In this document: positions 1 to 64,000 of the stretch, one piece after another
Numbering within the stretch: the stretch's first letter is position 1
Layout of the letters: every line of letters begins with the position of its first letter
Source of the DNA: an uncultured Gammaproteobacteria bacterium
GTDB taxonomy: Bacteria > Patescibacteriota > Patescibacteriia > Magasanikbacterales > GWA2-37-8
DNA length: 64,000 nt
Reading direction: 5' to 3'
Assembly: GCA_964535515.1 (NCBI GenBank)
Contig: CAZHTA010000005.1
Location: 13 to 64,012 of the forward strand
Notes under the pieces: generated by a model
The model's input: only the letters and a program-made list of their open reading frames with translations
What the model was told of the DNA's origin: nothing
Databases searched by the model: none
Position numbers and translations under genes: made by a program

Positions 1-25
1 ATTTTATCGTTGGCCGACTATTATT

Positions 26-328
26 TTGATGTTGCCTATAGAAGTTTTGTATAATTTGGGTTTGTTGGCGATAGCGCTAAAGAATGGTTGGGTTAGTGAA
101 TTATTTAAAGTTTATCATTATTGGTTGCAACCAAAAAATTGGCAAACGTGGAAAAATTTACGTAAGAAAAATCTAGAAGAGCGTTTGTTGTCTGATCGGA
201 CGCTCATCAGTTGGGCGGAGCGTACTGTTGAAATGACGGATGTGGTGGTGCCAATGCCAATTAAGTTGATAGCAGATGCGGTGTTTACAATTTACTATTA
301 TTTCCTTAAAATAGTAGTGTGGTGGTAA
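26..328 (+). CDS. hypothetical small protein (possibly partial; may start upstream of the window)
   Basis: ORF track 100 aa; hydrophobic C-terminus; no recognisable motif. Confidence 0.3.
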   Translation: MMLPIEVLYNLGLLAIALKNGWVSELFKVYHYWLQPKNWQTWKNLRKKNLEERLLSDRTLISWAERTVEMTDVVVPMPIKLIADAVFTIYYYFLKIVVWW

Positions 329-374
329 TGATACCTATGCAGTTTTGTGGTAGGTAGTTTAATTACAATATTCT

Positions 375-1463
375 ATGAAAATACTTGTTTGTGGTGGTGC
401 CGGTTTTATCGGTTCCAACTTTATCCACTATATCCTCGAAACCTTTTCCCACTATGAAGTGGTTAATTTTGATAAATTAACCTATGCGGGTAATTTGGAT
501 AATTTAAAAGATATCGAAGAGAATCTGGCGTATTCTTCTCGTTATACTTTTGTAAAAGGGGATATTTGTGATTATACACTTTTAGCAGAAGTGGTAGAAA
601 AGTATCAGATTGATCATATTATAAACTTCGCAGCTGAAACTCACGTAGATCGTTCAATCTTTGGCGATTGTTCGGAGTTTGTTATGACCAATACTTTTGG
701 TGTCTTGCAGCTTTTGAATATTTGCCGTCATTATAAGATTGAAAAATTTGTTAATGTTTCAACCGATGAGGTGTATGGTACTTTGGCACTAGACTCAACT
801 GACAGATTTACCGAGCAGACTCCAATTTGTCCGAATATGCCGTATGCGGCTGCTAAGGCGGGCGGAGACATGCTTTGTGGGTCATATTTTGTCACTCACA
901 AGGTGCCGGTAGTAGTAACTCATTGTTCTAATAACTACGGTGCATTTCAATATCCGGAAAAGTTGATTCCTTCCTCAGTGTTTCGTTTGTTAAAGAAAAA
1001 GCCAATTTTAATCCATGGCAATGGTCAGAATGTTCGTGATTGGATTCATGTCCGTGATCATTGTCGAGCATTGTATTTAATGTTAGAAAAAGGCGTTCCT
1101 GGTGAGATATATAACGTGGGAGTGGACAACGAACGTAATAACCTAGAAATTGCTAAGATGATTTTACGTTTAATGAATTTGCCTGAGTCAATGATCGAGT
1201 TTGTAGAAGATCGACCAGGCAATGACTTGCGTTATGCGATTGATTCTTCTAAAATACAGAAGATGGGTTGGCAGCCAATATATTCGCGTGAGCAGTTTGA
1301 GGTGGGTATGACAGAGACTATTAATTGGTATTTAACTCACAAAGAGTGGGTAGAGGATTTGTGGGGTAAAGCAGATGATGCCTACAAGATAAACCACGCG
1401 CCAACTGTTGTTAAAAAGCAGGAAGAGCACAAAAAAAAGATATTAGAAGAAGAAGCAATTTAA
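375..1463 (+). CDS. rfbB: dTDP-glucose 4,6-dehydratase (NAD-dependent epimerase/dehydratase family)
   Basis: N-terminal Rossmann GGAGFIGS motif, YxxxK-type SDR core, length 362 aa typical of RmlB. Confidence 0.85.
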   Translation: MKILVCGGAGFIGSNFIHYILETFSHYEVVNFDKLTYAGNLDNLKDIEENLAYSSRYTFVKGDICDYTLLAEVVEKYQIDHIINFAAETHVDRSIFGDCSEFVMTNTFGVLQLLNICRHYKIEKFVNVSTDEVYGTLALDSTDRFTEQTPICPNMPYAAAKAGGDMLCGSYFVTHKVPVVVTHCSNNYGAFQYPEKLIPSSVFRLLKKKPILIHGNGQNVRDWIHVRDHCRALYLMLEKGVPGEIYNVGVDNERNNLEIAKMILRLMNLPESMIEFVEDRPGNDLRYAIDSSKIQKMGWQPIYSREQFEVGMTETINWYLTHKEWVEDLWGKADDAYKINHAPTVVKKQEEHKKKILEEEAI

Positions 1464-1464
1464 T

Positions 1465-1866
1465 ATGCTAGATTTTAAACAGTTACAATTGAAAATTGTT
1501 AAAAATGAAAGAGCGACCTATTCATTCGCAGAATTAAAGGAATTTATCGATTGGGAAGTTAAACGGGTGTATTTTATTCAAGACTGCAAAGAGAATACTG
1601 GTCAACATTGTCACAAGATTGAAAAAGAAATGTTTGTGATGCAACGAGGAAGTTGTGTGGCGATAATCGATCGTGGTAATGGTAAGGAAGATATCCCGTT
1701 TAATGGGCCGGGTGACGCCATTTATGTTGGTAATTATGTCTGGCATGGTTTTAAGAATTTTTCTAGTGATGCGGTTTTACTGGCTTTGTCTTCTACTAAC
1801 TATAGTCCTGATCGTAGTGATTACATTGAAGACTATGAAGAATATTTAAAAGTTAGAAGTAATTAA
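1465..1866 (+). CDS. WxcM/FdtA-like cupin (putative dTDP-4-keto-6-deoxyhexose 3,4-ketoisomerase)
   Basis: 133 aa cupin-sized protein with HxH (GQHCHK) motif, immediately after rfbB with 1-nt spacing. Confidence 0.45.
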   Translation: MLDFKQLQLKIVKNERATYSFAELKEFIDWEVKRVYFIQDCKENTGQHCHKIEKEMFVMQRGSCVAIIDRGNGKEDIPFNGPGDAIYVGNYVWHGFKNFSSDAVLLALSSTNYSPDRSDYIEDYEEYLKVRSN

Positions 1867-1867
1867 T

Positions 1868-2806
1868 ATGGTGATTGATGGTGATCCAAAAAATATTCCA
1901 CCTGAAGTTGTTATGCCGGAGATTAGAAATATAACTATTGAGGGCATCTCTGACGAGGCTAAAACAACCAAGGAATGGTTATTTGCTAATTACCGATTAC
2001 AGGTAATTAGTGCTTTGGATAAGAGCAACTTAATTACCAATGAACGTTGTGATAGTGTAATTAATCGTTGTGAGGAAGTTTTAAATAAAACGATTGATAC
2101 TTTTGCACCACCTATTCAGGAAGAGGTTGTCAGCGCGTTGTTGGATATGATTCGTTTGCACGCTGGTCAAAAAACTCGTCTTAATGGAGAATTGGTAGTT
2201 GAACATTTATTAGAAGTGACAAGTTTGTTGTTTAATATAGTTAAAGATCCTAAACCAGAAGAAGTGGTAGTGGCACTTTTACACGATGCGATTGAAGATC
2301 GATCAAGAGAGATCGTGCGGGCTGCTGATTTTGGTAGCGACGTTCATGTTGCACGTTTTCGTACTGTCCAAGAACAAGCATTGGCAGAAGCACAAATGTC
2401 TTATGTCTATGGAGAAAAAATACAAGAAATGTTATTTAGCTTGACTAAGCCAGATTATAGGAAGGAAGCGATGCGTTTATCTGGTCGTTCGGAATTGGAA
2501 GAAGGGGAATTTGATTTAATGAAGAATAATATATATGTTGATTATTTAAAAAAAGCTTTGGATAATCCCGATGTGGCATTGATTAAGTTGGTTGATTTCA
2601 TTTCTAATGCAATTGATGTTAATGAGATACCGGACAGTGAAAAAGAACGAAGAGAGAAGATAAAAAATAAATATAGCGGTGGTTTTCCGATAGTAATAGA
2701 AAAAATACAAGACCCAGTTTTTTCTGCTCGTTTGAAAGATCCAGAAAAATTAGCTCATCAAGTAGCTACTGTTTTTGAAAGGTCTTATCATCAAGGATTA
2801 CTTTAA
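1868..2806 (+). CDS. HD-domain protein (RelA/SpoT-like metal-dependent phosphohydrolase fold)
   Basis: LLHDAIED motif resembling HD domain; 312 aa; in operon with rfb genes. Confidence 0.4.
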   Translation: MVIDGDPKNIPPEVVMPEIRNITIEGISDEAKTTKEWLFANYRLQVISALDKSNLITNERCDSVINRCEEVLNKTIDTFAPPIQEEVVSALLDMIRLHAGQKTRLNGELVVEHLLEVTSLLFNIVKDPKPEEVVVALLHDAIEDRSREIVRAADFGSDVHVARFRTVQEQALAEAQMSYVYGEKIQEMLFSLTKPDYRKEAMRLSGRSELEEGEFDLMKNNIYVDYLKKALDNPDVALIKLVDFISNAIDVNEIPDSEKERREKIKNKYSGGFPIVIEKIQDPVFSARLKDPEKLAHQVATVFERSYHQGLL

Positions 2807-2823
2807 TTTGTTTTAATTATTCT

Positions 2824-2849
2824 CCGGCCTTAAATAGGCCGGTTTTTTT
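2824..2849 (+). terminator. Rho-independent terminator after HD-domain gene
   Basis: ccggccttaaataggccgg hairpin followed by T7 run. Confidence 0.7.
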
Positions 2850-2859
2850 ATATCAAATA

Positions 2860-2888
2860 TTGACAGAAGTGAGTTTTTTTAGTATAGT
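2860..2888 (+). promoter_or_regulatory. sigma70-like promoter TTGACA-17-TATAGT driving GC-rich ORF
   Basis: ttgaca(2860-2865) 17-nt spacer tatagt(2883-2888); AAGGAGG RBS at 2950-2956 before ATG 2961. Confidence 0.55.
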
Positions 2889-2960
2889 GAGCTGTTCTAC
2901 CCGTGGGGATGGGTGGACATCACGCGACTGGAGTATATCCAGCGCTAGCAAGGAGGAGGC

Positions 2961-3896
2961 ATGAAACTCAGAGAGATTCTGGTGGTCGAAGGGCTTACCA
3001 GGAACATGGGCGAACTTCTCTCGTCGGTGGTCGAGGCCGTGTCGGCTATCGGCTACCTCGAGGGCATGCGGCTGGTCATCGAAGAGTACAAGCCGGCTGC
3101 TGCCAAGCGCCAGCCGCTGGATGGCGTAAACGTGTCGGAAGAGTCGGTCAGGGCCTTTCGCGCCTTTTCGGGTGCTATGACCGCGCTTGCCGAGGGATGC
3201 CACATTCCCGTGGTGCAGGCCCTGTACCTGCACGATGCGGCGAGTGGACTCAGCCGGGGCAACGGCAACCTGCCCGACCAGCAGGTTGAGCTGAATCGGC
3301 ACGCTCTGCTCGTTCTCGGTGGTGTCTCTAGCGTTCTGCGTGGGGACGACTGGTGGTGCGTCTACGAGAAAGTGATGGTCGGCCTCATGGAGGCCGGGCA
3401 CGTCGCTTTCAATGAAGACGTCTTCCGGTCGATCATCGAGTCCATGAAGAAGAACCACGCCAAGGATGCGGCTGGTCGCCAGGCTCATCTGGCCGAGCGG
3501 CTCGCCGAGCAGGATCGCCTAGACGAGGCGATCGAAGTGCTCGCGTCGGTGGAGGGCGACACGTACTCCGCTCCGAACCAGCGTGGGTATGCGCTCGGGC
3601 TCCTGGAGAGGTACAGAGCCGTCGCCGTTACTCGGCGTGGTACGGGCACCTCGCGTGAGCGTCGCGCTCCGTCTCGTCGCAAGAAGGGCAGCGGTGCGAC
3701 CAAGGAAGGCGATCCCGAGCCACCACCAATAATCCGTCATCGCGCTTGGTACGGCACGATTGGCGGTACGTTCATTAGTACTAGGAGGGATAACGTCGTG
3801 GTCCCCACCCACGACTTACTCCAAAAGAGCATCAAATTATTGGTGCTTTTTTGTTTGTTTTTTTTATTTAAAAATGGTATATTATTCCTACTATGA
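2961..3896 (+). CDS. hypothetical protein encoded in GC-rich foreign-like cassette; 3' end appears truncated and reads through into AT-rich backbone/terminator
   Basis: High GC3 codon bias in this frame, canonical SD+ATG; C-terminal 25 aa (LLQKSIKLLVLFCLFFLFKNGILFLL) are translated from AT-rich terminator/promoter sequence. Confidence 0.5.
   Translation: MKLREILVVEGLTRNMGELLSSVVEAVSAIGYLEGMRLVIEEYKPAAAKRQPLDGVNVSEESVRAFRAFSGAMTALAEGCHIPVVQALYLHDAASGLSRGNGNLPDQQVELNRHALLVLGGVSSVLRGDDWWCVYEKVMVGLMEAGHVAFNEDVFRSIIESMKKNHAKDAAGRQAHLAERLAEQDRLDEAIEVLASVEGDTYSAPNQRGYALGLLERYRAVAVTRRGTGTSRERRAPSRRKKGSGATKEGDPEPPPIIRHRAWYGTIGGTFISTRRDNVVVPTHDLLQKSIKLLVLFCLFFLFKNGILFLL
3826..3852 (+). terminator. Rho-independent terminator downstream of GC-rich cassette
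   Basis: agagcatcaa-attat-tggtgct hairpin (one G-U) followed by T-run. Confidence 0.6.
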
Positions 3897-4747
3897 AAAA
3901 ACTTTTAATTTTAGGTTACAAAGGAACTCTTGGTCAGGCTTTGGTGGTGGAGTTTAATTTGCCAGATTACGAGGTAGTTGGGTGGGATCGAGAAGAGGCA
4001 GATATTACATCTTTAGATTTGGAAGATAAAATTGTGGCACTAGCACCGCAGGTGATTATTAATGCCACCGGTTACAATGCGTTAGATAAGGCAGAAAGTG
4101 ATGTTCAAGCCAAAGAAGTTTGTTTTGCAATTAATTCTGAAGCACCTAAGCGACTAGCAGAGATTGCTAAAAAGTTAGACGCGGTATTTGTTAATTATTC
4201 TTCAGACTATGTTTTTAGGGGTGATAAGGAAGAGGGGTATGCTGAAGATGATCTACCAAATCCGATCAATGTCTATGGCGAGTCAAAATATTTGGGAGAA
4301 AAGAATGTTCAATCGGTTGGTGGCAAGTTTTACATTATTCGACCTTCTCGCATTTTTGGTAAACCGGGTATTAGCGAGATGAGCAAGAGAAGTTTTGTTG
4401 ATATTATGGTAAGTAAGAAAAACGAAACCGAAGTAAGGGTGGTTAATGAGGAAAAGGGTAGTCCAACGTATGCTCCGGATTTAGCAAATTTTACTAGGGC
4501 GTTAATTGAAGAAGAAAAACCGTTTGGTATTTATCACGGGTCTAATAGTGGTGCCTGTACTTGGTATGAATGGGCAACAGAGATTTTTAAGATTATTGGT
4601 GCATCACCCAAATTAATACCGATTCCTAGTAGCGAATATCCTCGTCCTACCAAACTTCCACAATTTTCTGAGTTGTTAAATACTAAAATGTCTTTGCAAA
4701 GGCCGTGGCAGGAAGCTTTAAAAGAGTATTTAAAAAATTCCACTTAA
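3893..4747 (+). CDS. rfbD: dTDP-4-dehydrorhamnose reductase
   Basis: RmlD-like N-terminus MKKLLILGYKGTLGQAL, YSSDYVF motif, 284 aa. Confidence 0.75.
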   Translation: MKKLLILGYKGTLGQALVVEFNLPDYEVVGWDREEADITSLDLEDKIVALAPQVIINATGYNALDKAESDVQAKEVCFAINSEAPKRLAEIAKKLDAVFVNYSSDYVFRGDKEEGYAEDDLPNPINVYGESKYLGEKNVQSVGGKFYIIRPSRIFGKPGISEMSKRSFVDIMVSKKNETEVRVVNEEKGSPTYAPDLANFTRALIEEEKPFGIYHGSNSGACTWYEWATEIFKIIGASPKLIPIPSSEYPRPTKLPQFSELLNTKMSLQRPWQEALKEYLKNST

Positions 4748-4762
4748 AGTGGAATTTTTTAG

Positions 4763-4835
4763 TCGGGCTGAGAGGAATCGAACCTCCGGCCTCATCGTCC
4801 CGAACGATGCGCGCTACCAACTGCGCTACAGCCCG
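4763..4835 (-). tRNA. tRNA-Pro (anticodon CGG)
   Basis: Manual cloverleaf fold on minus strand: 7-bp acceptor CGGGCUG/CAGCCCG, D-arm GCGC-AGUUGGUA-GCGC, anticodon loop UUCGGGA, T-arm GGAGG-UUCGAUU-CCUCU. Confidence 0.8.
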
Positions 4836-4840
4836 AATTG

Positions 4841-4913
4841 TCAGGGTAACAAGACTTGAACTTGCGGCCTCATGCACCCCATGCATGCGCTCTACCAACT
4901 GAGCTATACCCTG
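4841..4913 (-). tRNA. tRNA-Pro (anticodon GGG)
   Basis: Manual fold on minus strand: acceptor CAGGGUA/UACCCUG, anticodon stem CAUGC/GCAUG loop AUGGGGU, T-loop UUCAAGU. Confidence 0.75.
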
Positions 4914-5003
4914 AGCATTGCTTGATTCTATCACGTCTTTTCTTGCTTTTCAAGTGGGTGATATTGTGTTAAAATATATCTGTTATTTGTTATATCTAAT
5001 TTT

Positions 5004-6035
5004 ATGAATTTAAAGTCATTTTTTAAAGAAGCGATCAAAAAAGAAGCGTCAGACTTACATTTGGTAGGCGAAGAATTACCAATGTTACGTATTGAAGGAG
5101 AATTGCAACCAATTGAAGAAAAACCTCTCAACAACAAGGAGCTGGAAACAGCTGTTTTTGAAGTGCTGAACAAAGATCAATTAGCACGTTACAAAGAGGA
5201 AATGGAGCTAGATTTTAGTTATGAACAAGAGGGCGTGCGTTTTCGTGTTAATCTTCATCAACAAGAAGAGAAGATTGGTTTGACTGCTCGTTTGATCCCA
5301 GCGGAAATTCCTACGCCAAAGGATTTAAATTTTGAGCCAGTATTATTAGAAGTGCCGAATTTTTTGGATGGATTAGTTTTAGTTACTGGTCCAACCGGCT
5401 GCGGTAAATCAACTACTATTGCGGCAATTATCGAAGAGATTAATAAAAATCGCAAAGCTCACATTGTTACGATTGAAGATCCGATCGAGTTTGTTTTTGA
5501 GGACAAGCAAAGTTTGATTGAACAACGTGAAGTAGGAACTGACACCAAATCTTTTGCTAATGCTCTAAAGCATGTGTTGCGTCAGGATCCGAATGTTATC
5601 TTAGTAGGTGAAATGCGCGACCCAGAGACCATTGCTACCGCATTAACTGCGGCGGAGACTGGTCACTTGGTATTATCAACCTTACATACTTCAAGTGCGG
5701 CCGAAGCGATTGAGCGTATCGTTGATGTCTTTGATGGTTCAAAACAAAAACAGGTTTTGATTCAGTTGGGTGCGGTATTGCGTATGGTGGTGGCACAACA
5801 GCTTTTGCCAGCGAAAGACGGTGGACGTGTGCCAGCACGTGAGATTTTAGTTAATACTCCAGCGGTCGCAAGTATGATTAAAGAAAACAGTATTAATCAG
5901 ATTAAATCAGCGATTCAAACGGGCGGTAAGGATGGTATGATAACAATGGAAAATTCAATTAAGCAACTTCTTAAAGAAGGTTGGGTTACCGAAGAAGTAG
6001 CAGAAAAACGCTCTAGTCGTGCTAAAAAAGTTTAA
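5004..6035 (+). CDS. pilT: type IV pilus retraction ATPase PilT (T2SS/T4P secretion ATPase family)
   Basis: Walker A GPTGCGKST, Asp box, His box, 343 aa, PilT-like N-terminus. Confidence 0.85.
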   Translation: MNLKSFFKEAIKKEASDLHLVGEELPMLRIEGELQPIEEKPLNNKELETAVFEVLNKDQLARYKEEMELDFSYEQEGVRFRVNLHQQEEKIGLTARLIPAEIPTPKDLNFEPVLLEVPNFLDGLVLVTGPTGCGKSTTIAAIIEEINKNRKAHIVTIEDPIEFVFEDKQSLIEQREVGTDTKSFANALKHVLRQDPNVILVGEMRDPETIATALTAAETGHLVLSTLHTSSAAEAIERIVDVFDGSKQKQVLIQLGAVLRMVVAQQLLPAKDGGRVPAREILVNTPAVASMIKENSINQIKSAIQTGGKDGMITMENSIKQLLKEGWVTEEVAEKRSSRAKKV

Positions 6036-7494
6036 AGTAATGTTAAAGAAATATTTTAAAATTATTGCTAAAGTAGCAAAACAAGAAAAAACACCGATAT
6101 ATTTGGTTGGTGGTTTTGTGCGTGATTTTTTAATGGGCAAGACAGAAAAGAAAGATGTGGATTTTGTTGTGGTAGGAAGCGGATTGGAGTTTGCTAAAAA
6201 GTTAGATGAGGCATTAAGCGAAGAAGGCAGTTTGGTAGAGTTTCCCGACTTTGATACCGCTCGCTATGTTATTGGTGAGGGTGAAGAACAGTTGGTGTTA
6301 GAATTTGCTGGTGCTCGATCAGAAAGCTATCGTAGCGAATCGCGTAAACCTCAAGTAGAAGCTTCGACATTAGAAGATGATCTTAAACGTCGCGATTTTA
6401 CAGTTAATGCCATGGCGGTGCCAGTGGAGGCATTCACTGGGCTTCGCAGTCCCACAAAAACAACGATCAAAAAACATTTAGTTGATCCATTTAATGGTCA
6501 GGACGATTTAAAAGAAAAAATATTACGGACACCAATGGATCCGGATATTACTTTTTCTGATGATCCGCTTCGAATGATGCGGGCAATTCGTTTTGCGGGA
6601 CAGTTGAATTTTGCTATCGATCCAAAGACTTTAGAGTCAATTTTTAATAACCGAGAACGGATTAAGATAATTTCGGCTGAGCGGGTGCAAGAGGAATTGG
6701 TTAAAATGATGAAAGTAGAAAAACCATCGATTTGTCTAACCCTTCTTTTCCAAACCCAGCTTTTAGACTTAATTTTACCAGAAGTCTCACGATTAGATGG
6801 GGTAGAGGAAATCTATGGTCATCAGCATAAAAACAATTTGATTCATACTTTTAAAGTGGTGGATAATATTGCAGAACGCACAGACAAGGTGTGGCTACGT
6901 TTGGCGGGATTGTTCCATGACATTGGTAAATCAGATACTAAGCAATTCGTGGAAGGCACAGGTTGGACTTTTTATGCCCATGAACATTTGGGTAGAAAAA
7001 TGACACATCAAATTTGTAAACGTTTGCGTTTTTCTAAAGAACAAACAGCTTACTTAACTAAGTTAGTTCGCTGGCATCAGCAGCCAATTAGTTTGATGGA
7101 TGATGGGATAACCGATTCGGCAGTGCGTCGTTTGATTGTTAATTTGGGAGAAGAATTAGAAGATCTTCTGGTTTTAGGTGTATCTGATATTACTACCGGT
7201 AATCCTTACAAACTTAAAAAGCGTCAGGAAAATTATCTACATCTTAAAAAGCGAATTGAAGAAGTAATGGAAAAAGACAAGCTTCGGGCTTTCCAGTCGC
7301 CTGTTAGAGGGGAAGAAATTATGCAATTGTGTGGTCTTAAACCAGGACCAACGATTGGTAAGATAAAAGAAGCGATTGAAGAAGCGATTCTAGAAGGGGA
7401 AATACCGAATGAATATGAACCCGCGCTAGAATATTTTAATAAAATAAAAGGAGAATATTTAGCTAAGACAGAAGAGTGGGAGCGGATAAAGTAG
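6019..7494 (+). CDS. cca: CCA-adding tRNA nucleotidyltransferase with HD domain
   Basis: PIYLVGGFVRDFLMG...DVDFVV polymerase-beta head motif, HD domain, 491 aa; start may be the downstream Met (overlaps pilT by 17 nt). Confidence 0.8.
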   Translation: MLKKFKVMLKKYFKIIAKVAKQEKTPIYLVGGFVRDFLMGKTEKKDVDFVVVGSGLEFAKKLDEALSEEGSLVEFPDFDTARYVIGEGEEQLVLEFAGARSESYRSESRKPQVEASTLEDDLKRRDFTVNAMAVPVEAFTGLRSPTKTTIKKHLVDPFNGQDDLKEKILRTPMDPDITFSDDPLRMMRAIRFAGQLNFAIDPKTLESIFNNRERIKIISAERVQEELVKMMKVEKPSICLTLLFQTQLLDLILPEVSRLDGVEEIYGHQHKNNLIHTFKVVDNIAERTDKVWLRLAGLFHDIGKSDTKQFVEGTGWTFYAHEHLGRKMTHQICKRLRFSKEQTAYLTKLVRWHQQPISLMDDGITDSAVRRLIVNLGEELEDLLVLGVSDITTGNPYKLKKRQENYLHLKKRIEEVMEKDKLRAFQSPVRGEEIMQLCGLKPGPTIGKIKEAIEEAILEGEIPNEYEPALEYFNKIKGEYLAKTEEWERIK

Positions 7495-7504
7495 TTATGG
7501 ATTG

Positions 7505-7533
7505 TGCCGAGGGTGATTTTGTGGTATGATAAA
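7505..7533 (+). promoter_or_regulatory. sigma70-like promoter TTGTGC-17-TATGAT
   Basis: ttgtgc cgagggtgattttgtgg tatgat upstream of AbrB-like gene. Confidence 0.5.
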
Positions 7534-7553
7534 TATGATTAATCATATTTATA
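7534..7553. promoter_or_regulatory. perfect 20-bp palindrome AAATATGATTAATCATATTT (candidate operator)
   Basis: 10+10 inverted repeat with no spacer located between -10 element and start codon of AbrB/MazE-like gene. Confidence 0.55.
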
Positions 7554-7559
7554 CGTATT

Positions 7560-7787
7560 ATGGCTAAAACAAAAGAAAAAAAGATAGATTGTGGCTTTGG
7601 AACAATCTGTGGAACAACTACCGTGGGTGAACGTGGACAGGTAGTTATTCCTAAGGAAGCGCGAGAAAGATTGAAATTTAAGACGGGGGATCGTTTTTTG
7701 GTTATTGAACATTATGGGAAGATTGTTTTAATACCAGAAAAGGAAATGCGTACTATGATTGAACAAATTACTAAACATTTAAAATGA
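7560..7787 (+). CDS. AbrB/MazE/SpoVT-type swapped-hairpin DNA-binding protein
   Basis: GQVVIPKEARERLKFKTGD matches AbrB-N/SpoVT domain consensus; 75 aa. Confidence 0.6.
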   Translation: MAKTKEKKIDCGFGTICGTTTVGERGQVVIPKEARERLKFKTGDRFLVIEHYGKIVLIPEKEMRTMIEQITKHLK

Positions 7788-7796
7788 TATTAATAT

Positions 7797-9533
7797 ATGA
7801 ACTTAAGTTTTTTACGTACTAAAAAATTCTACCTGATTTTGGGTGGAGTAATTATTGTCGGTTTAATCGGTTGGAATTCTTATCGTAAAGCCAATATGCC
7901 GGTGGAATACGAAACGGTTAAAGTTGAGCGTGGTAATTTGGTACAAACTGTTGAAGTGACTGGTAAGATTGAATCAGTAACCGACCTATCATTACGATTT
8001 GAAATACCAGGTACAGTTGATGCGATAAAGGTAACAGAAAATACTCAAGTAAAAGCAGGTGATTGGTTGGCTAACTTACGTTTAGCAGAATTAAATGCAG
8101 CAGTGGCTCAAGCTAGTGCTAATTTGAATCAAAAGTTGGCAGGTCCGTCGACTGAGGATCGAAGTTACTACAAAGCAGCAGTTGATTCAGCTCGTTCTTC
8201 TTTAGAGCAAACACGTATAGACGCACAGTCTACTATTACTGCCGCGGAAGCTGTTTTAGAGACGGCAAAGAATAATTTAAAATTTGCTGAAGGAGGAGAG
8301 AATAGTCAGATTGTAAACAATGCCTATGACTCCGCCGTAGCGACCTTACAAACAGCTTTGGGCACAATCGATAGTGGTCTTACACAGGCTGATAATATTT
8401 TGGGAGTTGATAGTACTTTGGCTAACGATAGTTTTGAGTCGTATTTGTCAATTCTAGATAGTTCTAAGTTGTCATTTGCTAAAACAAACTATCTCATTGC
8501 CAAATCAGCGCGTGATCAAGTTAGACCTTTAATACTTGCTTTAACTACTGGTAATGATCGAGCAAAAGTTGATAGTGCATTGCCGTTGGCTGAGACAGCG
8601 CTTTCAAAAAATATTACTTTGTTGTCATCGGTTGGTGAGGTATTAACTGCTACTCCGCCAGTTGGTACTTTAACCCAAGCTGTGTTAGATGGACACAAAA
8701 CAACAATTGATGCCGCTCGTACTGCCGCTACCACTCAATATACCAGTGTGATTGTTAGGCGTCAGGCAGTGGCGGATTCAAAAAATAGCTATTCCACATA
8801 TTTGGTAGCATACAATAAAGCAGAAAAAGATTTGTTAAGCGCACAAGATAACGCTAATAATCTGATTGCTTTAAAACAGGCAGTATATGATCAAGCAGTT
8901 GCTAGTTTTGATAGCAAAGTTAATCCACCTCGTGAAATTGATGTGGCTGCTTACCGTGCCATTCTCGCATCGGCGGTGGCTAATCGCGACAAAGCGATTA
9001 TTCGCGCTCCGATTGATGGGTTGGTGACTAAAGTTAACAAGAAAAAAGGTGAATATATTTCTGGTGCGGAAACAATGATTCAATTGTTGTCACCGCATTA
9101 TGAAATTAAAGTGGACATTCCAGAAACTGATATTCCAAAGTTAAAATTGAATGATGCCGCTAAAATTACTTTAGATGCTTTTGGTAAAGATGTTAAATTT
9201 TCTGGGAAAATTGTAAATATTGAACCAGCTTCAACTGAAATTCAGGATGTTGTATATTACAAAGTCACCATTACATTAGACGATACTGAACAGGCGATTA
9301 AACCAGGTATGACAGCAAATGTTACGATTACTACTGCGACACGTGAGAATGTTTTGTTCATCCCGTATCGTACCGTTAAAATTAACGGAGAAAAAACTGT
9401 CCGAGTATTAGAAAACAATCAACCTAAGGATACAGTGGTTAGTATTGGTTTGCGCGCTGATGAAGGGAAGGCCGAAGTGTTGTCCGGTTTAAATGAAGGG
9501 CAAGTTGTTGTGGTGAGTGTAAAAACAAAGTAA
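7797..9533 (+). CDS. HlyD-family periplasmic adaptor (membrane fusion protein) with long coiled coil
   Basis: N-terminal TM, biotinyl-lipoyl-like half domains, Ala/Gln-rich coiled coil, C-terminal beta-barrel; followed by MacB-like ABC genes. Confidence 0.7.
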   Translation: MNLSFLRTKKFYLILGGVIIVGLIGWNSYRKANMPVEYETVKVERGNLVQTVEVTGKIESVTDLSLRFEIPGTVDAIKVTENTQVKAGDWLANLRLAELNAAVAQASANLNQKLAGPSTEDRSYYKAAVDSARSSLEQTRIDAQSTITAAEAVLETAKNNLKFAEGGENSQIVNNAYDSAVATLQTALGTIDSGLTQADNILGVDSTLANDSFESYLSILDSSKLSFAKTNYLIAKSARDQVRPLILALTTGNDRAKVDSALPLAETALSKNITLLSSVGEVLTATPPVGTLTQAVLDGHKTTIDAARTAATTQYTSVIVRRQAVADSKNSYSTYLVAYNKAEKDLLSAQDNANNLIALKQAVYDQAVASFDSKVNPPREIDVAAYRAILASAVANRDKAIIRAPIDGLVTKVNKKKGEYISGAETMIQLLSPHYEIKVDIPETDIPKLKLNDAAKITLDAFGKDVKFSGKIVNIEPASTEIQDVVYYKVTITLDDTEQAIKPGMTANVTITTATRENVLFIPYRTVKINGEKTVRVLENNQPKDTVVSIGLRADEGKAEVLSGLNEGQVVVVSVKTK

Positions 9534-9865
9534 TACTAAAAAGTAAATTAAAAAAACAAAAAATCCCTTTGGTTAAGGAATTGTATGATGAATGGGCACC
9601 AGGAGGAGAAGTGGTGCCAGTGTTCGGACCGCGTCCGATTAATGAGCTAGGCCGGTTTTTCGCCCGCGCGCTAGACACTCAAACACTGACACCACGACTC
9701 CTCTGGTGGTGAGAGAAGAGACTGTGTGTGTAGAAGGGCTTTCCTTCAGGGGGATAACGTATGCGACCGTCATCCACTACTACACGCAGATCTTCCTTCT
9801 CTCAAGCGGGAGCATCTCGACGCGGTTTGGGCATGGGCCGTCTGCGCGTAGGAAGATCTCCCGAG

Positions 9866-9913
9866 TCTGGGAACATGGGGATTTGAACCCCATGAATTCG
9901 TCGATGTTCCCAG
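9866..9913 (-). ncRNA. tRNA-like minihelix (8-bp acceptor stem + 12-nt linker + T-arm GGGGUUCAAAUCCCC, no D or anticodon arm)
   Basis: Minus strand CUGGGAAC-AUCGACGAAUUC-AUGGGGUUCAAAUCCCCAU-GUUCCCAG-A folds as acceptor/T-arm coaxial stack. Confidence 0.3.
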
Positions 9914-9925
9914 GAAAGAATAAGG

Positions 9926-9999
9926 AGCGGGAGACTGGAATTGAACCAGTGGCCTCCACCCTAGCAGGATGGCACTCTGTTTCTCTGAGCTACTCCCGC
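9926..9999 (-). tRNA. atypical tRNA-like gene (anticodon GCU, short variable arm, D-loop lacking GG) - possibly pseudo-tRNA or non-canonical tRNA
   Basis: Manual fold: acceptor GCGGGAG/CUCCCGC, anticodon stem CCAUC/GGUGG loop CUGCUAG, T-arm ACUGG-UUCAAUU-CCAGU; D-loop AGAGAAACA unusual. Confidence 0.45.
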
Positions 10000-10071
10000 G
10001 AAAGTAGTTAAATACTATCAAATATATTAAAAATGTAAAGATTGTGTTGTGGATAAGTAAAATCAATTATT

Positions 10072-10794
10072 ATGCCTTTAATTAAAGTTGAAAATTTAAC
10101 CAAACAATACGAAAACGAAGATGTGATAACACCAGTGTTGCATGGTGTGAGTTTTGAAATTCAAAAAGGGGAGTTTGTGGCCATTATGGGCCCGTCTGGT
10201 TCAGGCAAGTCAACACTAATGCATATCTTGGGTTTTTTGGACAAGCTTAGTGCTGGTAAGTATTTGTTTGATGGAAGGGACGTTAGTGGTTTAAGTGATG
10301 ACCAATTAGCAGAAATGCGCAGTGAGTCCGTGGGTTTTATTTTTCAGGCGTTTAATCTTTTGCCACGTACAACTGTTTTAGAAAATGTAATGTTACCGTT
10401 GGTCTATACCAAGTTGACTCCAGCAGCGCAAAAGTTAAAAGCAAAGCAGGCAATTGTATCAGTTGGTCTAGAACATCGTTTAGAATATTATACTAATCAA
10501 TTATCTGGTGGCGAAAAACAAAGAGTAGCCATTGCGCGTGCTTTAGTTAATAATCCGGCAGTAATTTTTGCTGATGAACCAACTGGCAACTTGGATTCTA
10601 AATCAGGTTTGCAGGTAATGAAAATTTTGCAAGATTTAAATGAGCAGGGTCATACAATTATATTAGTTACGCACGAACGTTATACCGCTGACCATGCTAA
10701 GCGTATTATCCGGGTACGTGACGGCGAAATTGAAGAGGACTCATTGGTGGCTGTTCGTCAAATTGCTGCCACTAACGGTGAGCTTAAAAAGTAG
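10072..10794 (+). CDS. ABC transporter ATP-binding protein (MacB/LolD-like)
   Basis: Walker A GPSGSGKST, signature LSGGEKQRVAIARAL, Walker B, H-loop; 240 aa. Confidence 0.85.
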   Translation: MPLIKVENLTKQYENEDVITPVLHGVSFEIQKGEFVAIMGPSGSGKSTLMHILGFLDKLSAGKYLFDGRDVSGLSDDQLAEMRSESVGFIFQAFNLLPRTTVLENVMLPLVYTKLTPAAQKLKAKQAIVSVGLEHRLEYYTNQLSGGEKQRVAIARALVNNPAVIFADEPTGNLDSKSGLQVMKILQDLNEQGHTIILVTHERYTADHAKRIIRVRDGEIEEDSLVAVRQIAATNGELKK

Positions 10795-10805
10795 CAATAA
10801 ATTTT

Positions 10806-12047
10806 GTGAATTTTCTTGAAAACATCCATGCAGTTTGGCATTTGATTGGTCGTAATAAAATTCGATCATTTTTAACTATGCTTGGGGTCATCGTCGGTAT
10901 CATGTCAGTGATCGTTGTAATGTCGGTGGGGGCGGGAGCACAAAGTTTGATTTTAAATCAAGTAAAAAGCATGGGATCAAATCTGGTTGGTATTTTACCG
11001 GGTAAATCCGATAGTAATGGCCCGCCAGCTTCGGCTATGGGTGTTGTTATTAAAACTTTAACGGCAGCAGATGTTAATTATATAGTAGCGAGCAAAGACT
11101 TTCCGCATATTATTGCTGGTACTGGTTATGTACGGGGGAGTGACACAGTTTCTTGGGGCGACAATAAAACAGATACTAGCTTTGTTGGTGTATCGGCCGG
11201 GTTATTAGAAATTGAAGATACTAATGTTTCGCAAGGAAGATTTTTTTCTGAGGAAGAAGATCGCGTACAAGCGCGGGTAGCGGTAATAGGCAGTGCGGTG
11301 GCAAAAGATCTGTTTGGTGAAAACAATCCATTAGGTCAACAAATTAAAATTAAAAAATCTAGTTTTAGTATTATTGGTGTGATGACTCAACGTGGTAGTA
11401 GCGGTTTTCAAAATCAAGACAATCAGATCTATGTACCAATTAACACCACACAAAAGATATTGCTTGGGATTGATTATGTTAGTTTTGCGCGTTTTAAAAT
11501 TGATGCAGCGGAAAATGTTAATGATAGTATGGGTTATATCACTCAGGTTTTGCGTGAGCGTCATCGTATTGACGACCCAGAAAAGGATGATTTTTCTGTG
11601 CGTTCAATGGCTCAGGGGGTAGAATCGATTATTAAAATTACTGATGCACTAAAAATATTTTTAACCGCAATCGCCGCCATATCTCTTTTGGTTGGTGGAA
11701 TTGGTATTATGAATATTATGCTTGCGGCGGTAGAAGAGCGAACACGCGAGATTGGTTTACGCAAAGCTGTTGGGGCAAAAAATTACAATATTATTGTTCA
11801 ATTTTTGATTGAAACGGTGATGATTACTTTTATCGGGGGCCTTATTGGAATGGCGTTGGGAATTTTAATTTCCGTGACTGTTGCTAAGATTGCTGAGGGC
11901 ATGGGGTATAACTGGGATTTAGTGATTTCGATTTGGTCAATTTTGTTAGCGGGTAGTGTCTCGATTGGGATTGGTTTGTTGTTTGGTATTATTCCGGCGA
12001 AGAGAGCGTCGAAATTAAATCCAATTGAGGCTTTAAGATACGAATAG
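10806..12047 (+). CDS. ABC transporter permease, FtsX/MacB family
   Basis: N-terminal TM, large periplasmic domain, C-terminal 3-TM FtsX-like domain; 413 aa. Confidence 0.8.
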   Translation: MNFLENIHAVWHLIGRNKIRSFLTMLGVIVGIMSVIVVMSVGAGAQSLILNQVKSMGSNLVGILPGKSDSNGPPASAMGVVIKTLTAADVNYIVASKDFPHIIAGTGYVRGSDTVSWGDNKTDTSFVGVSAGLLEIEDTNVSQGRFFSEEEDRVQARVAVIGSAVAKDLFGENNPLGQQIKIKKSSFSIIGVMTQRGSSGFQNQDNQIYVPINTTQKILLGIDYVSFARFKIDAAENVNDSMGYITQVLRERHRIDDPEKDDFSVRSMAQGVESIIKITDALKIFLTAIAAISLLVGGIGIMNIMLAAVEERTREIGLRKAVGAKNYNIIVQFLIETVMITFIGGLIGMALGILISVTVAKIAEGMGYNWDLVISIWSILLAGSVSIGIGLLFGIIPAKRASKLNPIEALRYE

Positions 12048-12048
12048 T

Positions 12049-13299
12049 ATGAAGATGAATTGGTCAGCAGTACAACTTGCCTGGAATGCTCTGAAAGCGA
12101 AAAAAACTCGTTCTATTTTGACTATTGTTGGTATTAGTATTGGTATTGCAATGGTAATTGCCATCATGGCTGCTGGGCGTGGGTTGGATTATTTAATTAT
12201 GGGAGAATTGGAAGTTTTTGGTTCAGATACAGTTAGCATCGAAGTTAAGGTGCCTAGCACAAAAAAGAATTCTAGTGAAAATGCCACGAGTCAGGCACAG
12301 GGCGTCGCCATTACCACTTTAAAGGATAAAGACTTGGAAGATGTTAGTAAAAATCCTGGTATTGTAGCGGCCTATGGATATGTTATGGGGCAAGAGGTGG
12401 CTTCTTACGAAGGTCAAAACAAGACAGTGTTATTAGTAGGTGAAGGGTATAATGTGCGCGAGGTGGAAAAGTTTGATTTGGCAGAAGGAAGGATGTATAC
12501 GCAAGAAGAGCAAGAATCGACGACTCAGGTGGCGGTTTTGGGTTGGGGTGTGAAGGATTATTTTTTCGGTGATAATTCGCCGCTTGGTCAGATGGTGTAT
12601 ATCAAAGGCAAACCTTTTAGAGTTGTTGGTGTGGCAGCAAAACGGGGAGCGGTTTTTTCGATGGACATGGATAACGTGATTTTGTTACCCACTAAAACAA
12701 TGCAAAGAAAGATTTTAGGCACTGATTATTTTCAAGCTATTATTGGTAAATTAAAAGATGTAAATAAGGCTGATGCTACAGTGTTGGATTTGGAAGATGT
12801 TATTCGTGCTAATCATAAAATTGACGATCCAGCAAAAGATGATTTTGCTATTAATACTATGGCCGAGGCAATTGGTATTTTATCAAGTGTAGTCGGAGGT
12901 ATTACTCTGTTGTTAGTAGCGTTGGTTTGTATTTCTTTAGTTGTTGGTGGAGTGGGTATTATGAATATCATGTATGTTTCTGTTACTGAACGAGTTTTTG
13001 AAATTGGCTTAAGAAAAGCTCTGGGAGCGAAAAGCAAAGATATTCTTTGGCAGTTTTTATCTGAAGCTATTATTCTAACTGTGCTTGGTGGTTTGGTTGG
13101 TATTGTTTTGGGGTTAATTTTGGCGCTCATTATATATTTTACCGCTACATATTACGGTCTGTCTTGGATTTATTCGGTTCCGATTTCTTCAATATTTTTA
13201 TCAGTTGGATTTTCCGGCTGTGTCGGCTTGGTTTTTGGTCTTTATCCAGCCAAAAAAGCTGCTAGTTTAGAGCCAATGACCGCACTTCGGAAAGAATAG
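12049..13299 (+). CDS. ABC transporter permease, FtsX/MacB family (second copy)
   Basis: Same architecture as preceding gene, 416 aa, 1-nt intergenic gap. Confidence 0.8.
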   Translation: MKMNWSAVQLAWNALKAKKTRSILTIVGISIGIAMVIAIMAAGRGLDYLIMGELEVFGSDTVSIEVKVPSTKKNSSENATSQAQGVAITTLKDKDLEDVSKNPGIVAAYGYVMGQEVASYEGQNKTVLLVGEGYNVREVEKFDLAEGRMYTQEEQESTTQVAVLGWGVKDYFFGDNSPLGQMVYIKGKPFRVVGVAAKRGAVFSMDMDNVILLPTKTMQRKILGTDYFQAIIGKLKDVNKADATVLDLEDVIRANHKIDDPAKDDFAINTMAEAIGILSSVVGGITLLLVALVCISLVVGGVGIMNIMYVSVTERVFEIGLRKALGAKSKDILWQFLSEAIILTVLGGLVGIVLGLILALIIYFTATYYGLSWIYSVPISSIFLSVGFSGCVGLVFGLYPAKKAASLEPMTALRKE

Positions 13300-13347
13300 G
13301 CAGGGAGTTGATTTTTATCGAAATACAGGATAGTATAGAGGTATTCT

Positions 13348-15144
13348 GTGTTTTTTATGGCTGATACGCAACTTATCAAAGACAAGTTAGATTTGGCGCA
13401 GTTTATTGGTGAATATGTGCAGGTAAAGAAGGCCGGCTCTTACTGGAAAGCCTGCTGCCCGTTTCATCACGAAAAGACGCCATCTTTTATGATTCATCCA
13501 GAACGTCAGTTCTGGCATTGTTTTGGTTGTGCTAAAGGTGGTGATATTTTTTCTTTTGTTCAAGAAATTGAGGGTTTAGATTTTTCGGAAGCATTAAAGT
13601 TGTTAGCTGATCGAGCGGGCGTAAAAATTGACAGTTACCGTAGCGAGATTGATAAGAGTCAAAAGAATCGAATTTTGGAAATCAATCAAAAAGCTGCGTA
13701 TTTTTTCAATCATGTCCTTTCGGAAATGTCACAGTCAAAAGAGGCGCGTGACTATTTAGAGCGTAGGAAATTAAAAGCAGAAACTATCGCGGAATGGGAA
13801 GTTGGATATATTACTGATCAATGGGATTTGTTAACGCAATATTTTTTAAAAAAAGGAATTGGCGTAGATGATTTAGTGGCTTCAGGATTAACGATTAAAA
13901 AAGATAACGCCACTGCTGGTCGTGGTTACTATGATCGTTTTCGCGGGAGGATTATGTTTCCAATTAAAAATGTACACGGCAACGTGGTTGGCTTTACTGG
14001 CCGACAATTAGTAGATAATCCCGATGCCGGTGGTAAATATGTTAATTCACCTCAGACATTGGTGTTTGACAAGTCACGAGTGTTGTATGGATTGGATAAA
14101 GCAAAAATGGAAATCAAAGCAAAGGATTTAGCAGTCATTGTTGAAGGGCAGATGGATGTGATTGCTTGTCACCAGGCTGGTATGAAAAATGTAGTAGCCG
14201 CGTCTGGAACTGCACTAACCCCAGAACAAATACATTTGATTGAGCGATATACCAAAAATATTGCTATGGCATTTGATGCGGACAAGGCGGGGATAAACGC
14301 CGCCAAGCGGGGGATTGATATTGCTTTGAAAGAAGGGATGAACGTGCGAGTTATTCGTTTGCCAGAAGATGCCGGTAAAGATGCCGATGAAGCAATCAAA
14401 AAAGATCCAGCAGTTTGGTTTAAAGCAGTGGAAGATTCCACGGAGATAATGCAGTGGTTTTTTGATATTGTTTTTACTGGTAGAAAGTTAACTTCTCCAA
14501 AAGACCGCCAGGCCGCAAGCGACGAACTTTTGCCGCTTATCGGCCTAATTCCTTATGCCGTAGAAAAAGATTACTGGCTTAAAAAGTTAGCGGAGACAAT
14601 TGGTACGGAGGTGGCGGTTTTGCGTGAAGATTTAAAAAGAATTGCGAACCAGCAGCCGAGCCGTAGTTTTTCTCCGGTTCAAGTAAAGCCAGCACAAGCA
14701 GCAAAACCAGTTAAGTTAACCCACTTAGATTCCTTGCTTGAAAGGTTGTTGATGTTGATTATTAAGTTTCCTGATATTTCTCCGGCAGCGGCCGCTGCTT
14801 TGCCTGAACTCTTAACTACTGAATTAGAGCAATCCAAGCTTTACGAAACTATTAAAAAACAGTATAATGAAAGTAATGATTTTACTACTGCCACACTCTT
14901 GGCCGTTTTGTCTTTACCGGAGTTTTTTGAAGTAGTAGAAATATTAAAATTAAAATCGGAATTGGAATTTTCTGAATGGAATATTGAACAAGCGCGGATT
15001 GAATTAGTTGATGTTACGGGACGCTTAAGAGATGAGGATAAAAGAAGCCGTCGACAAATATTGCAACAGGAAATTAATGTTGCGGAGCAAGCGGGTAATC
15101 AAGAGCGAGTAAAAGAATTATTATCTCAATTTCAAAATTTGTAG
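13348..15144 (+). CDS. dnaG: DNA primase
   Basis: CHC2 zinc finger CPFHHEKTPSF...CFGC, TOPRIM domain EGQMDVI; 598 aa. Confidence 0.85.
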   Translation: MFFMADTQLIKDKLDLAQFIGEYVQVKKAGSYWKACCPFHHEKTPSFMIHPERQFWHCFGCAKGGDIFSFVQEIEGLDFSEALKLLADRAGVKIDSYRSEIDKSQKNRILEINQKAAYFFNHVLSEMSQSKEARDYLERRKLKAETIAEWEVGYITDQWDLLTQYFLKKGIGVDDLVASGLTIKKDNATAGRGYYDRFRGRIMFPIKNVHGNVVGFTGRQLVDNPDAGGKYVNSPQTLVFDKSRVLYGLDKAKMEIKAKDLAVIVEGQMDVIACHQAGMKNVVAASGTALTPEQIHLIERYTKNIAMAFDADKAGINAAKRGIDIALKEGMNVRVIRLPEDAGKDADEAIKKDPAVWFKAVEDSTEIMQWFFDIVFTGRKLTSPKDRQAASDELLPLIGLIPYAVEKDYWLKKLAETIGTEVAVLREDLKRIANQQPSRSFSPVQVKPAQAAKPVKLTHLDSLLERLLMLIIKFPDISPAAAAALPELLTTELEQSKLYETIKKQYNESNDFTTATLLAVLSLPEFFEVVEILKLKSELEFSEWNIEQARIELVDVTGRLRDEDKRSRRQILQQEINVAEQAGNQERVKELLSQFQNL

Positions 15145-15162
15145 TTTAAAGCCATATATAAT

Positions 15163-16578
15163 ATGCCTGGTAAAAGTAAGCCAAAGAAGAAAATTAGCAA
15201 AACAACTGCTAAGGTAGCGAAGAAAGTAAAAGTAAAAAAAGTTGTTAAGGCTAAGAAGATCAAACCGGTAAAGTCGGTAAAAACAGCGAAGAAGAAAGTC
15301 GTTGTCAAAAAGCCAATTAAAGTTTTAAAAAAGAAAGAAAAACAACCTGAGAAGAAACCAGGCCATAAAATTTGGGTTGATAAAAACAAGAGTAAGGATA
15401 AGAGTAAAGAAAAAAACAAGTTTAATAACAATAAATTTAAACATAAACCATACTTGGCTAAACCAGTGGTAATGGAACCAGTGGTCGAACCAGATTTGCA
15501 GGCGATTTGGCGTTTGGTAAGTAAAGGGAGAAACCGCGGTTTTATCACCGAGATTGAACTTAGCGCGCTCATGTCACGACCAGAGTGCTATCTTGATCTT
15601 TATGAAGGGTTGTTAGATGTTTTTGAGAAGAATGGTGTAACTGTTGTTGAAAGTTCACATAATTTGTTAGGTGGTAAAGATTCGCATAGCACAGCCTTAA
15701 AACAATTTCAAGGATCACAACCAGACATGGACATACCGTTTGACTTGGGTGAAATTTCGTCTGATTCTATTCAGATGTATTTGCGTGAGATTGGTAAGAT
15801 TCCACTTTTAAAAACTGAAGAAGAAATCTCATTAGCAAAACGCAAAGAAAAGGGTGACCACGCGGCAGAGCGAAAACTCATCGAAGCCAACTTGCGTTTG
15901 GTTGTTTCGATTGCGAAGAAGTTTGTTGGCAAGAGTCTTTCTTTGTTAGATCTGATTCAAGAAGGCAACATTGGTTTGTTCCGAGCAGTAAAGAAATTTG
16001 ATCATCACAAAGGTTTTAAATTTTCTACCTATGCCACTTGGTGGATTCGTCAGGCTATTACCCGTGCTTTGGCTGATCAGTCCCGCACCATTCGTATTCC
16101 AGTGCATATGGTGGAAACAATTAATCGTTTTCAACAAGTACAACGTCGTTTGATGCAAGATTTAGGGCGTGATCCAACACCAGAAGAATTAGCTGCCGAA
16201 ATGGGTGAAGAAGTGGAAAAGATTAACCATATTATTAAAATTTCTCAAGATACGATTTCTCTTGAGGTGTCAGTTGGTGATGATGACGAAGACACTCAAT
16301 TGGAAGATTTTATTGAAGATGTTAAAAACGTTTCGCCTGATCGTTCGGCTGGTTTACAGATTTTGCGTGATTATGTGCGTGATGCTATCCAGTTTTTATC
16401 TCCACGTGAACAAAAAATCTTGGAGATGCGTTTTGGTTTGTCTGATGGAGTTACTCATACGTTGGAAGAAGTGGGTACAGAATTTGGTGTTACCCGTGAA
16501 CGTATTCGTCAGATTGAGGCTAAAGCTTTAGAAAAAATTCAAACTTCTGATTTAATTAGCAAACTTCGTGATTATTAG
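15163..16578 (+). CDS. rpoD: RNA polymerase sigma-70 factor with Lys-rich N-terminal extension
   Basis: Regions 1.2, 2 ([13 protein letters not shown]), 3 and 4 (helix-turn-helix) recognisable; adjacent to dnaG as in MMS operon. Confidence 0.85.
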
Positions 16579-16587
16579 TTCTCTACT

Positions 16588-17670
16588 ATGAAGATTGTAT
16601 TTTCCGGAGGAGGAACATTGGGACCAGTGGTGCCATTGATTGCAATTGCTGAGGCTTGTCGAGCGGAAGACCCGAAAGTACAGTTAGTTTGGGTCGGCAC
16701 AAAGAATGGTCCGGAGCGTGAAGTAGTGGAACAATATGATATTCCTTTTTTTACCATGACGGCCGGTAAATGGCGCCGGTATTTTTCTTGGTGGAATTTT
16801 TTTGATATTTTCAAAGTTGTTGCGGCTTTTTTTAAGTCCATTGTTTTTATCTGGCAAGAAAAACCCGATCTTTTGATATCGGGTGGTGGTTTTGTTAGTG
16901 TGCCATTGCATTGGGCGGGATGGATTTTGGGTGTTCCTAGCTGGATACATCAACAAGATGTTGAACCAGGATTAGCCAATCGTTTGATGGCCAGTATTGC
17001 TAAAAAAATTACTACGGCTTTGCGTGAAGGGGTAAATAGTTTTCGTACTAAGAAAACTGAGTGGCTAGGTAATCCATCACGTGATTTAAGCGGTGCTGAT
17101 CAGGTTGCGGCACGAGCAAAGTTTGGTATTCCCGAAGGTTCGCCAGTAATTTTTGCATTAGGTGGCGGTACGGGTTCGTCTCGTTTAAACGAAATGATTT
17201 TAGAAGCTTTGCCAGCTTGGCCACGTGATTGGCATGTTATTCATTTGGTTGGTAAAGATCGGCCAAGCGAATTACAACAGCGAGCAGTAGGAGTTTTTCC
17301 TAATTATCATGTTTACAAATTTTTTACTACTGAAATGAAGGAGGCGTATGCTTTGGCGGATGTGGTAATCGCACGTGCTGGGTTTGCAACAATTACCGAA
17401 TTGGCAGCTTTAAGTAAGGCAGCAGTTCTGTTGCCAATGGCTGGTACCCATCAAGAAAAGAATGTGAAAATGTTTACTGATAACAATGCCGTGGTAGCGC
17501 TGAACGAAGTTAATGATAACGGTTTAAAGTTAGCACAGATTGTAAAAGAATTAGTTAACAATCAAGAGTTAAGAATACGTTTAGGAAAAAGATTAAACGA
17601 AGTATTGCCTCGTGCCAACCCTGAACGGATTGTGGAAATAGTGGGTGAATTGGTGGGGGAGGAGAAGTAA
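16588..17670 (+). CDS. murG: MurG-like GT28 glycosyltransferase (undecaprenyl-PP-MurNAc-pentapeptide-UDP-GlcNAc GlcNAc transferase)
   Basis: N-terminal GGGTLGPVVP motif of MurG, C-terminal GT-B fold, 360 aa. Confidence 0.7.
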   Translation: MKIVFSGGGTLGPVVPLIAIAEACRAEDPKVQLVWVGTKNGPEREVVEQYDIPFFTMTAGKWRRYFSWWNFFDIFKVVAAFFKSIVFIWQEKPDLLISGGGFVSVPLHWAGWILGVPSWIHQQDVEPGLANRLMASIAKKITTALREGVNSFRTKKTEWLGNPSRDLSGADQVAARAKFGIPEGSPVIFALGGGTGSSRLNEMILEALPAWPRDWHVIHLVGKDRPSELQQRAVGVFPNYHVYKFFTTEMKEAYALADVVIARAGFATITELAALSKAAVLLPMAGTHQEKNVKMFTDNNAVVALNEVNDNGLKLAQIVKELVNNQELRIRLGKRLNEVLPRANPERIVEIVGELVGEEK

Positions 17671-17694
17671 ATAAAATTAGAAAAAATTTGATTT

Positions 17695-17725
17695 AAAAAT
17701 CCCGATTTAGTCGGGATTTGTTTTT
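17695..17725. terminator. bidirectional Rho-independent terminator between convergent murG and MiaB-family gene
   Basis: aaaaatcccgatttagtcgggatttgttttt hairpin with A/T runs on both sides. Confidence 0.7.
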
Positions 17726-18957
17726 AGATTACTTTTTTCTATTTTTACTTTAAGTATTTTGTTATGTAGATCTTTGTCTGATTTAACTGCAATTTTTAAA
17801 TATTCTGGCGTGTATCCTTCGTAAGAACCGTTTTTACTTTTGTTTTCAAACAACACTGATTTGGTTTGGTTGATGAATTGCTTGGTAAATTGTTTGGCAA
17901 CATTGTTAGCAATGAAAATTAATTCTTTGACACGTTGTTTTTTTGTTTTATCTATCACAGTTTCTTTCATACTCGCGGCTAATGTCCCGGGTCGTGAAGA
18001 AAAAGGGAATACATGCACTTTAGAAAATTGTATTTCTTTAACAAATTGTTTGGTTTGGGCAAAGTCTTTTTCGGTTTCACCAGGAAATCCAATAATGATA
18101 TCCGTGGTAAAAGAAAAAAATGGATAACGGGCGCGCATTTTCTTTGCAATTTCAGCATAATGCTTGGTTGTATATCCACGACGCATGTTTTTTAATACTG
18201 TGTCTGATCCAGATTGGAGAGATAGATGCCAATGGGGCATGAGACGAGTGTTTGGGTAAAGCTTGATTAGTTCCGGTGTGATTAAACGTGGGTCAAGTGA
18301 ACCAAGACGGATTCGTTTGATTTTAGTTTCTTTTAGTATTTTTTTAAGCAACCCAGATAGAGAAGTTCTTTTATCTTTGTATAGACAGATATTCACTCCT
18401 GTTAAAGTAACTTCTTGGTATTTCTTTTTTTCTAGCTCTTTTATTTTTGTAATAATATTTTTAACAGAAACGCTTTGTGTTTTTCCGCGAAAGTGGGGGA
18501 TGATGCAATAGGCACAAGAGAAATTGCAGCCAGTTTGAATTTTAAGAAAAGCACGAGTACGATTGAGTTGAGTGGGTTCTTTTTTGTTTGTGTTGGTTGG
18601 TTCAGATTCAGCTAGGTTCATTACTTGTTCAATGGCAAGTTCGTTGGTTGGAGCAACAAAATCAATTTCTGGTAAATCAGAGTTTTCTACACATCCTAAT
18701 ACGATTACAGTCTTTCCTAATTTTTTGGCCCGGCGGATTATTTCTCTGGTAGTTTGGGAGGCGTTACAAGTAACACCGCAGGCGCGGATAATTGCTACTT
18801 TTTCGGTAGTTAAAAAAGGTACAGTAGTCTGCCCTAATTTTTCTAGATTTTCTTTTAAATCCTCGGTTTCTGCCCAATTTAATTTGCAACCCAAGGTAAA
18901 GTAGGAAATGTTCATAAAATACGTGTGGATTATATCAAAAGGATATTTTTTGAGCAA
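17707..18957 (-). CDS. radical SAM methylthiotransferase, MiaB/RimO/MtaB family
   Basis: MTTase N-domain, CxxxCxxC radical SAM motif (CAYCIIPHFRG), TRAM-like C-terminus; true start likely internal Met (MNISYFTLGC). Confidence 0.75.
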   Translation of the reverse strand: MLKKYPFDIIHTYFMNISYFTLGCKLNWAETEDLKENLEKLGQTTVPFLTTEKVAIIRACGVTCNASQTTREIIRRAKKLGKTVIVLGCVENSDLPEIDFVAPTNELAIEQVMNLAESEPTNTNKKEPTQLNRTRAFLKIQTGCNFSCAYCIIPHFRGKTQSVSVKNIITKIKELEKKKYQEVTLTGVNICLYKDKRTSLSGLLKKILKETKIKRIRLGSLDPRLITPELIKLYPNTRLMPHWHLSLQSGSDTVLKNMRRGYTTKHYAEIAKKMRARYPFFSFTTDIIIGFPGETEKDFAQTKQFVKEIQFSKVHVFPFSSRPGTLAASMKETVIDKTKKQRVKELIFIANNVAKQFTKQFINQTKSVLFENKSKNGSYEGYTPEYLKIAVKSDKDLHNKILKVKIEKSNLKTNPD

Positions 18958-19013
18958 GTAACTTAGTTAAAAGAAAACCCACTCATATTACTATAAGTGG
19001 GTTTATATTTTTT

Positions 19014-19069
19014 AAAACCACCTCCCTTAAGCGACAATGTCTTATCATTTAAGGGAGTCGGGTGGTTTT
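19014..19069 (-). terminator. hairpin terminator downstream of GC-rich cassette 2
   Basis: aaaaccacctcccttaa ... ttaagggag-tcg-ggtggtttt imperfect inverted repeat followed (minus strand) by A/T run. Confidence 0.45.
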
Positions 19070-19156
19070 GAGAATCACGCCCGACATAAGGCAGGTGTGA
19101 TTGTTGGGAAAGGGCAATGGCCTTGGGTTGGGTAGGGCGGAGTAGCCGTCGTGGGT

Positions 19157-19582
19157 CTAGTCGTCCAGCGTGCCCGGTCTGTCGAGCGGAGCGTAGAGAC
19201 CCAGTATGGAGCACTTGAAATCGGGGTCGTCGGGCGGGTTTTGCCCGAAAGCGCTGCGCATCTCGCGCTCTGGGCTCTGGCCGAATGCTCCGGGCCAGTA
19301 CTCGGCCGGAACGCTCAGAGCGCCTTCACGGAAGAAAAGGCGCACGTGACCTTTCATGTCTTCGGATAGGTTGTCCCACGCCGCCTGGTCCGTATCCGCG
19401 AGGGCGGATTCTTCCAGGAGGTGCTCGAGCAGAACCGGAGGCGTCTGCTTTTGCCTTTCTGCCCACTCACGCGCTCGTGCCTTGCTAAAGAACGGGGTGG
19501 TGTAGATATGGTCGCCGTTGAAGAAGCGTCCGTGAGTCGGCAGCACTCCGCATTTGCAGAGTCTGAACGTAATGTCTGCCAT
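19157..19582 (-). CDS. hypothetical protein in GC-rich foreign-like cassette 2
   Basis: 141 aa, strong GC3 bias in this frame, AAGGAGG RBS 6 nt upstream of ATG, no recognisable domain. Confidence 0.5.
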   Translation of the reverse strand: MADITFRLCKCGVLPTHGRFFNGDHIYTTPFFSKARAREWAERQKQTPPVLLEHLLEESALADTDQAAWDNLSEDMKGHVRLFFREGALSVPAEYWPGAFGQSPEREMRSAFGQNPPDDPDFKCSILGLYAPLDRPGTLDD

Positions 19583-19750
19583 CGGTTCCTCCTTACTTAC
19601 CCAGTTGGTTGTCGCCTGTTATAGAGCCTAACACAGGGTGGTATTTTGTTCAAGATGCTTAGTGTTTATGTCTTGTTTTGCGATTTGTAGTTTTTTAATA
19701 TAGGGAGTACAATATATGACAATTAATTATTGCTGTTATTTTAAATAACA

Positions 19751-22700
19751 GTGTTTATTCTTAACCATCGCTCTATGCGTCTCACACGTCTTTTGCGAGC
19801 AGCCCTACTTGGAGTTGGGGTAGCACTTTTTGTGTTACTTTTAGCACCATCAGCAAAGGCTGCTTCAGTGACAGAATTAACTCTGGCACAAGTTCAGTCA
19901 GAAAGTTTGACAATTTTAACTTTTGAAGACAGCAAGATTGATCTGTTGTCAGGTTATTGGGATACAAAAGGAGTAAAGTTTTTTTCTAACAAGGGAAAAG
20001 CAATTTATGTTAGTAGTTATAACCGAGGCGGTGAGGCGACTGCATCAGGAGAGTATGCAATTGCTAATTATGCTGCTTATCCTAGTACCAGCGCTAATGA
20101 TCCGTTATTTATCGAATTTAAAAATCCAGCTAAATCAGTTGGTTTTTATTATGGTAATGGTAGTGGTTCTGAAACGGCGACAATCAGAGTGTATGGTAAA
20201 AACAATGTCTATCTTGGCTCTTTAACCAAAAGTAATGTCACTGATCCAGTAACCAATTTTGTTGGTTTAACTGCCAGTGAGTCAATTACGTATATTTCTT
20301 TAGATTACGGCAATACGTTACTAAGTGAGTCAATTGATAGTCTGGTTTTCTCAGCCGCTCCTTTGCAAGAGAAAACTTGTTCAGAAACTGATGGTGGCAA
20401 TAGTAAGTATTTAAAGGGTAAAAATACTATTTACAACACTGATGGCAGTATTTTCACTTCCTCAGAAGATTATTGTAAAGATTCACAGACGGTTACAGAA
20501 ATTACCTGTAATGGTGGTCAATGGGATATAACGTACGAGACTTGTGATGGTAAATGTCAGGATGGACAATGTGTAAAAGCTAATCCGACCTGCTCTGATA
20601 CTGATAATGGTTTGTTTTACAATGTGTTTGGTAAGACAACTGGCTCGGATGAGGTAACTAAAGTAAATAGCTCATATTCTGATTCTTGTGGTGGATATAT
20701 CGGTGAACAAGGAAAAGATAAAGGTGACTATCTTGCGGAAAAACATTGTAGTGGATCAACGGATGCCCCATATGTGCATACACAGTGGTATAAATGTCCA
20801 AACGGATGCCAGTCGGGTGTTTGTTTAGCAACTCCAGCTGTAACAGCACAAAAGACCTGTTCTGAGACTGACAATGGCAACAACAAGAACTTAAAGGGTA
20901 AAAATACTATTTACAACACCGACGGTAGTGTCCTTACTACTGCCGAAGATTATTGTAGAGACGGACGCACTGTTACAGAAATTACCTGTAATGGTGGTCA
21001 ATGGGATGTAACATACGAGACTTGTGCTGGCAATTGTCAGGAAGGGCAGTGTGTAGTTACTACTGAAGCAAGTAAGCCTGATCTTGGTATGTATGGATTC
21101 CTCACCATCGGTAAAGATCGTCGTGAAGTTAAATGGGGTGAAACCATTACTTTAACACCAGCAGATACAGTTTATGGTACAAAATCCGCCTGGTTTGATG
21201 TATCTTACACTCAAAAGAACTATGGTCTTGCTGCCGCTTATCGATATTACAATTATTTAACTTTTGACGGTAGTCTTTTGGCTTCCAAGTATACTGGTCA
21301 GCTATATATTGACAGTAAGTCTGAAATTAAAGGAAGAGTATTATTCCCATCAAAAGTTGGTGTACATACTTTAAAGATTAAGATTGATAACAATAACGTG
21401 GTTAATGAAGTAAGGGAAGATAATAATGATTTTGAAGTTACGGTTAAATTAGAAGGGTTTGATACACCAAATTACAATTTAAATGCTAAGCCGGTAATTT
21501 ATCAACCAGAATCTAATCAGACTTTAACCAACTATCCACGTCAGGCATTCTTGAGTTGGTCTAGTGTGAAGGATGCTAATAATTACAACATTGAAGTTGC
21601 TTGTGATGTCTGCAATTTCCCAGAATGGACATCAGTACAAAAGACTCAGTCGGCAACTAACTATTCTACTACTCCTCCTTTAGCGGGTGATAATCGTTTC
21701 CGCGCTCGTGTTCAGGGGGTTTACCCAGATGGTAGTACTGGCGCTTGGTCAGAATGGAGATATTTTAAATATGATACTTCCAAATATTCTGACAATGGAC
21801 CGCGTTGTAGTGATGTTAAGGGCGGCAATGTGACCTTCTTGGTTTGTGAAGATTTTGCTGTGGATCATTTTTGGAGTGGATCCAAGATTTACTTGAATAG
21901 TTTTGATAACAATGGTGCTAGTGTAACTTTAAAGAATCTTAGTGGTACTAGTGCTTATTTGGAAAAGGGTAAAATGTACACTTACAATGTCACTAACAAA
22001 CCAGGTAAATATGTTGAAGTAACATATCTTGGTACTGGATCTTGGGGTAGGGCAGTGGTTAAAGTTAATTCCAATACCACCTATGAAAACTCTAATGATT
22101 ACCTATCTCAATCCAAGTGTGTAAATAGTTGGGGTAGTGATGGGTTGTATAGTTTGTGTGTAGGAAAGACTTTGTACCATAACGATGGCTGGACGATTAC
22201 CAATGTACAACAAAACAGTCAATATGTTTGGTTGAAAGTAAAATGGGCAAATAAAACTACCAAACAAATCAAAGTTAAGCTTAACACTATTAAAGAGATA
22301 GACAAACCAGGCGTAGATGAGTCCGTTGAGTTCAGCTATGTTAAATACCAGTCTAAATCTAAAGCTTTAATTAAAGTTAGTACTAACTTTGCTGAATCAG
22401 ATATTGTAGTTGATGAAACCATCCCAAACGAAACGGGTGTTGTCAGTGGTAACATCTATGTTGATTTCGGAGTGGGAGTAAATGACTATCCTGATCACAA
22501 GGATAATAGTAAGACTAAAAATTTAACCTACGGCTACGTAAATATGTACACTGTGGCTGTGGAGGATGGTAAATTTAAAGTTAAAGGTGTAAATCGTAGT
22601 CAGGTTAGCAGTAGTAATAATAACGGAGCGATGTTTAGTGTTACTCCTGGCCAGATAGTTGATTTTGCTGGTTTTAAAACATTGAGTGGTGCAATTAATG

Positions 22701-22876
22701 CTGCTAATAACAAAATCGGCACATCATTTACTGCTCCACCGCCATACAAGAATTTTGGTAATAAGGTGGGTACTCTTTGTCAGACTAATTGGATGGATAT
22801 AAACAATGTGTTGAAAATAGCTTCTGACAATAGTGAATCATGCGCTACTAGCATAAGTACACCATATCAAGATTGA
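19751..22876 (+). CDS. large secreted/surface protein with N-terminal signal anchor and tandem Cys-rich modules
   Basis: 1041 aa, N-terminal hydrophobic segment, repeated ~68-aa 6-Cys module, Asn/Ser/Thr-rich beta-type sequence. Confidence 0.75.
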   Translation: MFILNHRSMRLTRLLRAALLGVGVALFVLLLAPSAKAASVTELTLAQVQSESLTILTFEDSKIDLLSGYWDTKGVKFFSNKGKAIYVSSYNRGGEATASGEYAIANYAAYPSTSANDPLFIEFKNPAKSVGFYYGNGSGSETATIRVYGKNNVYLGSLTKSNVTDPVTNFVGLTASESITYISLDYGNTLLSESIDSLVFSAAPLQEKTCSETDGGNSKYLKGKNTIYNTDGSIFTSSEDYCKDSQTVTEITCNGGQWDITYETCDGKCQDGQCVKANPTCSDTDNGLFYNVFGKTTGSDEVTKVNSSYSDSCGGYIGEQGKDKGDYLAEKHCSGSTDAPYVHTQWYKCPNGCQSGVCLATPAVTAQKTCSETDNGNNKNLKGKNTIYNTDGSVLTTAEDYCRDGRTVTEITCNGGQWDVTYETCAGNCQEGQCVVTTEASKPDLGMYGFLTIGKDRREVKWGETITLTPADTVYGTKSAWFDVSYTQKNYGLAAAYRYYNYLTFDGSLLASKYTGQLYIDSKSEIKGRVLFPSKVGVHTLKIKIDNNNVVNEVREDNNDFEVTVKLEGFDTPNYNLNAKPVIYQPESNQTLTNYPRQAFLSWSSVKDANNYNIEVACDVCNFPEWTSVQKTQSATNYSTTPPLAGDNRFRARVQGVYPDGSTGAWSEWRYFKYDTSKYSDNGPRCSDVKGGNVTFLVCEDFAVDHFWSGSKIYLNSFDNNGASVTLKNLSGTSAYLEKGKMYTYNVTNKPGKYVEVTYLGTGSWGRAVVKVNSNTTYENSNDYLSQSKCVNSWGSDGLYSLCVGKTLYHNDGWTITNVQQNSQYVWLKVKWANKTTKQIKVKLNTIKEIDKPGVDESVEFSYVKYQSKSKALIKVSTNFAESDIVVDETIPNETGVVSGNIYVDFGVGVNDYPDHKDNSKTKNLTYGYVNMYTVAVEDGKFKVKGVNRSQVSSSNNNGAMFSVTPGQIVDFAGFKTLSGAINAANNKIGTSFTAPPPYKNFGNKVGTLCQTNWMDINNVLKIASDNSESCATSISTPYQD
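20373..20575 (+). repeat. intragenic repeat copy 1 (Cys-rich module KTCSETDGGNSKYLKGKNTIYNTDGS...CQDGQCV)
   Basis: About 80-85% nucleotide identity by eye to 20850-21055. Confidence 0.7.
20850..21055 (+). repeat. intragenic repeat copy 2 (Cys-rich module)
   Basis: Near-identical stretch gggtaaaaatactatttacaacac shared with copy 1; degenerate third copy lies between. Confidence 0.7.
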
Positions 22877-22885
22877 TAATTTTAA

Positions 22886-22935
22886 CTACTAAAGTAGTTG
22901 CATAAAGCCTCGTTTAACAGCGGGGCTTTGTGATT
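22886..22935 (+). terminator. two consecutive terminator hairpins after surface-protein gene
   Basis: aactactaaagtagtt palindrome and aagcctcg-tttaacag-cggggctt hairpin followed by T-rich tract. Confidence 0.5.
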
Positions 22936-23018
22936 AAATAGAGTATGTTTAGATATTGCCAGAGACTAAATGAGATGGTAAAATATATTTGTAAATTTGA
23001 AAAAAGTTTTAATTATAT

Positions 23019-23420
23019 ATGGAACCAGAAAAATTTAAGATTTGGTGGGATCAAGATTTAGGTGTTTGTCATGTTGTTTTGTTTGGAGCGCAAGACGAGG
23101 ATAGTGCTCTGTTGGCGGTAGAAAAGGAACAAGAGATGATGGATTTTTTTAGAGAGAACGAAATATCTGATGTTGGCGTTCTTTTTGATATTCGTGAAGC
23201 AGGTAAAGCAACCAAACAGGCTAAAGAAATATTTGCTACATATTTAAAAAAGATAGGAAAAGAATTTCCAGGAGTTCGTATTGCTTATGTAGGAGGGCCA
23301 AGAATTGCTGTTTTGGCCACTTTGTTTATTCACAAGATTGGTGGTATGCGCGGGGCGATTAAATTTTTTAATGATGATGTTCCGGCTTTAAAGTGGCTTA
23401 GTAAAACTCGCATTACGTAG
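23019..23420 (+). CDS. hypothetical protein
   Basis: 133 aa ORF with AT-rich codon usage consistent with backbone; no motif recognised. Confidence 0.45.
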   Translation: MEPEKFKIWWDQDLGVCHVVLFGAQDEDSALLAVEKEQEMMDFFRENEISDVGVLFDIREAGKATKQAKEIFATYLKKIGKEFPGVRIAYVGGPRIAVLATLFIHKIGGMRGAIKFFNDDVPALKWLSKTRIT

Positions 23421-23432
23421 TTAGAGTAAACA

Positions 23433-23502
23433 AAAAAATTGTCCAATCTCCTTGATTTAATTCCAAATTATTTTAGAAGTAAATCATGGTGGACAATTTT
23501 TT
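23433..23502. repeat. palindromic element A: 13-bp terminal inverted repeats AAAAAATTGTCCA/TGGACAATTTTTT flanking 44-nt core containing CTCCTTGATTTAATTC
   Basis: Perfect 13-bp inverted repeat; homologous in architecture and core motif to element at 24074-24144. Confidence 0.6.
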
Positions 23503-23601
23503 GTATTCCTCCTATCATCCCTCCCGTTTTCCCGGGAGGATCAGGTGTGTGTTCGGGTGTGGGGTGGATTGCGACAGAATCGTCGCTCTTGGGGGGGGTA
23601 G

Positions 23602-23970
23602 CTAAGGCTTGGCGGCGTTGACCTCGGCGTTGACCTCCTGCATCCACTGCCCGATGACGGTGAGGGTGACGCCGGTCGAGGTGAGCTTGTTGATCACCAC
23701 CGACATTCCGAAGAGCACGATCGTTTCGGGAGCGAAGCCCTCAGCGTCGCCGTTGGCCCGGGAGTGGTCGAGAACCTCCCGGTAGGTGCCCTTGAAGAGG
23801 TCCTCTTCCGACTGGGACGGCACCCGCAGGTTGCCCACCTCCGTGGGCAAGATGTTGCCGCACTTCGTGCACATGACGACGTATCCGTTTCCGGATTCGC
23901 CGCGCATGACCTTGTGCAGGTGGTTGCACACGCACTCTGGACACCACGCGCTACGCATGAAGAGATACAT
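23602..23970 (-). CDS. zinc-ribbon protein in GC-rich foreign-like cassette 3
   Basis: 122 aa, N-terminal CPEC...CTKC zinc-ribbon, high GC3, promoter-like TTGACA with flanking direct repeats upstream. Confidence 0.5.
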   Translation of the reverse strand: MYLFMRSAWCPECVCNHLHKVMRGESGNGYVVMCTKCGNILPTEVGNLRVPSQSEEDLFKGTYREVLDHSRANGDAEGFAPETIVLFGMSVVINKLTSTGVTLTVIGQWMQEVNAEVNAAKP

Positions 23971-24015
23971 GGTGGGGCATCCCCCGATTTGTTGGTCCGT
24001 AATTTTTTAATCACT

Positions 24016-24042
24016 ATTACAGGAGATTGTCAATATTACAGG
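24016..24042. promoter_or_regulatory. direct repeats TATTACAGG x2 bracketing a minus-strand TTGACA -35 hexamer (candidate operator of zinc-ribbon gene)
   Basis: tattacagg agattgtcaa tattacagg on plus strand; reverse complement gives cctgtaata-TTGACA-atctcctgtaata. Confidence 0.4.
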
Positions 24043-24073
24043 TAATTTTTAAATAAATAATTATTAAAACAAA

Positions 24074-24144
24074 AAACAGTCCATAAACCTCCTTGATTAA
24101 TTCTCAACTTTTATATTAAGAATTAATGTTGGGATGGACTGTTT
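24074..24144. repeat. palindromic element B: 11-bp terminal inverted repeats AAACAGTCCAT/ATGGACTGTTT with nested inner hairpin and CCTCCTTGATTAATTC core
   Basis: Same architecture and core motif as element A; inner inverted repeat ATTAATTCT/AGAATTAAT. Confidence 0.6.
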
Positions 24145-24527
24145 GATGTTCGCGCCGATCCGTGCCTGGGAGTCCGTGCTCCCAGGACTTATTCAATGCT
24201 GCCTATTCGGCAACAACTGGGGGTGGAAGATGGGCGATCTCGTCCATCATATCCAGGTAGATGTGAAGAAGCAGTGACTTCTCCGGCGGACGGGGGCTTT
24301 CGATGCCTCGAATCTTGTCCAAGAACTCCAACTTCGTCATCCTTGTTTCCGACGCGGTTGTTTAATTAAATAGTACACCTTTAAGAGTCGATTGACAATA
24401 ATAAAGTTCGAACCCCTCCCGCCCTCAACCAAAATCACCCACACCGCTTGGAATTGGCAAACTTATTTCGGCTCTAATATCAGCAGAAAACAAAAGAACC
24501 TCGAACATGATTCGAGATTCCATCTTG

Positions 24528-24600
<73 letters not shown>

Positions 24601-24715
24601 AATGGACTTGGCAACTTTTTAATGATATACTATTTTTGTATAAATAGCAAGATTCGCTTGTGGAAAATTGCTAAATTGTTGATTAAAATATTATCATTTA
24701 TTAAATAATAAGTCA

Positions 24716-25294
24716 ATGTTTATGTTAAATAAAAAATATTTACAGGTTTTACGTGGTCAGGTGCTTGGTTATGCGGTTAAACGCCGGGAGGTGATAAAGA
24801 TAGCCGGAGACGCCCAACACCACGCTAAAAGGGCAATTTTTGGCTTCCAGAGGGACGATAAGAAGGCAGGGGAGGAATCCATGCGTTCAGCCAATGCCCT
24901 CTTGCTAGAGCTTAATAAAAAGTTCAAGGGTGATAAAGCACTTTTTGACGAGGGGTCATATTTAGCCGCTACGGAAGAGTATGTTGAAGCATATTTATTT
25001 CAACAATTTTGGTTAGGCAAAGAACTAGGGAAGATAACGGGTCTCATTGTTGATGCTGACACATACATTGGTGGTTTGTGTGATTTACCAGGTGAATTGT
25101 ATCGTTATGCCATTAAATCAGCTACTGCTAAGAATTTTGTTATGGTAGAAAAGTGCTATAAAGTATCCGAGGAGATTATTGGTGAATTAATGGATATGGA
25201 TTTGACTGGGTACAACCGCAACAAGTTTGATCAGGCAAAGGGTGCGTTGCATAAATTAGAACAAGTAGTATACGAAGTGAGTTTGCGTAAGTAA
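24716..25294 (+). CDS. hypothetical all-alpha protein (possibly translin-like)
   Basis: 192 aa; weak resemblance to translin family only; low certainty. Confidence 0.45.
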   Translation: MFMLNKKYLQVLRGQVLGYAVKRREVIKIAGDAQHHAKRAIFGFQRDDKKAGEESMRSANALLLELNKKFKGDKALFDEGSYLAATEEYVEAYLFQQFWLGKELGKITGLIVDADTYIGGLCDLPGELYRYAIKSATAKNFVMVEKCYKVSEEIIGELMDMDLTGYNRNKFDQAKGALHKLEQVVYEVSLRK

Positions 25295-25298
25295 AATT

Positions 25299-26606
25299 AT
25301 GTTGGTGAAGTATTTAAAAAAATTAAAACATTTTTTAATTGCCGTAACAGCATATTGGTATTACGGCCGTCCGGCACGTAAATTAATTGTTGTTGGTGTT
25401 ACTGGCACCAAAGGTAAGTCAACGACTTGTCGGTTAGTTGCTTCGGTTTTAGAAGCGGGTGGTTTTAAGGTTGGTTTGCTTTCAACGGTTGAGTTTCAAA
25501 TTGATGATAAAAGATTTCCTAATGACAAGAAGATGACGATGTTGGGTTTGGGTCAAATTCAAAAGATGTTACGAGAAATGGTTAAAGCCGGTTGTAAATA
25601 TGCGGTAGTAGAAACGTCTTCTGAGGGTATCATGCAATATCGTCATTATGGTTTGAATTATGACATTGCGGTATTTACCAATTTAGGCACAGAACATTCT
25701 GAACGTCATGGTGGTTTTGAAAATTTAAAACAAGATAAAGGAAAAATGTTTGCAGCTTTGAATGTTAAGCGTAAAAAAATTGGTGGTAAGATAGTACCTA
25801 AAGTGATTGTTGTTAATGTTGATGACCAACATTCTGATTACTATTTAAATTTTCTCGCGGATGAGAAGTGGGGCTTTGGTTTAGACGCTAGCAAAGAGAA
25901 GGGGTTAGGAGATCGAACGATTAGGGGTGAAATAGTTGGGAGTGAATCCGGTCGTTCACAGTTTTTAGTTGGTGGTGAAAAATACAGTCTAAATATTATC
26001 GGTGATTTTAATGTTTACAATGCGTTGGCGGCAGTAGCGGTTGGTAAGTCACAAGGGTTAAACCCAATTCAAATTGCCTCTGGACTAGAGAGTGTTAAGC
26101 AAGTTGAAGGGCGGGTGGAATTCGTTGATTGTGGTCAATCTTTTAAAGTGGTAGTTGATTATGCACATGAACCAATGAGTTTGGCAGCTTTGTTTAAAAC
26201 CTTAAAAAGTTTGGTTGCTAAAGATAATGGTAAGGTCATTGCGGTTATCGGTTCTGACGGTGGGGGGAGAGATGTGAGTAAACGTGGGAAAATGGGGAAA
26301 GTGACGGGAGAGATGGCGGATATTGTAGTAGTAACCGATGTAAATTGTTTTGATGAAGATCCAAAGGCGATTGCGGAGATGTTGGCGGCGGGGGCGCGCG
26401 AAGCAGGAAAAGTGGATGGCAAGGATTTGTTTATCGAAGTTGATCGCCGCAAAGGGATAGAACTCGCGATTAAGTTAGCTCATCCAGGGGATGCGGTGGC
26501 AATTACTGCTAAAGGCACTGAACCATGCTTAGTGGTAGCGGGCGGCAAAAGATTACCTTGGGATGATCGAGTAGTTGCTAAAGAAATATTACAATCATTT
26601 AAATAA
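25299..26606 (+). CDS. Mur ligase family protein (MurE/MurF-like ATP-dependent amide ligase)
   Basis: P-loop VTGTKGKSTT typical of Mur ligases, central and C-terminal Mur ligase domains; 435 aa. Confidence 0.65.
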   Translation: MLVKYLKKLKHFLIAVTAYWYYGRPARKLIVVGVTGTKGKSTTCRLVASVLEAGGFKVGLLSTVEFQIDDKRFPNDKKMTMLGLGQIQKMLREMVKAGCKYAVVETSSEGIMQYRHYGLNYDIAVFTNLGTEHSERHGGFENLKQDKGKMFAALNVKRKKIGGKIVPKVIVVNVDDQHSDYYLNFLADEKWGFGLDASKEKGLGDRTIRGEIVGSESGRSQFLVGGEKYSLNIIGDFNVYNALAAVAVGKSQGLNPIQIASGLESVKQVEGRVEFVDCGQSFKVVVDYAHEPMSLAALFKTLKSLVAKDNGKVIAVIGSDGGGRDVSKRGKMGKVTGEMADIVVVTDVNCFDEDPKAIAEMLAAGAREAGKVDGKDLFIEVDRRKGIELAIKLAHPGDAVAITAKGTEPCLVVAGGKRLPWDDRVVAKEILQSFK

Positions 26607-26611
26607 TACAT

Positions 26612-27283
26612 ATGTCTTTAGAAAAAAAGATTCAACTACGTCCAAGTGAAGAGATCAATTTAGTTGTTCGTCGTTCAGGCGCGACTTTTGCTTGGCGATA
26701 TATTTTGGGCTTTGGTATTTTATTTGCCACTGCTTTTTACTTGTTTTGGTTTTTGTCTCAAGGGTGGTGGGGGACAGCAGTTGTTAGTTTGGGTTTTTTA
26801 GTGGGCGTGTATGTGATATTTCATGCTTGGTTTTTTTGGAAAAACAATATGTTGGTGGTAACCGACGAACGGGTGATTGATATTAATCGTTTAGGTTGGT
26901 TTGAGGAATTAATTTCAACTGCCGCTTACAATGATATTAAAGATATCTATCTTCATCGTAAAGGTTTTTTTGCCAGTATTTTTAATTACGCCACCGTGGT
27001 AATTGAAAGCAAAAGCCAGCGGGCGTTATTAGAATTGCCAGCTGTATCTGAGCCAGAGAAGGTTTTGGCTTTGGTGTTGGACAAAAATGATCAGTATGAA
27101 AGTCGTCGGGGTTTACTAAAAAAGCAGGCGGTCTATGAGCGATTTCTACAAATTGTTCCTGAACTTTCAGAAGCAGAGTTGTGTGAGGTGTTAGACTTGG
27201 TTGATTTGCGTTTGGCTAATATGGCTAGTGAAGTGACGGAAGTGCCGATTGAGGTTGATGAAGATGAGGAAGAAGTGGTATAA
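26612..27283 (+). CDS. membrane protein with bacterial PH-like domain, acidic C-terminus
   Basis: Two TM helices then YdbS/bPH-like region; 223 aa. Confidence 0.45.
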   Translation: MSLEKKIQLRPSEEINLVVRRSGATFAWRYILGFGILFATAFYLFWFLSQGWWGTAVVSLGFLVGVYVIFHAWFFWKNNMLVVTDERVIDINRLGWFEELISTAAYNDIKDIYLHRKGFFASIFNYATVVIESKSQRALLELPAVSEPEKVLALVLDKNDQYESRRGLLKKQAVYERFLQIVPELSEAELCEVLDLVDLRLANMASEVTEVPIEVDEDEEEVV

Positions 27284-27332
27284 TTACCACATATTCCTAA
27301 TTGGGGAAATTTTGGTATTTAAGTAATTTGTT

Positions 27333-27740
27333 ATGCCAACCGGAGGGAAAAATCATTGGCAAAAAATATTTGGATCACGCTGGTTTTTACTGGTACTTTT
27401 AGTGGTCGCAATTTTTGTGGCGGTTGCTTATTGTCGTGCTTATTATCGTGATTATCAAGTGCGGCAAGAGATCGCTCGTTTGCAAGACGAAGTTAAAAAA
27501 TTAGAGTCAAAGAAAATTGAGACGATGGAAATTTTGCAATATGTAAAATCTAGTAGTTTTATTGAAGAAAAAGCGCGAACTGAGCTTAATTTGATTAAAC
27601 CAGGCGAGAAGATGGCGATTGTTGCCTCAGGGACTAAAAGTGAGAGTGGTGAGTTAGGCAAAGCCAAGGATTACAGTTCGGATTTGCCTAATCCGACTAA
27701 GTGGTGGCGTTTCTTTTTTGGGGGCTTGCGCAGTAAGTGA
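27333..27740 (+). CDS. FtsB/DivIC-like septum formation initiator
   Basis: Single N-terminal TM followed by coiled coil (IARLQDEVKKLESKKIETMEIL) and ELNLIKPGE motif typical of FtsB family. Confidence 0.55.
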   Translation: MPTGGKNHWQKIFGSRWFLLVLLVVAIFVAVAYCRAYYRDYQVRQEIARLQDEVKKLESKKIETMEILQYVKSSSFIEEKARTELNLIKPGEKMAIVASGTKSESGELGKAKDYSSDLPNPTKWWRFFFGGLRSK

Positions 27741-27787
27741 TAATTTTGTATAATTTAAAAACTTATTAATTAACTTTCATTTTTCCT

Positions 27788-28810
27788 ATGGAGAATCTAG
27801 TACCTAGCACTGATCAGGAGGTTGGTGTTAAACAAAACAAAGAACAGAAGAACATGAAAATGTTTTTGTACGGTTTGGGTGGTATAGTCCTAGTTGCAAT
27901 ATTGGCAGCAGCGGTGGTTGGGGTATATCGTGCCTATGCTAAAGGAGCAACTGATACTTACACTGTGACTGTTGCAAAGATATTACGTTTGCCAGTAATG
28001 AAGATTAATGGTGAAGTTGTACGCTATGGTGAGTTTGCTGATGATATGAAAGCGATTAAGATTATGCGTGAATACGAAAAGGCAAACAATGGTCAGAATG
28101 CTAATTTAACTGACGAACAGTTAACTGATCAAGTGTTGTGGCGTTTAGCTAATGGTGTCTTGGTTAAGCAAGGAACCTTAGAGTACAATTTAAAGATCGA
28201 AAAAGATGATATTGATCGTTTGAAAACTCAGTTGTTGCAGAATTTCAAAAGTACTGATGAGTTAGACAAAGAATTAATGCAGCGCTATGGTTGGGACTTG
28301 GCTACCTATGAAAAGAAAGTAATGAATACTTTTGTTTTGCAATCTAAGTTATCTGATGCCTTGGCAGCAGATGAAAAGTTAAAGGGTCAGGTTAAAGTTC
28401 AGGCACAGGCGGTATTAGACCAAATTAAAGCTGGAGCAGATTTTGCCGCAATGGCAAAACAGTATGGTCAGGATGGTACGAAAGATAACGGTGGTGATCT
28501 AGGATTTTTTGCCGCCGGAGAAATGGTGCCACAGTTTGAAATAGCAGCCTTTGCTTTAAAGCCAGGTGAGATGACCCAAGAATTAGTGGAAACCGATTAT
28601 GGTTATCATATTATTAAAGTAGTAGAGAAAAAGACTGAAAAAGTAAAAGATGAAGCTGGTAAGATGGTTAACAAGGAACAGGTACGTGCTAGTCATATCC
28701 TTTTCCGTTTTCCAGCAGTTGATACATACTTGGATGGTTTGGCAAGAAAGTCAGCAATTCATTTGTATGTGAGAGTGCACAACCCATTCACTGAGGTGTT
28801 GGGGAAATAA
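27788..28810 (+). CDS. peptidyl-prolyl cis-trans isomerase, parvulin (PpiC/SurA/PrsA-like) with N-terminal TM anchor
   Basis: Rotamase motif GGDLGFFAAGEMVPQFE...DYGYHIIKV; 340 aa. Confidence 0.75.
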   Translation: MENLVPSTDQEVGVKQNKEQKNMKMFLYGLGGIVLVAILAAAVVGVYRAYAKGATDTYTVTVAKILRLPVMKINGEVVRYGEFADDMKAIKIMREYEKANNGQNANLTDEQLTDQVLWRLANGVLVKQGTLEYNLKIEKDDIDRLKTQLLQNFKSTDELDKELMQRYGWDLATYEKKVMNTFVLQSKLSDALAADEKLKGQVKVQAQAVLDQIKAGADFAAMAKQYGQDGTKDNGGDLGFFAAGEMVPQFEIAAFALKPGEMTQELVETDYGYHIIKVVEKKTEKVKDEAGKMVNKEQVRASHILFRFPAVDTYLDGLARKSAIHLYVRVHNPFTEVLGK

Positions 28811-28820
28811 CAAGATTAAA

Positions 28821-28845
28821 AACGGGGGCTAAGCCCTCGTTTTGC
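28821..28845 (+). terminator. Rho-independent terminator after parvulin gene
   Basis: acgggggct-aa-gccctcgt hairpin + TTTT. Confidence 0.65.
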
Positions 28846-28846
28846 T

Positions 28847-28917
28847 GCGGGATTAGTACATTGGTAGTATACGTCCTTCCCAAGGATGAGAGGCCAGTTC
28901 GATTCTGGTATCCCGCT
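28847..28917 (+). tRNA. tRNA-Gly (anticodon CCC)
   Basis: Manual fold: acceptor GCGGGAU/AUCCCGC, anticodon stem CGUCC/GGAUG loop UUCCCAA, T-loop UUCGAUU. Confidence 0.75.
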
Positions 28918-28935
28918 CAATTTAGTAAACAAAAA

Positions 28936-28975
28936 AACTACTCCACTTGGGAATAGTTTTTTATTTTTTTTCGCA
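28936..28975 (+). terminator. terminator hairpin with long T-run after tRNA-Gly
   Basis: aaactactcc-acttg-ggaatagttt (one mismatch) followed by ttttttattttttttc. Confidence 0.55.
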
Positions 28976-29132
28976 AAACCGTCTTCGTCAAAAGACAAAA
29001 ATCTTCTGACGGAGCGGGCGGTCTTGCGACAGCCTCAACTCCGTTGGGGGAGTTGTGACTTTGGAAAGAACAACCGGGTAGGAGGGGGGGGTGGACTGGG
29101 AGGCAACTCTATTTGACCGCTACGGCCTCGAT

Positions 29133-29483
29133 CTAGACGATCAGCGTGGTGCCGACGGAGCGGGGGTCGCGGATTTTCCGCACCCTACCTTCCTTGCTGG
29201 TGGCGACGAAGGTGTACGGGCTGGTCCAGGTCCAGACGACCTGGAAGAGGCTCCCTGTCGGCGCCTGTTGGGCGAAGCACATGATGCCGCTGTCCTTACC
29301 GTCGGTCCTGGGGACCAACAGGTCGCCGTCGCGAACGAGCCGGATGTAGGTCTTGAGCTGCGGTCCCGACTCCGGCGAGCTGGGCTTCCGGCTCGTGCGG
29401 AAGAAGGTCACGTCGGGCGGCAGCTTGAACAGGGCGCCCTTTTGGAACGGGAACGACGAGGTCGGGGTCGGTTGGTCGGACAT
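29133..29483 (-). CDS. hypothetical protein in GC-rich foreign-like cassette 4
   Basis: 116 aa, high GC3, GGAGGA RBS 5 nt upstream of ATG, minus-strand TTGACA-17-TAATAT promoter at about 29548-29576. Confidence 0.5.
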   Translation of the reverse strand: MSDQPTPTSSFPFQKGALFKLPPDVTFFRTSRKPSSPESGPQLKTYIRLVRDGDLLVPRTDGKDSGIMCFAQQAPTGSLFQVVWTWTSPYTFVATSKEGRVRKIRDPRSVGTTLIV

Positions 29484-29524
29484 GGTAATCCTCCAGAGAT
29501 GCTTGCTCTCACACCAACTGCGGT

Positions 29525-29806
29525 ATGAGTGTTGGTGAGGATATTAATGCTTTTTTTACAATTTGTCAATATTTCCCATTGCGGTTAATGTATTTTTTTG
29601 ATAAAATATTAATGCTTATGAAGACAAAAATAAATCAGAAGCAACAAGAAGAACTACAAAAACTAGAGAAGTGGTTTGATTTGGAGTTAATAAAATTAAA
29701 GAAAAAGCGAATCGAGATTTTAAAGCGTTATGATAAAAAAAGGTCATTGTTGTTTCAGAATAAAATATTAAAACATATTAGTGGTATAAAGACAGAAACA
29801 TATTAA
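29525..29806 (+). CDS. small Lys/Glu-rich coiled-coil protein (true start probably internal Met near 29614)
   Basis: ORF track 93 aa; first third overlaps minus-strand promoter of cassette 4, so a downstream start is more plausible. Confidence 0.4.
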   Translation: MSVGEDINAFFTICQYFPLRLMYFFDKILMLMKTKINQKQQEELQKLEKWFDLELIKLKKKRIEILKRYDKKRSLLFQNKILKHISGIKTETY

Positions 29807-29808
29807 AT

Positions 29809-32800
29809 ATGCCAGATGAAGTAGAGGACAACCAAGAGTTGGCGGTTGAACAGGATGGTGCACCTATAGAAATATTTGAGGGTCCATTCACTAATGAGAC
29901 TGAAGTTGATTTTGAAAATTTAAGAGCTGGGGCTGAGGTTGCTGAAGAAACTGCTAGGCAAGCAGAAGATTTTGTTATACAAAATCAAGACAAACCAGAG
30001 TTTGTCGAAGAAGTGCAAGCGATGGTTGAAGTAAAGACTGAGGCCAAAGAAATCAAATCTGGGTTTTTGCGTGGGTTAGATAAGATTTTTGGTGGCGTAA
30101 AGGAGAAGCTTAAGGGAGGTTTAGAAAAATCAGTTAAGGTTGATGATGAAAAAGTTATTGCTAGTTTGCACGCGAAATTAAATAAACTTCAGGTTGCTTT
30201 GCTTACAAAGAAGACTGATTTTTTGAAAAAAGTTGCTAAAAAATTAGGGACGAAATATTATTCAATACCAAAAAAAGAAGAAGAAAAAGCAATGACGGAA
30301 TTTTCTTATGGCAAAGAAAGTGGGGATGAATTTTTGGAATTACTTGATTTACATAAAAAAGCAGAAAAAAGTGACTATAAAAAATGGGAAAAAGCGGAAG
30401 AAGTTCTTTTGAGGGTTGCCAGGGACTTGATTTACAGCGCTTTAAGAAAGGGAAATCTAGAAGCAGCGTTAAGATTGTATGACCGATTGCCTGATTTGTT
30501 GGGTCTTAGTGAGATTTCAGAGAGGATAGTAATGTTTGTAGATGATCAATTCAAAGAAGAATATGATAAAAATGAAGGATATTTTGATTCAGAGAAAGCT
30601 CGTTTTGAGAACAAAAGAAAAGCGCGGATAAATTTCTTTAAAGATAAATTAAAATTTCGTCCAGATTTACGATTTTCAACATTTTTTATTAATGATCCGT
30701 ATTATCGAGGAGGTGGATTGGAATGCGTTGATGATGCTCAGCTGGGTGTTTTTAAAGATATTATTATCAAAGGCAATCGTGATTGTATATTAGCAAAATT
30801 TTCACCAACTGAAAAAATGACCGAAGAGGAGGTTGACAGGTTGTTCGAAGCGTATAGGAGGTTTGATAAAAACAAAATATTAAATAATATTGATCGTTTA
30901 AAAAGCAGAGTTGAAAAGTTGACTGATGCGGAGAGAGATGATGTAATTTTGCCTTTAATCGAAAATGGTGCGTGTTTGAACAATCCGGGTTTTGAACAGT
31001 ATTTACGTTTTTTCCCACTGACTAAAGCACAGACACGAGAGTTTGTTCACAAATTTTGGGATTATTATGAACCGTCAGATAATAAAACTAAAGATGAAGA
31101 CAAAAGAAAATGTATTGAACATTTGTCAATTAATTTTCCACAGATCTTTTTATTTGATTCAAATTTGGAAAAGATGAGTAATGTTTTTGAGTGGCCGTTA
31201 ACGGCAATAGATCAAAAGAAAGTGATTAGATATTGTTCTGGCGGTTTAGATGAAAGAGGAAATCTTAATGGGGATATTGATAATTTAAAGATGGTTATTG
31301 ATCGTAACAAAGAAGACTGTTCAGGATTGGGGGATATAGAAAGAGAAAATGCGTTATTAACTTATGTAAATTTACACCGAAGTTTTGGTTCGATTGATTA
31401 TGAACGTTTGTTTGGCGCTCTAGATAAAGCATCAGATGATGTTAGGGGAAAAATAATTCTAGAACTTAAAACTAAAAGGGCTTTAGAGGTTGTAGTTTTA
31501 GGTTTTGAATTTTTAAAACCCGAAGAACAAAAAAGCTTTTTAAGTTCTGATATGTTGGATGCACGCAAGCTTTTGGGCGTGTTTTATAATGGTGATAGTA
31601 GTGTTGATGGTGTTATGTATATAATTAATGGTTTGCATTTGTCAAATACAGAAAAGAAAAATATATATAGCCATTTGTTTGGTGATCTTACGAGTATTGA
31701 TCAAATAAAGTTGCTTAATACTTTTTATAAATATACAAATTCTAAAAAAGAATTAGAAGATTATTTGTCAGCCAATATTTCTGGGGTGTTAGGAAATTTA
31801 GATTTACTCGGTTATTTATCAAGTATTGGTAATGGGATTTATCCGGATATTGATTCGTTAAGTGCTGAAGATAGAGATTTTTTGACGTTAGCGCAAAATT
31901 TTCGAGCTTCGAAAAATCAACGTGATCTTTGGACGAGAATTGATCATGATGGTATAAACAGAGTTGAATGTAATGAAGGAGAGGTTGTGGCCACAAAAAA
32001 GGCAGATAGATTTGAAAGTAGAGTTTTAGCAAAAATTTTAGATGAAATGGGGTTGTCCACAGTCGAAAGAGATAAGCTTATAAATACGTTGATCTCTAGC
32101 CCTATCAGTGTTAGTGAGAGGTGTTGTGGTAAGCTCTCGGAATATTCGTCGGCTGAATTTTTTGATATCACTTTATTATCACAAGATAAGGGTGGAATTT
32201 TAACAAATGAACAATTTAATAAAATGGTGGATGGATTGTTGGTAAGCAGGCCAGATACTGTTTATGAAATATATATTGAAATTGGTGCTACTGCAGAAGA
32301 GAAAAAGCGATTGGCATTGGCGTTAGTAGAACATAATCCAAAATATTTATTGTCTCTTCATTTAAAAGGCGGAGATGTTTTGGAATTGATTTCTTTTTTA
32401 CCTCATCAAAAACGTTTAGACGCGATTAAAGAAATGGAAGTCGAAGAGCTTGTGAGTATTTTAGGTCAAGGACAGGGAGTAGTTTTTGGCCAGTTTGATC
32501 AAAGCGAGAGAGGCGCGGTTGTAGACAAACTATCGAAAGACAAACCGGAATTTATTTATGTTCTATACGAGAGTGTAGGTGTAATTTCTTCGGAAGAAAA
32601 AAAACAATTAGCGGAATCTTTTTTAAAGGTTAATCCTGTATATTTATTTCAAAAATATGTTGAGGGTAGTGATGGGATGGGTATAATTTATGGTTTGGAA
32701 AATTTGGATGAGATAATAGATAAGGTTGCGGAGTTTGACCCAGCTTTGGTGTTTATACATCGCAAGTTTTTGAATCTTGATGAAAAAAGACGTTTAGAGT

Positions 32801-34938
32801 TAATGAGACAAATGAGTCCTGATAAGCTAGTTTGGGTTTGTGTCGCAGAGGATGGTACAGAAAAAGATCCGCTTGAACAATATGAGCGAGACGAAATATT
32901 GCTTAAGTTATTAGATGGGTACCCAGAATTCGTTTATAATATGTATGTGCAGATTGGTAAAATAACACCAGAGCAGAGTCGGGGGTTAGCTGCTTCATTT
33001 TTATTACACAAACCCGAGTATCTTCTCCGGCTTTTTGTGTCAGGTCAAGATACGCTTGATGTATTTAATAATTCTTTTAATAGGAACGAATTAGTAGATA
33101 AGTTTATTGCGGTTTATCCAAGTTTAGTTTTTGAACATAGGGGTAAATTAAATCTTAGTGCGGAAAAGCGTATTGCGTTAATTGCATATATGCATCCTAG
33201 AGATATTGCCAATGTTATTCTTAATGTTAACGATGAAGGAAATAAATTTGCTAGTTTTGAGCAATATGAAAAAGATGCTATTTTAAGTAGATTTTTTAAT
33301 CAGGCTGCTGGGGAGTTCGTTAATTGTCGTAAAGAGTTTGGTTTGGGTGACTTAGATGGTATTCTTAAGATTAGGGATTTAAATATTTTTGGTGCTTATG
33401 AAGAGAAGATAAGTGCTGAAGTTCGTGAAAACATGGTGATCAGAACACAACAATTGTTATGTGCGGCGACTTTTTCAGATAGTATCGGGGATAAAAACTA
33501 TGAGTATTTTGATCAATTTGAAGTTGATGAAAATGAAAGTAAGAATTCAGTATTTTTTCGTGAATTTGTTGAGAAATATCCAATTGGTAACAAGGGGAAA
33601 ACCATTCTTGTTTTGTGTGCGGCTAAAGCATTTGAGGCTGGCGCTACTGCCGGTGAGGTGGTCGCCAACATTAGGCATGAGGTGGAATCTTATGAAAAGG
33701 TTATTGATAGATATGCGAGCTTAGATATTCCGACTGGTTTGCGTGCGTCTATGGGGACAGAATATGAAATTACGAAACCTAATAGTGAGGGCCACCGAGA
33801 AAGATTTGGAATGGACCTGAAGTCTAATATCATGAGTCTTAGTATGTTAGCGGAGGTGGGTCAGGGTCGTGATGCAGTACATGAAATTGCTACAAAACCG
33901 ACTGACAATCCGGCTTTGCTTTTGGCGGAAATGCATTTATTGCAAGAATTAGGATTTATTGATTTAAACTTTAATGAATATACTAAAGGGAGCCGCGGTT
34001 ATCATTTAACTATTGGTGGCGCACACGGTTTGCGAAACAGCAGGGATACTCGTTTTCTGTTAAATACATTAGTTATGTCTGGTTGGGCAGGTATAAACGC
34101 TGGTAAAGTAATTGGCGCTGTAAGCAGTGGTAGAAACATCCCGATTAGAGACCGTGGTTTTGGTGGAGTTCAAGTATTTAAGGGTGATACGCAATCAACC
34201 GAACTACGTAGTGTGTCTATTGATGCTTGGGAACCGTTTGAAAGAACGATTTTGACTAGTTATTTCTCTAGTATTGCTATTCAGACAATGAATAAATATT
34301 GTCCGGTTGAAGATTTGAAGGACTTTCTTGATGATCCAAGATTGTTGTCTGATTGGAGTGATAATTTTATTAGTAATCGTTCGTTGTCGGGAAGTGATTT
34401 GGAGGAGAGTAGCAAAATAGTAGAGATTGTTGGTGCATGGGTAAAATTGATGAGTGATGCAAAAGCAGCGGTAGATTACCATAATGAAAATTTTCCAACC
34501 GAAGCTTATAATGAAGAAGTTTATCGACAGATGGATGAGGCGACCATGGGAGAGAACTTTGAAAAAAAATTAGATATTGATCCAGCAGAGTTGTTTAGTG
34601 ATTTAACTCCGGAGTTTATTAATCGTTTGACGATGATTACTAATTTGTTTATTAAGCCATCTTTGAAAAGTGGCGGAGACACCGTAAATGCTGCGGCAAT
34701 ATTGTCAACTACTAAGATTGGTAAAAAGAATGGTGAAGAGTACGTGGAAGAAAGCCGGAGAACCCAATATAGTTCAATGTTTGATAGAGGTGAAAGTCGA
34801 CAGGGGTATTATTATGTTCAAAATGGCAGTCAGGAAATGATTATTCATAAAATTCAACAGTTATTGTTAGAGTTTAATCAGCGAATGCAGAAGGTTTTAT
34901 CGCGTTCGAATGCTGCTGTAATAGCGAAGGCGGCTTAA
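29809..34938 (+). CDS. giant protein (1709 aa) with internal ~100-aa repeats; function unknown
   Basis: Long uninterrupted ORF with backbone-like codon usage; three repeats of module ...PEF(V/I)Y..Y..(I/V)G.I..E....LA.SFL...P.YL... Confidence 0.8.
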   Translation: MPDEVEDNQELAVEQDGAPIEIFEGPFTNETEVDFENLRAGAEVAEETARQAEDFVIQNQDKPEFVEEVQAMVEVKTEAKEIKSGFLRGLDKIFGGVKEKLKGGLEKSVKVDDEKVIASLHAKLNKLQVALLTKKTDFLKKVAKKLGTKYYSIPKKEEEKAMTEFSYGKESGDEFLELLDLHKKAEKSDYKKWEKAEEVLLRVARDLIYSALRKGNLEAALRLYDRLPDLLGLSEISERIVMFVDDQFKEEYDKNEGYFDSEKARFENKRKARINFFKDKLKFRPDLRFSTFFINDPYYRGGGLECVDDAQLGVFKDIIIKGNRDCILAKFSPTEKMTEEEVDRLFEAYRRFDKNKILNNIDRLKSRVEKLTDAERDDVILPLIENGACLNNPGFEQYLRFFPLTKAQTREFVHKFWDYYEPSDNKTKDEDKRKCIEHLSINFPQIFLFDSNLEKMSNVFEWPLTAIDQKKVIRYCSGGLDERGNLNGDIDNLKMVIDRNKEDCSGLGDIERENALLTYVNLHRSFGSIDYERLFGALDKASDDVRGKIILELKTKRALEVVVLGFEFLKPEEQKSFLSSDMLDARKLLGVFYNGDSSVDGVMYIINGLHLSNTEKKNIYSHLFGDLTSIDQIKLLNTFYKYTNSKKELEDYLSANISGVLGNLDLLGYLSSIGNGIYPDIDSLSAEDRDFLTLAQNFRASKNQRDLWTRIDHDGINRVECNEGEVVATKKADRFESRVLAKILDEMGLSTVERDKLINTLISSPISVSERCCGKLSEYSSAEFFDITLLSQDKGGILTNEQFNKMVDGLLVSRPDTVYEIYIEIGATAEEKKRLALALVEHNPKYLLSLHLKGGDVLELISFLPHQKRLDAIKEMEVEELVSILGQGQGVVFGQFDQSERGAVVDKLSKDKPEFIYVLYESVGVISSEEKKQLAESFLKVNPVYLFQKYVEGSDGMGIIYGLENLDEIIDKVAEFDPALVFIHRKFLNLDEKRRLELMRQMSPDKLVWVCVAEDGTEKDPLEQYERDEILLKLLDGYPEFVYNMYVQIGKITPEQSRGLAASFLLHKPEYLLRLFVSGQDTLDVFNNSFNRNELVDKFIAVYPSLVFEHRGKLNLSAEKRIALIAYMHPRDIANVILNVNDEGNKFASFEQYEKDAILSRFFNQAAGEFVNCRKEFGLGDLDGILKIRDLNIFGAYEEKISAEVRENMVIRTQQLLCAATFSDSIGDKNYEYFDQFEVDENESKNSVFFREFVEKYPIGNKGKTILVLCAAKAFEAGATAGEVVANIRHEVESYEKVIDRYASLDIPTGLRASMGTEYEITKPNSEGHRERFGMDLKSNIMSLSMLAEVGQGRDAVHEIATKPTDNPALLLAEMHLLQELGFIDLNFNEYTKGSRGYHLTIGGAHGLRNSRDTRFLLNTLVMSGWAGINAGKVIGAVSSGRNIPIRDRGFGGVQVFKGDTQSTELRSVSIDAWEPFERTILTSYFSSIAIQTMNKYCPVEDLKDFLDDPRLLSDWSDNFISNRSLSGSDLEESSKIVEIVGAWVKLMSDAKAAVDYHNENFPTEAYNEEVYRQMDEATMGENFEKKLDIDPAELFSDLTPEFINRLTMITNLFIKPSLKSGGDTVNAAAILSTTKIGKKNGEEYVEESRRTQYSSMFDRGESRQGYYYVQNGSQEMIIHKIQQLLLEFNQRMQKVLSRSNAAVIAKAA

Positions 34939-34948
34939 TTATTATTGT

Positions 34949-35353
34949 ATGAGCAGAAGAGAGTTTCCATCATATTTAAGGTTAGTACAACCAGATGAAG
35001 TACCTAGTACTAATCCTGATAGTTTGCCAGTTTCTAATTTTAGTTCGGTAGATATTTTAAATTTGCCCGATGATACAGTAAATGACATGTATAAAAGATA
35101 TTCTACTTTTCCGGTTGCATTTGATTTTTTAAATCGATTAAGTGATTGGGAATTAAAAAGAGGTTTGTCTAAAACAGATAAGGGGATATTGTTTGTTATG
35201 GCTATGACCGCACAGTCACTTAATAATACGGGTTTATTTAGTGCTTTGAGAGCTTTTATAGTTAAAGGTGAACCGCTTATAGAAAATAATCTAGTTGAAT
35301 TTGGTGGTAAAATTAAGGACTATTTATTAAATTTAAAAATTGAAAAAGAGTAA
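34949..35353 (+). CDS. hypothetical protein
   Basis: 134 aa ORF immediately after giant gene. Confidence 0.45.
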   Translation: MSRREFPSYLRLVQPDEVPSTNPDSLPVSNFSSVDILNLPDDTVNDMYKRYSTFPVAFDFLNRLSDWELKRGLSKTDKGILFVMAMTAQSLNNTGLFSALRAFIVKGEPLIENNLVEFGGKIKDYLLNLKIEKE

Positions 35354-35380
35354 TTATTTTAATATTTTATTATAAACCTT

Positions 35381-37318
35381 ATGGACGAAAATCAAATCCA
35401 ATCAAATACTTTGGTTAGTGAACCGGTTGTGGCAGAAGCTCCTCCCGTAGTTGTGATGCAGGATGTGCCGGTGGTTAAGAAAAAGAATGTTTTAAATTCT
35501 GCTCTTTTTCCGCTTTTAGCGTTTCTTTTGATTGGTTTGGTATATATGGCAGTTTATGCTTTTATAAAGCCCGTAGCTAAAGATATTGTTAACGAGACAA
35601 TCGCTAAAATATTTAAAAATTACGGGATGTATTTTGGTTGGGTTTTTGCTTTGTTGTCTTTGGTGATAATGTATGTTTTGTATTTAATTAAAAAAATAGT
35701 TAGATTAGGTAAATTTCAAATAACTAATCCGATTATTTTAATTGCATCACTTTTGCCTTGGTATTTTTTTGCTAAACAGTTGCTTTTTCATGAAAAACGT
35801 TATACGGATATTGCCCGAGGGATAATCACTTATGTTGGCTTGCCATTACTGTGGGTGGTATATATTGTGGCGGGCATAGCTTTAGTTTGGTTTGTTGTTC
35901 TGGCGATTGTGAAATTACTCAAAAGAAAAGATTTGGCAAATAAAGCGGCTTTAGTGTTGTTTGTTGTTTTTGCCCCGTTTGTTTTAACAGGTTGTGTTGG
36001 TGATCTTCAAGCAATGTTGTGTGATTTTTTACCTGATAGCGATCATTGTTTTCAAGGAGCAGCTGTCCAAGAAGGGGACGCAGATGGTTGTGAAAAAGTT
36101 TCGGGAGAGAAATTTAAGGATGTTGGCTCTAATCCACCACGTGACAAGTGTTATTTGCAGATTGCAGAAAATACCGGTGATTTGGAAGCTTGTAAAAAAA
36201 TTAAAGGTGGGCCAATGTCATATGATAAAGATGAATGTATTTTAAGCACCTCTTTGGCCTATGAAAATCCAGCGGGTTGTAAATTGTTGTCGGGAGCGAA
36301 TAAAACAAAATGTTTATCGGAGTTTGGCATGCGTACTACCTACGACAAAGTTTTGGAGGTAGACGACCAGATTCAAATTTTAAAAGATAGTTTAAAAAAT
36401 GGTTCAGATGCGGAAATGGAAAAGCAGTTAAAAGGTTTGGAAGAAAAACGAACTGACATGCTTGGGGTGATGACAAAAATCAATCGTACGGAATATGAAA
36501 AAATGAGTGATCCAACGAATCGAGAAATTATTGGTGATTTTGCTGTTGGTGATATTGATAGTGCTACTAAAGAAAAACTTTTAGCCTTTAATGCTTCGTT
36601 AAAGAAGCAGGGGCTAGCTTTGACCGCAAGTCAGTATGATTCTTTTAAAGAATACTATAAATTTGTGAATGATCCTGATAATGATATTGAGAAGATGAAT
36701 GATTCGGAGATTGTAAAGAATCGTTGGAATGAAAAAGTTGGTAATGTAGTTGATGCAATGAAATTTTGGAAAACTAATGATACCAAAGCTGAGGAAAGTG
36801 CTGATCAGCAATTACGTTTTTATCAACGCATGTTAGAGCGTCAGGCGGCTATTGCCAAAGGGATGAGTGATTTGCAACAGGATGTCGATAGGAATATGGA
36901 TATGGTAATTGAAGCAGGCAAAGACAAAGCCAAGGATATTTTGAAAGACAAGGTGATTGAGGGTTTGTTTGGCGAAATTACTGGTAAAACTGTTGGTATT
37001 ACTACAGCGGTATTAGGTGAAGCAATAGACACGGTTAAAGCCGAAGCCAAATCAGCTGAGTTTAGAGGCTTGGTAAATGCCTATAACTCTGGCATGTCTG
37101 AAGAAGTGGGTAAATTTGGCGGTGATGTTGAAAAGGCACATGCGGAAGTTATTAAGAAATTGATGGCTGATCCATATACATATGCAAGTGGCAATTCGTT
37201 TGCTAAGTATGGTAACTTAATAGAAAATAAAGATTGCGATGGTACTAATCCGCATTGTTTAAATAAAGAGGTATTTTGGAAGGCGATGAAAAAGTCGTAT
37301 AAATATCAACATCAATAG
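35381..37318 (+). CDS. multi-pass membrane protein with Cys-rich and coiled-coil extracytoplasmic region
   Basis: 645 aa, about 6 N-terminal hydrophobic helices, Cys-rich segment, Lys/Glu-rich C-terminal half. Confidence 0.55.
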   Translation: MDENQIQSNTLVSEPVVAEAPPVVVMQDVPVVKKKNVLNSALFPLLAFLLIGLVYMAVYAFIKPVAKDIVNETIAKIFKNYGMYFGWVFALLSLVIMYVLYLIKKIVRLGKFQITNPIILIASLLPWYFFAKQLLFHEKRYTDIARGIITYVGLPLLWVVYIVAGIALVWFVVLAIVKLLKRKDLANKAALVLFVVFAPFVLTGCVGDLQAMLCDFLPDSDHCFQGAAVQEGDADGCEKVSGEKFKDVGSNPPRDKCYLQIAENTGDLEACKKIKGGPMSYDKDECILSTSLAYENPAGCKLLSGANKTKCLSEFGMRTTYDKVLEVDDQIQILKDSLKNGSDAEMEKQLKGLEEKRTDMLGVMTKINRTEYEKMSDPTNREIIGDFAVGDIDSATKEKLLAFNASLKKQGLALTASQYDSFKEYYKFVNDPDNDIEKMNDSEIVKNRWNEKVGNVVDAMKFWKTNDTKAEESADQQLRFYQRMLERQAAIAKGMSDLQQDVDRNMDMVIEAGKDKAKDILKDKVIEGLFGEITGKTVGITTAVLGEAIDTVKAEAKSAEFRGLVNAYNSGMSEEVGKFGGDVEKAHAEVIKKLMADPYTYASGNSFAKYGNLIENKDCDGTNPHCLNKEVFWKAMKKSYKYQHQ

Positions 37319-37332
37319 AAAATTGAAATATT

Positions 37333-38034
37333 ATGAATAAAAAATATATAATATTTATTATGGTCATAGCTATTTTAATTGGTGTAGCATTACTTGTGTT
37401 AGTTTTTTCGATGATGGGATCAGATAAAGAAGTTACTAATACACCGGTAACAAAAGTAGAAAATTTTAGCGAACCTATTCCAGAACCTGTTGTGGAGCCT
37501 GTGGTTCCAGTGGTTGTTGCACCTGTTGTTTCGTCAACAAATTTAGTAATTAATGAAAATACAATGCCAGTTGTTAAAATAAAAACAAACAAAGGAGACA
37601 TTACGTTAGAACTTTTTTCTGAAGACGTGCCAAAGACGGTGGAGAATTTTATTACTTTAGCTAAAAAAGGTTTTTATGATGGTGTAATTTTTCATCGGGT
37701 AATCAGTGGTTTTATGATTCAAGGCGGTGATCCAACAGGTACGGGCACGGGTGGTCCAGGGTATCGGTTTGATGATGAATTGAATTCACAAACACCTTCA
37801 TACAAGCGTGGTTATGTGCGTGGTACTTTAGCAATGGCTAACGCCGGTCCAAATACTAATGGTAGCCAGTTTTTTATCATGCACAAAGACTACCCACTAC
37901 CTAATGCCTATACTATTTTTGGGCGGGTGACAAAGGGAATAGAAGTAGTTGATGCGATTGCGGCTGAAGCTGTTGATTCGTCCGATCGTCCGCTAGAAGA
38001 CGTGGTAATGACAAAGGTAGAGGTAAAGCTTTAA
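37333..38034 (+). CDS. ppiB: cyclophilin-type peptidyl-prolyl cis-trans isomerase with N-terminal membrane anchor
   Basis: FHRVISGFMIQGGDP...GPNTNGSQFFI cyclophilin signature; 233 aa. Confidence 0.85.
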   Translation: MNKKYIIFIMVIAILIGVALLVLVFSMMGSDKEVTNTPVTKVENFSEPIPEPVVEPVVPVVVAPVVSSTNLVINENTMPVVKIKTNKGDITLELFSEDVPKTVENFITLAKKGFYDGVIFHRVISGFMIQGGDPTGTGTGGPGYRFDDELNSQTPSYKRGYVRGTLAMANAGPNTNGSQFFIMHKDYPLPNAYTIFGRVTKGIEVVDAIAAEAVDSSDRPLEDVVMTKVEVKL

Positions 38035-38036
38035 AT

Positions 38037-38064
38037 TTGACAGGGTTTTTGTTGGTGGTATAAT
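38037..38064 (+). promoter_or_regulatory. strong sigma70-like promoter TTGACA-16-TATAAT
   Basis: ttgaca(38037-42) gggtttttgttggtgg tataat(38059-64). Confidence 0.6.
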
Positions 38065-38121
38065 GTGAGTATGCTTAATAAAAAGTATCAATTTTTAAAG
38101 GCACACAAAAGAAAGAAATCA

Positions 38122-38149
38122 GAATTTCCCTGTTGGGAAATTTTTTTTA
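38122..38149 (+). terminator. terminator hairpin 1 in leader region
   Basis: aatttccc-tgtt-gggaaatt + T8. Confidence 0.65.
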
Positions 38150-38171
38150 TAACCAACAATATTAATTCACT

Positions 38172-38199
38172 AAATCCTCCGTTTCCCGGAGGATTTTTT
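38172..38199 (+). terminator. terminator hairpin 2 in leader region
   Basis: aaatcctccg-tttccc-ggaggat + T6. Confidence 0.65.
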
Positions 38200-38239
38200 A
38201 AATTTTAAAATTATGACATAAAATATCAATCAATAATTT

Positions 38240-38264
38240 GACGGCTAATGGCCGTCTGTTTTTT
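38240..38264 (+). terminator. terminator hairpin 3 in leader region
   Basis: gacggc-taat-ggccgtc + tgtttttt. Confidence 0.6.
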
Positions 38265-38288
38265 AGAAAATAATTTAATTAAAAAACT

Positions 38289-39293
38289 ATGGATACATCA
38301 GTTATTAAATTAACCGATCGAGTTTTGCAAGGCGCACGAGAATATTTGATTCAGAATGGTTATACGGAAGTCGTAACACCGCGCATTGTTAAGGCATCAG
38401 GTGCTTGTGAGAATATCAACACTTTGTTTGAGGTTTCATCAGATAAGGATGATCGTTGGTTTGATGGTCACAAAAGTTATTTGGCACAAACTGGTCAGTT
38501 GTATCTTGAGGCTTTAGTGCCAAAGTTAGGTTGTGTATATTGTGTTGGTCCTAGTTTTCGTGCGGAGCCGAAGGTAGACAAAAGGCATTTAACGGAGTTT
38601 TTGATGATTGAGATTGAACATCCAGGTGGTTTTGATCGGTTATTAGAATATATCGAAGGCATGCTTTATCATGTAGCGCAAATAGTTGCAAATGACCCAA
38701 AGGCAGTTGACGTCTATGGTATTACAGATGAAACTATTGTCCGATTAGCTTCGTGCACTAAAGTGTTTACTAAACTTACCTATGACCAAGCAATTAATAA
38801 GTTAAAGAGTTTGGGCGAAAAAATTGAATGGGGCGATGATATATCTTCAGCACAAGAGAGTGTCTTAGTATGGGAGAATAAAAATCAGCCGTTGTTTATT
38901 ACCAGATTTCCTGATCCGATGTGGAAGTTCGATAAGGATATTGAAGTGGAAAAATTTTTTAACATGTTGCCCGACCCGGAAAATCCGGGTCGTGTTTTAT
39001 CTGCTGATTTAATCTTGCCTTTTGGTGGGGAAGCAGTAGGTTCAGCAGCACGAGCGCATGAGGCCGATGTTCTGCGGGCAAGATTGGAGAACTCAAGAAT
39101 GTTTAAGCGTTTAGTGGAACGAGGGGGAAGCATTGAAGACTTTGAGTGGTATATTAACCAAGTTGAAACGAACGGTGCTGTACCACACGCAGGTTGTGGT
39201 TTTGGTATGGCCAGAGTAATACAATGGTTAAAAGGGGAGACTGATATTCGTAAGGCTGTGGCGTTTCCTTCTAACAAAGAGATTTTAGTATAG
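38289..39293 (+). CDS. class II aminoacyl-tRNA synthetase catalytic-core homolog lacking anticodon-binding domain (AsnA-like aspartate-ammonia ligase, archaeal AS-AR type)
   Basis: Motif 2-like GPSFRAEP, motif 3-like GCGFGMARVIQWL; 334 aa with no N-terminal OB fold. Confidence 0.55.
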   Translation: MDTSVIKLTDRVLQGAREYLIQNGYTEVVTPRIVKASGACENINTLFEVSSDKDDRWFDGHKSYLAQTGQLYLEALVPKLGCVYCVGPSFRAEPKVDKRHLTEFLMIEIEHPGGFDRLLEYIEGMLYHVAQIVANDPKAVDVYGITDETIVRLASCTKVFTKLTYDQAINKLKSLGEKIEWGDDISSAQESVLVWENKNQPLFITRFPDPMWKFDKDIEVEKFFNMLPDPENPGRVLSADLILPFGGEAVGSAARAHEADVLRARLENSRMFKRLVERGGSIEDFEWYINQVETNGAVPHAGCGFGMARVIQWLKGETDIRKAVAFPSNKEILV

Positions 39294-39342
39294 TATTAGT
39301 TGGCGGTTATTAGTTTGGGTTAAATGTTAGGGTAGTTATAGG

Positions 39343-39375
39343 AAAAAATCCGCTTGTTTTAAAGCGGATTTTTTG
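39343..39375 (+). terminator. Rho-independent terminator
   Basis: aaaaaatccgctt-gtttta-aagcggatttttt. Confidence 0.7.
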
Positions 39376-39404
39376 TTAATATTACTACGTTAATATATTT
39401 TTAT

Positions 39405-41336
39405 ATGCGTTTTAGATTATTATCATTTTTAGGCTTGTTGTTTGTTTTTGGTGGGTTGGTATTTGTTGGGCCAGTTAAGGTGGTTGAAAATCGTAGTTAT
39501 TTTTATGATGGTATAGATGTTGAAGCGGTGGTGAATCAAGATACTACGGTAGATATTAGAGAAAGGCAATCGTACGTTTTTGTAGGCGAATATCATAAGG
39601 GATGGAGAAGTATTCCTTTGCGTAAAATTGATGCGATTACCAATATTCAGGTTTTAGATGGTGTGACCAATCAACCGTTGACGTATTCTTGGCGTACTTT
39701 AGAAAAAACTGATCCAGCAAGTTGGGGTAAATATACCTACCGTCGTAACGGTGGTAATGTGGAGATTGAATGGTATTACAATGCCAAAGACGAACAAAAG
39801 ACCTGGATAATTGAATACAAAGCGCATGGTGCATTAGAGTTTTTAAAAGATAATGATAGGTTCTATTGGAATTTATTTACTGATTATGAAGTACCAGTAG
39901 AAGCGGCGAGTGTTAAAGTATATTTACCAGAAAATGCTAATTTGTCAGTCGCGGGTTGGGAAATATATCCATCAGGGGGCGTGGCGGCAGTTTCTTCATT
40001 TGACAGTAGTCAGGGTTATTTTTATGCTTCTGGCGAAAATTTTCCTCCTCAGGGCATGTTGACAGTGAATCTTTTCTGGCCAAAGGGAGCGGTAAACCGT
40101 TCAGCATATTGGTCAGATTTTTGGAAATTAAAGTATGGTTATATTATCTCAATATTTTTATTAATATTAACTTTTTCAATTGCTATTATCCGCTGGTTAA
40201 TGGTTGAACGTTTAGTTAAAGGGCGAGGTACAATTGTGCCGCAGTATGAACCACCAAAAGGAATGTCTCCGGCGGAAATGCAAGTAGTGTTAAAAGAGAG
40301 TGTGAATAGTCGAGCGCTGGCAGCGACGATTATAGACTTGGCAGTGAGGGGCTATGTAAAAATTGAAGAAGAGCCACCAACTGCTTGGCATAAAATGTTG
40401 GCGAAAGCAACGGTTGGTCTGTTTGCTGCTATTTTTATCTTACTTTTTATTGGTATTTGGTATTTTGGATCAGGAAATTCTATTAGTTTGTTTTTTGTTG
40501 CAGTAGCAGCGCTTATTTGTTTTATCATATTGCAGAAGTTTAAAACCGGACGTTACGGGCGTGATTATCGAATTGTTAAAACTGAAAAGGATAATAGTGG
40601 TTTAAAGGATTATGAGAAGAAATATTTGGATGCACTTTTTTGGTATGGAAGTGAATATTTTTCTACTCGCGAAATGCGTTCGTCTTCTAGTTCTTCTCGA
40701 GCGGCGGCGATGCAAAAAAATATTTTAGAATTGCGAGAAGATATTTACAAATCAGTTGACCCGGATAACAAGTTTTATGAAGTCTCACCGTTAAAAGAAA
40801 AAATCAAATGGGGTGTTTGGATTTTGTCTGGGATTATTATTGTTATTTGTTTGTCTGCGGGAGGAAGTTGGTTTTTTAGTTTAGCACAATATTGGTACAT
40901 TGTTTTTTCTTTAGTAATATTTGGTTCTTGTTTATTTGTATATTTTAAATACGAAGCTCGTTTAAGTCAGGCGGGTAGAGAGCTTAAAGAAGAGATCTTA
41001 GGCTTTAAAATGTATTTGTATTCTGCCGAACGGTATCGTTTGCAAAATCTTACGCCCGATATTTTCGAGAAGTATTTACCATACGCAATGGTGTTTAAGA
41101 TCGAAAAACAGTGGGCAAAGACTTTTGTTTCGAGAGACGTTAGCCAGCCTTCTTGGTATTATACTGGGTATTATGGTTCGGATTCCTCGGTACCGTCAGT
41201 AGCCACATTTTCGGCTACTGCCTTTAGCGCTAGTTTTGTTTCATCTTTTCCCGCCTCCTTTTCAGGTTGGTCGGGGGGGGGGTGGGGGGGGTTTTGGGGG
41301 GGGGGGGGGGGGGGTGGGGGAGGCGGTGCAAGTTAG
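39405..41336 (+). CDS. DUF2207-like membrane protein with Gly-rich C-terminus
   Basis: Signal/TM, extracytoplasmic beta-rich N-domain, several TMs, C-terminal GGGWGGFWGGGGGG tail as seen in DUF2207 family; poly-G DNA tract 41270-41330. Confidence 0.6.
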   Translation: MRFRLLSFLGLLFVFGGLVFVGPVKVVENRSYFYDGIDVEAVVNQDTTVDIRERQSYVFVGEYHKGWRSIPLRKIDAITNIQVLDGVTNQPLTYSWRTLEKTDPASWGKYTYRRNGGNVEIEWYYNAKDEQKTWIIEYKAHGALEFLKDNDRFYWNLFTDYEVPVEAASVKVYLPENANLSVAGWEIYPSGGVAAVSSFDSSQGYFYASGENFPPQGMLTVNLFWPKGAVNRSAYWSDFWKLKYGYIISIFLLILTFSIAIIRWLMVERLVKGRGTIVPQYEPPKGMSPAEMQVVLKESVNSRALAATIIDLAVRGYVKIEEEPPTAWHKMLAKATVGLFAAIFILLFIGIWYFGSGNSISLFFVAVAALICFIILQKFKTGRYGRDYRIVKTEKDNSGLKDYEKKYLDALFWYGSEYFSTREMRSSSSSSRAAAMQKNILELREDIYKSVDPDNKFYEVSPLKEKIKWGVWILSGIIIVICLSAGGSWFFSLAQYWYIVFSLVIFGSCLFVYFKYEARLSQAGRELKEEILGFKMYLYSAERYRLQNLTPDIFEKYLPYAMVFKIEKQWAKTFVSRDVSQPSWYYTGYYGSDSSVPSVATFSATAFSASFVSSFPASFSGWSGGGWGGFWGGGGGGGGGGAS

Positions 41337-41397
41337 AATTGACTAGTAAGCGGTTTTGAGTTAAAATTCTTCTGTTTTATACTTGCTTGTAATTTCT

Positions 41398-41468
41398 GCC
41401 CTCTTTGTTCAGTGGTAGAACAGTGGTATCGTAAACCACAAACATCAGTTCGATTCTGATAGAGGGCT
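41398..41468 (+). tRNA. tRNA-Thr (anticodon CGU)
   Basis: Manual fold: acceptor GCCCUCU/AGAGGGC, D-arm GUUC-AGUGGUA-GAAC, anticodon loop AUCGUAA, T-arm AUCAG-UUCGAUU-CUGAU. Confidence 0.8.
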
Positions 41469-41582
41469 CATTTAAAATTTCGCTTAATAGCGGAGTTTTT
41501 TATTTTCCACAAACCCTTGCTTTTTTTGTTGTTTATGATAGGGTTATTAAAGAAATTTGGGAATATATTTCCCTTAATTTGC

Positions 41583-41602
41583 ATTTGCACGCTCGTGCAA
41601 AT
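41583..41602. promoter_or_regulatory. 9-bp perfect inverted repeat ATTTGCACG-ct-CGTGCAAAT adjacent to TTGAC hexamers upstream of pepT (candidate operator)
   Basis: Palindrome seen directly; overlaps putative promoter ttgaccgatatttgaca. Confidence 0.45.
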
Positions 41603-41689
41603 GTTGACCGATATTTGACAATTCATTACGGAAACGGAAGAGGGAGTTAGTGCTAGTGCTGGAGCGAAAACTGTTTGGGGGAGGAATAG

Positions 41690-42943
41690 ATGTTGATTCC
41701 ACGCGAACGCATGCTCGAAAGGTTCATGCGCTACGTGCGCATGGACACCCAGTCGGTTGAGGGAGCGGAGTGCTACCCCTCGACCGAGAAGCAGAAGACC
41801 TTGCTGCGGCTGTTGGTCGACGAACTGAAGGCGCTGGGCCTCGCCGATGCGGCCATGGACGAGTGGGGCTACGTCTTCGCGACGTTGCCGTCGAACTTGC
41901 CGGCCGACCAGGCCGCCAAGTTGCCGGCCATCGGTTTCTTGGCGCACGTCGACACGTCGCCGGAAACGAGCGGCACGGACGTGAAGCCGGTGATCTGGAG
42001 GCACTACGATGCGGGCACCAACCTCGTGTTGCCCGGCGACCATTCCCAGGTGATCACCTGGGACGGTAACCCCGTGCTGCAGCGATACGTCGGGCAGGAC
42101 ATCATCACCAGCGACGGCACCACCCTGCTGAGCGCGGATGATAAGGCGGGCATCGCCGAAATCATGACCGCCATCGAGGTGCTGTTGGCGAATCCTGACA
42201 TCCCGCGCCCCACCATCCGTGTGGCGTTCACGCCCGACGAAGAGGTCGGTATGGGTACTGCCCATTTCGATCTCGCGAAGTTCGGCGTGCAGGCCGCCTA
42301 TACCCTCGACGGCGGCGAAATCGGTGAGGTTGAATGCGAGACATTCAACGCTTACCTCGCGACCTTCACGGTCGTCGGCAACAACTGCCACCCCGGCTAC
42401 GCCAAGGGGAAGATGGTCAACGCCATTCGTCCCATGGCAGCTATCGTCGAGGCCTTGTCCGACCAGCCTGCACCCGAGACCACCGAGGGTCGCCAGGCTT
42501 ACCTGCACCCGTACGATCTCAAGGGTGAAGTTGCCAAGGCTACGCTCAAGGTGCTCATCCGCAGCTTCGATGAAGCAGGTATCGAGTCGCGCAAGATGTT
42601 CCTCGCGGGCGTGCGCGATCGCGTAGCGGCGGCGTTCCCTCAGGCGAACATCGTTCTCGAGATGGTCGAGCAGTACAAGAACATGAAGGTCTACGTGGAT
42701 CAGGATCCGCGTGTCATGGCCTTCGCCACGGAAGCCATCATCAAGGCTGGTCTCCAGCCGATCACACGCGAGATCCGCGGCGGTACGGATGGCTCGAAGT
42801 TGTCCGAGAAAGGACTGCCTTGCCCCAACCTGTTCGCGGGTGGGCACAACTTCCACTCGAAGTTGGAGTTCATCCCGGTGCAGTCTATGGAGAAGGCCGT
42901 GGAGGTCGTGGTCTACCTGGTCGAGCGCTGGGCCAACGCCTGA
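41690..42943 (+). CDS. pepT: peptidase T (tripeptide aminopeptidase, M20B family) in GC-rich foreign-like cassette 5
   Basis: Strong collinear similarity to E. coli PepT recalled from memory (HVDTSP, GADDKAGIAEIM, AFTPDEEVG, IRGGTDG, GLPCPNLF, GGHNFH); high GC3; GGGGGAGG RBS. Confidence 0.8.
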   Translation: MLIPRERMLERFMRYVRMDTQSVEGAECYPSTEKQKTLLRLLVDELKALGLADAAMDEWGYVFATLPSNLPADQAAKLPAIGFLAHVDTSPETSGTDVKPVIWRHYDAGTNLVLPGDHSQVITWDGNPVLQRYVGQDIITSDGTTLLSADDKAGIAEIMTAIEVLLANPDIPRPTIRVAFTPDEEVGMGTAHFDLAKFGVQAAYTLDGGEIGEVECETFNAYLATFTVVGNNCHPGYAKGKMVNAIRPMAAIVEALSDQPAPETTEGRQAYLHPYDLKGEVAKATLKVLIRSFDEAGIESRKMFLAGVRDRVAAAFPQANIVLEMVEQYKNMKVYVDQDPRVMAFATEAIIKAGLQPITREIRGGTDGSKLSEKGLPCPNLFAGGHNFHSKLEFIPVQSMEKAVEVVVYLVERWANA

Positions 42944-43198
42944 TCATCCCGTCTCAGCCGTTTCTGGCTAAACACTTACCACATTGGAGGGAAATGGTGT
43001 GGCACAGTGCGATTCATTCGCCAAGCTATTCCCCTCTAAATGAAGATTTTGATTTAAGTCTTTATTTAGAGGATAGTTTGGAAATATTAATAAGACCATT
43101 TGTATAAATTACGAGTGGTTTTTTATTTATACACATCCTTTGGTTTGGTAGGTTTTCTACTTCTCCTTTTTTGTGATATAATTTAAATACTATCGCTT

Positions 43199-43879
43199 AT
43201 GATTAAATTACAGGGAGTAACCAAACTTTATACCACTACCTCAATTGCCTTGAGGGATATTAGTATTAATATTGGGGCGGGGGAGTTTGTTTCTATTATC
43301 GGACAAAGTGGTAGTGGTAAAACTACGTTAGCTAAACTTTTGATTGCGGAAGAGCGACCGACTAAAGGGGTCATTCATATTGGTGATTGGGATCTAACAA
43401 AAATCACTTCTAATGAAATTCCTTTTTTACGTCGTCAGATCGGAATGATTTTTCAGGATTACAAACTTTTACCAAAGAAAACTGTTTATGAAAACGTTTC
43501 TTTTGCGTTAGAGGTTTCCGGAGAAGATAGTCATCGTATTAATCAGGTGGTTCCGCAGCTGCTCGAGATTGTTGGTTTGTCAAAAAAACATGACCGTTAT
43601 CCTTTTCAGTTATCTGGTGGTGAACAACAGCGTGTGGCGATCGCTCGTTCGCTAGCGCATCGTCCAAAGATTATCGTAGCGGATGAACCAACTGGTAATT
43701 TGGATACAATTAACACTGAAGAGATAATTCAAATTTTGAAAAAAATTAACGAGTTTGGTACTACGGTTATGTTGTTAACACATAATCGCGAAGTGGTTAA
43801 CAGTCTGCGTCGGAGAGTAATTACTTTACATGGTGGTGAGATTATTATGGATCAAAGTGAGGGTAAATATGTGCTTTAA
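43199..43879 (+). CDS. ftsE: cell-division ABC ATPase FtsE
   Basis: Walker [10 protein letters not shown], signature [15 protein letters not shown], 226 aa, followed by ftsX. Confidence 0.8.
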
Positions 43880-43882
43880 AAT

Positions 43883-44791
43883 ATGATATCATTTTGGCGA
43901 GTGTTAAAATTTGCGTTTCAAGATTTAGGCCGTAATTTAGGCATGTCTTTCATGACAGTTTTTATTTTAGTCTTGATGTTGTTGTCTTTTAATACTCTCT
44001 GGTCAGTGGAAATCTTAACTAAACAGGCGGTTAGCACAGTTAAGGATCAAATTAATGTTAGTATATATTTTTCGGCTGATGCTAAAGATAAAGAGGTGGA
44101 GGATACCAAAAGTTATCTTTCTGGTTTCCCTGAAGTAGTTCAGGTTGATTTGCGTAGTCGTGAAGAAGTGTTGCAGCTTTTTAAAGATCGCCATAGTTTA
44201 AGTAAGGAAGTTTTGCAGGCATTAGAAGAGTTGGGTGGTAATCCTTTTGGTCCAACTGTAATTGTAAAAACAAAAGAACCGGGGGATTACAAAAAGATTG
44301 TAGAGGCACTGAACGCTCCAGAGTACAAAGATTTGATTGAAGCCAAAAGTTTTGATGAGCATGCAGATGCGATTGATAAGATTCAGAATATTACTAACCG
44401 AATCGAAGGGGCGGGGATGGGTTTAACTATTTTGTTTGCTCTAATTTCATTTTTAGTTATCTTTAACACTGTGAGGGTGGCAATTAACAGCCAGCGGTTT
44501 GAGATTGGAATCAAGCGGTTAGTGGGGGCAAGTAATTGGTTTATTCGTGGCCCGTATTTGATCGTTTCAGTAGTCTTAACTTTGGTTAGTGTGGGTATTA
44601 CGGCAATTATCCTTAAATTTGCTTTAAAATGGGTGGATCACTATTTATCCGTGGTCTTTTCTGGTGGATTCTCCTTGACAAATTATTACAATTCGCATAT
44701 TCTGTACGTGTTTGGCGTGCAGATTATAGTGGTCCTGGTTTTGACAGTGGCTTCTAGTATCCTAGCAATGCGCCGACAGTTGAAGATATAA
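43883..44791 (+). CDS. ftsX: cell-division permease FtsX
   Basis: N-terminal TM, periplasmic domain, C-terminal 3 TM FtsX domain; 302 aa. Confidence 0.75.
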   Translation: MISFWRVLKFAFQDLGRNLGMSFMTVFILVLMLLSFNTLWSVEILTKQAVSTVKDQINVSIYFSADAKDKEVEDTKSYLSGFPEVVQVDLRSREEVLQLFKDRHSLSKEVLQALEELGGNPFGPTVIVKTKEPGDYKKIVEALNAPEYKDLIEAKSFDEHADAIDKIQNITNRIEGAGMGLTILFALISFLVIFNTVRVAINSQRFEIGIKRLVGASNWFIRGPYLIVSVVLTLVSVGITAIILKFALKWVDHYLSVVFSGGFSLTNYYNSHILYVFGVQIIVVLVLTVASSILAMRRQLKI

Positions 44792-44810
44792 AATGCAATT
44801 TTATAAATAT

Positions 44811-44881
44811 TCGGGGATCGTCTAATGGCAGGACAGCGCCCTTTGAAGGCGCTTATCTTGGTTCGAATCCAAGTCCCCGAA
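44811..44881 (+). tRNA. tRNA-Gln (anticodon UUG)
   Basis: Manual fold: acceptor UCGGGGA/UCCCCGA, short D-stem, anticodon stem GCGCC/GGCGC loop CUUUGAA, T-arm CUUGG-UUCGAAU-CCAAG. Confidence 0.7.
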
Positions 44882-44883
44882 CT

Positions 44884-45144
44884 ATGTGGTTACTTTTCTT
44901 CGTAGGTATAGTAGAAATGGTGATTATTACCGCCTGGACTAAGGTGGTTTCTGATACCAAGGTTATAGCGAGTGGAGTTATAACTGTGATTAATATCATT
45001 ATTTGGTATTATGTTTTGCGTATATTCGTAGAGAATATTGAAAATATTTACTTTTTAGTTGTTTATATTGCTGGTTGTGCTTTAGGCACCATGGTTACCA
45101 CTTATTATTACAAACAGCAAGAAAAAAAGAATGTTATAAAATAA
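44884..45144 (+). CDS. small hydrophobic membrane protein
   Basis: 86 aa, two to three predicted TM segments; starts 3 nt after tRNA-Gln so expression uncertain. Confidence 0.35.
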   Translation: MWLLFFVGIVEMVIITAWTKVVSDTKVIASGVITVINIIIWYYVLRIFVENIENIYFLVVYIAGCALGTMVTTYYYKQQEKKNVIK

Positions 45145-45331
45145 TAGCTTAACCAAGCTGTTATTTTTTTATACCTGAATGGGATATTGTGATTATTACA
45201 GTCTCTGTTTAAACAAAAAATCACTTTATAATAAGTGGTTTGATGTTTGTTTAAATGAATCTGTGTGGAACCGGCGCGCCTATCCACACAGAGGCGGAAG
45301 AAGTGCGCCGGGTCCTAGGCCTTGTACGTCG

Positions 45332-45586
45332 TCACGCGGTCTTCTGCTCGGGGTAGTACCCCGTGTCGAACATCGCGTCGATGATGTCCGCCGGCACCAC
45401 GTCCTCCATGCGGATGAACGGTCCCGGCGGTGGGAGGTAGATTCCTCGCTTCCTCTCGAATCCAACAGCCAGGAGGAGGCTGCGGAATTCGTCGCATGCG
45501 GGCACGGGCACCGCCATGTCGTTGACATCGACTGCGATTGCGCCGATAGGATCGTTCGGTTCGAAGAGGTTCGTGGCGTCGTCCAT
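45332..45586 (-). CDS. hypothetical small acidic protein in GC-rich foreign-like cassette 6
   Basis: 84 aa from MDDATNLFEP; high GC3; TGGAGG RBS 6 nt upstream; hairpin ctgtgtgga...ccacacag just after stop. Confidence 0.45.
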   Translation of the reverse strand: MDDATNLFEPNDPIGAIAVDVNDMAVPVPACDEFRSLLLAVGFERKRGIYLPPPGPFIRMEDVVPADIIDAMFDTGYYPEQKTA

Positions 45587-45735
45587 GACACCCTCCAAAA
45601 AAGTTACTAATAGTAGACTGTCATATTTTATCAACAAAGTCAATATTTAGTCTAATAATTTTATTGTTTTCCATGGTGTGGAATGGTGTAAGTAAGGTTG
45701 CTTTAAACCTTGTTTTTTGTTAAAATATTAATACT

Positions 45736-46437
45736 ATGAATAAAATTGAAATTGTTTTTAATAACCAAAAAATTAAGGGTATTTGGCGTGATGAGGCAGA
45801 CGAGAGTGTTTGGGCGGAAATATTTAAATGGCGTGAATATCGCATCGCTGAGGAAATAATAAAAAGCGAGGGTGCAGTGGTTTTAGATGTCGGTGCTCAT
45901 GCCGGTTTTTTTGCTTTGTATTGTTTGTCTTTAAATGGTACTGTCAAAATTTTTAGTGTTGAGCCAGAAGAGAATAATTTGGCAACAATGAAAGATAATT
46001 TGAAATTAAACGATAGCCTTAAAAAAGTCTCTGTTATTCCGGGCGCGCTTTCATTGGTTGAAGGCGAGTGTTTTTTAAAGGTTTCCGAAGATAATCACAA
46101 TCACCATCTTTTGGGTAATGATGAAAATGATGAAGGTGTAGTTAAAGTGGCAGGTTTTAGCTTGCTTGGCTTGTTAAAGAAGAATAAGGTTAAAAAGATT
46201 GATTTATTAAAAATGGACATTGAGGGCGGGGAATTTGATTTAATAGAAAGTTGGGGGGCAGAGGAGTGGGGGGTAATATCTAATTTAATCTTTGAATATC
46301 ACGAAACCTCTAATCATAAAAAAGAGACCTTACTAGAAGTTTTACGTCAGAGTGGTTTTGGTGTACAGGTGTTTCCTTCCAAATTTGATAAAACAATGGG
46401 AATAATTTTTGCTAATAACAAAAGAATTAAAAAATAA
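45736..46437 (+). CDS. FkbM-family SAM-dependent methyltransferase
   Basis: VLDVGAHAGFF SAM-binding motif I and FkbM-like core; 233 aa. Confidence 0.7.
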   Translation: MNKIEIVFNNQKIKGIWRDEADESVWAEIFKWREYRIAEEIIKSEGAVVLDVGAHAGFFALYCLSLNGTVKIFSVEPEENNLATMKDNLKLNDSLKKVSVIPGALSLVEGECFLKVSEDNHNHHLLGNDENDEGVVKVAGFSLLGLLKKNKVKKIDLLKMDIEGGEFDLIESWGAEEWGVISNLIFEYHETSNHKKETLLEVLRQSGFGVQVFPSKFDKTMGIIFANNKRIKK

Positions 46438-47770
46438 CAATATGGACCACGAAGCTTGGGTAGTTGCAGTGGATATGGGTTACGGCCATCAGCGCGCCGC
46501 TTACCCTTTGCGCCATTTGTCTCCTACTGGTAAAGTAATTATTGCTAATAATTACGAAGGTATCCCTAAAAGCGATCGTTTGGTTTGGAAAAAGTCACAA
46601 GATTTTTATGAGTTTTTTTCTCGTACCAAAACTTGGCCAATAATTGGCAATTGGATGTTCAAGACTTTTATTGATAATCCACAACGTATTAGTAAGTTTT
46701 ACCCACGACGTGATTTATCTAAACCGAATTTTCAGTTGAGCTACAATTATCGTTTGATTAAAGCTGGATGGGGGAAGGATTTAATTAATTTTTTTAATAA
46801 AAAAGACATCCCTCTCATCACCACTTTCTTTGCGGTTGCTTTTTTTGCAGCAGAACACAAGTTTAAAAATGAGATTTACTGTGTTGTTTGTGATAGCGAT
46901 TGTAGTCGTACTTGGGCGCCACTTAACCCTTCTAAGAGCCGAATAAAATATCTTGCGCCTTGTCGTCGGGTAGTGGAACGGTTAAAACTTTATGGTGTAC
47001 CAGAAAAGAATATATTTTTGACTGGTTTTCCTTTGCCTGAAGAAAATTTAGGGGGCAAGAGTTTGGGTATTTTAAAAGCTGATTTAGCAGAGCGCATCGT
47101 TAATCTTGACCCTGATCGCCACTATCGTCAGAAGTATATGGGTACAGTAAAACAGTTTTTGCAGGGAGTAAAAGAAGATGAGCGCCACGTGCATCCTTTA
47201 ACTTTAACGTTTGCAGTAGGTGGAGCGGGTGCGCAGCGTAATTTGGCTTTAACAATCTTAGGAAGTTTAAAGGAAAAGATATTAAACCATGAGATTAATT
47301 TGAATTTAGTTGCTGGTTCTAGAAATGATGTATATTTATACTTCAAACATCAGGCGGAAAAAATGGGGTTAGACAAGAATTTAGGGGATAATCTGAATAT
47401 TATTTTTGCTGTTGATAAGGAAGATTATTTTGCTATGTTTAATGAAGTTTTGCGTACTACTGATATTTTGTGGACAAAACCAAGTGAGTTGGTGTTTTAT
47501 ACCGCTTTAGGATTGCCGGTTATTATCGCTCCACCTTTGGGTTCACAAGAGGATTTTAACAAGATTTGGCTTAAGACAATTGGGGCTGGTATTTCTCAGG
47601 GCGACCAAAATTATGCGAACGAGTGGTTATTTGATTGGATAAAGAGTGGCTGGTTGGCGGAAGCAGCGATGGCTGGGTTTTTGGATGGTCGTCAATTTGG
47701 TGTGCAAAATATGGTTGATGTAGTTTTCCATGGCGTTACTGAACCAGCTAAGGATTATCAGTTGTTATAG
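46409..47770 (+). CDS. putative GT-B glycosyltransferase (MGDG synthase/UgtP-like N-terminal motif)
   Basis: N-terminal DMGYGHQRAAYPL resembles Gly-rich MGDG-synthase/GT28 N-domain motif; 453 aa; low certainty. Confidence 0.4.
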   Translation: MLITKELKNNNMDHEAWVVAVDMGYGHQRAAYPLRHLSPTGKVIIANNYEGIPKSDRLVWKKSQDFYEFFSRTKTWPIIGNWMFKTFIDNPQRISKFYPRRDLSKPNFQLSYNYRLIKAGWGKDLINFFNKKDIPLITTFFAVAFFAAEHKFKNEIYCVVCDSDCSRTWAPLNPSKSRIKYLAPCRRVVERLKLYGVPEKNIFLTGFPLPEENLGGKSLGILKADLAERIVNLDPDRHYRQKYMGTVKQFLQGVKEDERHVHPLTLTFAVGGAGAQRNLALTILGSLKEKILNHEINLNLVAGSRNDVYLYFKHQAEKMGLDKNLGDNLNIIFAVDKEDYFAMFNEVLRTTDILWTKPSELVFYTALGLPVIIAPPLGSQEDFNKIWLKTIGAGISQGDQNYANEWLFDWIKSGWLAEAAMAGFLDGRQFGVQNMVDVVFHGVTEPAKDYQLL

Positions 47771-47796
47771 GGAATGTTTATTGTGTTGTATTAAAT

Positions 47797-47825
47797 CAAA
47801 ATACCGGTTTCAGCCGGTATTTTGA
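47797..47825 (+). terminator. Rho-independent terminator
   Basis: aaataccgg-tttcag-ccggtattt + tgatttgg. Confidence 0.6.
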
Positions 47826-47930
47826 TTTGGAGAAATATATTTTTTGGTATGTTGTGATACAAGATATTTTTTCTTTACGTATTTTGTGGTATAATTATAT
47901 TAGTTACTTTTTGTTTCAAACAATCAAACT

Positions 47931-49610
47931 ATGGACAATATCTTTTTACAGATGACAGCGTTGCTCGGGATCACCGTCGGCGTGTCTTTTTTGATTCGTT
48001 TGTTACGCCAACCGTTAATTATTGCCTATATTATTACGGGGATTGCTTGCGGGCCACTTTTCCTTAATCTTTTGCGTGGGCAGGAGGCAACATACAATAT
48101 TTTTGCTCAATTTGGTGTTGTTTTGCTTTTGTTTATTATTGGTTTGAACTTGAATGTTCACCATTTAAAACATATTGGGAAAATTTCTGTGATAGCTGGC
48201 TTTGCTCAGTTTTTCTTTACAGCAATAATTGGGACACTTCTTTTATTAACATTTAAATTGAGTCTGGTAACGGCATTGTTTTTGGCAGTAGCGATTACTT
48301 TTTCAAGTACGATCATTATAATGCGTCTGTTGACTGACAAGAAGGACACGGAGACTATTTATGGCAAACACACGGTTGGTTTGCTCCTGGTTCAGGATAT
48401 TATTGCTATTTTGATTATGATTTTCTTGGGCGTACTAAAGAGTGGCGGTAACGATCAATTAACTTATACTTTAGTTATTTTATTTGTTAAAGGGGTTTTT
48501 GCGGTAATAGCAGTTGTTGTTTTGTCAAAATACTTGTTGCCAACTATTTTAGAGAAAGTTTCTGGTTCAAGTGAATTATTATTTATTTTTACAATTGCTT
48601 GGTGTTTTGGTCTGTCGAGCTTGTTATTCTTACTTGGTTTTTCTTTGGAGATTGGGGCAATTGCCGCTGGTTTATCGCTTAGTACTTCTCCATATCAACC
48701 GCAAATTATCAGTCGTCTTAAGCCGTTGCGGGATTTCTTTTTAGTTTTATTTTTTATCGTACTTGGAAGTACGATGAGCGTTTCTTCTTTTTCATCAATT
48801 TGGTTACCGGGCATTATTTTGTCTTTATTTATTTTAATCGGTAATCCGCTTATCTTGTATTTTGTATTTCGGAGCCTTAGCTTTACCAGAAGAAACAGTT
48901 TTTTGATTGGTTTAGCGGCCGCTCAAGTTAGTGAATTTGGTTTTATTATACTTTTTACTGGTGAACAAACCGGACACGTAGTTGGTCAAGAAGTGGCAAT
49001 TTTTACCTTTGTTGCCTTGGTAACAATATTTTTCTCTTCATATTTGATAATTTACAATGAGAGGATTTATCAGTGGATGTTGCCTTGGTTTAAACTATTT
49101 GGGCCAGATAAATATTTAGATAAACGCCACAAACATTTGCCACTTTATGATGTTTGGGTAATTGGGTATCATCGTATTGGTTATAGTATTTGTGAGGCGC
49201 TTTTGGCAATTAAAGCCAAGTTTGTGGTAATTGACTTTGATCCAGCGGCGATTAAAAAAATACATACAAAAAATATTCCTGCCATTTTTGGTGATGTAGC
49301 AGATATTGAATTTTTAGAAGATTTGAAATTTAAAAATACTAAATTGGTTGTTATGACTATTCCGGCAGCCGATGATCAGGTTAATATGATAAAGCATTTG
49401 TCGGCTATTAAAAGCGATGCGATAATTATTGCTAATGCGTACCACCGAGTTGATGCAGAATTGTTATATCGTGCTGGTGCACATTATGTTTTGATGCCAT
49501 ATATTTTAGGTGGTGATTGGGCGGCTAATATATTAAAAGGACAAAAATGGACTAAAAAGAATTTTGAGAAATTGAAGGTAGAGCAGAAAAAGATATTGAG
49601 TTTAAAGTAA
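47931..49610 (+). CDS. Kef-type (CPA2) cation:proton antiporter with C-terminal RCK/TrkA-N domain
   Basis: About 12 TM N-terminal domain, C-terminal Rossmann VIGYHRIGYSI; 559 aa. Confidence 0.8.
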   Translation: MDNIFLQMTALLGITVGVSFLIRLLRQPLIIAYIITGIACGPLFLNLLRGQEATYNIFAQFGVVLLLFIIGLNLNVHHLKHIGKISVIAGFAQFFFTAIIGTLLLLTFKLSLVTALFLAVAITFSSTIIIMRLLTDKKDTETIYGKHTVGLLLVQDIIAILIMIFLGVLKSGGNDQLTYTLVILFVKGVFAVIAVVVLSKYLLPTILEKVSGSSELLFIFTIAWCFGLSSLLFLLGFSLEIGAIAAGLSLSTSPYQPQIISRLKPLRDFFLVLFFIVLGSTMSVSSFSSIWLPGIILSLFILIGNPLILYFVFRSLSFTRRNSFLIGLAAAQVSEFGFIILFTGEQTGHVVGQEVAIFTFVALVTIFFSSYLIIYNERIYQWMLPWFKLFGPDKYLDKRHKHLPLYDVWVIGYHRIGYSICEALLAIKAKFVVIDFDPAAIKKIHTKNIPAIFGDVADIEFLEDLKFKNTKLVVMTIPAADDQVNMIKHLSAIKSDAIIIANAYHRVDAELLYRAGAHYVLMPYILGGDWAANILKGQKWTKKNFEKLKVEQKKILSLK

Positions 49611-49622
49611 ATTGTAGATATT

Positions 49623-49653
49623 AAAAAATTCCGATTAAAATCGGAATTTTTTT
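49623..49653. terminator. bidirectional terminator between convergent genes
   Basis: aaaaattccgatt-aaa-atcggaattttt flanked by A and T runs. Confidence 0.7.
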
Positions 49654-49663
49654 GTATTTGCGT

Positions 49664-50107
49664 TTATTGTAAATTAGCTACAAAGTAAGGGGTCAAATAT
49701 TGTTTTTTGTCAGGGCTATGTTTAAGATTAAATATTTGAGTACCATCTTTGCCGCAATTGCGTATTATTTTTTCTGGACCACCTGGGTGTTGTGGAATGT
49801 ATGATGTGACATTGTATATTTTTCCGTCAATTACCATCCAGCAATCATTAGCGTTATTATGTTTGCTTACTTCAGCCAAGTTGTACACCACAGTATTTTG
49901 TTTTGGTGCTGCGGTAGGTGTTGGTGCAACGATGGTTGGAGGAGGAGTGTTCGATGGCGCAACATTTTGTGTAGTAGTTGTGCTTTCTGTTGGAACAACT
50001 ACTTTGGTGGGTGTTTGAGCTATTTGTTGAGTTGTTGTGCCGCAGCCACTTAAGAATATGGTTGTAAATGCAATTAAGGTAAGTATTTTAAAATGAGAAT
50101 TTTTCAT
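49664..50107 (-). CDS. cytochrome b5-like heme-binding domain lipoprotein
   Basis: Lipobox LSGCG, Thr/Pro-rich linker, C-terminal b5 motif HPGG; 147 aa. Confidence 0.7.
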   Translation of the reverse strand: MKNSHFKILTLIAFTTIFLSGCGTTTQQIAQTPTKVVVPTESTTTTQNVAPSNTPPPTIVAPTPTAAPKQNTVVYNLAEVSKHNNANDCWMVIDGKIYNVTSYIPQHPGGPEKIIRNCGKDGTQIFNLKHSPDKKQYLTPYFVANLQ

Positions 50108-51422
50108 AATATATATTTGATTTATTAATTCCTAGACTAATTAATTGTTTTTTTAGAGACATCATCATTCCTGATGGCCCGCAGATGTATGCTTCGCGCG
50201 AACCAATATCAGGTACGAGGCAAGAAATACAGACTTCATTTATTAATTTGAATTTACTGTCGCTTTCTTCTTCGCTGGTGATATAGTGTACTTTTAAATT
50301 GTTGGAATATTTTTTTGCTAAGTCTTCCAGCTCTTGTTTGAAGATAATCTGGTTGGTTCTGCGAGCGCTATATAATAGTACCAAATTTTTATTGTTTTTT
50401 GCAAGTTGTTCAATTAAAGCGCGTATTGGTGTTATCCCCACACCGCCAGCAATCAGGAGGATTTTGTCTTTTTGTTTTTCTTTTTCGGTAAATATTCCAT
50501 TAGGTCCGTCGATTATTACTTTTGTTCCTATTGAGATGTCTTTTAATGTCGCACTGGAGTCGCCGAGATTTTTAACCGTTATTCTTAGATATTCTTTTCC
50601 TGGTATATCAGAAAAAGAATAAGGGTGGGATTCTGGCCAGATTTTTTTGTTTAGGAAGCGGAAGATGCCAAATTGTCCAGCCTTGTAAGAGAATTCGTTT
50701 ATTTTGTTTCCTTTAATATATATTGATGTTGTATCGATAGTTTCGGTAACTATTTTATCGACATAAAATTGATGTTTTTTGAAGAGGTAAATTTGCCAAA
50801 AGAATCGATAGAAAACAAAGTTAATACCAGTGAACACATAGAGTAAAATCCAATAGGCAGCAAAAAGGTGGTTAGTGTTTAAATCAAAGCCAGATTCTAG
50901 TTGATGGCTGTAAGCTAATAAAATTGCTAAGTATGAAATCAGGTGAACATAATACCAGTTCTCATATTTCATTCTTTTCTTTACCAAAGTGATTGACCCG
51001 ATGATTGTTATAATAAACAATATCAAAGAAATTGTAGCAGGTAAGAGCTCTTCCCAGTTAGTAAGGAAATCCCAAAATTGTCCAATCCAGCTTAATTCAT
51101 ATATCTGGGCATAGCCAGCAAGGAGTAGTAGGAAATGCAAAACGATTAGTAAAAAAGCTCCTATGCCTAGCCAGTGGTGGGCTAAAGATAGCCTATCAAG
51201 CCCAAATATTTTTTCAATCCACTTTACTCGGCCAATTACTAATAGTTGGACTAAGATAAAATATACAGCCAACAAACCGGCGATTCTACCAAAAACAATT
51301 AAGACGGTCGATGGGCTAGGACTGTTTAATAATGATTTTCCCGAGATTGCCCACCAGAAAGAAACAATAATTAGCAAGTTTACTGAAAACAAAATATAGA
51401 GTAATGATTTTTTCATAGCCAT
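50088..51422 (-). CDS. ferric-reductase-like transmembrane oxidoreductase with FAD/NAD(P)-binding domain
   Basis: Six-TM ferric reductase domain with paired His, HPYSF FAD motif, GGVGITP NAD motif; 444 aa. Confidence 0.7.
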   Translation of the reverse strand: MAMKKSLLYILFSVNLLIIVSFWWAISGKSLLNSPSPSTVLIVFGRIAGLLAVYFILVQLLVIGRVKWIEKIFGLDRLSLAHHWLGIGAFLLIVLHFLLLLAGYAQIYELSWIGQFWDFLTNWEELLPATISLILFIITIIGSITLVKKRMKYENWYYVHLISYLAILLAYSHQLESGFDLNTNHLFAAYWILLYVFTGINFVFYRFFWQIYLFKKHQFYVDKIVTETIDTTSIYIKGNKINEFSYKAGQFGIFRFLNKKIWPESHPYSFSDIPGKEYLRITVKNLGDSSATLKDISIGTKVIIDGPNGIFTEKEKQKDKILLIAGGVGITPIRALIEQLAKNNKNLVLLYSARRTNQIIFKQELEDLAKKYSNNLKVHYITSEEESDSKFKLINEVCISCLVPDIGSREAYICGPSGMMMSLKKQLISLGINKSNIYYEKFSF

Positions 51423-51425
51423 TTT

Positions 51426-51875
51426 CTAGAAGCCGCGTTCGTTTTTAATTTTCTTTAAAATATTGAGCGGGCTTTCTTTGCAGAAGTTTCCAATGTAGGT
51501 TTTAACTAAGTTTTTCTTTAGAACAGCGGGTAGGGCTTTTTCTAGTTCTTTAATAATGGTATCTGGTGCGAACAAATAAACAAGATCAATTTTTTGTTCA
51601 GTTGATAATCTTTTTGTTTCTTCTTTAAAACTTTTAACAAAGTCTCGTCGTGCTGCCTTTTTTATTTTTTCAGTTATGGCACCGGTTTCAAAAGCCACTG
51701 AACCACGACGAGAAGAGTCTTCGCGATCAGAAAATTTAGTTTTTTCTAATTTAAAATGGAAGACGCCGCTGATCATGCTGTTTTGGGCAAGGAAGAAGTC
51801 GGCTTCTTCTGTGCCAGTTACCAAAATTAATCCAGTTTTGTTTTTGAACTGTATTAGCGTAGATGGTATTTTCAT
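51426..51875 (-). CDS. hypothetical protein, first gene of ferric-reductase operon
   Basis: 149 aa; 3-nt gap to next gene. Confidence 0.45.
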   Translation of the reverse strand: MKIPSTLIQFKNKTGLILVTGTEEADFFLAQNSMISGVFHFKLEKTKFSDREDSSRRGSVAFETGAITEKIKKAARRDFVKSFKEETKRLSTEQKIDLVYLFAPDTIIKELEKALPAVLKKNLVKTYIGNFCKESPLNILKKIKNERGF

Positions 51876-51985
51876 ATTTAATTAAATATTAAATTATGTT
51901 TTAGGTTGTGTTTTTTGGTCAAAACACATATAATTAGTATACCAGAATTGATTTAAATTAGCTACTGGTTTTTAAAGATGATTTT

Positions 51986-52483
51986 ATGCGTACTGCCAAT
52001 CGAAAACCCGGGAAATTTAGCATTCTTAAGCCAGACCCAGTTTTAACTAAAGAAAAGTTTGGGGAGCTAGAAAGTAAATTAGAAAAATTGAAAAAGGCTA
52101 AACCAGGGGCAGCGGTTGAAGTCGCCCGTTTAGCTGAATTGGGTGATTTTTCGGAAAATGTTGAATATCAGATGGCTAAAGGTAAACTACGAGGAATTAA
52201 CAATGCTATTTTAAATTTAGAAAACCAACTGCACGAAGCGGTGGTGGTTAAAGAACATAAACCGTCTGGGGTTGTACAAATTGGTAGTACTGTGACCGTC
52301 GCTCGGGGCGGGGAAGAAAAAGTATATAAAATCTTAGGATCAGTTGAATCTGACCCTAATAAAGGGGTGATTTCTTACAATTCTCCGATCGGTGAGGCTT
52401 TAATGGGATGTGAGGCAGGGGAGAAAGTACTAGTAAAATTAGCAGATCGAGAAGTTGAGTATATGGTGGTAAAGATAGAGTAA
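51986..52483 (+). CDS. greA: transcription elongation factor GreA
   Basis: N-terminal coiled-coil with acidic tip region, C-terminal FKBP-like domain; 165 aa. Confidence 0.8.
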   Translation: MRTANRKPGKFSILKPDPVLTKEKFGELESKLEKLKKAKPGAAVEVARLAELGDFSENVEYQMAKGKLRGINNAILNLENQLHEAVVVKEHKPSGVVQIGSTVTVARGGEEKVYKILGSVESDPNKGVISYNSPIGEALMGCEAGEKVLVKLADREVEYMVVKIE

Positions 52484-52505
52484 TTCTTGTCTTTGTTATC
52501 ACGCA

Positions 52506-52534
52506 TTGACTTTTTATTGTTTTTGTGGTATACT
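52506..52534 (+). promoter_or_regulatory. sigma70-like promoter TTGACT-17-TATACT with long 5' UTR for cspA
   Basis: ttgact(52506-11) 17 nt tatact(52529-34); about 85-nt leader. Confidence 0.55.
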
Positions 52535-52620
52535 AATTCTACAAAAATATCCTTGGAAACCTCGTCGACTTTCTTCAACGGATATATAAAATTTTGTAAT
52601 TATTTATTAGTTTTTCTCGT

Positions 52621-52821
52621 ATGAAAGGTACTATCAAAAGTATTATTGCTGAGAAGCATTTCGGCTTCATCACACCAGAAGATGGCTCAAAGGACGTTTT
52701 CTTCCACGAAAGCGGTCTTACAGAAGTTCAATTCTCTGAATTGAAATCTGGCGATGTTGTCAGCTTCGATGTAGAGCAATCTGAAAAGGGTCCTCGCGCT
52801 ATCAACGTTGTTCGCGCTTAA
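52621..52821 (+). CDS. cspA: cold-shock protein (CspA family)
   Basis: RNP1 KGFGFI-like (HFGFITPEDG) and RNP2 VFFHES motifs; 66 aa. Confidence 0.9.
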   Translation: MKGTIKSIIAEKHFGFITPEDGSKDVFFHESGLTEVQFSELKSGDVVSFDVEQSEKGPRAINVVRA

Positions 52822-52839
52822 GTCTTTTTCGAAAGCATT

Positions 52840-52879
52840 AACACCAGGCACTATTTTAGTGCCTGGTGTTTTGTTTTTT
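52840..52879 (+). terminator. Rho-independent terminator after cspA
   Basis: aacaccaggcac-tatttta-gtgcctggtgtt + ttgtttttt. Confidence 0.75.
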
Positions 52880-52966
52880 ATTGACAAAAGGCTAAAAATA
52901 TGAGATTATGTCGTTGTAGCGAACCTTTTTAAAGGCTCGCTATTCATATCAATTAAAGAAATAAGT

Positions 52967-54418
52967 ATGGCAGAAGACGTAATTTTACGTTTTGATAATG
53001 TAACATTTGAGTATGCTGATAAAAAACCGGTTTTAGACGAGGTTTTTTTTGGTGTACGTAAAGGTGCGAAGATAACCTTAATGGGGCAAAATGGCGCTGG
53101 GAAAAGTACAATATTTAAATTGATTAAACAAGAATTAAAGCCAACCAAAGGTAAGGTGTTTATTACTAACGAAGCTAGCATTGCCACCGCGTTACAAATG
53201 GTTGAAAAGCAAGACTTAAACTTAACGGTGGAGCAATATTTTGCTAAATCTTTCCATAGTGTTCCGGGCAATATTAAGAGTCAGATAAGCAAAGTAATGA
53301 ATGCGGTTAATTTAGCTGTACCAATTGATTTGAAAGTAGGGGATTTATCTGGCGGTCAACAAGCAAGACTTTTGCTCGCTTATGCCCTTATTCAGAATCC
53401 AGATATCTTGCTTTTGGATGAGCCTACAAACAACCTGGATAGGGATGGTATCGACCATTTGATACAGTTTTTAGTAATGTACGACAAAACAGTAATGGTG
53501 ATTTCCCACGATGCTGACTTCTTGAATTGTTTTACTGAAGGAGTGGTTTATCTTGATGTTTTTACTAAAAAAGTAGAAACATATGTTGGTGATTACTATT
53601 CTGTGGTAGAAGAAATTAAAAGCAGAATTGAAAGAGAGATAAAGAAGAATGCTCAGTTAGAAAAAGAAATTAAAGACAACAAAGAGAAGGTTAACTTTTT
53701 TGCTCACAAGGGTGGTAAGATGCGTAAATTAGCAAGTAAGTTAAAAGAAGAGGTGGAAGATTTGGAAGAAAATAAAGTGGATGTTCGTAGAGAAGACAAG
53801 ACTATTAGAGAATTTACTATTCCCGCTCAGGGTATTGTTGGTAATGTAGTGGTAATCAAATCGGTAAAAGTAATTAAGAATCATGAGTCAGAAACTAAAG
53901 ATGTAGATATATTATTAAGGCAAAGAGATCGTCTTTTAATCTCTGGACCGAATGGTATTGGTAAAAGCACGTTGTTGCGTTCTTTGATAAGCGGTACTAG
54001 TGAAGGTGCAACTATCTTAAAAGATACTCGTGTTGGCTATTATAGCCAGGATTTTGCCACTTTAGATTACAATCAAACAGTTTTTGATTCTTTAAAAAGT
54101 GTATTAACCGCAGAAACCGATATCCAAGAGATGCGCTCGGTGGCGGCTGGTTTTTTGATTACCGGTGAGTTAATGGGGTTAAATATTTCTCATTTATCCG
54201 AAGGTCAAAAAGGACTATTGTCTTTTGCTCGATTGGTATTGATGCGGCCGGGTCTTTTGGTGTTGGACGAGCCTACTAACCACATCAATTTTCGCCATAT
54301 TCCCGTTATTGCTAAGGCAATAAACGAATTTGATGGTGCTATCATCCTCATTAGTCATATGCCAGATTTTGTCAAAGAAATTGAGTTTAATAACGAACTT
54401 GACCTTGGGAAGCTCTAA
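52967..54418 (+). CDS. ABC-F family ATPase (two tandem ABC domains, no TM domain)
   Basis: Two Walker A (GQNGAGKST, GPNGIGKST), two signature motifs (LSGGQQARL, LSEGQKGLL), inter-domain linker; 483 aa. Confidence 0.75.
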   Translation: MAEDVILRFDNVTFEYADKKPVLDEVFFGVRKGAKITLMGQNGAGKSTIFKLIKQELKPTKGKVFITNEASIATALQMVEKQDLNLTVEQYFAKSFHSVPGNIKSQISKVMNAVNLAVPIDLKVGDLSGGQQARLLLAYALIQNPDILLLDEPTNNLDRDGIDHLIQFLVMYDKTVMVISHDADFLNCFTEGVVYLDVFTKKVETYVGDYYSVVEEIKSRIEREIKKNAQLEKEIKDNKEKVNFFAHKGGKMRKLASKLKEEVEDLEENKVDVRREDKTIREFTIPAQGIVGNVVVIKSVKVIKNHESETKDVDILLRQRDRLLISGPNGIGKSTLLRSLISGTSEGATILKDTRVGYYSQDFATLDYNQTVFDSLKSVLTAETDIQEMRSVAAGFLITGELMGLNISHLSEGQKGLLSFARLVLMRPGLLVLDEPTNHINFRHIPVIAKAINEFDGAIILISHMPDFVKEIEFNNELDLGKL

Positions 54419-54498
54419 AAGCAGCCTGGCTATTGATTTTTATTAAGATTTGTGCTAAACTAATGGAAATTACATTTTAAGTAATTCAAATATATCGT

Positions 54499-55155
54499 AT
54501 GGGTAATTATAATCGAGACAACGGAAGATCTAGTGGCGGCGGTGGACGCGGTGGTTTTGGTGGTCCAAGTAGATCATTTGGCGGTGGTGGACGGTCATTT
54601 GGCGGTGGTGGTAGATCGTTCGGTGGTGGTAGAGATGGTGGTAAGCCAGCTATGCACAAAGCTACTTGTAGTGAATGTGGTTCTAGTTGTGAGCTTCCTT
54701 TCAAGCCTACCGGCGACAGACCTGTTTTTTGCAGCACATGTTTTGGTAAGCAGCAAGACGGTGGTGGCAGCGCTAGACCATCTAGTTTTGGTGGTGAAAG
54801 ACGCGAAAGACCTCGTTTTGAAGACAAACAAATGCATGATGCTACTTGTGGCAAATGTGGTAAAGAATGCCAAGTACCTTTTAGACCAATGGCTGGTAAA
54901 TCAGTTTTTTGTAATGATTGTTTTGAAAAGGGTGGAAGTAAAGATTCTGGTGAAGTCATGGAACAATTAAAAGCTTTACATGTTAAAGTTGACAAGTTGA
55001 TGGCTTTTTTAAATCCAAAGGCTCCAGTAGAAAAAGCTGAGAAGGTAGAGGTGAAAAAAGAAGTAGCTGTTAAAAAAGAGGTTGTAAAGGAAAAGAAAGA
55101 AAAAGTAAAAGCAAAAGCTGCTCCAAAAAAAGTAGCAGCTAAGAAGAAGAAATAA
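54499..55155 (+). CDS. Gly/Arg-rich protein with two CxxC-x16-17-CxxC zinc-ribbon repeats and Lys-rich C-terminus
   Basis: GGGRSFGGGG repeats; CSECGSSC...FCSTCF and CGKCGKEC...FCNDCF; KKEVAVKKEVVKEKKEK tail; 218 aa. Confidence 0.55.
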   Translation: MGNYNRDNGRSSGGGGRGGFGGPSRSFGGGGRSFGGGGRSFGGGRDGGKPAMHKATCSECGSSCELPFKPTGDRPVFCSTCFGKQQDGGGSARPSSFGGERRERPRFEDKQMHDATCGKCGKECQVPFRPMAGKSVFCNDCFEKGGSKDSGEVMEQLKALHVKVDKLMAFLNPKAPVEKAEKVEVKKEVAVKKEVVKEKKEKVKAKAAPKKVAAKKKK

Positions 55156-55170
55156 AAAACAAAATTTTTT

Positions 55171-55245
55171 AAAACCCCGACTGTAAAAAGTTGGGGTTTT
55201 TGTTAAAAAAACACCCTCCACATAAGTGAGGGTGTTTGATTTTGT
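55171..55245 (+). terminator. two tandem terminator hairpins
   Basis: aaaacccc-gactgtaaaaagt-tggggtttt and acaccctc-cacataagt-gagggtgt + T-rich. Confidence 0.65.
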
Positions 55246-55493
55246 AGGTTTAAGCTTGTTCGCTTGTAGTATCTTCGGTCGGTGGAGTAGCAGGTTCGAC
55301 TGGAGCGTCACTAGGGGTTGGGGTAGCAGTAGTTTCTTCTCCGTCAAGATTGTTGAACACCATAGTGTACAATGTTAGTTAATAATCTGCCAACTAGTGG
55401 TAGCTAACATTGGCGATAGTTTAACAGAAAATGTTGCTTGTGTCAACGCTGAGCTTTTGTTTGTGTGATTAGAGTGTGCGATGTTTTGTTTTT

Positions 55494-56810
55494 TTATACA
55501 AACAACAACCAGACTGAACTCGCAATTACAATTGAGACAGCGGCTACTAAAAATTTTAAAGCAAATTTTCGGTCACCTTGTAGGTAAGAGTAAGTGGTTT
55601 TACTTAACAAGTTGGTGGCATTAACCAACAAGAAAGTAATTAAAGCAAATTTGAAAGTAATTGTTTGTCCAGCCATTTCTGCTAAGTTCACTAGGATTGC
55701 GTCGATACCAGCAAAAGAAGCAATAATTGAACTGATAATAAAACCAGATTGACCAAATAGAATTAAGCAGATTTTTGTTACAATTTTTACGATAATCAAG
55801 ATGCCGGCAAATTTTAGCGCTGGCATTAAAGAAAATATTTTACCAGCAGTTAATTCTACCTCTTTTTCTTGTTTGTTAGGTTCTTTCTTTCTTAAGAAAA
55901 TTATGGAAATTAAACCAGCAGTGAGAATCATGATAATAATGCTGGGTGCGATAGAGACAAGCCATCGTGGGTTAAGAGGTCCAACTAATAAAAATATTTG
56001 TAAGAAGCTTGCGAGATTAGCTAAAACTGCTGCTCCAACCAAATGATTAATGAAATTGGTTTTTTTACTCTTTTGCGCCAGAGATTGTGTGGCGGAAGTA
56101 GAAGAAACAAAACCAGCGATGAAACTGGTTAACGCAAAGCCTTTTTTGCTACCGACGAACTTACTCAAGAGATATCCGAATACATCAATACCTGTGATCA
56201 ACACCACAACTAACCAGATTTTTCGTGGGTTTATTAAATCAAGAGTATTAAATTTACCTAAATCAACATTAAAACCTTGTAAAATTGATGATAAGACTGG
56301 AATATCTTTTAATTTGTAGGCAATGTCTGGTAAAAATGGTAATACCACTAATGCGATAATAGCATAGCTAATAAAGGCCTGGAGTTCTTGTCTAGAAACA
56401 CCAGCTACGATTTGGCTGGTTTTAGATTTTAAAGACAGAATAAACATTAATATGACAAAGATAGCAATAATTATTTGGATTGGGATGATGTCTAATACTA
56501 ATAACAAACCAATTAAGAAGGTTATGATAACCGATAGCTCGCTAGTGATCCCAAAGTCGTGGGTGGTAGAAGAACCGACAATGTAGTAAGAAATTAGTAA
56601 GATTAAAAATCCAGCGGCCATTAAAAGCGCTAATGAAGAAAAATCATTAGTAAAAAATATGCCAACTAAAGCACCAATTAAAGCAATTAAAGAATAGGTG
56701 CGCATGCCGCCGATTCCACCGTTGCCTTGGTTGCTACCTTCGCGTTCTAAGCCAATTGTTGCACCAAAGACAATTGCTAATATTAATTTTATAAATAGTC
56801 CGGTAAACAT
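55494..56810 (-). CDS. MgtC/SapB-family N-terminal domain plus DUF4010-like polytopic membrane protein
   Basis: N-terminus IVFGATIGLEREGSNQGNGGIGGMRTYSLIALIGAL matches MgtC family signature; about 12 TM; 438 aa. Confidence 0.6.
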   Translation of the reverse strand: MFTGLFIKLILAIVFGATIGLEREGSNQGNGGIGGMRTYSLIALIGALVGIFFTNDFSSLALLMAAGFLILLISYYIVGSSTTHDFGITSELSVIITFLIGLLLVLDIIPIQIIIAIFVILMFILSLKSKTSQIVAGVSRQELQAFISYAIIALVVLPFLPDIAYKLKDIPVLSSILQGFNVDLGKFNTLDLINPRKIWLVVVLITGIDVFGYLLSKFVGSKKGFALTSFIAGFVSSTSATQSLAQKSKKTNFINHLVGAAVLANLASFLQIFLLVGPLNPRWLVSIAPSIIIMILTAGLISIIFLRKKEPNKQEKEVELTAGKIFSLMPALKFAGILIIVKIVTKICLILFGQSGFIISSIIASFAGIDAILVNLAEMAGQTITFKFALITFLLVNATNLLSKTTYSYLQGDRKFALKFLVAAVSIVIASSVWLLFV

Positions 56811-56830
56811 AAATTAAACAATATTAGTTA

Positions 56831-57634
56831 TTATGAATTTTTAGGATAGGGGATCGGGAACAATCCTTTTGCTTTGAAAGCATTAGTTTTTTCTCCGTTA
56901 ATCGTTAATTTGGCGTAAAAATTAAATTTTTCTACATTTACTAAATCTTCGGGGTTAAACCCGAATCCGCTTCCTACTTGTTTGGCGGTGCGACCGTCGG
57001 CAGTAAAACAAATGACATGATCAACTACATCAAAGAGTTGTTGTAAATCATCATCAGAATAGTGACTGATTGATTGGTCAGAAAAATGACATTTGATTCC
57101 GTATTCTTTGTTTGCAGCGATATCGTATTCTTTGTTTACGAAATTATGGAATTCATCGATAAAAAGAGATGTGTTGTTCAAATCACTTTTTAATTTATAA
57201 TATTCATTTAATATGTACGTTCCGATTTCACGAGCAACATGGCTGCCGATTATCTGATAGCTTATTTTGCATAATATGAATTTACCATTTTTAATTTCCG
57301 TTAAGTCAATTTCTTGCTTAAATTTGTTTATATTAAATTCGGCATCTCCTTTGTCTGCTTCAAATATGATTACGTTGTCTTTGTTTGCATATTGCAATAC
57401 GTCGTTGATAAGGTCCCCGTATGGATCGATAAAGAGTCCACCTCTCGAATTTACTAAGTCTGAGATTAATAAAGTTTCTAACAAAACACTTTTACCGGTG
57501 CCACTTCTTCCTAATACAAGCATGTTTCCTTTTCTGTCTTCTTGGCTTAATCCAAAAGTGCTCCCATCATCAGTTACTCCGATTGCTAGGGCGTCATCTG
57601 TTAAAACATCAGTAATTATTTTTGGCTCTGCCAT
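56831..57634 (-). CDS. P-loop NTPase of HerA/VirB4/TraG-like (DUF87/AAA_10) type
   Basis: Walker A GRSGTGKS, Walker B LFIDEFH; 267 aa; family assignment uncertain. Confidence 0.45.
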   Translation of the reverse strand: MAEPKIITDVLTDDALAIGVTDDGSTFGLSQEDRKGNMLVLGRSGTGKSVLLETLLISDLVNSRGGLFIDPYGDLINDVLQYANKDNVIIFEADKGDAEFNINKFKQEIDLTEIKNGKFILCKISYQIIGSHVAREIGTYILNEYYKLKSDLNNTSLFIDEFHNFVNKEYDIAANKEYGIKCHFSDQSISHYSDDDLQQLFDVVDHVICFTADGRTAKQVGSGFGFNPEDLVNVEKFNFYAKLTINGEKTNAFKAKGLFPIPYPKNS

Positions 57635-57637
57635 ATT

Positions 57638-57913
57638 TTATATATTAGTTAAATTAATTAGTTTTAGTTTGTTTTCTCTTGTTAGTTTTTTCATTTGACT
57701 TTCTGCCTTAGAAACAGAAGAGCGGTTACGGAATTTTTTTGAATATACAAGTTTTACTGGTCGACGCGCTCGGGTATATTTTGCCCCGAGCTGGGAGGTG
57801 TTGTGTTCTTTAACTCTTCGATCCAGATTAACAGTAATGCCAGTGTATAATGTTTTATCGGCACATTCAAGAATGTATAGGTGATACATATTATTCAATC
57901 GTTCGTCTGCCAA
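57638..57913 (-). CDS. GIY-YIG nuclease family protein (UPF0213-like)
   Basis: YHLYILECADKTLYTGIT...RRVKEHN GIY-YIG motif; 91 aa. Confidence 0.8.
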   Translation of the reverse strand: MADERLNNMYHLYILECADKTLYTGITVNLDRRVKEHNTSQLGAKYTRARRPVKLVYSKKFRNRSSVSKAESQMKKLTRENKLKLINLTNI

Positions 57914-58307
57914 CTTTTATTTGTGATCGTATTTTTTTGGATTCGATCCTTCTTAGTTTAGAAGCTTTGGTCGGCCGGGTAGGTTGACGTTTTTTTGGTA
58001 TATGTAAAGCTTTGGTTACTAATGTTTGAAGTCGGGAAGTCGCTAAAATACGGTTTTGCGGCTGTGAACGTTCTTCCTCTGAGGTAATTACTATTTCACC
58101 ATAATTACTGATCCTATTGGCCAATTTTGACCGTACACGAGCCTTTTCTTCTGGGGTTAAAATATGTGAATGATCCACTGACCAATGGACAGTTGCTTTG
58201 GTTGAAGTTTTGTTAACATTTTGTCCTCCCGCACCAGATGAGCGAGCAAAGCTCACCTTAATCTCATTCGCTGGTATGTGAATAGGGGAGGTGGTATTTT
58301 TTAACAT
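57891..58307 (-). CDS. arfB: alternative ribosome-rescue factor ArfB (peptidyl-tRNA hydrolase, RF-1 domain with GGQ)
   Basis: SSGAGGQNVNKTSTKA GGQ motif, basic C-terminal tail; 138 aa. Confidence 0.8.
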   Translation of the reverse strand: MLKNTTSPIHIPANEIKVSFARSSGAGGQNVNKTSTKATVHWSVDHSHILTPEEKARVRSKLANRISNYGEIVITSEEERSQPQNRILATSRLQTLVTKALHIPKKRQPTRPTKASKLRRIESKKIRSQIKVGRRTIE

Positions 58308-58423
58308 ATGTTAACTTTAGACTACTGAGATTAATTATATCATTTTTATAGGAAAATCATAGGATTTGTGAATTAGGTCGTGATATTGTACAATTCAGTA
58401 GGTATTTTAATTATATTAAATTT

Positions 58424-58876
58424 ATGCAAGAAGAACGTTTTAAATTAAGAGCGTCAGTACATATTCTTTTTCTTAAGGAGGACCAACTACTACTTTCTTT
58501 GAGAAAAAATATTAGCTCTGATGGTTTATATGGAGTGGTGGCCGGTCATTTGGATGGCGGAGAGTCAGTAACACAAACGATTATACGAGAAGCCAGAGAA
58601 GAAGCGGATGTAGAAATTGGTTTGGGTGATTTTGAAATAGCAACTGTTTGTCACAGTCTGATTTCACAGAGTAAAATAGAATACATCCAATTTTATGTTA
58701 TTTGCAGGAGCTGGCAGGGGGAGATAAAAAACAAGGAATTAGGCAAATGCGGTGAGTTGAAATTTTTCCCGATTAATTCATTGCCAGAAAACATGGTGCC
58801 GTATGTAAGAGATGGTATAGAAAAAACATTGGCGGGTGTTAAATATTATGAATATGGATGGAATGGGGAACAGTAA
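58424..58876 (+). CDS. NUDIX hydrolase
   Basis: Nudix box GHLDGGESVTQTIIREAREEADVEI; 150 aa. Confidence 0.8.
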   Translation: MQEERFKLRASVHILFLKEDQLLLSLRKNISSDGLYGVVAGHLDGGESVTQTIIREAREEADVEIGLGDFEIATVCHSLISQSKIEYIQFYVICRSWQGEIKNKELGKCGELKFFPINSLPENMVPYVRDGIEKTLAGVKYYEYGWNGEQ

Positions 58877-58887
58877 GGTGAAAAAAA

Positions 58888-59229
58888 TTAAGTATGCAAC
58901 AAACAAGCGCACGGTTTTTGTTTTAATATTTCTTTTTGTTCTTTAATTGTGTTAATAAAAACACTTTGGCTTTTTAAGCCGGTAGCCAATTTTTTATCGA
59001 GCGGGGTATGGTGAGAATAACCGCGGTTAGCGAATTCTCTTATTAGTGCTTCATGTCGTAGGTAAAGAGCGTGTTGTTTGCCTACCCAACGTAAGGTCTC
59101 TGGATGGTGCGAATAACCACCTTTACCTTTATGTTTGGTTAAAATATTCCAAAGGCCATGAAGTTCTCGGTGTTCGGCGAGTAAATGTTTGTGGCATAAA
59201 TGCTTTGGATGTATGTCCCAGACACGCAT
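58888..59229 (-). CDS. hypothetical protein, possibly pyrimidine-dimer DNA glycosylase (Pyr_excise-like) family
   Basis: N-terminus MRVWDIHPKHLCHKHLLAEHRELHG resembles bacterial denV-like family members; recalled from memory, low certainty. Confidence 0.4.
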   Translation of the reverse strand: MRVWDIHPKHLCHKHLLAEHRELHGLWNILTKHKGKGGYSHHPETLRWVGKQHALYLRHEALIREFANRGYSHHTPLDKKLATGLKSQSVFINTIKEQKEILKQKPCACLLHT

Positions 59230-59230
59230 A

Positions 59231-59884
59231 TTATTTTATTTTGGGTTGGTTAAAAATGTTTTTCTTGCCCTTGCCGATAATTTTTGTATTATTGCCATTA
59301 ATTAATATTGCCTGTTCGTCAGTTAAGGATATGATTTTATATTTTGTATTTTTAGCTTCTTCTTTAACAATCGGATATGACTTTTTGTCGAGATGGGCTG
59401 TTACTAAAAATGGGACGAAATTAAAACTTTTCAAATTTTTAAGTCCGATTAAGTTTTCATCCACATTTTTCCAAGTCGCAGCTTCGATTGTCGGCGCCGC
59501 GATATAGCTGCCGGCGCTTAATCCGACATAGACGCCGTCTTTCTTTACAAAATCTTTTATTATTTTATAAAGACCAGTTTCTTTAATTCTGGATAAATAC
59601 TCAAAAGTATTTCCTCCAAAAACAAAAATTACGTCAGTATCCGTTAGTTCTTTTTTGTTTACCTTCCTATCTAGTTGGAAAAAGGTAATATTTTTTTCTG
59701 GTATTTTGATTCCATTAAATTGGATGAGCTGTTTTAAAATGTATTTATTTCTTTTAAGATATTTGATCGGGGTGATAACTAAAAAAATTTTAATTTCAGC
59801 GGGTTTTTTATTAACTAGTTTTAATAATTCCTTGCCGATAGCAGGATTTTCCCCCCAACCAGCGGATGTAAGAAGTAGTTTCAT
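59231..59884 (-). CDS. peptidase S51 (dipeptidase E-like) family protein
   Basis: IFVFGGNTFEYL and GLSAGS catalytic Ser region typical of S51; 217 aa. Confidence 0.65.
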   Translation of the reverse strand: MKLLLTSAGWGENPAIGKELLKLVNKKPAEIKIFLVITPIKYLKRNKYILKQLIQFNGIKIPEKNITFFQLDRKVNKKELTDTDVIFVFGGNTFEYLSRIKETGLYKIIKDFVKKDGVYVGLSAGSYIAAPTIEAATWKNVDENLIGLKNLKSFNFVPFLVTAHLDKKSYPIVKEEAKNTKYKIISLTDEQAILINGNNTKIIGKGKKNIFNQPKIK

Positions 59885-59901
59885 ATAAATTGTCAGTTTA
59901 A

Positions 59902-61104
59902 TTAAGTGGTTATAGACTTGTTTCTCAAAAACATTATTAAACTAATCGCCCCTAAAACAAAAATAATTATTCCCGAAAGGCTTAGTGCTTGACTTAAGCT
60001 ATATATATCAACAAACCATCCTATAAATGGTGTGATTATTGCGAAAAATGTTTTTTCTATTAAACTTTTGACTGATAATATTGTGGCTCTAATACTCGAA
60101 TCAGTTAGTTGGTGTACGTAATCAGAAATAATTACTTCGGAAAACCCTCTTACAAATTGAAGTAAAAAAGCAAAACTAAAGCTAAAAAGATATATAAAAT
60201 TACTCATCAACAAAAAGCTTGAACCGGTAAGTACGAGCAACAAAACAAGAGAATGTTTTTGGCCCATTTTTTCCTCAAGTATATGAGAATATTTTGAACT
60301 TATTGCTGCGACCAAATTAAACCCAGCAAAAACCACCCCGAAGTAAATTACATCTAATCCTGATAATTTAAAATATGGTTGATATAGAAAATATGCAATA
60401 TTTATGAATCCGATTGTAATGGCCGAATAAGCTAGTAGCCATCTCATTTTTTTATTTTTTAATACTGATAATTTTATTATTTTAAATAAGTCAAAAAGAT
60501 AATTTTTTGTTAAAATTGTTTTATATCTTTGTGGTTCTGTAAGGGATAAGGAAAGGGGAATGAGTAGTAGCATAAAAGGTATCATCGCATAGAACGGATA
60601 TCTATAATCAAACTTACCGAGTAGTCCGCCAATAATACTTGCGAAAGCTGTTCCGATAGAATAGTAAAAAACAATATTTCCCCATATTTTTTTATACTGC
60701 CCTTCTTTTCTAAGATCTTTTAATGTGTCATAAACAAAAGCTGAGTCTGCGCCAGAAATAAAGACACCTGCCAATGCCCATAAAGTAACTGCGAGTAAGA
60801 AATGATAAAAATTTGTTGATATTGCAAAAATAAACATTGCTAGCGCTGAAAAAACACCTGTAATCGTAAGGGCAATTTTTCTTCCAAAAATATCAGCAAA
60901 GTATCCTGTAGGTATTTCTAAAACTACAAACAATATTGAAGATAAAGATTGTAGTATCATTATCTGTGTTAGTGATAGCCCGTTATTTTGATAGAACAGA
61001 ACAATAATTGGTGTAAAGAACATTAGGCTATACAAAACAACATACAAGTATATTTTCCAAATGTTGCTTTCTAATTTCATTAAATTGAGATTATGATTTT
61101 CCAT
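59902..61104 (-). CDS. MFS transporter
   Basis: 12 predicted TM, GRK-like motif between TM2-3; 400 aa. Confidence 0.8.
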   Translation of the reverse strand: MENHNLNLMKLESNIWKIYLYVVLYSLMFFTPIIVLFYQNNGLSLTQIMILQSLSSILFVVLEIPTGYFADIFGRKIALTITGVFSALAMFIFAISTNFYHFLLAVTLWALAGVFISGADSAFVYDTLKDLRKEGQYKKIWGNIVFYYSIGTAFASIIGGLLGKFDYRYPFYAMIPFMLLLIPLSLSLTEPQRYKTILTKNYLFDLFKIIKLSVLKNKKMRWLLAYSAITIGFINIAYFLYQPYFKLSGLDVIYFGVVFAGFNLVAAISSKYSHILEEKMGQKHSLVLLLVLTGSSFLLMSNFIYLFSFSFAFLLQFVRGFSEVIISDYVHQLTDSSIRATILSVKSLIEKTFFAIITPFIGWFVDIYSLSQALSLSGIIIFVLGAISLIMFLRNKSITT

Positions 61105-61130
61105 ATATTACGGTATCGTGCCATATTGTA

Positions 61131-62105
61131 TTATCGCAATAACTGTAGTGTAATTTTTATCATTCGTTCTTTGTTCTTCGGTTCACTTTCTGCGACCAGT
61201 AGTGTCAAAGCGGTAAGTGCAGCGGGGGACATAGCAGCTAGATTAAATATTCCGGTTTTTTTCAAAAACCAAATAAAAGCATAAGCCCCGCTTCTTTTAT
61301 TGCCATCAATAAAAGGGTGGTTTTTAATCATAAAGTACAATAAGTGGGCGGCTTTTTCTTCGATGGTAGGGTACATGGGTTTTCCGCCGAAAGATTGCAT
61401 AACATTACCGACGATACCTTCTATATTATTTTTTTGTCTTTCTACTCCGAATAGTTCAGATGCTTCACCTCTTTTTGTTAACGCAACCTTAAAATCAACC
61501 AACGTTTTTATTAGGTGTTCTGTAGTAAGATTGACAGAACGCCTAGTGGTGCCAGTGGTTACCAATTTGTCTTTGTCGTAAGCATCAATGGAAAGCCAAG
61601 TTGCCGAAAAAGCATTAATTAATTCTAGTACGCTTTTTTGGTCAACAACACCATCTGGGGGTAGTAAAACTTTTAGATTTTCCACCACTTTCATGAATTC
61701 AGAATAATTATTTTTGATTTGTGAACGATTGACAGTGAACCCCTTGGTGATATGCTCGCGGAGGGTTTTTGTTGCCCATTGGCGAAATTTTGTACCGACG
61801 ATCGAGTTTATTCTATACCCAACAGCAATTAATATATCGAGATTATAAATATCAATTTCACGACGCACTCGTCTCCCTGACTCATTTTGAACTAGTTCCA
61901 TTTTGGAACTAGTTGAGGATTTTTGTAGTTCTTCCTCCTTATATATATTTTGAATGTGTTTTGTAATTGCTTGTGGGTTTACCCCAAACATTTTGGCCAT
62001 TTGCATCCGGTTTGCCCATAGAGTTTCTTTCTTAAAATCGCCCTTCAATTCAATCGCTCCAGTTTTTGTTTGGTATAGAACTGTTTGATTTTTTATTTTT
62101 TTCAT
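61131..62105 (-). CDS. Fic/DOC family protein with N-terminal RhuM-like domain
   Basis: Fic motif HPFIDGNKRSG; N-terminal MKKIKNQTVLYQT...AKMFGVNPQAITKHIQNI resembles RhuM family; 324 aa. Confidence 0.8.
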   Translation of the reverse strand: MKKIKNQTVLYQTKTGAIELKGDFKKETLWANRMQMAKMFGVNPQAITKHIQNIYKEEELQKSSTSSKMELVQNESGRRVRREIDIYNLDILIAVGYRINSIVGTKFRQWATKTLREHITKGFTVNRSQIKNNYSEFMKVVENLKVLLPPDGVVDQKSVLELINAFSATWLSIDAYDKDKLVTTGTTRRSVNLTTEHLIKTLVDFKVALTKRGEASELFGVERQKNNIEGIVGNVMQSFGGKPMYPTIEEKAAHLLYFMIKNHPFIDGNKRSGAYAFIWFLKKTGIFNLAAMSPAALTALTLLVAESEPKNKERMIKITLQLLR

Positions 62106-62142
62106 AGTTTTATTGTAAATTTTAATGCATGATTATTATACA

Positions 62143-62170
62143 AAAAATCGCCAGGTTTGGCGATTTTGTG
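62143..62170 (-). terminator. Rho-independent terminator for gene 62252-62956
   Basis: Minus strand aaatcgccaaacctggcgatttttt. Confidence 0.65.
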
Positions 62171-62251
62171 ATATATGCTCCCCGGGTCGGTTGCGAAATA
62201 TAAATAACTGTATGTGTTAGGGCTTTTTCGGAGGTCTTATTGAGGGGTTTG

Positions 62252-62956
62252 TTACGGGAGCGGGTCGGTATGAGTTTGGCCAGGTTTACTAATCATCATT
62301 ACTATTTTGTGAGAATCTGGAATTGGAATTAACTGGTCAGGGGCCAATTCAAATTTACATTTTAACACACCATACTTAAGAATTTTCTCGGCTTTATTAA
62401 AGTATTGATTAAAGTCAATATTTATCATTGAAGCAAATTCTCTTTCTGGTGTATCGAAATATAGAACAGGCATAGGTGTGTCTTTGTAATCTTTTATTTG
62501 ACTTTTTATCTCTGTCTTTGGCGGAACAAAAAGATCAATTTCTAATTCTTTTTCAATTTTTTGAATCTGAATTATATAAAATACATTACCACTTTCCAAA
62601 TTTACCACTTTAGTAATCCAATAACCTCTATCCAAAAAAACAGATGTTCCTTTGCTATTAACTAAAATTTGTACTTCTTTATTTATACCAACATCAATTC
62701 GTAAACCCACGTTGTAAAGGGATTGTTTTTTTGTATTAATAACATTTAGTGTATGTTTTTCTTTGTAATTAGTATTATTGATAATTTTGCTTTGGCTAAT
62801 TTGTATTGGATTAAATTTATCAGTAAAATATTCATATACAGATGGAAATTGTAGTATACCAATAATGGTAGCTAAAAAACCTAGAATAGCAAGTAAGGTA
62901 AACATAATTTTTTTTAATGATTTTATAAATTTTACTTTTATCTTTTCGACTCTCAT
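62252..62956 (-). CDS. hypothetical protein with N-terminal TM anchor
   Basis: 234 aa, single N-terminal hydrophobic helix. Confidence 0.45.
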   Translation of the reverse strand: MRVEKIKVKFIKSLKKIMFTLLAILGFLATIIGILQFPSVYEYFTDKFNPIQISQSKIINNTNYKEKHTLNVINTKKQSLYNVGLRIDVGINKEVQILVNSKGTSVFLDRGYWITKVVNLESGNVFYIIQIQKIEKELEIDLFVPPKTEIKSQIKDYKDTPMPVLYFDTPEREFASMINIDFNQYFNKAEKILKYGVLKCKFELAPDQLIPIPDSHKIVMMISKPGQTHTDPLP

Positions 62957-62971
62957 TTTTTATTTAAGATA

Positions 62972-62998
62972 AAACAAACGAGAGCGACTCGTTTGTGT
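62972..62998 (-). terminator. terminator hairpin downstream of PG-binding protein gene
   Basis: caaacgag-agcgac-tcgtttg palindrome flanked by T/A runs. Confidence 0.55.
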
Positions 62999-63076
62999 TT
63001 TAGGCAAGCAGAACCCAAACGGGTCGCTTTTACGTATTTACTTGGCTCGGGGTTGCGGACGATGTTCGAACTGAGG

Positions 63077-63934
63077 TTACTTTGAATTGATTATTTTTCT
63101 AGTAATCGGTCCAAAGTATCCAATCACTGGTTTAATATTATTAGCTTTCTGAAATTTAATTAATGCTGATCTAGTCGCCGAACCGAATTTATTTGTTTCA
63201 AATCCAACAGAACCAGGTTGACCAGATTTAGCGAGTATATACCCATTAGCGTTAAGCCATTTCTGAAGCTCTTTAACATCAACACCAATTACACCAGTGC
63301 TAAGATTATGATTAAAAATAAATTTTGTTGTTGATGTGTTTATTGTTGATATTATATTTTTTTTCTTAATCTCTTCTACATCAAACAATGATCTGATTGT
63401 AAGCTCGGCTCTGTTTGTCCAAATATTGACAAATTTAACTTCAATATCCTTGACTTTATCCCCATCCAAATCCACTTGACCTATCTCTCCAAGTTTTAGT
63501 TTAACTATTTGGGGTGTAGACTGAATAGTTAGTTGTATAATATTTAATGCAAGATCTAAATCACTAATAACAAGTTGATGATTTTGAAGTATCTTGTTGC
63601 CACTAACAATAATACTAAAATTAGCTTTAGAATTAATATAAGATAAATAATTAATGCCATCAAGACCAATACTACCGATATCACCAGTTTTACCCATGGA
63701 TCCATATTTGTCTGTAGTTCCAACCCCTACACCAGCTGGTGTTGATACTACGCCACCACCACAACTCGACGTTGACTTTATAATTGTTGCAACATCAGTC
63801 TCTACACCATCACCATTTCTATATTTTACAGAATAATTATATATATTTCCACATGATAAGTTTGAATCTGTCCAATTATTTGTTTGAATCCACCCTGAAT
63901 TAGCATTAGAACTTGAAAAATAATAACCAGACAA
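63077..63934 (-). CDS. secreted protein with C-terminal peptidoglycan-binding (PG_binding_1-like) domain
   Basis: C-terminal ELQKWLNANGY...GFETNKFGSATRSALIKFQKANNI; N-terminal Ser/Asn-rich; may extend upstream toward window end. Confidence 0.55.
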   Translation of the reverse strand: MSGYYFSSSNANSGWIQTNNWTDSNLSCGNIYNYSVKYRNGDGVETDVATIIKSTSSCGGGVVSTPAGVGVGTTDKYGSMGKTGDIGSIGLDGINYLSYINSKANFSIIVSGNKILQNHQLVISDLDLALNIIQLTIQSTPQIVKLKLGEIGQVDLDGDKVKDIEVKFVNIWTNRAELTIRSLFDVEEIKKKNIISTINTSTTKFIFNHNLSTGVIGVDVKELQKWLNANGYILAKSGQPGSVGFETNKFGSATRSALIKFQKANNIKPVIGYFGPITRKIINSK

Positions 63935-64000
63935 ACCACTATTACTGTTTAGAAAACTACCAACTGTTAAGGTGACGCTATTTAAAGTTGCGGAGGCAGA

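Follow-up and report, generated by a model that had tools for sequence, protein, structure and literature searches.

Seven GC-rich single-gene units in the AT-rich chromosome of a member of Candidatus Magasanikbacteria

Results

The window, the whole 64,000-nt stretch analyzed here, has a GC content of 38.5% and is a chromosomal segment of Candidatus Magasanikbacteria (CPR/Patescibacteria). Its backbone housekeeping genes include DnaG, a Mur ligase, FtsEX and RmlBCD, and the best genome matches are Magasanikbacteria MAGs, the closest of which (L034) shares 80-92% amino acid identity. The backbone is interrupted by islands of 59-64% GC, whose limits we set as maximal-scoring GC segments over the whole window: 2900-3813 (62.6% GC), 19053-19551 (61.5%), 23519-23986 (62.6%), 29010-29523 (63.6%), 41699-42960 (62.4%) and 45271-45596 (63.2%), with an additional block at 24122-24365. 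The ORFs in these cassettes have a GC3 of 0.67-0.91, compared to 0.27-0.38 in backbone genes; CTC and CTG make up 76% of their leucine codons against 5% in the backbone, and TTA is absent (0%) against 40%. The GC segments, GC3 and codon usage bear out the sharp compositional blocks of the original prediction. Its count of six cassettes, each with one ORF of strong GC3 bias, held for the islands and the bias but not for the number, since the third block (23520-24350) merges two units, C3 and C3b, giving seven units and two ORFs in that block. C3 and C3b are separated by an AT-rich spacer in which the promoter of C3 and the terminator of C3b lie. In every unit the GC-rich part begins no more than about 10-20 nt from the predicted -10 element, takes in both UTRs and stops at the terminator; all seven inserts start after a promoter-like AT-rich site, end at a hairpin followed by a T-run and have intact ORFs. 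Two other GC peaks were rejected as cassettes, one being a tRNA-Ser gene with a non-coding stretch (9594-10000) and the other a poly-G tract within an ORF (41250-41329).

Unit C1 (2857-3896, plus strand) consists of a promoter, TTGACA-17-TATAGT (2860-2888), a GC-rich 5’UTR (2889-2960), a CDS (2961-3896) with a conserved, TPR-like core of 230 aa extending to about 3650, and a terminator (3822-3853). The GC block contains no stop codon and the ORF runs through the terminator to a TGA overlapping the rmlD ATG; the CDS beyond the core is probably 3’UTR read-through. Folding placed a hairpin with a GGGG loop (GUGGGG with the weak closing pairs) in the 5’UTR at 2897-2916, and a second hairpin at 3795-3815 with a 7-bp stem (GUCGUGG/CCACGAC) and a 7-nt loop, UCCCCAC, which is complementary to the 5’ loop. 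The stems of the 5’ hairpin vary across the window, contig L083, L084 copy 1 and L084 copy 2, while the loop is retained. The 3’ stem reads GUUGUAG/CUACAAC in L083 and GCUGCUG/CAGCAGC in L084, so that four of the seven pairs are changed on both sides with 100% of cells paired. The two hairpins together have 97.8% of cells paired and 6 of 15 pairs changed on both sides, which none of 500 shuffles reached; the C1 UTR hairpins covary.

In L085 and L089-L093 a member of the C1 family separates rmlC from rmlD, and in L087 one follows rmlB-rmlC directly. C1 is a positional orthologue at the rmlC-rmlD junction, shared by at least six lineages. The family is the sole GC-rich island in 11 of 11 metagenome loci, with a GC3 of 0.60-0.77 against 0.28-0.47 in the flanks; L084 carries two tandem paralogues outside the rml locus. 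C1 co-diverges with its flanks (between L090 and L091, C1 is 70% identical, rmlD 67% and rmlB 96%), and 4-fold sites are saturated across these lineages. C1 has remained GC-rich far longer than ordinary gene transfer and amelioration would predict. Its flank co-divergence and lasting GC-richness therefore exclude a recent transfer.

Unit C4 (28925-29572, minus strand) has the promoter TTGACA-17-TAATAT (29541-29569), a 5’UTR hairpin, a CDS of 116 aa (29133-29483), a long structured 3’UTR and a terminator (28932-28962) that abuts the tRNA-Gly gene. A positional homologue, 56% identical in amino acids, lies beside tRNA-Gly in L095 with the same promoter and UTRs; the backbone proteins of L095 are related to those of the window at 84% (PPIase) and 94% (FtsE). 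The distal 3’UTR is 87-91% identical between the two compared to 66% for the CDS, and the 3’UTR folds with a z-score of -10.5. C4 is probably a long-term resident.

Unit C5 (41600-43125, plus strand) lies directly after tRNA-Thr and carries TTGACA at 41615-41620 with no good -10 element, a GGAGG Shine-Dalgarno sequence, a 417-aa CDS (41690-42943) and a terminator (43092-43122). The protein scored 516 bits against the NCBIfam PepT model (cut-off 255) and matched Pfam M20 and M20_dimer. As had been predicted, pepT is the only cassette gene with a recognizable product. PepT is 75-78% identical in amino acids to homologues in L080 and L097, and 68% to that in L081, all contigs of 70-72% GC; support for the proposed Actinobacteria or Deinococcus-like donors was not obtained. 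L080 and L081 share the order M23-HIT-..-PepT-HSP20-FAD synthase, and L097 shows its PepT-HSP20 part. Because the 75-78% identity is to chromosomal pepT of bacteria with 70-72% GC, we regard PepT as a genuine transfer, the relatives marking the donor type as a bacterium of ~70% GC. The GC3 of pepT is 0.83 in the window against 0.98 in L080 and L081, consistent with partial amelioration.

The other four units are all on the minus strand. C2 (18972-19680) has a weak promoter (TTGAAC), an AGGAGG Shine-Dalgarno sequence, a 141-aa CDS (19157-19582) with a conserved N-terminal CxC...H motif (family alignment A4), a C-rich 3’UTR (19053-19156) and two terminator hairpins (~19014-19070 and 18975-19004). 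Its AF2 model (pLDDT 86) had no structural neighbor, viral proteins included. C3 (23425-24040) has ATATTGACA at 24028-24036, a zinc-ribbon-like CDS of 122 aa (23602-23970) with a weak Pfam match to CPxCG_zf (E=0.0012), a C-rich 3’UTR (23519-23601) and, by eye, a long-loop hairpin with a T-run (~23443-23512). C3b (24062-24400) has a promoter-like TTGTCA-17-TACTAT (24370-24398), a 45-aa CDS (24203-24340) and a 3’ hairpin with a T-run seen by eye (~24063-24140). C6 (45215-45655) has ATATTGACT at 45638-45646, a GGAGG Shine-Dalgarno sequence, an 84-aa CDS (45332-45586; family alignment A5) and an AT-rich terminator hairpin, also by eye (~45218-45245). C-rich CCCCAC/CCACC motifs are repeated among the 3’UTRs of unrelated cassettes.

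HMMER searches returned homologues for C1, C2, C3 (one distant, P0158), C4 and C6, thus for at least four of the six ORFan units (all but PepT); C3b had none, which makes its coding status the least certain of the seven. All ORFan homologues that could be placed are in metagenomic contigs and none in an annotated genome, and wherever the DNA context was retrieved they are similar islets within low-GC contigs. In L096 the C6 homologue comes with a TTGACA promoter and a terminator of its own. The C2 and C6 families are not uniformly GC-rich, since their members in L094 and L096 have a GC3 of 0.34 and 0.44, respectively. No GC-rich genome yielded a donor of an ORFan family, the C1 and C2 families had no match in IMG/VR, and no cassette protein had a meaningful match in PHROG or PADLOC.

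The expression signals were less uniform than the original prediction had held, its claim of a shared promoter, ribosome-binding site and terminator being overstated. TTGACA is exact in C1, C3, C4 and C5 but reads TTGACT in C6, TTGTCA in C3b and TTGAAC in C2. The promoters were called by consensus matching and are weak for C2, C3 and C5; only C1 (11/12), C4 (10/12), C3b and C6 reached 9/12 or better over the full -35/-10 pair, and the promoter-like matches taken together were not clearly more numerous than in shuffles. The motif ATATTGAC has 8 copies where 2.35 were expected; none of 100 shuffles had as many, and four of the 8 lie at cassette promoters. A strong GGAGG stands 4-5 nt before the ATG in C1, C2, C4, C5 and C6, but the Shine-Dalgarno sequence is weak in C3 and C3b. 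Terminators were called by the scan for C1, C2, C4 and C5, but the hairpins of C3, C3b and C6 are AT-rich or long-looped and were found only by eye.

Five of the seven units lie within ~450 bp of a tRNA gene (Lys, Gly, Thr or Gln); of the two others, one is in the rml cell-envelope sugar locus and the other is flanked by a radical-SAM gene and a gene for a large surface protein. The tRNA-Lys(UUU) gene (24527-24600, minus strand) flanks the C3/C3b gap, tRNA-Gly(CCC) (28847-28918, plus) forms the left edge of the hypervariable gap with C4, tRNA-Thr(CGU) (41398-41469, plus) is directly upstream of C5, and tRNA-Gln(UUG) (44811-44882, plus) is at the left edge of the variable gap with C6. The order PPIase-tRNAGly-tRNAThr-FtsE is kept in 22 loci with a gap of 261 bp to 6 kb, compared to 14.4 kb in the window, and FtsX-tRNAGln-MTase is kept in 15 loci, where the gap spans 236-5762 bp. 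In L034 the same tRNA gaps hold other GC-rich cassettes: an NTP-transferase-like gene, a 79-aa gene and an 88-aa gene with ATATTGACT. The tRNA-linked gaps are thus hot spots, variable in size and content among relatives. A scan of the ORFs and repeats of the window found no integrase, recombinase, att repeat or tRNA-end repeat, and target-site duplications, for which the original prediction had proposed to check the junctions, were not found at the units.

Discussion

Our favored interpretation, held with moderate confidence, is that the seven units are natural, probably monocistronic, moron-like accessory islets in flexible chromosomal hot spots. Each would comprise an AT-rich, sigma-70-like promoter of local type, often ATATTGAC(A/T), a GC-rich stretch matching the predicted transcribed region (5’UTR, CDS and 3’UTR), and an intrinsic terminator. 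This layout would let each gene, like a phage moron, be transcribed independently of its neighbors, from its predicted start to its predicted end. The gaps are hot spots in which DNA is gained, lost and replaced, and the composition of the units points to a gene pool distinct from the backbone. Since the search for an integrase, an att repeat or a target-site duplication was negative, we infer that exchange proceeds through recombination in conserved flanks. Horizontal acquisition, described as recent in the original prediction, is supported for PepT, captured from a bacterium of ~70% GC, and is plausible for the hypervariable tRNA-linked gaps, but ‘recent’ is wrong for C1 and probably for C4. 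Horizontal transfer and islands in Patescibacteria have been treated generally (PMC12455944).

C1, and probably C4, are long-standing residents with conserved, structured UTRs, a structure suggesting that mRNA stability or translation is controlled post-transcriptionally; it may also help to keep the two transcripts GC-rich. A simple ‘transfer then amelioration’ does not predict the GC-richness of C1 across saturated lineages. It is possible, though rather unlikely, that selection on the transcript rather than foreign origin maintains GC-richness in general, yielding insulated, stable or specially regulated mRNAs in which high GC, structured UTRs and 5’-3’ loop pairing block AU-directed RNases or tune translation through host-rare codons. 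The GC-rich stretch does track the predicted transcript from near the -10 element to the terminator, UTRs included; C1 orthologues have kept their high GC although synonymous sites are saturated and the gene diverges vertically in step with its flanks, and their conserved, covarying hairpins have complementary loops. The distal 3’UTR of C4 is better conserved than its CDS and strongly folded (z-score, -10.5), cassette codons are rare in the backbone, and unrelated cassettes have CCCCAC/CCACC motifs in common in their 3’UTRs. However, PepT clearly came from a GC-rich donor, AT-rich C2 and C6 homologues function, and alleles replaced from a GC-rich pool could give the same appearance of persistence.

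We doubt a further reading, in which a mobile GC-rich element (a plasmid, a phage or a cassette array) moves among Magasanikbacteria and repeatedly reseeds the same sites, the units being its remnants or its cargo. Such an element would fit the 2.2-kb contig L082/L083 with three tandem GC-rich cassettes, each with a TTGACA promoter, the two tandem C1 paralogues outside the rml locus in L084, the frequent ending of contigs at these cassettes (L084, L086 and L088), and the turnover of hot-spot content between relatives 80-94% identical in backbone proteins. Against it stand the missing matches to IMG/VR (C1 and C2), PHROG and PADLOC, the lack of a viral structural neighbor for C2, the failure to find a recombinase or shared recombination site, and the co-divergence of C1 with its chromosomal flanks.

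The original prediction had left open a chimeric assembly, with fragments of GC-rich genomes spliced into a CPR contig, as well as an engineered insertion of expression cassettes. The first is highly improbable: the composition breaks are sharp and the source is a single metagenome contig, but all seven inserts are bounded by a promoter-like site and a hairpin with a T-run, and the junctions were reproduced independently in L095 (C4), L083 (C1 promoter, UTR and terminator), and L085 and L089-L093 (rmlC-C1-rmlD). Nor did PepT come from a co-assembled contemporary genome, because its nucleotide homology to the donor-type contigs is only 77% and limited to the CDS. Engineering is scarcely credible despite the superficially regular promoter-RBS-ORF-terminator layout, as unrelated environmental metagenomes contain the same families and UTRs at 40-57% protein identity, the parts lack standardization in promoter, spacing and terminator, and there are no vector or marker sequences or shared repeats. 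Both are excluded because independent assemblies of related organisms (JGI, ENA and Logan) carry the same composite architecture of AT-rich promoter, GC-rich UTRs and CDS, and AT-rich terminator, with natural homologues, beside the same backbone genes. The islets recur in independent assemblies, and homologous cassettes in related low-GC genomes, which had been named beforehand as a sign of genuine biology, were found, for example C4 in L095 and the C1 family at rml.

Self-contained units had also been thought unexpected for natural transfer, but they are the defining architecture of phage morons, which are independent transcription units between conserved phage genes with their own promoter, terminator and deviant GC content (PMC3594210). 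The islets share with morons the single gene, the promoter and terminator, the GC content that deviates from the neighbors and the presence or absence between syntenic relatives. They differ in that they reside among the housekeeping genes of a bacterial chromosome rather than in a (pro)phage, nothing links them to phage families or viral contigs, the deviation is toward much higher GC, and one family is anciently resident. As in the tRNA-adjacent additive flexible islands (PMC10872708) and tycheposons of streamlined bacteria, the sites are conserved, tRNA-adjacent and hypervariable, holding from nothing to many kb, and the cargo is mostly of unknown function; unlike these, they have no tRNA 3’-end direct repeats and no tyrosine recombinase among the ORFs scanned, and the cargo is single genes of sharply different composition. 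Integron cassettes are likewise small, mostly carry a single ORF of unknown function and have a palindromic 3’ element, but the present units are dispersed rather than arrayed, each apparently has its own promoter, and no IntI, attI or shared attC-like site was found.

Fold-back pairing between the 5’ and 3’ ends is known from hok-type mRNAs, and 5’/3’ kissing loops from viral translation elements. By analogy, the C1 loops are candidates for a loop-loop interaction, sharing with these systems complementary mRNA-end elements kept through compensatory change (C1 UTRs only); the C1 product differs from that of hok in being a 230-aa TPR-like protein and not a small toxin, and no antisense RNA is evident. 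Glycan clusters of the O-antigen (rfb) type have persistently atypical GC content. C1 resembles these clusters and replacement islands (PMC10872708 for islands) in its position in the rml sugar-nucleotide locus, in its long-lasting atypical composition and in that C1 and rmlD diverge far more than rmlB between relatives; in contrast to rfb clusters, only the C1 gene is atypical rather than the whole cluster, and the sign is reversed, C1 being GC-rich in an AT-rich genome.

Seven GC-rich single-gene units in an AT-rich chromosome

We delimited GC-rich segments of the window, whose overall GC content is 38.5%, by log-odds segmentation. Segments were obtained at 2900-3813 (62.6% GC), 19053-19551 (61.5%), 23519-23986 (62.6%), 29010-29523 (63.6%), 41699-42960 (62.4%) and 45271-45596 (63.2%), with a smaller block at 24122-24365 (52.5%). 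The GC islands of the original prediction were confirmed but their number was not; instead of six cassettes we counted seven, as the third block holds C3 and the 45-aa C3b. From left to right the units are C1 (2857..3896, + strand), between rmlC and rmlD; C2 (18972..19680, -); C3 (23425..24040, -); C3b (24062..24400, -); C4 (28925..29572, -), abutting tRNA-Gly; C5 (41600..43125, +), the pepT gene after tRNA-Thr; and C6 (45215..45655, -), in the variable gap bordered by tRNA-Gln. The seven units are spread over 43 kb, in orientations opposite to or independent of their neighbours, and have 59-64% GC compared to about 37-38% around them.

Each segment contains one ORF with a GC1 > GC2 << GC3 pattern, the signature of genuine coding sequence of GC-rich background. 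GC3 is 0.67-0.91 in the cassette ORFs and 0.27-0.38 in backbone genes, and codon usage is nearly inverted between the two: CTC and CTG account for 76% of Leu codons in the cassettes versus 5% in the backbone, TTA for 0% versus 40%, and AAG stands at 88% versus 33%. The usual codon bias of highly expressed genes does not explain the high GC3, since no measured backbone gene exceeds 0.38.

The backbone gave Pfam matches to RmlB, RmlC, RmlD, a PilB-like ATPase, DnaG, a MiaB-like radical-SAM enzyme, Mur ligase, translin, PPIases, FtsE/FtsX, a class II aaRS-like protein and transporters and, judged by these matches, consists of ordinary chromosomal genes. A Mur ligase scan (one genome per species) matched Candidatus Magasanikbacteria and Patescibacteria MAGs. 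The closest genome, L034 (CAZHYJ010000004.1), has 80-92% protein identity across syntenic genes and the gene order translin - Mur ligase - ... - PPIase - tRNA-Gly - tRNA-Thr - FtsE - FtsX - tRNA-Gln - methyltransferase in common with the window; the backbone of a second relative, L095, is similarly related (PPIase 84%, FtsE 94%). One backbone gene, a 1041-aa CARDB-domain ORF (19751-22876), carries a 204-nt internal tandem-like duplication at 20372-21055 (81% identity, 480-nt spacing; repeat family D1).

Authenticity and predicted products of the units

Assembly chimerism and engineering had both been left open by the original prediction. Chimeric assembly would need seven joins that start behind a promoter, stop at a terminator and recur in unrelated assemblies, which is not credible; junctions homologous to those of the window were found in the independent assemblies L083, L085, L089-L093 and L095. 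Engineering is contradicted by natural homologues of the cassettes at 40-57% identity. The six hypothetical proteins, concatenated, gave no match in a word-indexed search, which suggested a synthetic origin, but HMMER, run exhaustively over 1.84 billion representatives, recovered homologues. Homologous cassettes are also present in related low-GC genomes (a C4 homologue in L095 and the C1 family at 11 loci), a finding that the original prediction had named, alongside uniform read coverage and paired-read support, as an argument for genuine biology. L034 contains GC-rich single genes in the same gaps as the window, yet they are different genes: one of 259 aa (NTP-transferase-like) after tRNA-Gly, one of 79 aa with an ATTGACA...TAGTAT promoter after tRNA-Gln, and one of 88 aa with a ATATTGACT promoter further upstream. 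On these sequence comparisons we regard artefact and engineering as excluded, lifting the suspicion of either from a public CPR genome.

As predicted, PepT is the only recognisable product; the six other proteins belong to no family in Pfam, NCBIfam, PHROG or PADLOC, except for a weak zinc-ribbon signal in C3. The HMMER search returned small families for C1 (about 30 representatives), C2, C4 and C6, one distant match for C3, and no homologue of C3b in the whole set. C2 and C3 carry Cys/His motifs, and the predicted structure of C2 has no neighbour, whether in the PDB subset or in the viral protein set BFVD. The GC3 of a C2 homologue (L094) is 0.34 and that of a C6 homologue (L096) 0.44 while GC1 remains high, which fits families that entered AT-rich genomes and were ameliorated to differing degrees. 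We rejected a phage or defence origin, as IMG/VR contains no relative of the C1 or C2 family and nothing meaningful came from scanning the cassette proteins against PHROGs and PADLOC.

Promoters, terminators and reading frames

The GC-rich stretch of each unit begins just past the predicted -10 element and stops at the terminator. The TTGACA promoter, AGGAGG ribosome-binding site and terminator once ascribed uniformly to all cassettes held in part. A consensus scan recovered full -35/-10 matches (≥9/12) in four units, C1 (11/12), C4 (10/12), C3b and C6, and a -35-like hexamer only in C2, C3 and C5; terminators were called for C1, C2, C4 and C5. A promoter and terminator of its own are thus predicted strongly for C1 and C4, moderately for C3b and C6, and via the -35-like hexamer only for C2, C3 and C5, with promoter-like matches overall not clearly exceeding the shuffled expectation in AT-rich DNA. 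The 8-mer ATATTGAC is enriched in the window (8 matches versus 2.35 expected), half of its matches lying at cassette promoters; TTGACAA is not enriched (18 matches versus 16.9 expected).

C1 reads through its own terminator hairpin. Its GC block contains no stop codon, and the ORF ends at a TGA that shares bases with the start codon of rmlD (ATGA, 3893-3896). In the public annotation, P0121 (311 aa), the read-through tail is part of the gene, and most members of the C1 family stop about 80 codons before C1 of the window. C4 and C6 each stand back-to-back with a similar divergent promoter (repeat family D13); the two backbone promoters facing away from them, at 29579-29616 and 45698-45735, are 76% identical (TTGC...TAAAATATTAAT.CT).

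Variable chromosomal sites and proposed exchange of the units

Five of the units (C3, C3b, C4, C5 and C6) have a tRNA gene, for Lys, Gly, Thr or Gln, no more than about 450 bp away. The order PPIase - tRNA-Gly(CCC) - tRNA-Thr(CGU) - FtsE is kept in 22 related loci, in which the PPIase-FtsE gap ranges from 261 bp (the two tRNAs alone) to 6 kb; in the window it reaches 14.4 kb, with C4, a 12-kb AT-rich block and PepT inside it. Among 15 loci, the gap at FtsX - tRNA-Gln - methyltransferase varies from 236 bp to 5.8 kb. The cargo of the gaps differs, L034 and L095 holding other content than the window. Variable gaps linked to tRNAs are classic flexible-genome sites (PMC10872708), and horizontal transfer and islands are known for Patescibacteria generally (PMC12455944).

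The 12-kb block (29525-41336), between tRNA-Gly/C4 and tRNA-Thr, shares the hypervariable hot spot with C4 and PepT but not their GC-richness. Besides DUF2207, a cyclophilin and a class II aaRS-like protein of 334 aa, it contains ORFs of 1709 aa and 645 aa without a Pfam match. L034 lacks the block, and L095 has DUF2207 alone there (40% identical). The 3' end of the DUF2207 ORF (39405-41336) is a near-homopolymeric G tract of about 80 nt (41250-41329, 78.8% GC) encoding a poly-Gly tail, which may be slippage-prone or an assembly or sequencing oddity.

As the usual integrase signatures are missing, we infer that the units would be exchanged by recombination in the conserved flanks. Insertion of the integrase or transposon type is opposed by several searches: the junctions showed no convincing target-site duplications, only low-complexity AT runs; a repeat search of the window found no family common to the units; the ends of seven tRNAs (last 20 or 30 nt, first 20 nt; up to 3 or 6 mismatches) did not recur elsewhere in the window; and of the roughly 30 ORFs scanned with Pfam, from backbone and islands alike, none has a recombinase domain and several large ones match nothing in Pfam. 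Co-acquisition of the neighbouring tRNAs (CCC, CGU, CGG) to decode cassette codons can be dismissed, since the same tRNAs occupy the same places in 22 relatives whatever the cargo.

The reading best supported by the data takes the units for natural accessory genes of the moron type that occupy flexible hot spots in a Magasanikbacteria chromosome, come from a compositionally distinct gene pool and are expressed from host-type promoters. They resemble phage morons in being single genes with their own predicted promoter and terminator (consensus matches) and a GC content unlike that of their neighbours, but are flanked by chromosomal housekeeping genes rather than lying in a phage or prophage. 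Like tRNA-linked additive islands they sit beside tRNA genes at sites variable among relatives, although the window has no tRNA 3'-end direct repeat and no integrase or recombinase in the scanned ORFs. Unlike an integron cassette array, the units are dispersed, have no common attC-like repeat family, and no integrase was found. We class them as a variant of two known kinds of unit, the moron and the flexible genomic islet. One feature is puzzling: GC-richness persists in C1, and probably in C4, together with conserved UTR architecture, which remains strange. On this reading, hot spots linked to tRNAs and in a glycan locus of ultra-small, streamlined Patescibacteria harbour moron-like accessory genes, and part of the cargo comes from very GC-rich neighbours.

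Horizontal acquisition of PepT

C5 scored 516 bits against NCBIfam NF003976 (cut-off 255) and 417 bits against TIGR01882 (cut-off 286) and matched Peptidase_M20 and M20_dimer in Pfam, which identifies it by sequence as a bona fide member of the peptidase T (M20B tripeptidase) family. Its closest relatives are 75-78% identical, and the three retrieved PepT contigs are of 70-72% GC (L080, L081 and L097; 75%, 68% and 77% aa identity to C5). L080 and L081 share a long chromosomal synteny (M23 peptidase - HIT - ... - PepT - HSP20 - FAD synthase), of which L097 shows the PepT-HSP20 part. Nucleotide identity to the window is 77% and confined to the CDS, and pepT GC3 is 0.98 in L080 and L081 versus 0.83 in the window. 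The nearest named matches belong to FCB-group candidate phyla (56-61%). These comparisons point to a real transfer between phyla, one that is no longer brand new and not yet ameliorated, and the source would be a bacterium of roughly 70% GC.

The C4 homologue on L095 and the PepT closest to that of the window, on L097 (70.5% GC), come from runs with neighbouring accessions (SRR22388057 and SRR22387882), so a shared habitat is possible for the CPR lineage and the lineage of the PepT donor type.

Persistence of GC-richness in the C1 family

The C1 family occurs at 11 JGI/ENA metagenome loci and is the sole GC-rich island in 11/11 (55-61% versus 41-46%). In L085 and L089-L093 the homologue is placed between rmlC and rmlD, and in L087 it follows rmlB-rmlC directly. 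The pair L090/L091 is 96% identical in rmlB, 87% in rmlC and 70% in C1, and L085/L087 is 92%, 83% and 62% identical, respectively; all other pairs fall to 68-81%, 60-79% and 38-48%. C1 identities follow those of the flanks, and therefore indicate that C1 was inherited together with the rml locus. Even in the closest pair, 4-fold sites are merely 36-41% identical, essentially saturated. Recent horizontal acquisition was one of the explanations originally left open; acquisition holds for PepT with its relatives in 70-72% GC contigs, but "recent" is wrong for at least one unit, as C1 has diverged along with its flanks to essential saturation of 4-fold sites.

GC3 of C1 is 0.60-0.77 in every lineage, versus 0.28-0.47 in the adjacent rml genes. 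With saturated divergence a foreign signature should have decayed, so either the composition of C1 is under selection or its alleles have been repeatedly replaced from a GC-rich pool. Identity falls steeply from rmlB to C1 and rmlD, a drop that resembles the border of a replacement (glycan-type) island. Family members of 55-63% GC in genomes of 38-46% GC contradict, at this divergence, the usual expectation of amelioration, and make C1 a concrete, testable case of selection or another local force on the base composition of one transcript. The protein has an alpha-solenoid fold of paired helices of the TPR-like type, and C1 is a putative TPR-like scaffold in an envelope-sugar locus.

C1 genes were also seen in other settings. 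A 2.2-kb metagenome contig (L082/L083, 1-2177) carries three consecutive GC-rich genes, each with a TTGACA-type promoter and a terminator; the middle one is a C1 homologue, giving a tandem cassette array outside the rml context. Two tandem C1-family paralogues adjoin a PilB-like gene at 9900-11161 of L084 (same in L086), the first truncated or degraded (166 aa) and the second, which runs off the contig end, 65% identical to C1 of the window. Several contigs terminate inside C1-type cassettes.

UTR structures and other putative RNAs

The 5'UTR of C1 in the window, L083 and L084 forms a predicted hairpin with a GGGG loop (GUGGGG including weak closing pairs); the second L084 paralogue has another stem (UUCGUCC/GGACGAA) around GUGGG. 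A 7-bp 3' hairpin lies just upstream of the terminator. Its stem differs in each genome (GUCGUGG/CCACGAC, GUUGUAG/CUACAAC and GCUGCUG/CAGCAGC), but the 7-nt loop (YCCCCAC) is invariant and complements the 5' loop. In the alignment of the three sequences 97.8% of cells are paired and both sides have changed in 6/15 pairs, a level reached by 0/500 shuffles and by no slid register. With three sequences only, this covariation is suggestive rather than conclusive, and we infer the loop-loop contact from complementarity. The two hairpins are a candidate new cis-regulatory RNA pair.

C4 offers a second case. Its homologue in L095 (Logan assembly; 56% aa identity) occupies the same site beside tRNA-Gly at 62-70% GC versus about 38%, with the same ATATTGACAAATT promoter and 5'UTR hairpin. 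The distal 3'UTR of about 130 nt (28925-29060 (-) in the window, 3374-3495 in L095) is 87-91% identical between the two versus 66% for the CDS, folds with z = -10.5 against shuffles and shows a compensatory change in its long hairpin. Lying between C4 and tRNA-Gly, this 130-nt element may be a small RNA in its own right rather than merely the C4 3'UTR. Unrelated cassettes have C-rich, G-poor 3'UTRs in which CCCCAC or CCACC recurs.

A further reading, which we consider rather unlikely, is that in Magasanikbacteria and related CPR selection, not history, sets the composition of a dedicated class of GC-rich single-gene transcripts, mRNAs with a GC-rich body and a C-rich 3'UTR that complementary 5'/3' hairpin loops would circularise. 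Lineage-specific ORFans (the TPR-like C1 in the rml locus, C4 beside tRNA-Gly) would then be encoded on structurally insulated mRNAs, under a stability or translation regime apart from the AT-rich bulk transcriptome, and the tRNA-linked hot spots would swap members of the class. Moron-like accessory units remain our preferred reading.

Rfam contained no family for the cassettes or for a GC-rich stretch beside tRNA-Ser. The latter, at 9560-9925 (-) directly downstream of tRNA-Ser(GCU), is a non-coding stretch of about 330 nt and about 56% GC, whose best Rfam match, below threshold, was mascRNA-like (E=0.05); no match was found among the related loci compared. It starts with a tRNA-like acceptor/T-arm minihelix (9869-9911), ends at a T-run near 9560 and contains the interleaved complementary segments AGATCTTCC/GGAAGATCT and CTACGCGCAG/CTGCGTGTAG. 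From these features, the stretch might represent a structured RNA not yet recognised, such as a tmRNA-like gene in divergent or permuted form.

Follow-up and report, generated by a model that had tools for sequence, protein, structure and literature searches.

The question raised by this locus is what a long perfect palindrome is doing just upstream of a short gene for an AbrB/SpoVT-type protein, itself placed at the head of a set of export genes, and whether that protein is the one that reads it. In the window, meaning here the whole 64-kb stretch of DNA that was analysed, a sequence-only reading had described a 20-mer, AAATATGATTAATCATATTT, as a 10+10 inverted repeat lying at 7534–7553. The 20-mer is indeed present, but it lies three bases to the left, at 7531–7550, and its arms, complementary as claimed, reach two bases farther on each side, so that the actual element is a perfect 24-bp palindrome, ATAAATATGATTAATCATATTTAT (7529–7552, no strand assigned), composed of the 12+12 halves ATAAATATGATT and AATCATATTTAT. 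It is the sole 12+12 perfect palindrome of the window, and a search of the whole window that tolerated up to three mismatches gave no second copy. The baseline for its rarity was a set of 300 first-order Markov simulations of the window (38.5% GC), in which arms of at least 10 appeared 0.13 times and arms of at least 12 only 0.0067 times per simulated window. Although a functionless palindrome arising by chance in AT-rich intergenic DNA could be argued from the 38% GC content of the window and from the four palindromes with arms of at least 8 found in it, that expectation of 0.0067, together with the retention of the arms in relatives whose flanks have diverged completely, makes chance a practically negligible explanation, and it is the conservation of the element that excludes it.

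Once the promoter is placed, the palindrome turns out to be part of a larger arrangement. A −35-like hexamer, TTGTGC (7502–7507, plus strand), matches TTGACA at three of six positions and stands 17 nt upstream of an extended −10 element read from the sequence, TGg followed by TATGAT (7522–7530, with TATGAT at 7525–7530, plus strand). A consensus promoter scan of 7300–8000 returned no promoter because this −35 is weak (3/6), and the promoter was placed by homology together with the extended −10; in the alignment of relatives (A2), TTGTGC falls in the same columns, 20–25, as their TTGAC or TTGnnn. From the position of the −10 alone, transcription is predicted to start around 7537. On this promoter lie three related hexamers, all given on the plus strand: GTATGA at 7524–7529, which overlaps the −10 and is outside the 20-mer first described; ATATGA at 7533–7538, which occupies the left arm of the palindrome and would contain the predicted start; and TCATAT at 7543–7548, an inverted copy in the right arm. 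Between the last two there is a 4-bp spacer, TTAA (7539–7542, no strand assigned), whose columns (57–60 of A2) are not conserved, and relatives carry in its place TTTT, TTTA, ATTT, CAGA, TTAT, AAGA, ATAA, TAGT, AAAA, TAAT, TGAA and others besides TTAA itself. The palindrome is perfect here because the TTAA spacer happens to be self-complementary. Thus, the claim of a spacerless dyad holds within the window and fails across relatives, where the centre is an unconstrained 4-bp spacer; by the alignment, the conserved unit is a set of three 9-bp-phased hexamers rather than a spacerless dyad, and the palindrome makes up two-thirds of a putative operator at 7524–7548. In the same manner, the palindrome does lie upstream of the reading frame, as had been said, but not wholly between the −10 and the start codon, since its first two bases overlap TATGAT.

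The arrangement is also singular in the window. A position weight matrix (PWM) scan for hexamer pairs gave 19.0 bits for the direct pair 7524/7533, at 9-bp spacing, and 20.6 bits for the inverted pair 7533/7543, at 10 bp start to start, against a maximum of 15.0 bits in 20 shuffles, which leaves the putative operator as a single site with no other copy found window-wide. One further pair, at 12035–12052, scored exactly the shuffle maximum of 15.0 bits; it sits on the RYE-stop/start junction of two permease genes and was set aside as probably due to chance.

The sequence-only reading had named a lack of conservation in related genomes as grounds for refuting its proposal, and this was checked on 176 loci, of which 80 came from species-representative genomes and 80 from metagenomes, and 16 were contigs that carry the closest homologues. 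The proposal was not refuted: all Magasanikbacteria-like relatives keep the element, in the midst of flanks that could not be aligned. Upstream of the regulator gene, each of these relatives has TTGACn, 17 nt, and then a TATGAT that overlaps GTATGAtaaGTATGA-NNNN-TCATAyTTAT. In an alignment of 24 relatives, with regulator proteins 37–88% identical, TATGAT and the columns of GTATGAtaAgTATGA and TCATAyTT show no variation or almost none and the TTGA-like −35 is conserved at 70% or more, whereas the four central columns and all flanks other than the TTGAC-like −35 have diverged. Patescibacteria at a greater distance have the hexamer in two to four directly repeated copies, for example TTCATACtatTCATACcaaTCATAT, placed downstream of a consensus TTGACA-17-TAnnnT promoter and ahead of the start codon. 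The covering of the −10 of the regulator's transcription unit by the hexamers is a conserved arrangement.

The same pattern emerges when the family is counted as a whole. Counted over the 100 nt that precede each of 161 distinct homologue genes, [GA]TATGA/TCATA[CT] reaches a density of 16.8/kb. This is 21 times the 0.80/kb of the background, for which 791 kb of these loci at a distance from the regulator gene start were used. Start-to-start distances peak at 9 bp for direct pairs (46 + 39 = 85 pairs) and at 10 bp for inverted pairs (38 pairs), with further peaks at 18, 19, 27 and 28 bp; the entire background, with 49 times more sequence, holds 11 pairs of the same spacing classes, and most of these are intergenic sites before operons that have an AbrB-domain gene themselves. 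Strict phased pairs were seen in 87 of the 161 upstream regions, and in 39 of the 44 where an adaptor gene follows. Part of the 74 regions that lack it is explained by fusion proteins, by operators located farther upstream or by variant hexamers, and GCATGA and GCATAC, also with a 9-bp period, occur in some regions without the strict motif. Arrays consist of two hexamers (46 cases), three (36) or four (3). TTGAC is found upstream in 62 of the 85 arrays, the first hexamer lies most commonly 22 nt past TTGAC, that is, on the −10, and the last hexamer precedes the start codon by a median of 15 nt.

These counts also bear on the possibility that the palindrome acts as RNA, either as a terminator or processing site of the upstream gene for a CCA-adding enzyme or as a 5′-leader hairpin that controls translation of the regulator. 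The segment 7525–7562 does fold at −9.5 kcal/mol (z −3.2 vs. shuffles), and in the closest clade the half-sites combine as A..T, G..C and G..T, never as A..C, just as wobble pairing on the plus strand would have it. This covariation signal was dropped once the family-wide count gave G..C 21, G..T 7, A..T 4 and A..C 4, in other words near-independence of the half-sites. Moreover, the direct repeats used by most lineages cannot pair, the third conserved hexamer stays outside the stem, and there is no U-tract downstream, where a terminator scan likewise found nothing. The left arm contains the predicted start, and an RNA beginning at 7537 comes out as unstructured (z +1.3). Promoter and palindrome remain beside the regulator gene even in the closest relative (L161), whose CCA gene has its end 330 nt away. 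A function in RNA is consequently very improbable, and the DNA-operator reading is the one carried forward.

As for the protein, the plus-strand gene at 7560–7787 encodes 75 amino acids with the signature GERGQVVIPKEAR and a C-terminal helix ending in ITKHLK. Its assignment to the SpoVT/AbrB domain superfamily is borne out by PF04014, MazE_antitoxin/SpoVT-AbrB (E 9.9e-12, 45.1 bits, cut-off 24.7), and by TIGR01439, AbrB (E 2.5e-13, 49.5 bits, cut-off 28.3), with the AbrB domain matched as one stretch, residues 20–62. Among 5.8 billion proteins searched, 32 homologues were found, and they make up a tight family with the consensus ..FGxICGTTxVGERGQVVIPKEAREKLKLKxGDRFLVIEHxGKxVLxPExEMRxMxxxITKHLK. 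In the homologue alignment (A1), G23, R25, G26, Q27, V29, P31, R35, G43 and V48 are invariant; the two arginines, R25 and R35, are so in 26 homologues, and the loop GxRGQVVIP is invariant as well. The profile pairs GQVVIPKEaR with GRVVIPKEIR of SpoVT (E 1e-5), in the region through which AbrB and SpoVT contact DNA. Among solved structures, those nearest in sequence are 2glw, a 92-aa protein that is uncharacterised (E 1.2e-6), then SpoVT (E 1e-5) and AbrB (E 3e-4). An AF2 monomer model (mean pLDDT 77.8) gives the expected order beta-alpha-beta-beta followed by a helix at residues 60–72, and its top Foldseek matches are AbrB, MazE and C68, at non-significant E values of 0.3–1, the match being weak because the query was the monomer of an obligate swapped dimer. 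After the AbrB domain there is only that single helix of about 13–16 residues, and no sensor domain is evident in the 75-aa protein. A mostly conserved cysteine, C17, precedes the domain, and any role for it is speculation. With the family profile, a search covering 1.84 billion proteins gave 572 representatives at E ≤ 1e-10 and 5340 at E ≤ 1e-3, where representatives are 50%-identity clusters; most are of 70–90 aa.

Given that the top Pfam name is MazE_antitoxin, it might be thought, as had been suggested, that the regulator is one half, the antitoxin, of a degenerate toxin-antitoxin module, and the palindrome would then be its conditional-cooperativity operator; weak sub-threshold NCBIfam matches to doc_partner, MazE and PrlF point the same way. 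These antitoxin models, however, score far under their cut-offs (doc_partner 23.4 bits against 55.9, Deinococcus MazE 21.7 against 65, PrlF 17.1 against 125), the adjacent genes encode the CCA-adding enzyme and an adaptor and no toxin, and the tail past the AbrB domain is too modest in length, at the 13–16 residues mentioned, to favour an antitoxin. The adaptor gene begins 9 nt downstream, and MAGs of Magasanik-, Uhr-, Doudna- and Saccharibacteria keep the transporter genes in this order behind the regulator. The suggestion was accordingly abandoned, its probability being even lower than that of the RNA hairpin.

The neighbourhood instead describes an exporter operon led by its regulator. Upstream are a gene for a PilT-type ATPase and then that of the CCA-adding enzyme, which ends at 7494. 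Downstream, all on the plus strand, the HlyD/YknX-type membrane-fusion (adaptor) gene at 7797–9533 (PF13437, PF16576, TIGR01730) starts 9 nt past the regulator stop, which bears out the earlier statement that the regulator directly precedes HlyD/MacB-type export genes; it is followed by an ABC ATPase gene at 10072–10794 (PF00005) and by two MacB-type permease genes at 10806–12047 and 12049–13299 (PF12704 plus PF02687 in each). Adaptor, ATPase and MacB_PCD/FtsX permeases make up the gene set of a MacB-type (type VII) ABC exporter. The order regulator-adaptor-ATPase-permease-permease recurs in Magasanikbacteria, Uhrbacteria, Doudnabacteria, Saccharibacteria and other Patescibacteria MAGs, and the closest genome matches are Magasanikbacteria MAGs that also have the PilT and CCA genes upstream, so that a Magasanikbacteria-like member of the Patescibacteria is the probable source of the window.

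In the present genome, and specifically in it, this operon is split between the adaptor and ATPase genes by an insertion of about 540 bp (9534–10071), whose features are all on the minus strand: an odd tRNA(GCU) with a Gly-like acceptor stem at 9924–9999, a tRNA-like minihelix at 9869–9911, a GC-rich structured segment at 9575–9868 and a terminator-like hairpin near 9560. The gap between adaptor and ATPase genes is 5–25 nt in close relatives (about 180 nt in one, L175). With RNA genes on the opposite strand and a terminator-like hairpin now in between, the regulator's promoter probably no longer drives the ATPase and permease genes here. A second operator before the ATPase gene was considered, but the similarity of 10000–10074 to 7495–7562 was matched by 46% of shuffles, and the PWM scan found nothing there. 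As for the origin of the insertion, which with its opposite-strand tRNA had gone unmentioned in the sequence-only reading, no Rfam family other than tRNA matched it at E ≤ 1, no similarity to it was found within the 176 loci or elsewhere in the window, and searches gave neither a phage match to the insertion nor a viral-contig match to the minihelix.

The site and the protein also occur together outside this operon type. The site is found before homologues that precede genes for TolC-type outer-membrane factors in Omnitrophota and Armatimonadota, where adaptor-ATPase-permease genes then follow; before homologues that precede DrrA-type ABC ATPase genes; in Bacillales, before homologues that precede ABC1-kinase genes; and in archaeal MAGs, before homologues that precede DJ-1/PfpI and metallo-beta-lactamase genes. 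In Firmicutes, where the last gene of an ABC operon encodes the AbrB domain joined to an XRE HTH, TCATAC-N3-TCATAC is located at the operon promoter, about 1.6 kb upstream. What these loci show directly is how the element is built, that it is conserved, that it occurs together with the protein family and where it lies with respect to the promoter elements, and across them the comparison indicates that the site tracks the AbrB-type protein and not the transporter. One could still hold that a different protein, such as a global regulator, binds the array and that the AbrB-type protein binds elsewhere or does not bind DNA, given that the link between protein and DNA is here a comparative one and that an invariant hexamer is unusual for a family in which the specificity of classical AbrB is loose (PMC3025583). 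Nevertheless, the AbrB domain is the only product common to the site-bearing loci despite their different phyla, neighbours and operon positions, the site follows the domain even in the fusion architecture, and the invariant putative DNA-contact loop of the protein parallels the invariance of the hexamer. Binding by another protein is thus unlikely, although it is the least unlikely of the alternatives weighed here.

We therefore return to the reading in which the element is the autoregulatory operator of the downstream AbrB-type repressor, which would occlude the −10 and the transcription start, and to which we give a probability of roughly 0.77. The proposal that the palindrome is an autoregulatory operator and that the regulator controls the HlyD/MacB export genes thus finds support in comparative evidence. 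As to mechanism, binding, repression and stoichiometry are inferred. Most likely, the 75-aa protein would form swapped-hairpin dimers that assemble further, probably via the conserved C-terminal helix, with each such dimer, as the DNA-binding unit, reading one hexamer; a flexible joining of the dimers would make direct and inverted arrays interchangeable between lineages. Binding of a dimer of dimers to a dyad, as suggested earlier, does not stand as the general geometry, most lineages using direct repeats. Hexamers lying over the −10 and the predicted start are in the classical position for promoter occlusion, and the bound complex would block RNA polymerase from the promoter. Since the transcript starts with the regulator gene, repression of the promoter by the product of that gene would amount to negative autoregulation, and the same promoter would set the expression of the co-transcribed adaptor gene and, ancestrally, of the whole MacB-type ABC exporter operon.

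An autoregulatory operator as such is ordinary, and the added value of the present analysis is in a widespread and strikingly conserved regulator-operator pair. With somewhat better than even confidence, we propose a widespread, uncharacterised AbrB subfamily that would read an almost invariant GTATGA in 9-bp-phased, orientation-interchangeable arrays and would control exporter or detoxification-type operons; its members were found in Patescibacteria, Armatimonadota, Omnitrophota, Firmicutes and archaeal MAGs. We found no literature on such a subfamily, on the GTATGA hexamer or on an AbrB-type regulator of MacB-type operons, within an incomplete coverage of what is published. If the proposal is right, few regulator-operator pairs in bacteria and archaea would be as conserved as this one, which would also be a first experimentally tractable transcription factor-operator pair for Patescibacteria. 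Almost nothing is known of how genes are regulated in Patescibacteria (CPR), because most of them are uncultured and few transcription factors can be recognised in them, and a conserved pair that can be predicted from sequence, consisting of a 75-aa protein and 30 bp of DNA, would provide a handle on it. AbrB-type proteins are, in addition, the textbook example of proteins that recognise DNA with no clear consensus, and a strict-hexamer subfamily that keeps the AbrB spacing rules would help to explain how swapped-hairpin proteins read sequence. We also suggest that, in annotation, such genes be described as probable repressors of MacB-type or other exporter operons and not as MazE antitoxins.

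Among known systems, antitoxins of the MazE, PrlF and VapB (AbrB-type) kinds autoregulate via palindromic operators that overlap their promoters, and they share the fold family with the 75-aa protein; they differ in having a toxin partner and a long toxin-binding tail, both absent here, where it is the linkage to a transporter that is conserved. AbrB represses its own gene, and AbrB and Abh, transition-state regulators of Bacillus subtilis, belong to the same domain family as the 75-aa protein and are usually repressors. The geometry of their sites is shared too: AbrB sites are TNCCA-WWWW-TGGNA inverted repeats or tandem pairs separated by 4–5 W, with a loose specificity and no adequate consensus (PMC3025583), and the forms found here are GTATGA-N4-TCATAC and GTATGA-N3-GTATGA. 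The half-site itself is different, TGGNA-type in AbrB/Abh and GTATGA here, with TATGA invariant across phyla. AbrB also has a C-terminal tetramerisation domain of about 40 residues, in contrast to the 13–16-residue helix of the 75-aa protein, and is a global regulator, whereas the 75-aa protein, with one site in 64 kb, looks local.

MraZ offers the likeness of an AbrB-superfamily protein that leads the operon it represses, being encoded first in that operon, where four phased GTG(G/T) boxes are each bound by one unit (PMC12957436). However, MraZ has two tandem domains per chain, in octamer or nonamer rings, and there is one domain here; its boxes are all direct with a 10-bp period, whereas here the period is 9 bp and the orientation is interchangeable between lineages; and its operon is the dcw cluster (cell division) instead of an exporter operon. 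The export genes themselves match the adaptor, ATPase and MacB_PCD plus FtsX models of tripartite exporters of the MacAB/YknXYZ type, with the differences that the permease is duplicated here and the operon is split by the insertion. In summary, the 75-aa protein is not AbrB proper, because of its short tail and different site, nor MraZ, because of its single domain and different operon, nor an antitoxin.

In the window, the export operon is split between the genes for the HlyD-type adaptor and the ABC ATPase by an insertion of 540 bp (9534-10071), whose features are read on the minus strand; the corresponding gap measures 5-25 nt in close relatives and about 180 nt in L175, another locus encoding a relative of the regulator. 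The class-I tRNA that we found in this insertion (9999->9924) is well formed, and its anticodon, GCU, reads the Ser AGY codons. It lacks the long variable arm, its D-loop has no GG, its acceptor stem is Gly-like (GCGGGAG/CTCCCGC) with U73, and its nearest tRNA within the window is Gly(ccc). It is followed on the same strand by a tRNA-like acceptor/T-arm minihelix (9911->9869) and then by a segment of about 300 nt with 55% GC, and for the 370-nt stretch as a whole the folding energy is -156 kcal/mol, with a z of -8.35. The Rfam search of the insertion returned, tRNA aside, no family match at E<=1, and no match to it was found among the 176 collected loci, the phage records and the viral contigs. 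The insertion may be an undescribed structured RNA freed by tRNA-type processing, or it may be a small mobile insertion.

The spacer between the CCA-adding enzyme gene and the regulator gene is 329 nt long in the closest relative (L161, 2672-3000, minus strand) as against 65 nt in the window. It holds a 75-nt "tRNA-Ser(tga)", again devoid of the long variable arm, and a further tRNA-like sequence for which ARAGORN made no call; a GC hairpin bearing a T-run is also present. Taken together with the tRNA of the window insertion, this places odd class-I tRNAs with Ser-type anticodons at differing intergenic sites around the operon in two close relatives.

Variant hexamers (GCATGA, TCATGC and GCATAC) with the same 9-bp period lie upstream of the homologues in L025, L131, L060 and L061, which come from high-GC Fimbriimonadales and other MAGs, and the protein loop GERGQVVIPAEAR is unchanged. 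In the relative represented by L162/L163 (223-369), about 75 nt more separate the conserved operator from the start codon of MAK..., which is itself adjoined by a second, degenerate operator copy; P0006, the 100-aa gene call in the public record, is probably extended too far at its N-terminus, to a point immediately after the operator.

Elsewhere in the window, the direct hexamer pair AAGATACGAATAGTATGA (12035-12052) reaches 15.0 bits with the PWM, equal to the shuffle maximum; its position coincides exactly with the point where one MacB permease gene stops and the other starts, and the conserved ...RYE* ending probably gives rise to it incidentally. Perfect palindromes also occur as the GC-rich 10+10 TCCCAGGTGATCACCTGGGA (42044-42063) and the 9+9 AAAGTTAGTACTAACTTT (22373-22390), the expected count for arms of at least 10 being 0.13 per window.

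Five loci on Firmicutes-type contigs (L063, L093, L095, L111 and L124) encode an XRE-type helix-turn-helix fused to the same AbrB domain; these fusion genes come last in ABC-transporter operons, and TCATAC-N3-TCATAC is located roughly 1.6 kb upstream of them, at the promoter of the operon.

Some members of the family, as we found in the representative search (e.g., P0034, P0053, P0081 and P0088, all of about 145-150 aa), carry two tandem domain copies per chain, which suggests that covalently linked pseudo-dimers have evolved repeatedly, and these two-domain chains bring to mind 2glw and MraZ.

Follow-up and report, generated by a model that had tools for sequence, protein, structure and literature searches.

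A tRNA-like module can serve as a processing signal for RNase P and RNase Z, which applies to the mascRNA of MALAT1. In other cases, structured RNAs to which no function has been assigned are linked to tRNA genes and co-processed with them, including the T4 species 1 and 2 RNAs, GOLLD, and ROOL. For the staphylococcal cell-wall tRNA-Gly species, a lack of G18G19 has been reported. In plant mitochondria, tRNA-like modules termed t-elements serve as RNase P/Z processing signals (PMC1920247). On the genome level, phage "morons" are independent transcription units that are inserted between adjacent genes (PMC3594210).

Here, we compare these systems with a GC-rich non-coding segment in a Magasanikbacteria contig, analyzed as a stretch of 64,000 nt (the window). 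Like the t-elements and the mascRNA modules of MALAT1 and MEN-beta, the segment combines an acceptor stem and T-arm with incomplete other arms inside a longer, in our case predicted, transcript. RNase P and RNase Z cuts define the ends of neighboring RNAs in the known systems, and similar processing is proposed here; however, the segment is bacterial, its modules precede a non-coding body on the 5' side, and there is no sequence relationship. With phage morons it shares a promoter-like site of its own, a cargo, a terminator-like end, insertion between genes, and a deviating base composition, but it resides in a candidate-phyla-radiation core chromosome instead of a prophage, and its cargo would be RNA only. 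As for the T4 RNAs, GOLLD, and ROOL, a predicted structured RNA is physically linked to a tRNA-like gene, whereas Rfam matches to GOLLD or ROOL and a phage context are lacking, and the segment is much smaller than GOLLD or ROOL. The tRNA-like gene itself resembles non-proteinogenic or degenerate tRNA-Gly by its Gly-type acceptor stem, U73, and missing G18G19. This likeness is one of features only; its anticodon is GCU instead of UCC or GCC, and its T-loop is canonical.

A GC-rich insertion in a core chromosomal block

The segment fills the spacer at positions 9534-10071 between a HlyD-family ORF (7797-9533) and an ABC ATPase ORF (10072-10794). An initial annotation of this DNA had described a 538-nt GC-elevated non-coding stretch at this place, which ORF calls and GC windows confirm: GC content is 0.55-0.57 within 9600-9999, compared to 0.38 for the whole window and ~0.31-0.44 in the flanking 200-nt windows. 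All features named in that annotation were found, with small coordinate corrections only. In the spacer, to which no strand is assigned as a whole, AT-rich flanks on both sides enclose a GC-rich core (~9555-10010). The neighboring genes encode T2SSE, the CCA-adding enzyme, HlyD, the ABC ATPase, FtsX, DnaG, and sigma-70, i.e., a core chromosomal block common to relatives, and no recombinase, transposase, or integrase gene was found among them. The host operon specifies a HlyD/MacB-type ABC exporter, and the features of the insert lie on the opposite (minus) strand.

Blastn homology to the relative L001 stops at 9534 and restarts at 10078. In five closer relatives (L001, L004, L006, L009, and L010), whose ABC proteins are 83-87 % identical, only 2-15 nt separate the HlyD stop from the ABC start; among 45 related loci, the gap has a median of 13 nt and does not exceed 46 nt in 38. 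By this comparison, the whole 538-nt spacer is an insertion that is absent at the locus from every relative examined. Because of this absence the segment cannot be a conserved housekeeping RNA, although it can still have an accessory RNA role. As points against a structured RNA, the initial annotation had named a missing Rfam hit together with a missing transcript, or a foreign or chimeric nature like that of the GC-rich cassettes of this contig, and absence from relatives places the insertion on that side. Four other lineages (L110, L090, L106, and L077) carry unrelated insertions at the same HlyD/ABC junction.

The contig harbors seven such self-contained GC-rich cassettes, all of them intergenic, and the other six are protein-coding. 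All seven fall into the ~10 % of the window left free by host genes, for which the probability under random placement is ~1e-7. Promoter-like sites, strong Shine-Dalgarno sequences, high-GC3 ORFs, and terminators are features of the coding cassettes. The records for the ORFs of four cassettes (c1, c3, c4, and c7) come from an NCBI contig of 64,764 bp, which encodes the HlyD protein of the window as well, and cassettes of the same kind occur in related MAGs from other projects (L073, L082, and L096). No sequence common to the seven cassettes or to their proteins was found, nor a viral relative of the cassette-1 protein, and one of seven cassette ORFs tested against PHROGs was strongly matched (PepT peptidase, gene at 41690-42943). 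Judged by the features that define morons, the 538-nt insert shows gene adjacency in relatives, a predicted promoter, a hairpin plus U-run as predicted terminator, and deviating GC; its flanks are a conserved chromosomal block and not a phage or prophage genome. These comparisons indicate that the class of GC-rich inserts to which the spacer belongs is real. The wider pattern, many GC-rich single-unit intergenic cassettes with promoter- and terminator-like flanks, often beside tRNA genes, in genomes thought to be streamlined, is perhaps the more useful lead, and it bears on foreign-DNA acquisition by these episymbionts. In this contig, high GC by itself does not argue for RNA structure, as the other GC-rich cassettes are protein-coding.

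The tRNA-like gene and the minihelix

A 74-nt tRNA-like gene on the minus strand (9926-9999), with anticodon GCU, a short variable arm, and a D-loop lacking GG, had been proposed initially and was recovered by ARAGORN, Rfam, alignment with host tRNAs, and folding. ARAGORN calls it tRNA-Ser(gct) at 9924-9999 (minus strand). The Rfam tRNA family (RF00005) scores 56.8 bits at 9926-9999 (minus), which passes the family threshold (gathering score 29) and falls inside the range of the host tRNAs (56-68 bits); the check for a tRNA that had been recommended, run here with ARAGORN and Rfam, was thus positive. All 21 stem pairs are intact, the variable region comprises 5 nt, and CCA is not encoded. The D-loop AGAGAAACA is devoid of G18G19, which is present in 6/6 host tRNAs. 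The acceptor stem GCGGGAG/CUCCCGC with discriminator U73 is of Gly type and matches that of host tRNA-Gly(CCC) at six of seven positions. In the predicted fold, C32:G38 and U33:A37 can pair, leaving a 7-bp anticodon stem and a 3-nt loop instead of an open 7-nt anticodon loop.

Identity of tRNA-Ser depends on the long variable arm and G73, and that of tRNA-Gly on C35 and C36 together with U73. The gene carries G1:C72, C2:G71, G3:C70, U73, and C35 of the Gly set, but position 36 is U; U73 and the 5-nt variable region are not Ser-like, and neither set is coherent. Due to the missing G18G19, the pairable C32:G38, and the combination of a Gly-type acceptor with a Ser anticodon, we consider a role as decoder unlikely.

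A 12-nt spacer (CCUUAUUCUUUC; 9914-9925, minus strand, read directly) separates this gene from a tRNA minihelix at 9866-9913 on the same strand, which is backed by a perfect inverted repeat, folding, and a sub-threshold Rfam match. The 8-bp stem, 12-nt linker, T-arm, and discriminator A that had been reported for it hold, whereas the distance to the tRNA-like gene is 12 nt and not 13 nt. Its geometry is the canonical 7 + 5 bp without D arm and anticodon arm: the acceptor stem GGGAACA/UGUUCCC comprises 7 bp, extended to eight by one leader-trailer pair, and is followed by the linker, which contains UCGACG by direct reading, the T-stem UGGGG/CCCCA, and the T-loop UUCAAAU. The perfect 10-nt inverted repeat CTGGGAACAT/ATGTTCCCAG flanks GGGGUUCAAAUCCCC, all stem pairs are intact, and the predicted fold reaches -21.4 kcal/mol (z = -3.3). 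The T-loop motif GGTTCRANTCC occurs four times in the window, compared to 0.11 expected occurrences. The match to the mascRNA-menRNA family (RF01684; 22.3 bits, E = 0.052) stays below the gathering score of 42.5, and the likeness is to be read as a structural analogy only.

The initial annotation had further considered a degenerate tRNA plus a tRNA-derived fragment left as an integration scar. This found no support: the minihelix carries both acceptor strands, shares only the T-loop with the tRNA-like gene, and is no copy of its 3' end. Within 3 kb downstream, the final 14-24 nt of the gene are not repeated and only the 8-mer CUCCCGCU recurs, no recombinase gene lies nearby, and att-type duplications were not found after host tRNAs either. 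We also discarded the idea that D1 (see below) or the minihelix is a diverged copy of the tRNA-like gene, as alignment scores were no better than for shuffled controls.

Hairpin domains, boundaries, and homology searches

Downstream of the minihelix, three hairpin domains (D1-D3) together occupy 9863-9597 of the minus strand (~270 nt). The predicted fold of 9585-9865 reaches -128.6 kcal/mol, with z = -7.4 to -7.8 for the minus strand, in agreement with the further hairpins and ~300 nt of additional structure proposed initially, and z = -5.5 for the plus strand. Equal-length pieces of the six other GC-rich cassettes, though GC-richer, gave z-values of +0.6 to -3.7. The foldability of 9597-9863 is exceptional and far above background. 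Among the predicted pairs of D1-D3, 94/97 are Watson-Crick and three are G.U, and the plus strand folds almost equally well; the helices could thus have arisen recently as inverted repeats at the DNA level instead of belonging to an RNA under selection, and it is chiefly the tRNA-like parts that indicate the strand.

D1 (9807-9863, minus, 57 nt) is defined by folding, inverted repeat I3, and an 8-nt direct repeat, CUCCCGCU, with copies at 9933-9926 and 9812-9805. The tRNA acceptor sequence recurs in the closing helix of D1, CGGGAG.../...CUCCCG, and the 3' strand of D1, GAGAUGCUCCCGC (9818-9806), can alternatively pair at 12 of 13 positions with the tRNA 5' end. The minimum-free-energy fold of the full length uses this long-range helix (9999-9987 with 9818-9806), by which the cloverleaf is disrupted. 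D2 (9710-9804, minus, 95 nt) is branched, closed by GAGAGAAG/CUUCUCUC, contains the inverted repeats I2 and I5, and folds with -35.5 kcal/mol (z = -3.9). A long-range 9-bp pairing had been noted between AGAUCUUCC (9859-9851) in D1 and GGAAGAUCU (9796-9788) in D2. The two sequences are complementary and could form a pseudoknot-type alternative, but the minimum-free-energy fold prefers competing local helices.

D3 (9597-9708, minus, 112 nt) is a predicted rod of ~24 bp with a forked tip, covers inverted repeat I1, and has the strongest fold of the individual domains (-62.7 kcal/mol, z = -7.0). Alternatively, its 3' arm could form the local hairpin GGCACCA-CUUCUCCUCC-UGGUGCC (9618-9595), thereby exposing an anti-Shine-Dalgarno-like CUCCUCC loop, which the minimum-free-energy fold hides within the D3 rod. 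Together with the terminator-like hairpin, this 3' hairpin resembles the anti-Shine-Dalgarno loop modules of the alpha-r14/CcsR ("cuckoo") sRNAs with their CCUCCUCCC loops. However, the loop is single, and the Rfam scores of 20.8 bits for ar14 (E = 0.12) and 12.9 bits for CcsR1 are far below the respective gathering scores of 58.8 and 65.3.

A sigma-70-type promoter-like site (10012-10039, minus strand) was predicted by consensus matching; it comprises TTTACA, a 16-nt spacer, and TAGTAT with TG before the -10 element, and ends 12 nt upstream of the tRNA-like gene. At the other end, a weak terminator-like element (9545-9582, minus), identified by folding, consists of the 8-bp AU-rich hairpin AAUUCCUU-AACCA-AAGGGAUU and a subsequent U-run (UUUUGUUUUUUU), ending ~12 nt from the HlyD stop codon. 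A terminator scan did not call it because its stem contains only two G-C pairs. A repeat search revealed an imperfect 23-nt direct repeat bracketing the GC-rich core, with a left copy (AATACTAAAAAGTAAATTAAAAA) at 9532-9554 and a right copy at 10011-10033 (both plus strand), the latter overlapping the -10 element and part of the spacer of the promoter-like site. The copies are 83 % identical and, at a rough chance probability of ~0.1 in this AT-rich context, suggestive only. In addition, AAGTAA recurs at 9528-9533 and 10055-10060.

In the Rfam search of region 9450-10100 (4227 families, E ≤ 10, both strands), tRNA was the only known family that the segment matched above the gathering score. Ribozymes, riboswitches, 6S RNA, Y RNA, GOLLD, ROOL, and group I/II introns were absent at the gathering threshold from the window and at E ≤ 10 from the region. 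A protein-coding reading was rejected as well: the 98-101-aa ORFs of the segment have no Pfam match and no convincing starts, and codon-position GC (GC3) periodicity is absent, unlike in the coding cassettes. The 101-aa plus-strand ORF yielded only 12 weak matches among 1.84 billion representative proteins, ten of them wholly over the antisense tRNA/minihelix part. Of the remaining two, P0137 covers 26 residues just upstream of that part, and P0126, a repetitive 1604-aa protein matched at residues 4-36 (14 stretches, 28 % identity), was treated as noise. All this supports the initial description: the segment does not code for protein, its structure is unusual, and it contains both an atypical tRNA-like gene and a minihelix derived from a tRNA.

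No homologue was obtained by blastn against phages and plasmids or against ~80-90 related loci, by five exact-pattern scans of viral contigs, or by scanning a genome collection, which does not contain the source genome, with the 21-mer of tRNA T-arm and acceptor. A metagenome scan for two T-loops 53-73 nt apart returned 62 loci, none of which was homologous by blastn, although one of them (L018) has a similar-looking minihelix after tRNA-Ala, with an unrelated downstream region. A second copy of the insert was found neither in the 64-kb window nor in ~150 fetched loci nor in the public collections searched. As no homologue was found in these searches, the helices have no support from conservation or covariation.

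Possible role of the cassette and competing explanations

The analysis shows the anatomy of the segment, its insertion status, its exceptional foldability, and the lack of any known family besides tRNA; transcription, processing, and any function of its RNA are inferred. The reading we put first, with less than even confidence, is that of a self-contained cassette with RNA as its only cargo, acquired laterally, in which the tRNA-like modules would be handles for RNase P/Z processing. Its AT-rich promoter would drive a minus-strand transcript of ~450 nt, ending at the weak hairpin and U-run beside the HlyD stop. We propose the tRNA-like module and the minihelix as handles for RNase P, RNase Z, and the CCA-adding enzyme because both keep the geometry of 7-bp acceptor stem, 5-bp T-stem, and T-loop to which these enzymes respond; the tRNA-like module itself is probably no decoder. 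Cleavage at the handles would free the ~270-nt downstream RNA with its three very stable hairpin domains and set its 5' end, and one alternative fold of this RNA could bare the CUCCUCC loop. If the RNA is real and processed in this way, the use of tRNA-like handles in maturing an unrelated non-coding RNA would extend from plant mitochondria and mammalian nuclei to bacteria. The accessory cassettes that ultra-small candidate-phyla-radiation bacteria exchange with one another could then transport RNA instead of protein cargo.

A bolder version, which we consider unlikely, regards the cassette as the first seen RNA-cargo version of the GC-rich moron-like units in this lineage: a mobile unit running from promoter to terminator, whose minihelix and non-decoding tRNA mimic would attract RNase P, RNase Z, and the CCA-adding enzyme, so that a structured effector RNA of 270 nt is matured and stabilized. 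This RNA could work as a sponge of the anti-Shine-Dalgarno type or, in antisense, as a brake on the HlyD/MacB operon, to which the insert is oriented convergently.

A serious competitor, for which we see perhaps one chance in three, is an inert remnant of foreign DNA from a GC-richer donor, acquired, e.g., by natural competence and illegitimate recombination. A decaying tRNA-Gly-derived gene, a tRNA with an internal deletion (the minihelix), and non-coding palindromes would then be tolerated without function. Absence of the insertion from all relatives examined and of homologues in any search fits this explanation, and the unrelated insertions in L110, L090, L106, and L077 argue that the junction tolerates junk. 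Relative to GG and to a GCC anticodon with C36, the A18A19 and U36 seen here amount to G-to-A and C-to-T changes, as would be expected in an AT-rich host, and the almost purely Watson-Crick stems suggest youth. On the other hand, 21/21 stem pairs of the tRNA-like gene and all of those of the minihelix are intact, so that the supposed decay would have struck only functional loop positions. Foldability by far exceeds what the other foreign GC-rich segments show, and a well-placed promoter-like site and a hairpin plus U-run bracket the unit. Even an inert segment would leave a useful result: a false RNase P/tmRNA candidate is removed, with the warning that high GC in an AT-rich genome does not in itself signal structured RNA in this lineage.

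Rather improbable is an element acting on the DNA level, i.e., a small non-autonomous mobile or recombination element (MITE-like or attC-like) whose hairpins matter in single-stranded DNA. The high share of Watson-Crick pairs, the good folding of both strands, several 9-22-nt inverted repeats, and the direct repeats and AAGTAA repeats around the core would be in line with such an element. However, the insert is single-copy, its ends show no terminal inverted repeats by direct reading, no transposase or integrase gene is nearby, and by our own estimate the flanking repeat is near chance level for AT-rich sequence.

A functional decoding tRNA with a long structured 3' trailer, either GlyRS-charged and reading AGC/AGU or an unusual type-I tRNA-Ser, is very improbable in our view, despite the host-like score of 56.8 bits, the elements of the Gly identity set, and its own promoter-like site. 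Every host tRNA has the G18G19 that is missing here, the C32:G38 and U33:A37 pairs can shut the anticodon loop to 3 nt, and U36 removes a GlyRS determinant, while a long variable arm or G73 for SerRS is lacking. Moreover, insertion of Gly at AGY codons would be mutagenic, and absence of the gene from relatives marks it as dispensable.

We give just as little credence to an assembly chimera, in which GC-rich reads of another organism were wrongly joined into the contig. The sharp compositional contrast and the source, a metagenome-assembled genome, would allow for it, but 7/7 GC-rich segments avoid the ~90 % of host coding sequence (random probability ~1e-7), each has AT-rich promoter- and terminator-like flanks, which relatives lack as well, and the same kind of cassette appears in independent MAGs.

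Finally, the reduced RNase P RNA or tmRNA-like RNA considered in the initial annotation can practically be dismissed, the latter in one-piece as well as permuted form: the strings GGAAAGCCC and AAAAACCGGCC faintly recall RNase P P4 strands and the UCGACG of the minihelix linker also occurs in the tmRNA 5' region, but in the search of 4227 Rfam families neither RNase P (RNaseP_bact_a/b) nor tmRNA nor tmRNA_permuted matched at E ≤ 10 on either strand, ARAGORN found no tmRNA by default and at a 70 % threshold made a nonsensical "permuted" call whose tag, listed as unidentified, lies antisense within the HlyD gene, both tRNA-like modules have G3:C70 and not the alanylation pair G3:U70, and absence at the locus from every relative examined, close ones included, is impossible for an essential RNA such as the conserved single-copy RNase P RNA. 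The short motifs GGAAAGCCC (9744-9736) and AAAAACCGGCCUAG (9660-9647), which had seemed loosely reminiscent of the CR-I/P4 strands of RNase P RNA, are present.

The spacer between the HlyD and ABC ATPase genes

The element under study lies in a non-coding spacer of 538 nt (9534–10071) between the gene for a HlyD-family membrane-fusion protein (578 aa; 7797–9533, plus strand) and that for a MacB-type ABC ATPase (10072–10794, plus strand); next come two genes for FtsX-type permeases. The ABC ATPase, for which NCBI records an identical protein, places the organism in Candidatus Magasanikbacteria (candidate phyla radiation, CPR). GC content reaches 0.55–0.57 within 9600–9999, compared to ~0.38 across the whole window. 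We compared the locus to five related lineages, i.e., contigs encoding ABC proteins 83–87 % identical to that of the window. The gene order T2SSE, CCA-adding enzyme, HlyD, ABC ATPase, FtsX, FtsX, DnaG, and sigma-70 is common to these lineages, and only 2–15 nt separate the HlyD stop from the ABC start in each of the five. Aligned with the closest long relative, the window loses nucleotide homology exactly at 9534 and regains it at 10078. Among 45 related loci, the median gap was 13 nt (≤ 46 nt in 38 loci), and the few larger gaps are unrelated inserts. Judged by these alignments, the 538-nt spacer is an insertion. An imperfect 23-nt direct repeat (9532–9554 and 10011–10033; 83 % identical) flanks the GC-rich core, which is likewise bracketed by AAGTAA repeats; in this AT-rich context, the repeats are only suggestive.

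Across lineages, the HlyD-to-ABC junction is a recurrent insertion site. Among the retrieved loci (L-numbers), L110 carries an unrelated 504-nt insert (3136–3639) that contains tandem motifs as well as a long inverted repeat, L090 an unrelated insert with a small ORF (9411–10000), L106 a small ORF between AT-rich inverted repeats (9755–10000), and L077 another unrelated insert (9712–10000). Upstream in the window, an AT-rich stretch of ~270 nt (7498–7764) with a small ORF (7560–7787, 75 aa) separates the genes for the CCA-adding enzyme and HlyD; it is missing in relative L001, and in relative L009 a MazE-type antitoxin gene occupies the position.

tRNA-like modules and structured body

All items listed for this region in the initial annotation were found in the sequence, confirming its observation; its interpretation is partly supported. 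A sequence scan revealed a sigma-70-type promoter-like site (TTTACA, 16-nt spacer, TAGTAT, with TG upstream) ending 12 nt upstream of a 74-nt tRNA-like gene (9999–9926, minus strand), which was recognized by ARAGORN and Rfam (56.8 bits). A spacer then separates this gene from a perfect acceptor/T-arm minihelix (9913–9866, minus strand); the gap had been described as 13 nt and measures 12 nt. The minihelix is of canonical geometry (acceptor stem of 7 bp, T-stem of 5 bp, T-loop UUCAAAU, discriminator A) and lacks both the D arm and the anticodon arm. Its sole database echo was a sub-threshold Rfam match to the tRNA-like mascRNA-menRNA family. Alignment ruled out that it is a copy of the adjacent tRNA-like gene.

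Fold prediction for the minus strand placed three consecutive hairpin domains, D1 (9863–9807), D2 (9804–9710), and D3 (9708–9597), 3' of the minihelix, together ~270 nt, and an 8-bp AU-rich hairpin with a U-run follows on the same strand (9582–9545). The folding z-score of D1–D3 (−7.4 to −7.8) is far beyond chance, whereas equal-length pieces of six other GC-rich cassettes in the window scored +0.6 to −3.7 despite their higher GC content. D3 alone is predicted to form a rod of ~24 bp with a forked tip (−62.7 kcal/mol, z = −7.0), and its 3' arm has an alternative local hairpin exposing a CUCCUCC loop, with weak Rfam echoes of ar14 and CcsR1. The previously noted 9-bp pairing AGAUCUUCC/GGAAGAUCU is present, but the minimum-free-energy fold contains competing local helices. 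Furthermore, the acceptor 3' strand of the tRNA-like gene with its discriminator (CUCCCGCU, 9933–9926) is duplicated 121 nt downstream on the minus strand (9812–9805). The duplicate contributes to a 12/13 pairing between the tRNA 5' end (9999–9987) and the D1 3' strand (9818–9806), and in the full-length minimum-free-energy fold this long-range helix is favored at the expense of the cloverleaf.

GC-rich cassettes of the lineage

Including the element, the window holds seven GC-rich segments. The six others (2880–3838, 19039–19639, 23485–24016, 28990–29554, 41635–43038, and 45231–45612; GC 0.56–0.61, genome 38 %) each comprise a single gene strictly between host genes. In every one, an AT-rich flank resembles a TTGACA-type promoter, the Shine-Dalgarno sequence is strong and of the AAGGAGG type, the ORF has a GC3 of 0.7–0.9, and there is a hairpin with a T-run. 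The products are orphan proteins of 84–311 aa in five cassettes and a complete peptidase T in the sixth (NCBIfam, 516 bits), and four of the ORFs are recorded on an NCBI contig that also carries the HlyD protein of the window. Comparing the cassettes with one another revealed no shared sequence, and the element is the only one of the seven lacking a credible ORF: Pfam gave no hit for it, and both a good start context and a GC signal by codon position are missing. Of the six protein-coding cassettes, four (c4–c7) lie within ~70–510 nt of a host tRNA (24527–24600, 28847–28918, 41398–41469, and 44811–44882), a proximity with a roughly estimated chance of < 0.001. A search downstream of these tRNAs for att-like repeats of their 3' ends was negative. 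Insertion seems to favor spacers that contain a tRNA.

Similar GC-rich units occur in related CPR MAGs from other studies (L073, 3100–3530; L082, 7770–8120 and 5180–5560; L096, 6470–7090), each with a promoter-like site, Shine-Dalgarno sequence, small ORF, and terminator. This shared design argues for the cassettes being a feature of the lineage rather than a quirk of one assembly. As a broader phenomenon, they are at least as noteworthy as the element itself.

Possible nature of the element and its relatives

Our leading, still tentative reading, to which we give somewhat less than an even chance, is an RNA-only cassette with tRNA-like processing handles, modeled on the moron concept (PMC3594210), i.e., an independent transcription unit inserted between adjacent phage genes. 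It would be transcribed from its own promoter, convergent to the host operon; the tRNA mimic and the minihelix would serve as handles for RNase P, RNase Z, and the CCA-adding enzyme, and cutting there would free the 270-nt structured RNA. We liken such cleavage to that of plant mitochondrial t-elements (PMC1920247) and mascRNA. On this model, the host operon might plausibly be affected as well, e.g., by antisense pairing with read-through mRNA and by RNase III cutting the resulting duplex or the D3 rod.

Nearly as likely, at about one chance in three, is an inert remnant of foreign DNA. The integration scar proposed initially is not supported: no att-type duplication and no nearby recombinase gene were found. 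An unlikely alternative is a repeat element acting at the DNA level. The folding of D1–D3 nevertheless calls for caution: 94 of the 97 predicted pairs are Watson-Crick (only three G.U), and the plus strand also folds well (z = −5.5), so the helices could be young DNA-level inverted repeats. The minus strand was assigned mostly from the tRNA-like modules, the promoter-like site, and the U-run. We consider a functional decoding tRNA very improbable. All stems of the tRNA-like gene are intact; however, a Gly-type acceptor (GCGGGAG/CUCCCGC plus U73, 6/7 identical to host tRNA-Gly(CCC)) is combined with anticodon GCU and a variable region of 5 nt, U73 replaces the G73 demanded by tRNA-Ser, G18G19, which all six host tRNAs possess, is missing from the D-loop AGAGAAACA, and pairable C32:G38 and U33:A37 would reduce the anticodon loop to three bases, which makes the gene ill-suited as a decoder. 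An assembly chimera is equally improbable, since none of the seven GC-rich segments overlaps a host gene although these make up ~90 % of the remaining window sequence, which argues for real, selection-filtered insertions. The RNase P RNA or tmRNA-like identity suggested initially can be dismissed almost entirely, as no such Rfam model matched at E ≤ 10, the tRNA-like gene and minihelix both carry G3:C70 instead of G3:U70, and an essential RNA would have to be present in close relatives. Permuted tmRNA, 6S, Y RNA, GOLLD, ROOL, intron, ribozyme, and riboswitch models likewise gave no match at this threshold. ARAGORN reported no tmRNA at default settings, and a permuted candidate at thresholds lowered to 70 % was rejected, its 'tag' lying antisense inside the HlyD gene.

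No homologue was found in phage and plasmid records, viral contigs (five patterns), 185,579 species-representative genomes (T-arm plus acceptor 21-mer), or ~90 related CPR loci, and none of 62 loci retrieved from JGI metagenomes with a two-T-loop pattern is related. Searching 1.84 billion representative proteins with the longest spurious ORF likewise yielded no homologue, the 12 weak hits comprising one short match, one repetitive protein, and otherwise antisense-tRNA noise. By these searches, the element appears for now to be a single-copy orphan.

The metagenome loci showed other arrangements. In L016, L031/L061/L063, L035/L052, L044, L045, L056, L065, L018, and L050, located on diverse contigs, a tRNA or tRNA 3' end is followed ~10–30 nt on by a shortened tRNA-like hairpin with full acceptor stem and T-arm and a linker of only ~10–33 nt; these loci have no sequence relationship to the element in the window. 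On the groundwater contig L018 (4976–5340), tRNA-Ala(UGC), a G3:U70-bearing minihelix, and a terminator-like hairpin follow in order, with only weak tmRNA-clan echoes in Rfam; a second copy of AAATCCCCTC(T/C)GGTCCAC lies ~190 nt downstream, followed by another T-arm-like hairpin. In L012, L017, L051, L067, L022/L028, L026/L057, L036/L037, L020, L029, and L068, tRNA-Glu precedes a partial tRNA-like piece with GGCGGGCAGGTCA or GGCAGGCGGGTCA at its start and a T-arm plus acceptor 3' strand at its end; some of the loci (e.g., L012 and L022) encode CCA after this strand. The arrangement recurs in several unrelated contigs, and possible identities of the piece are a split tRNA, a half tRNA, and an att repeat.
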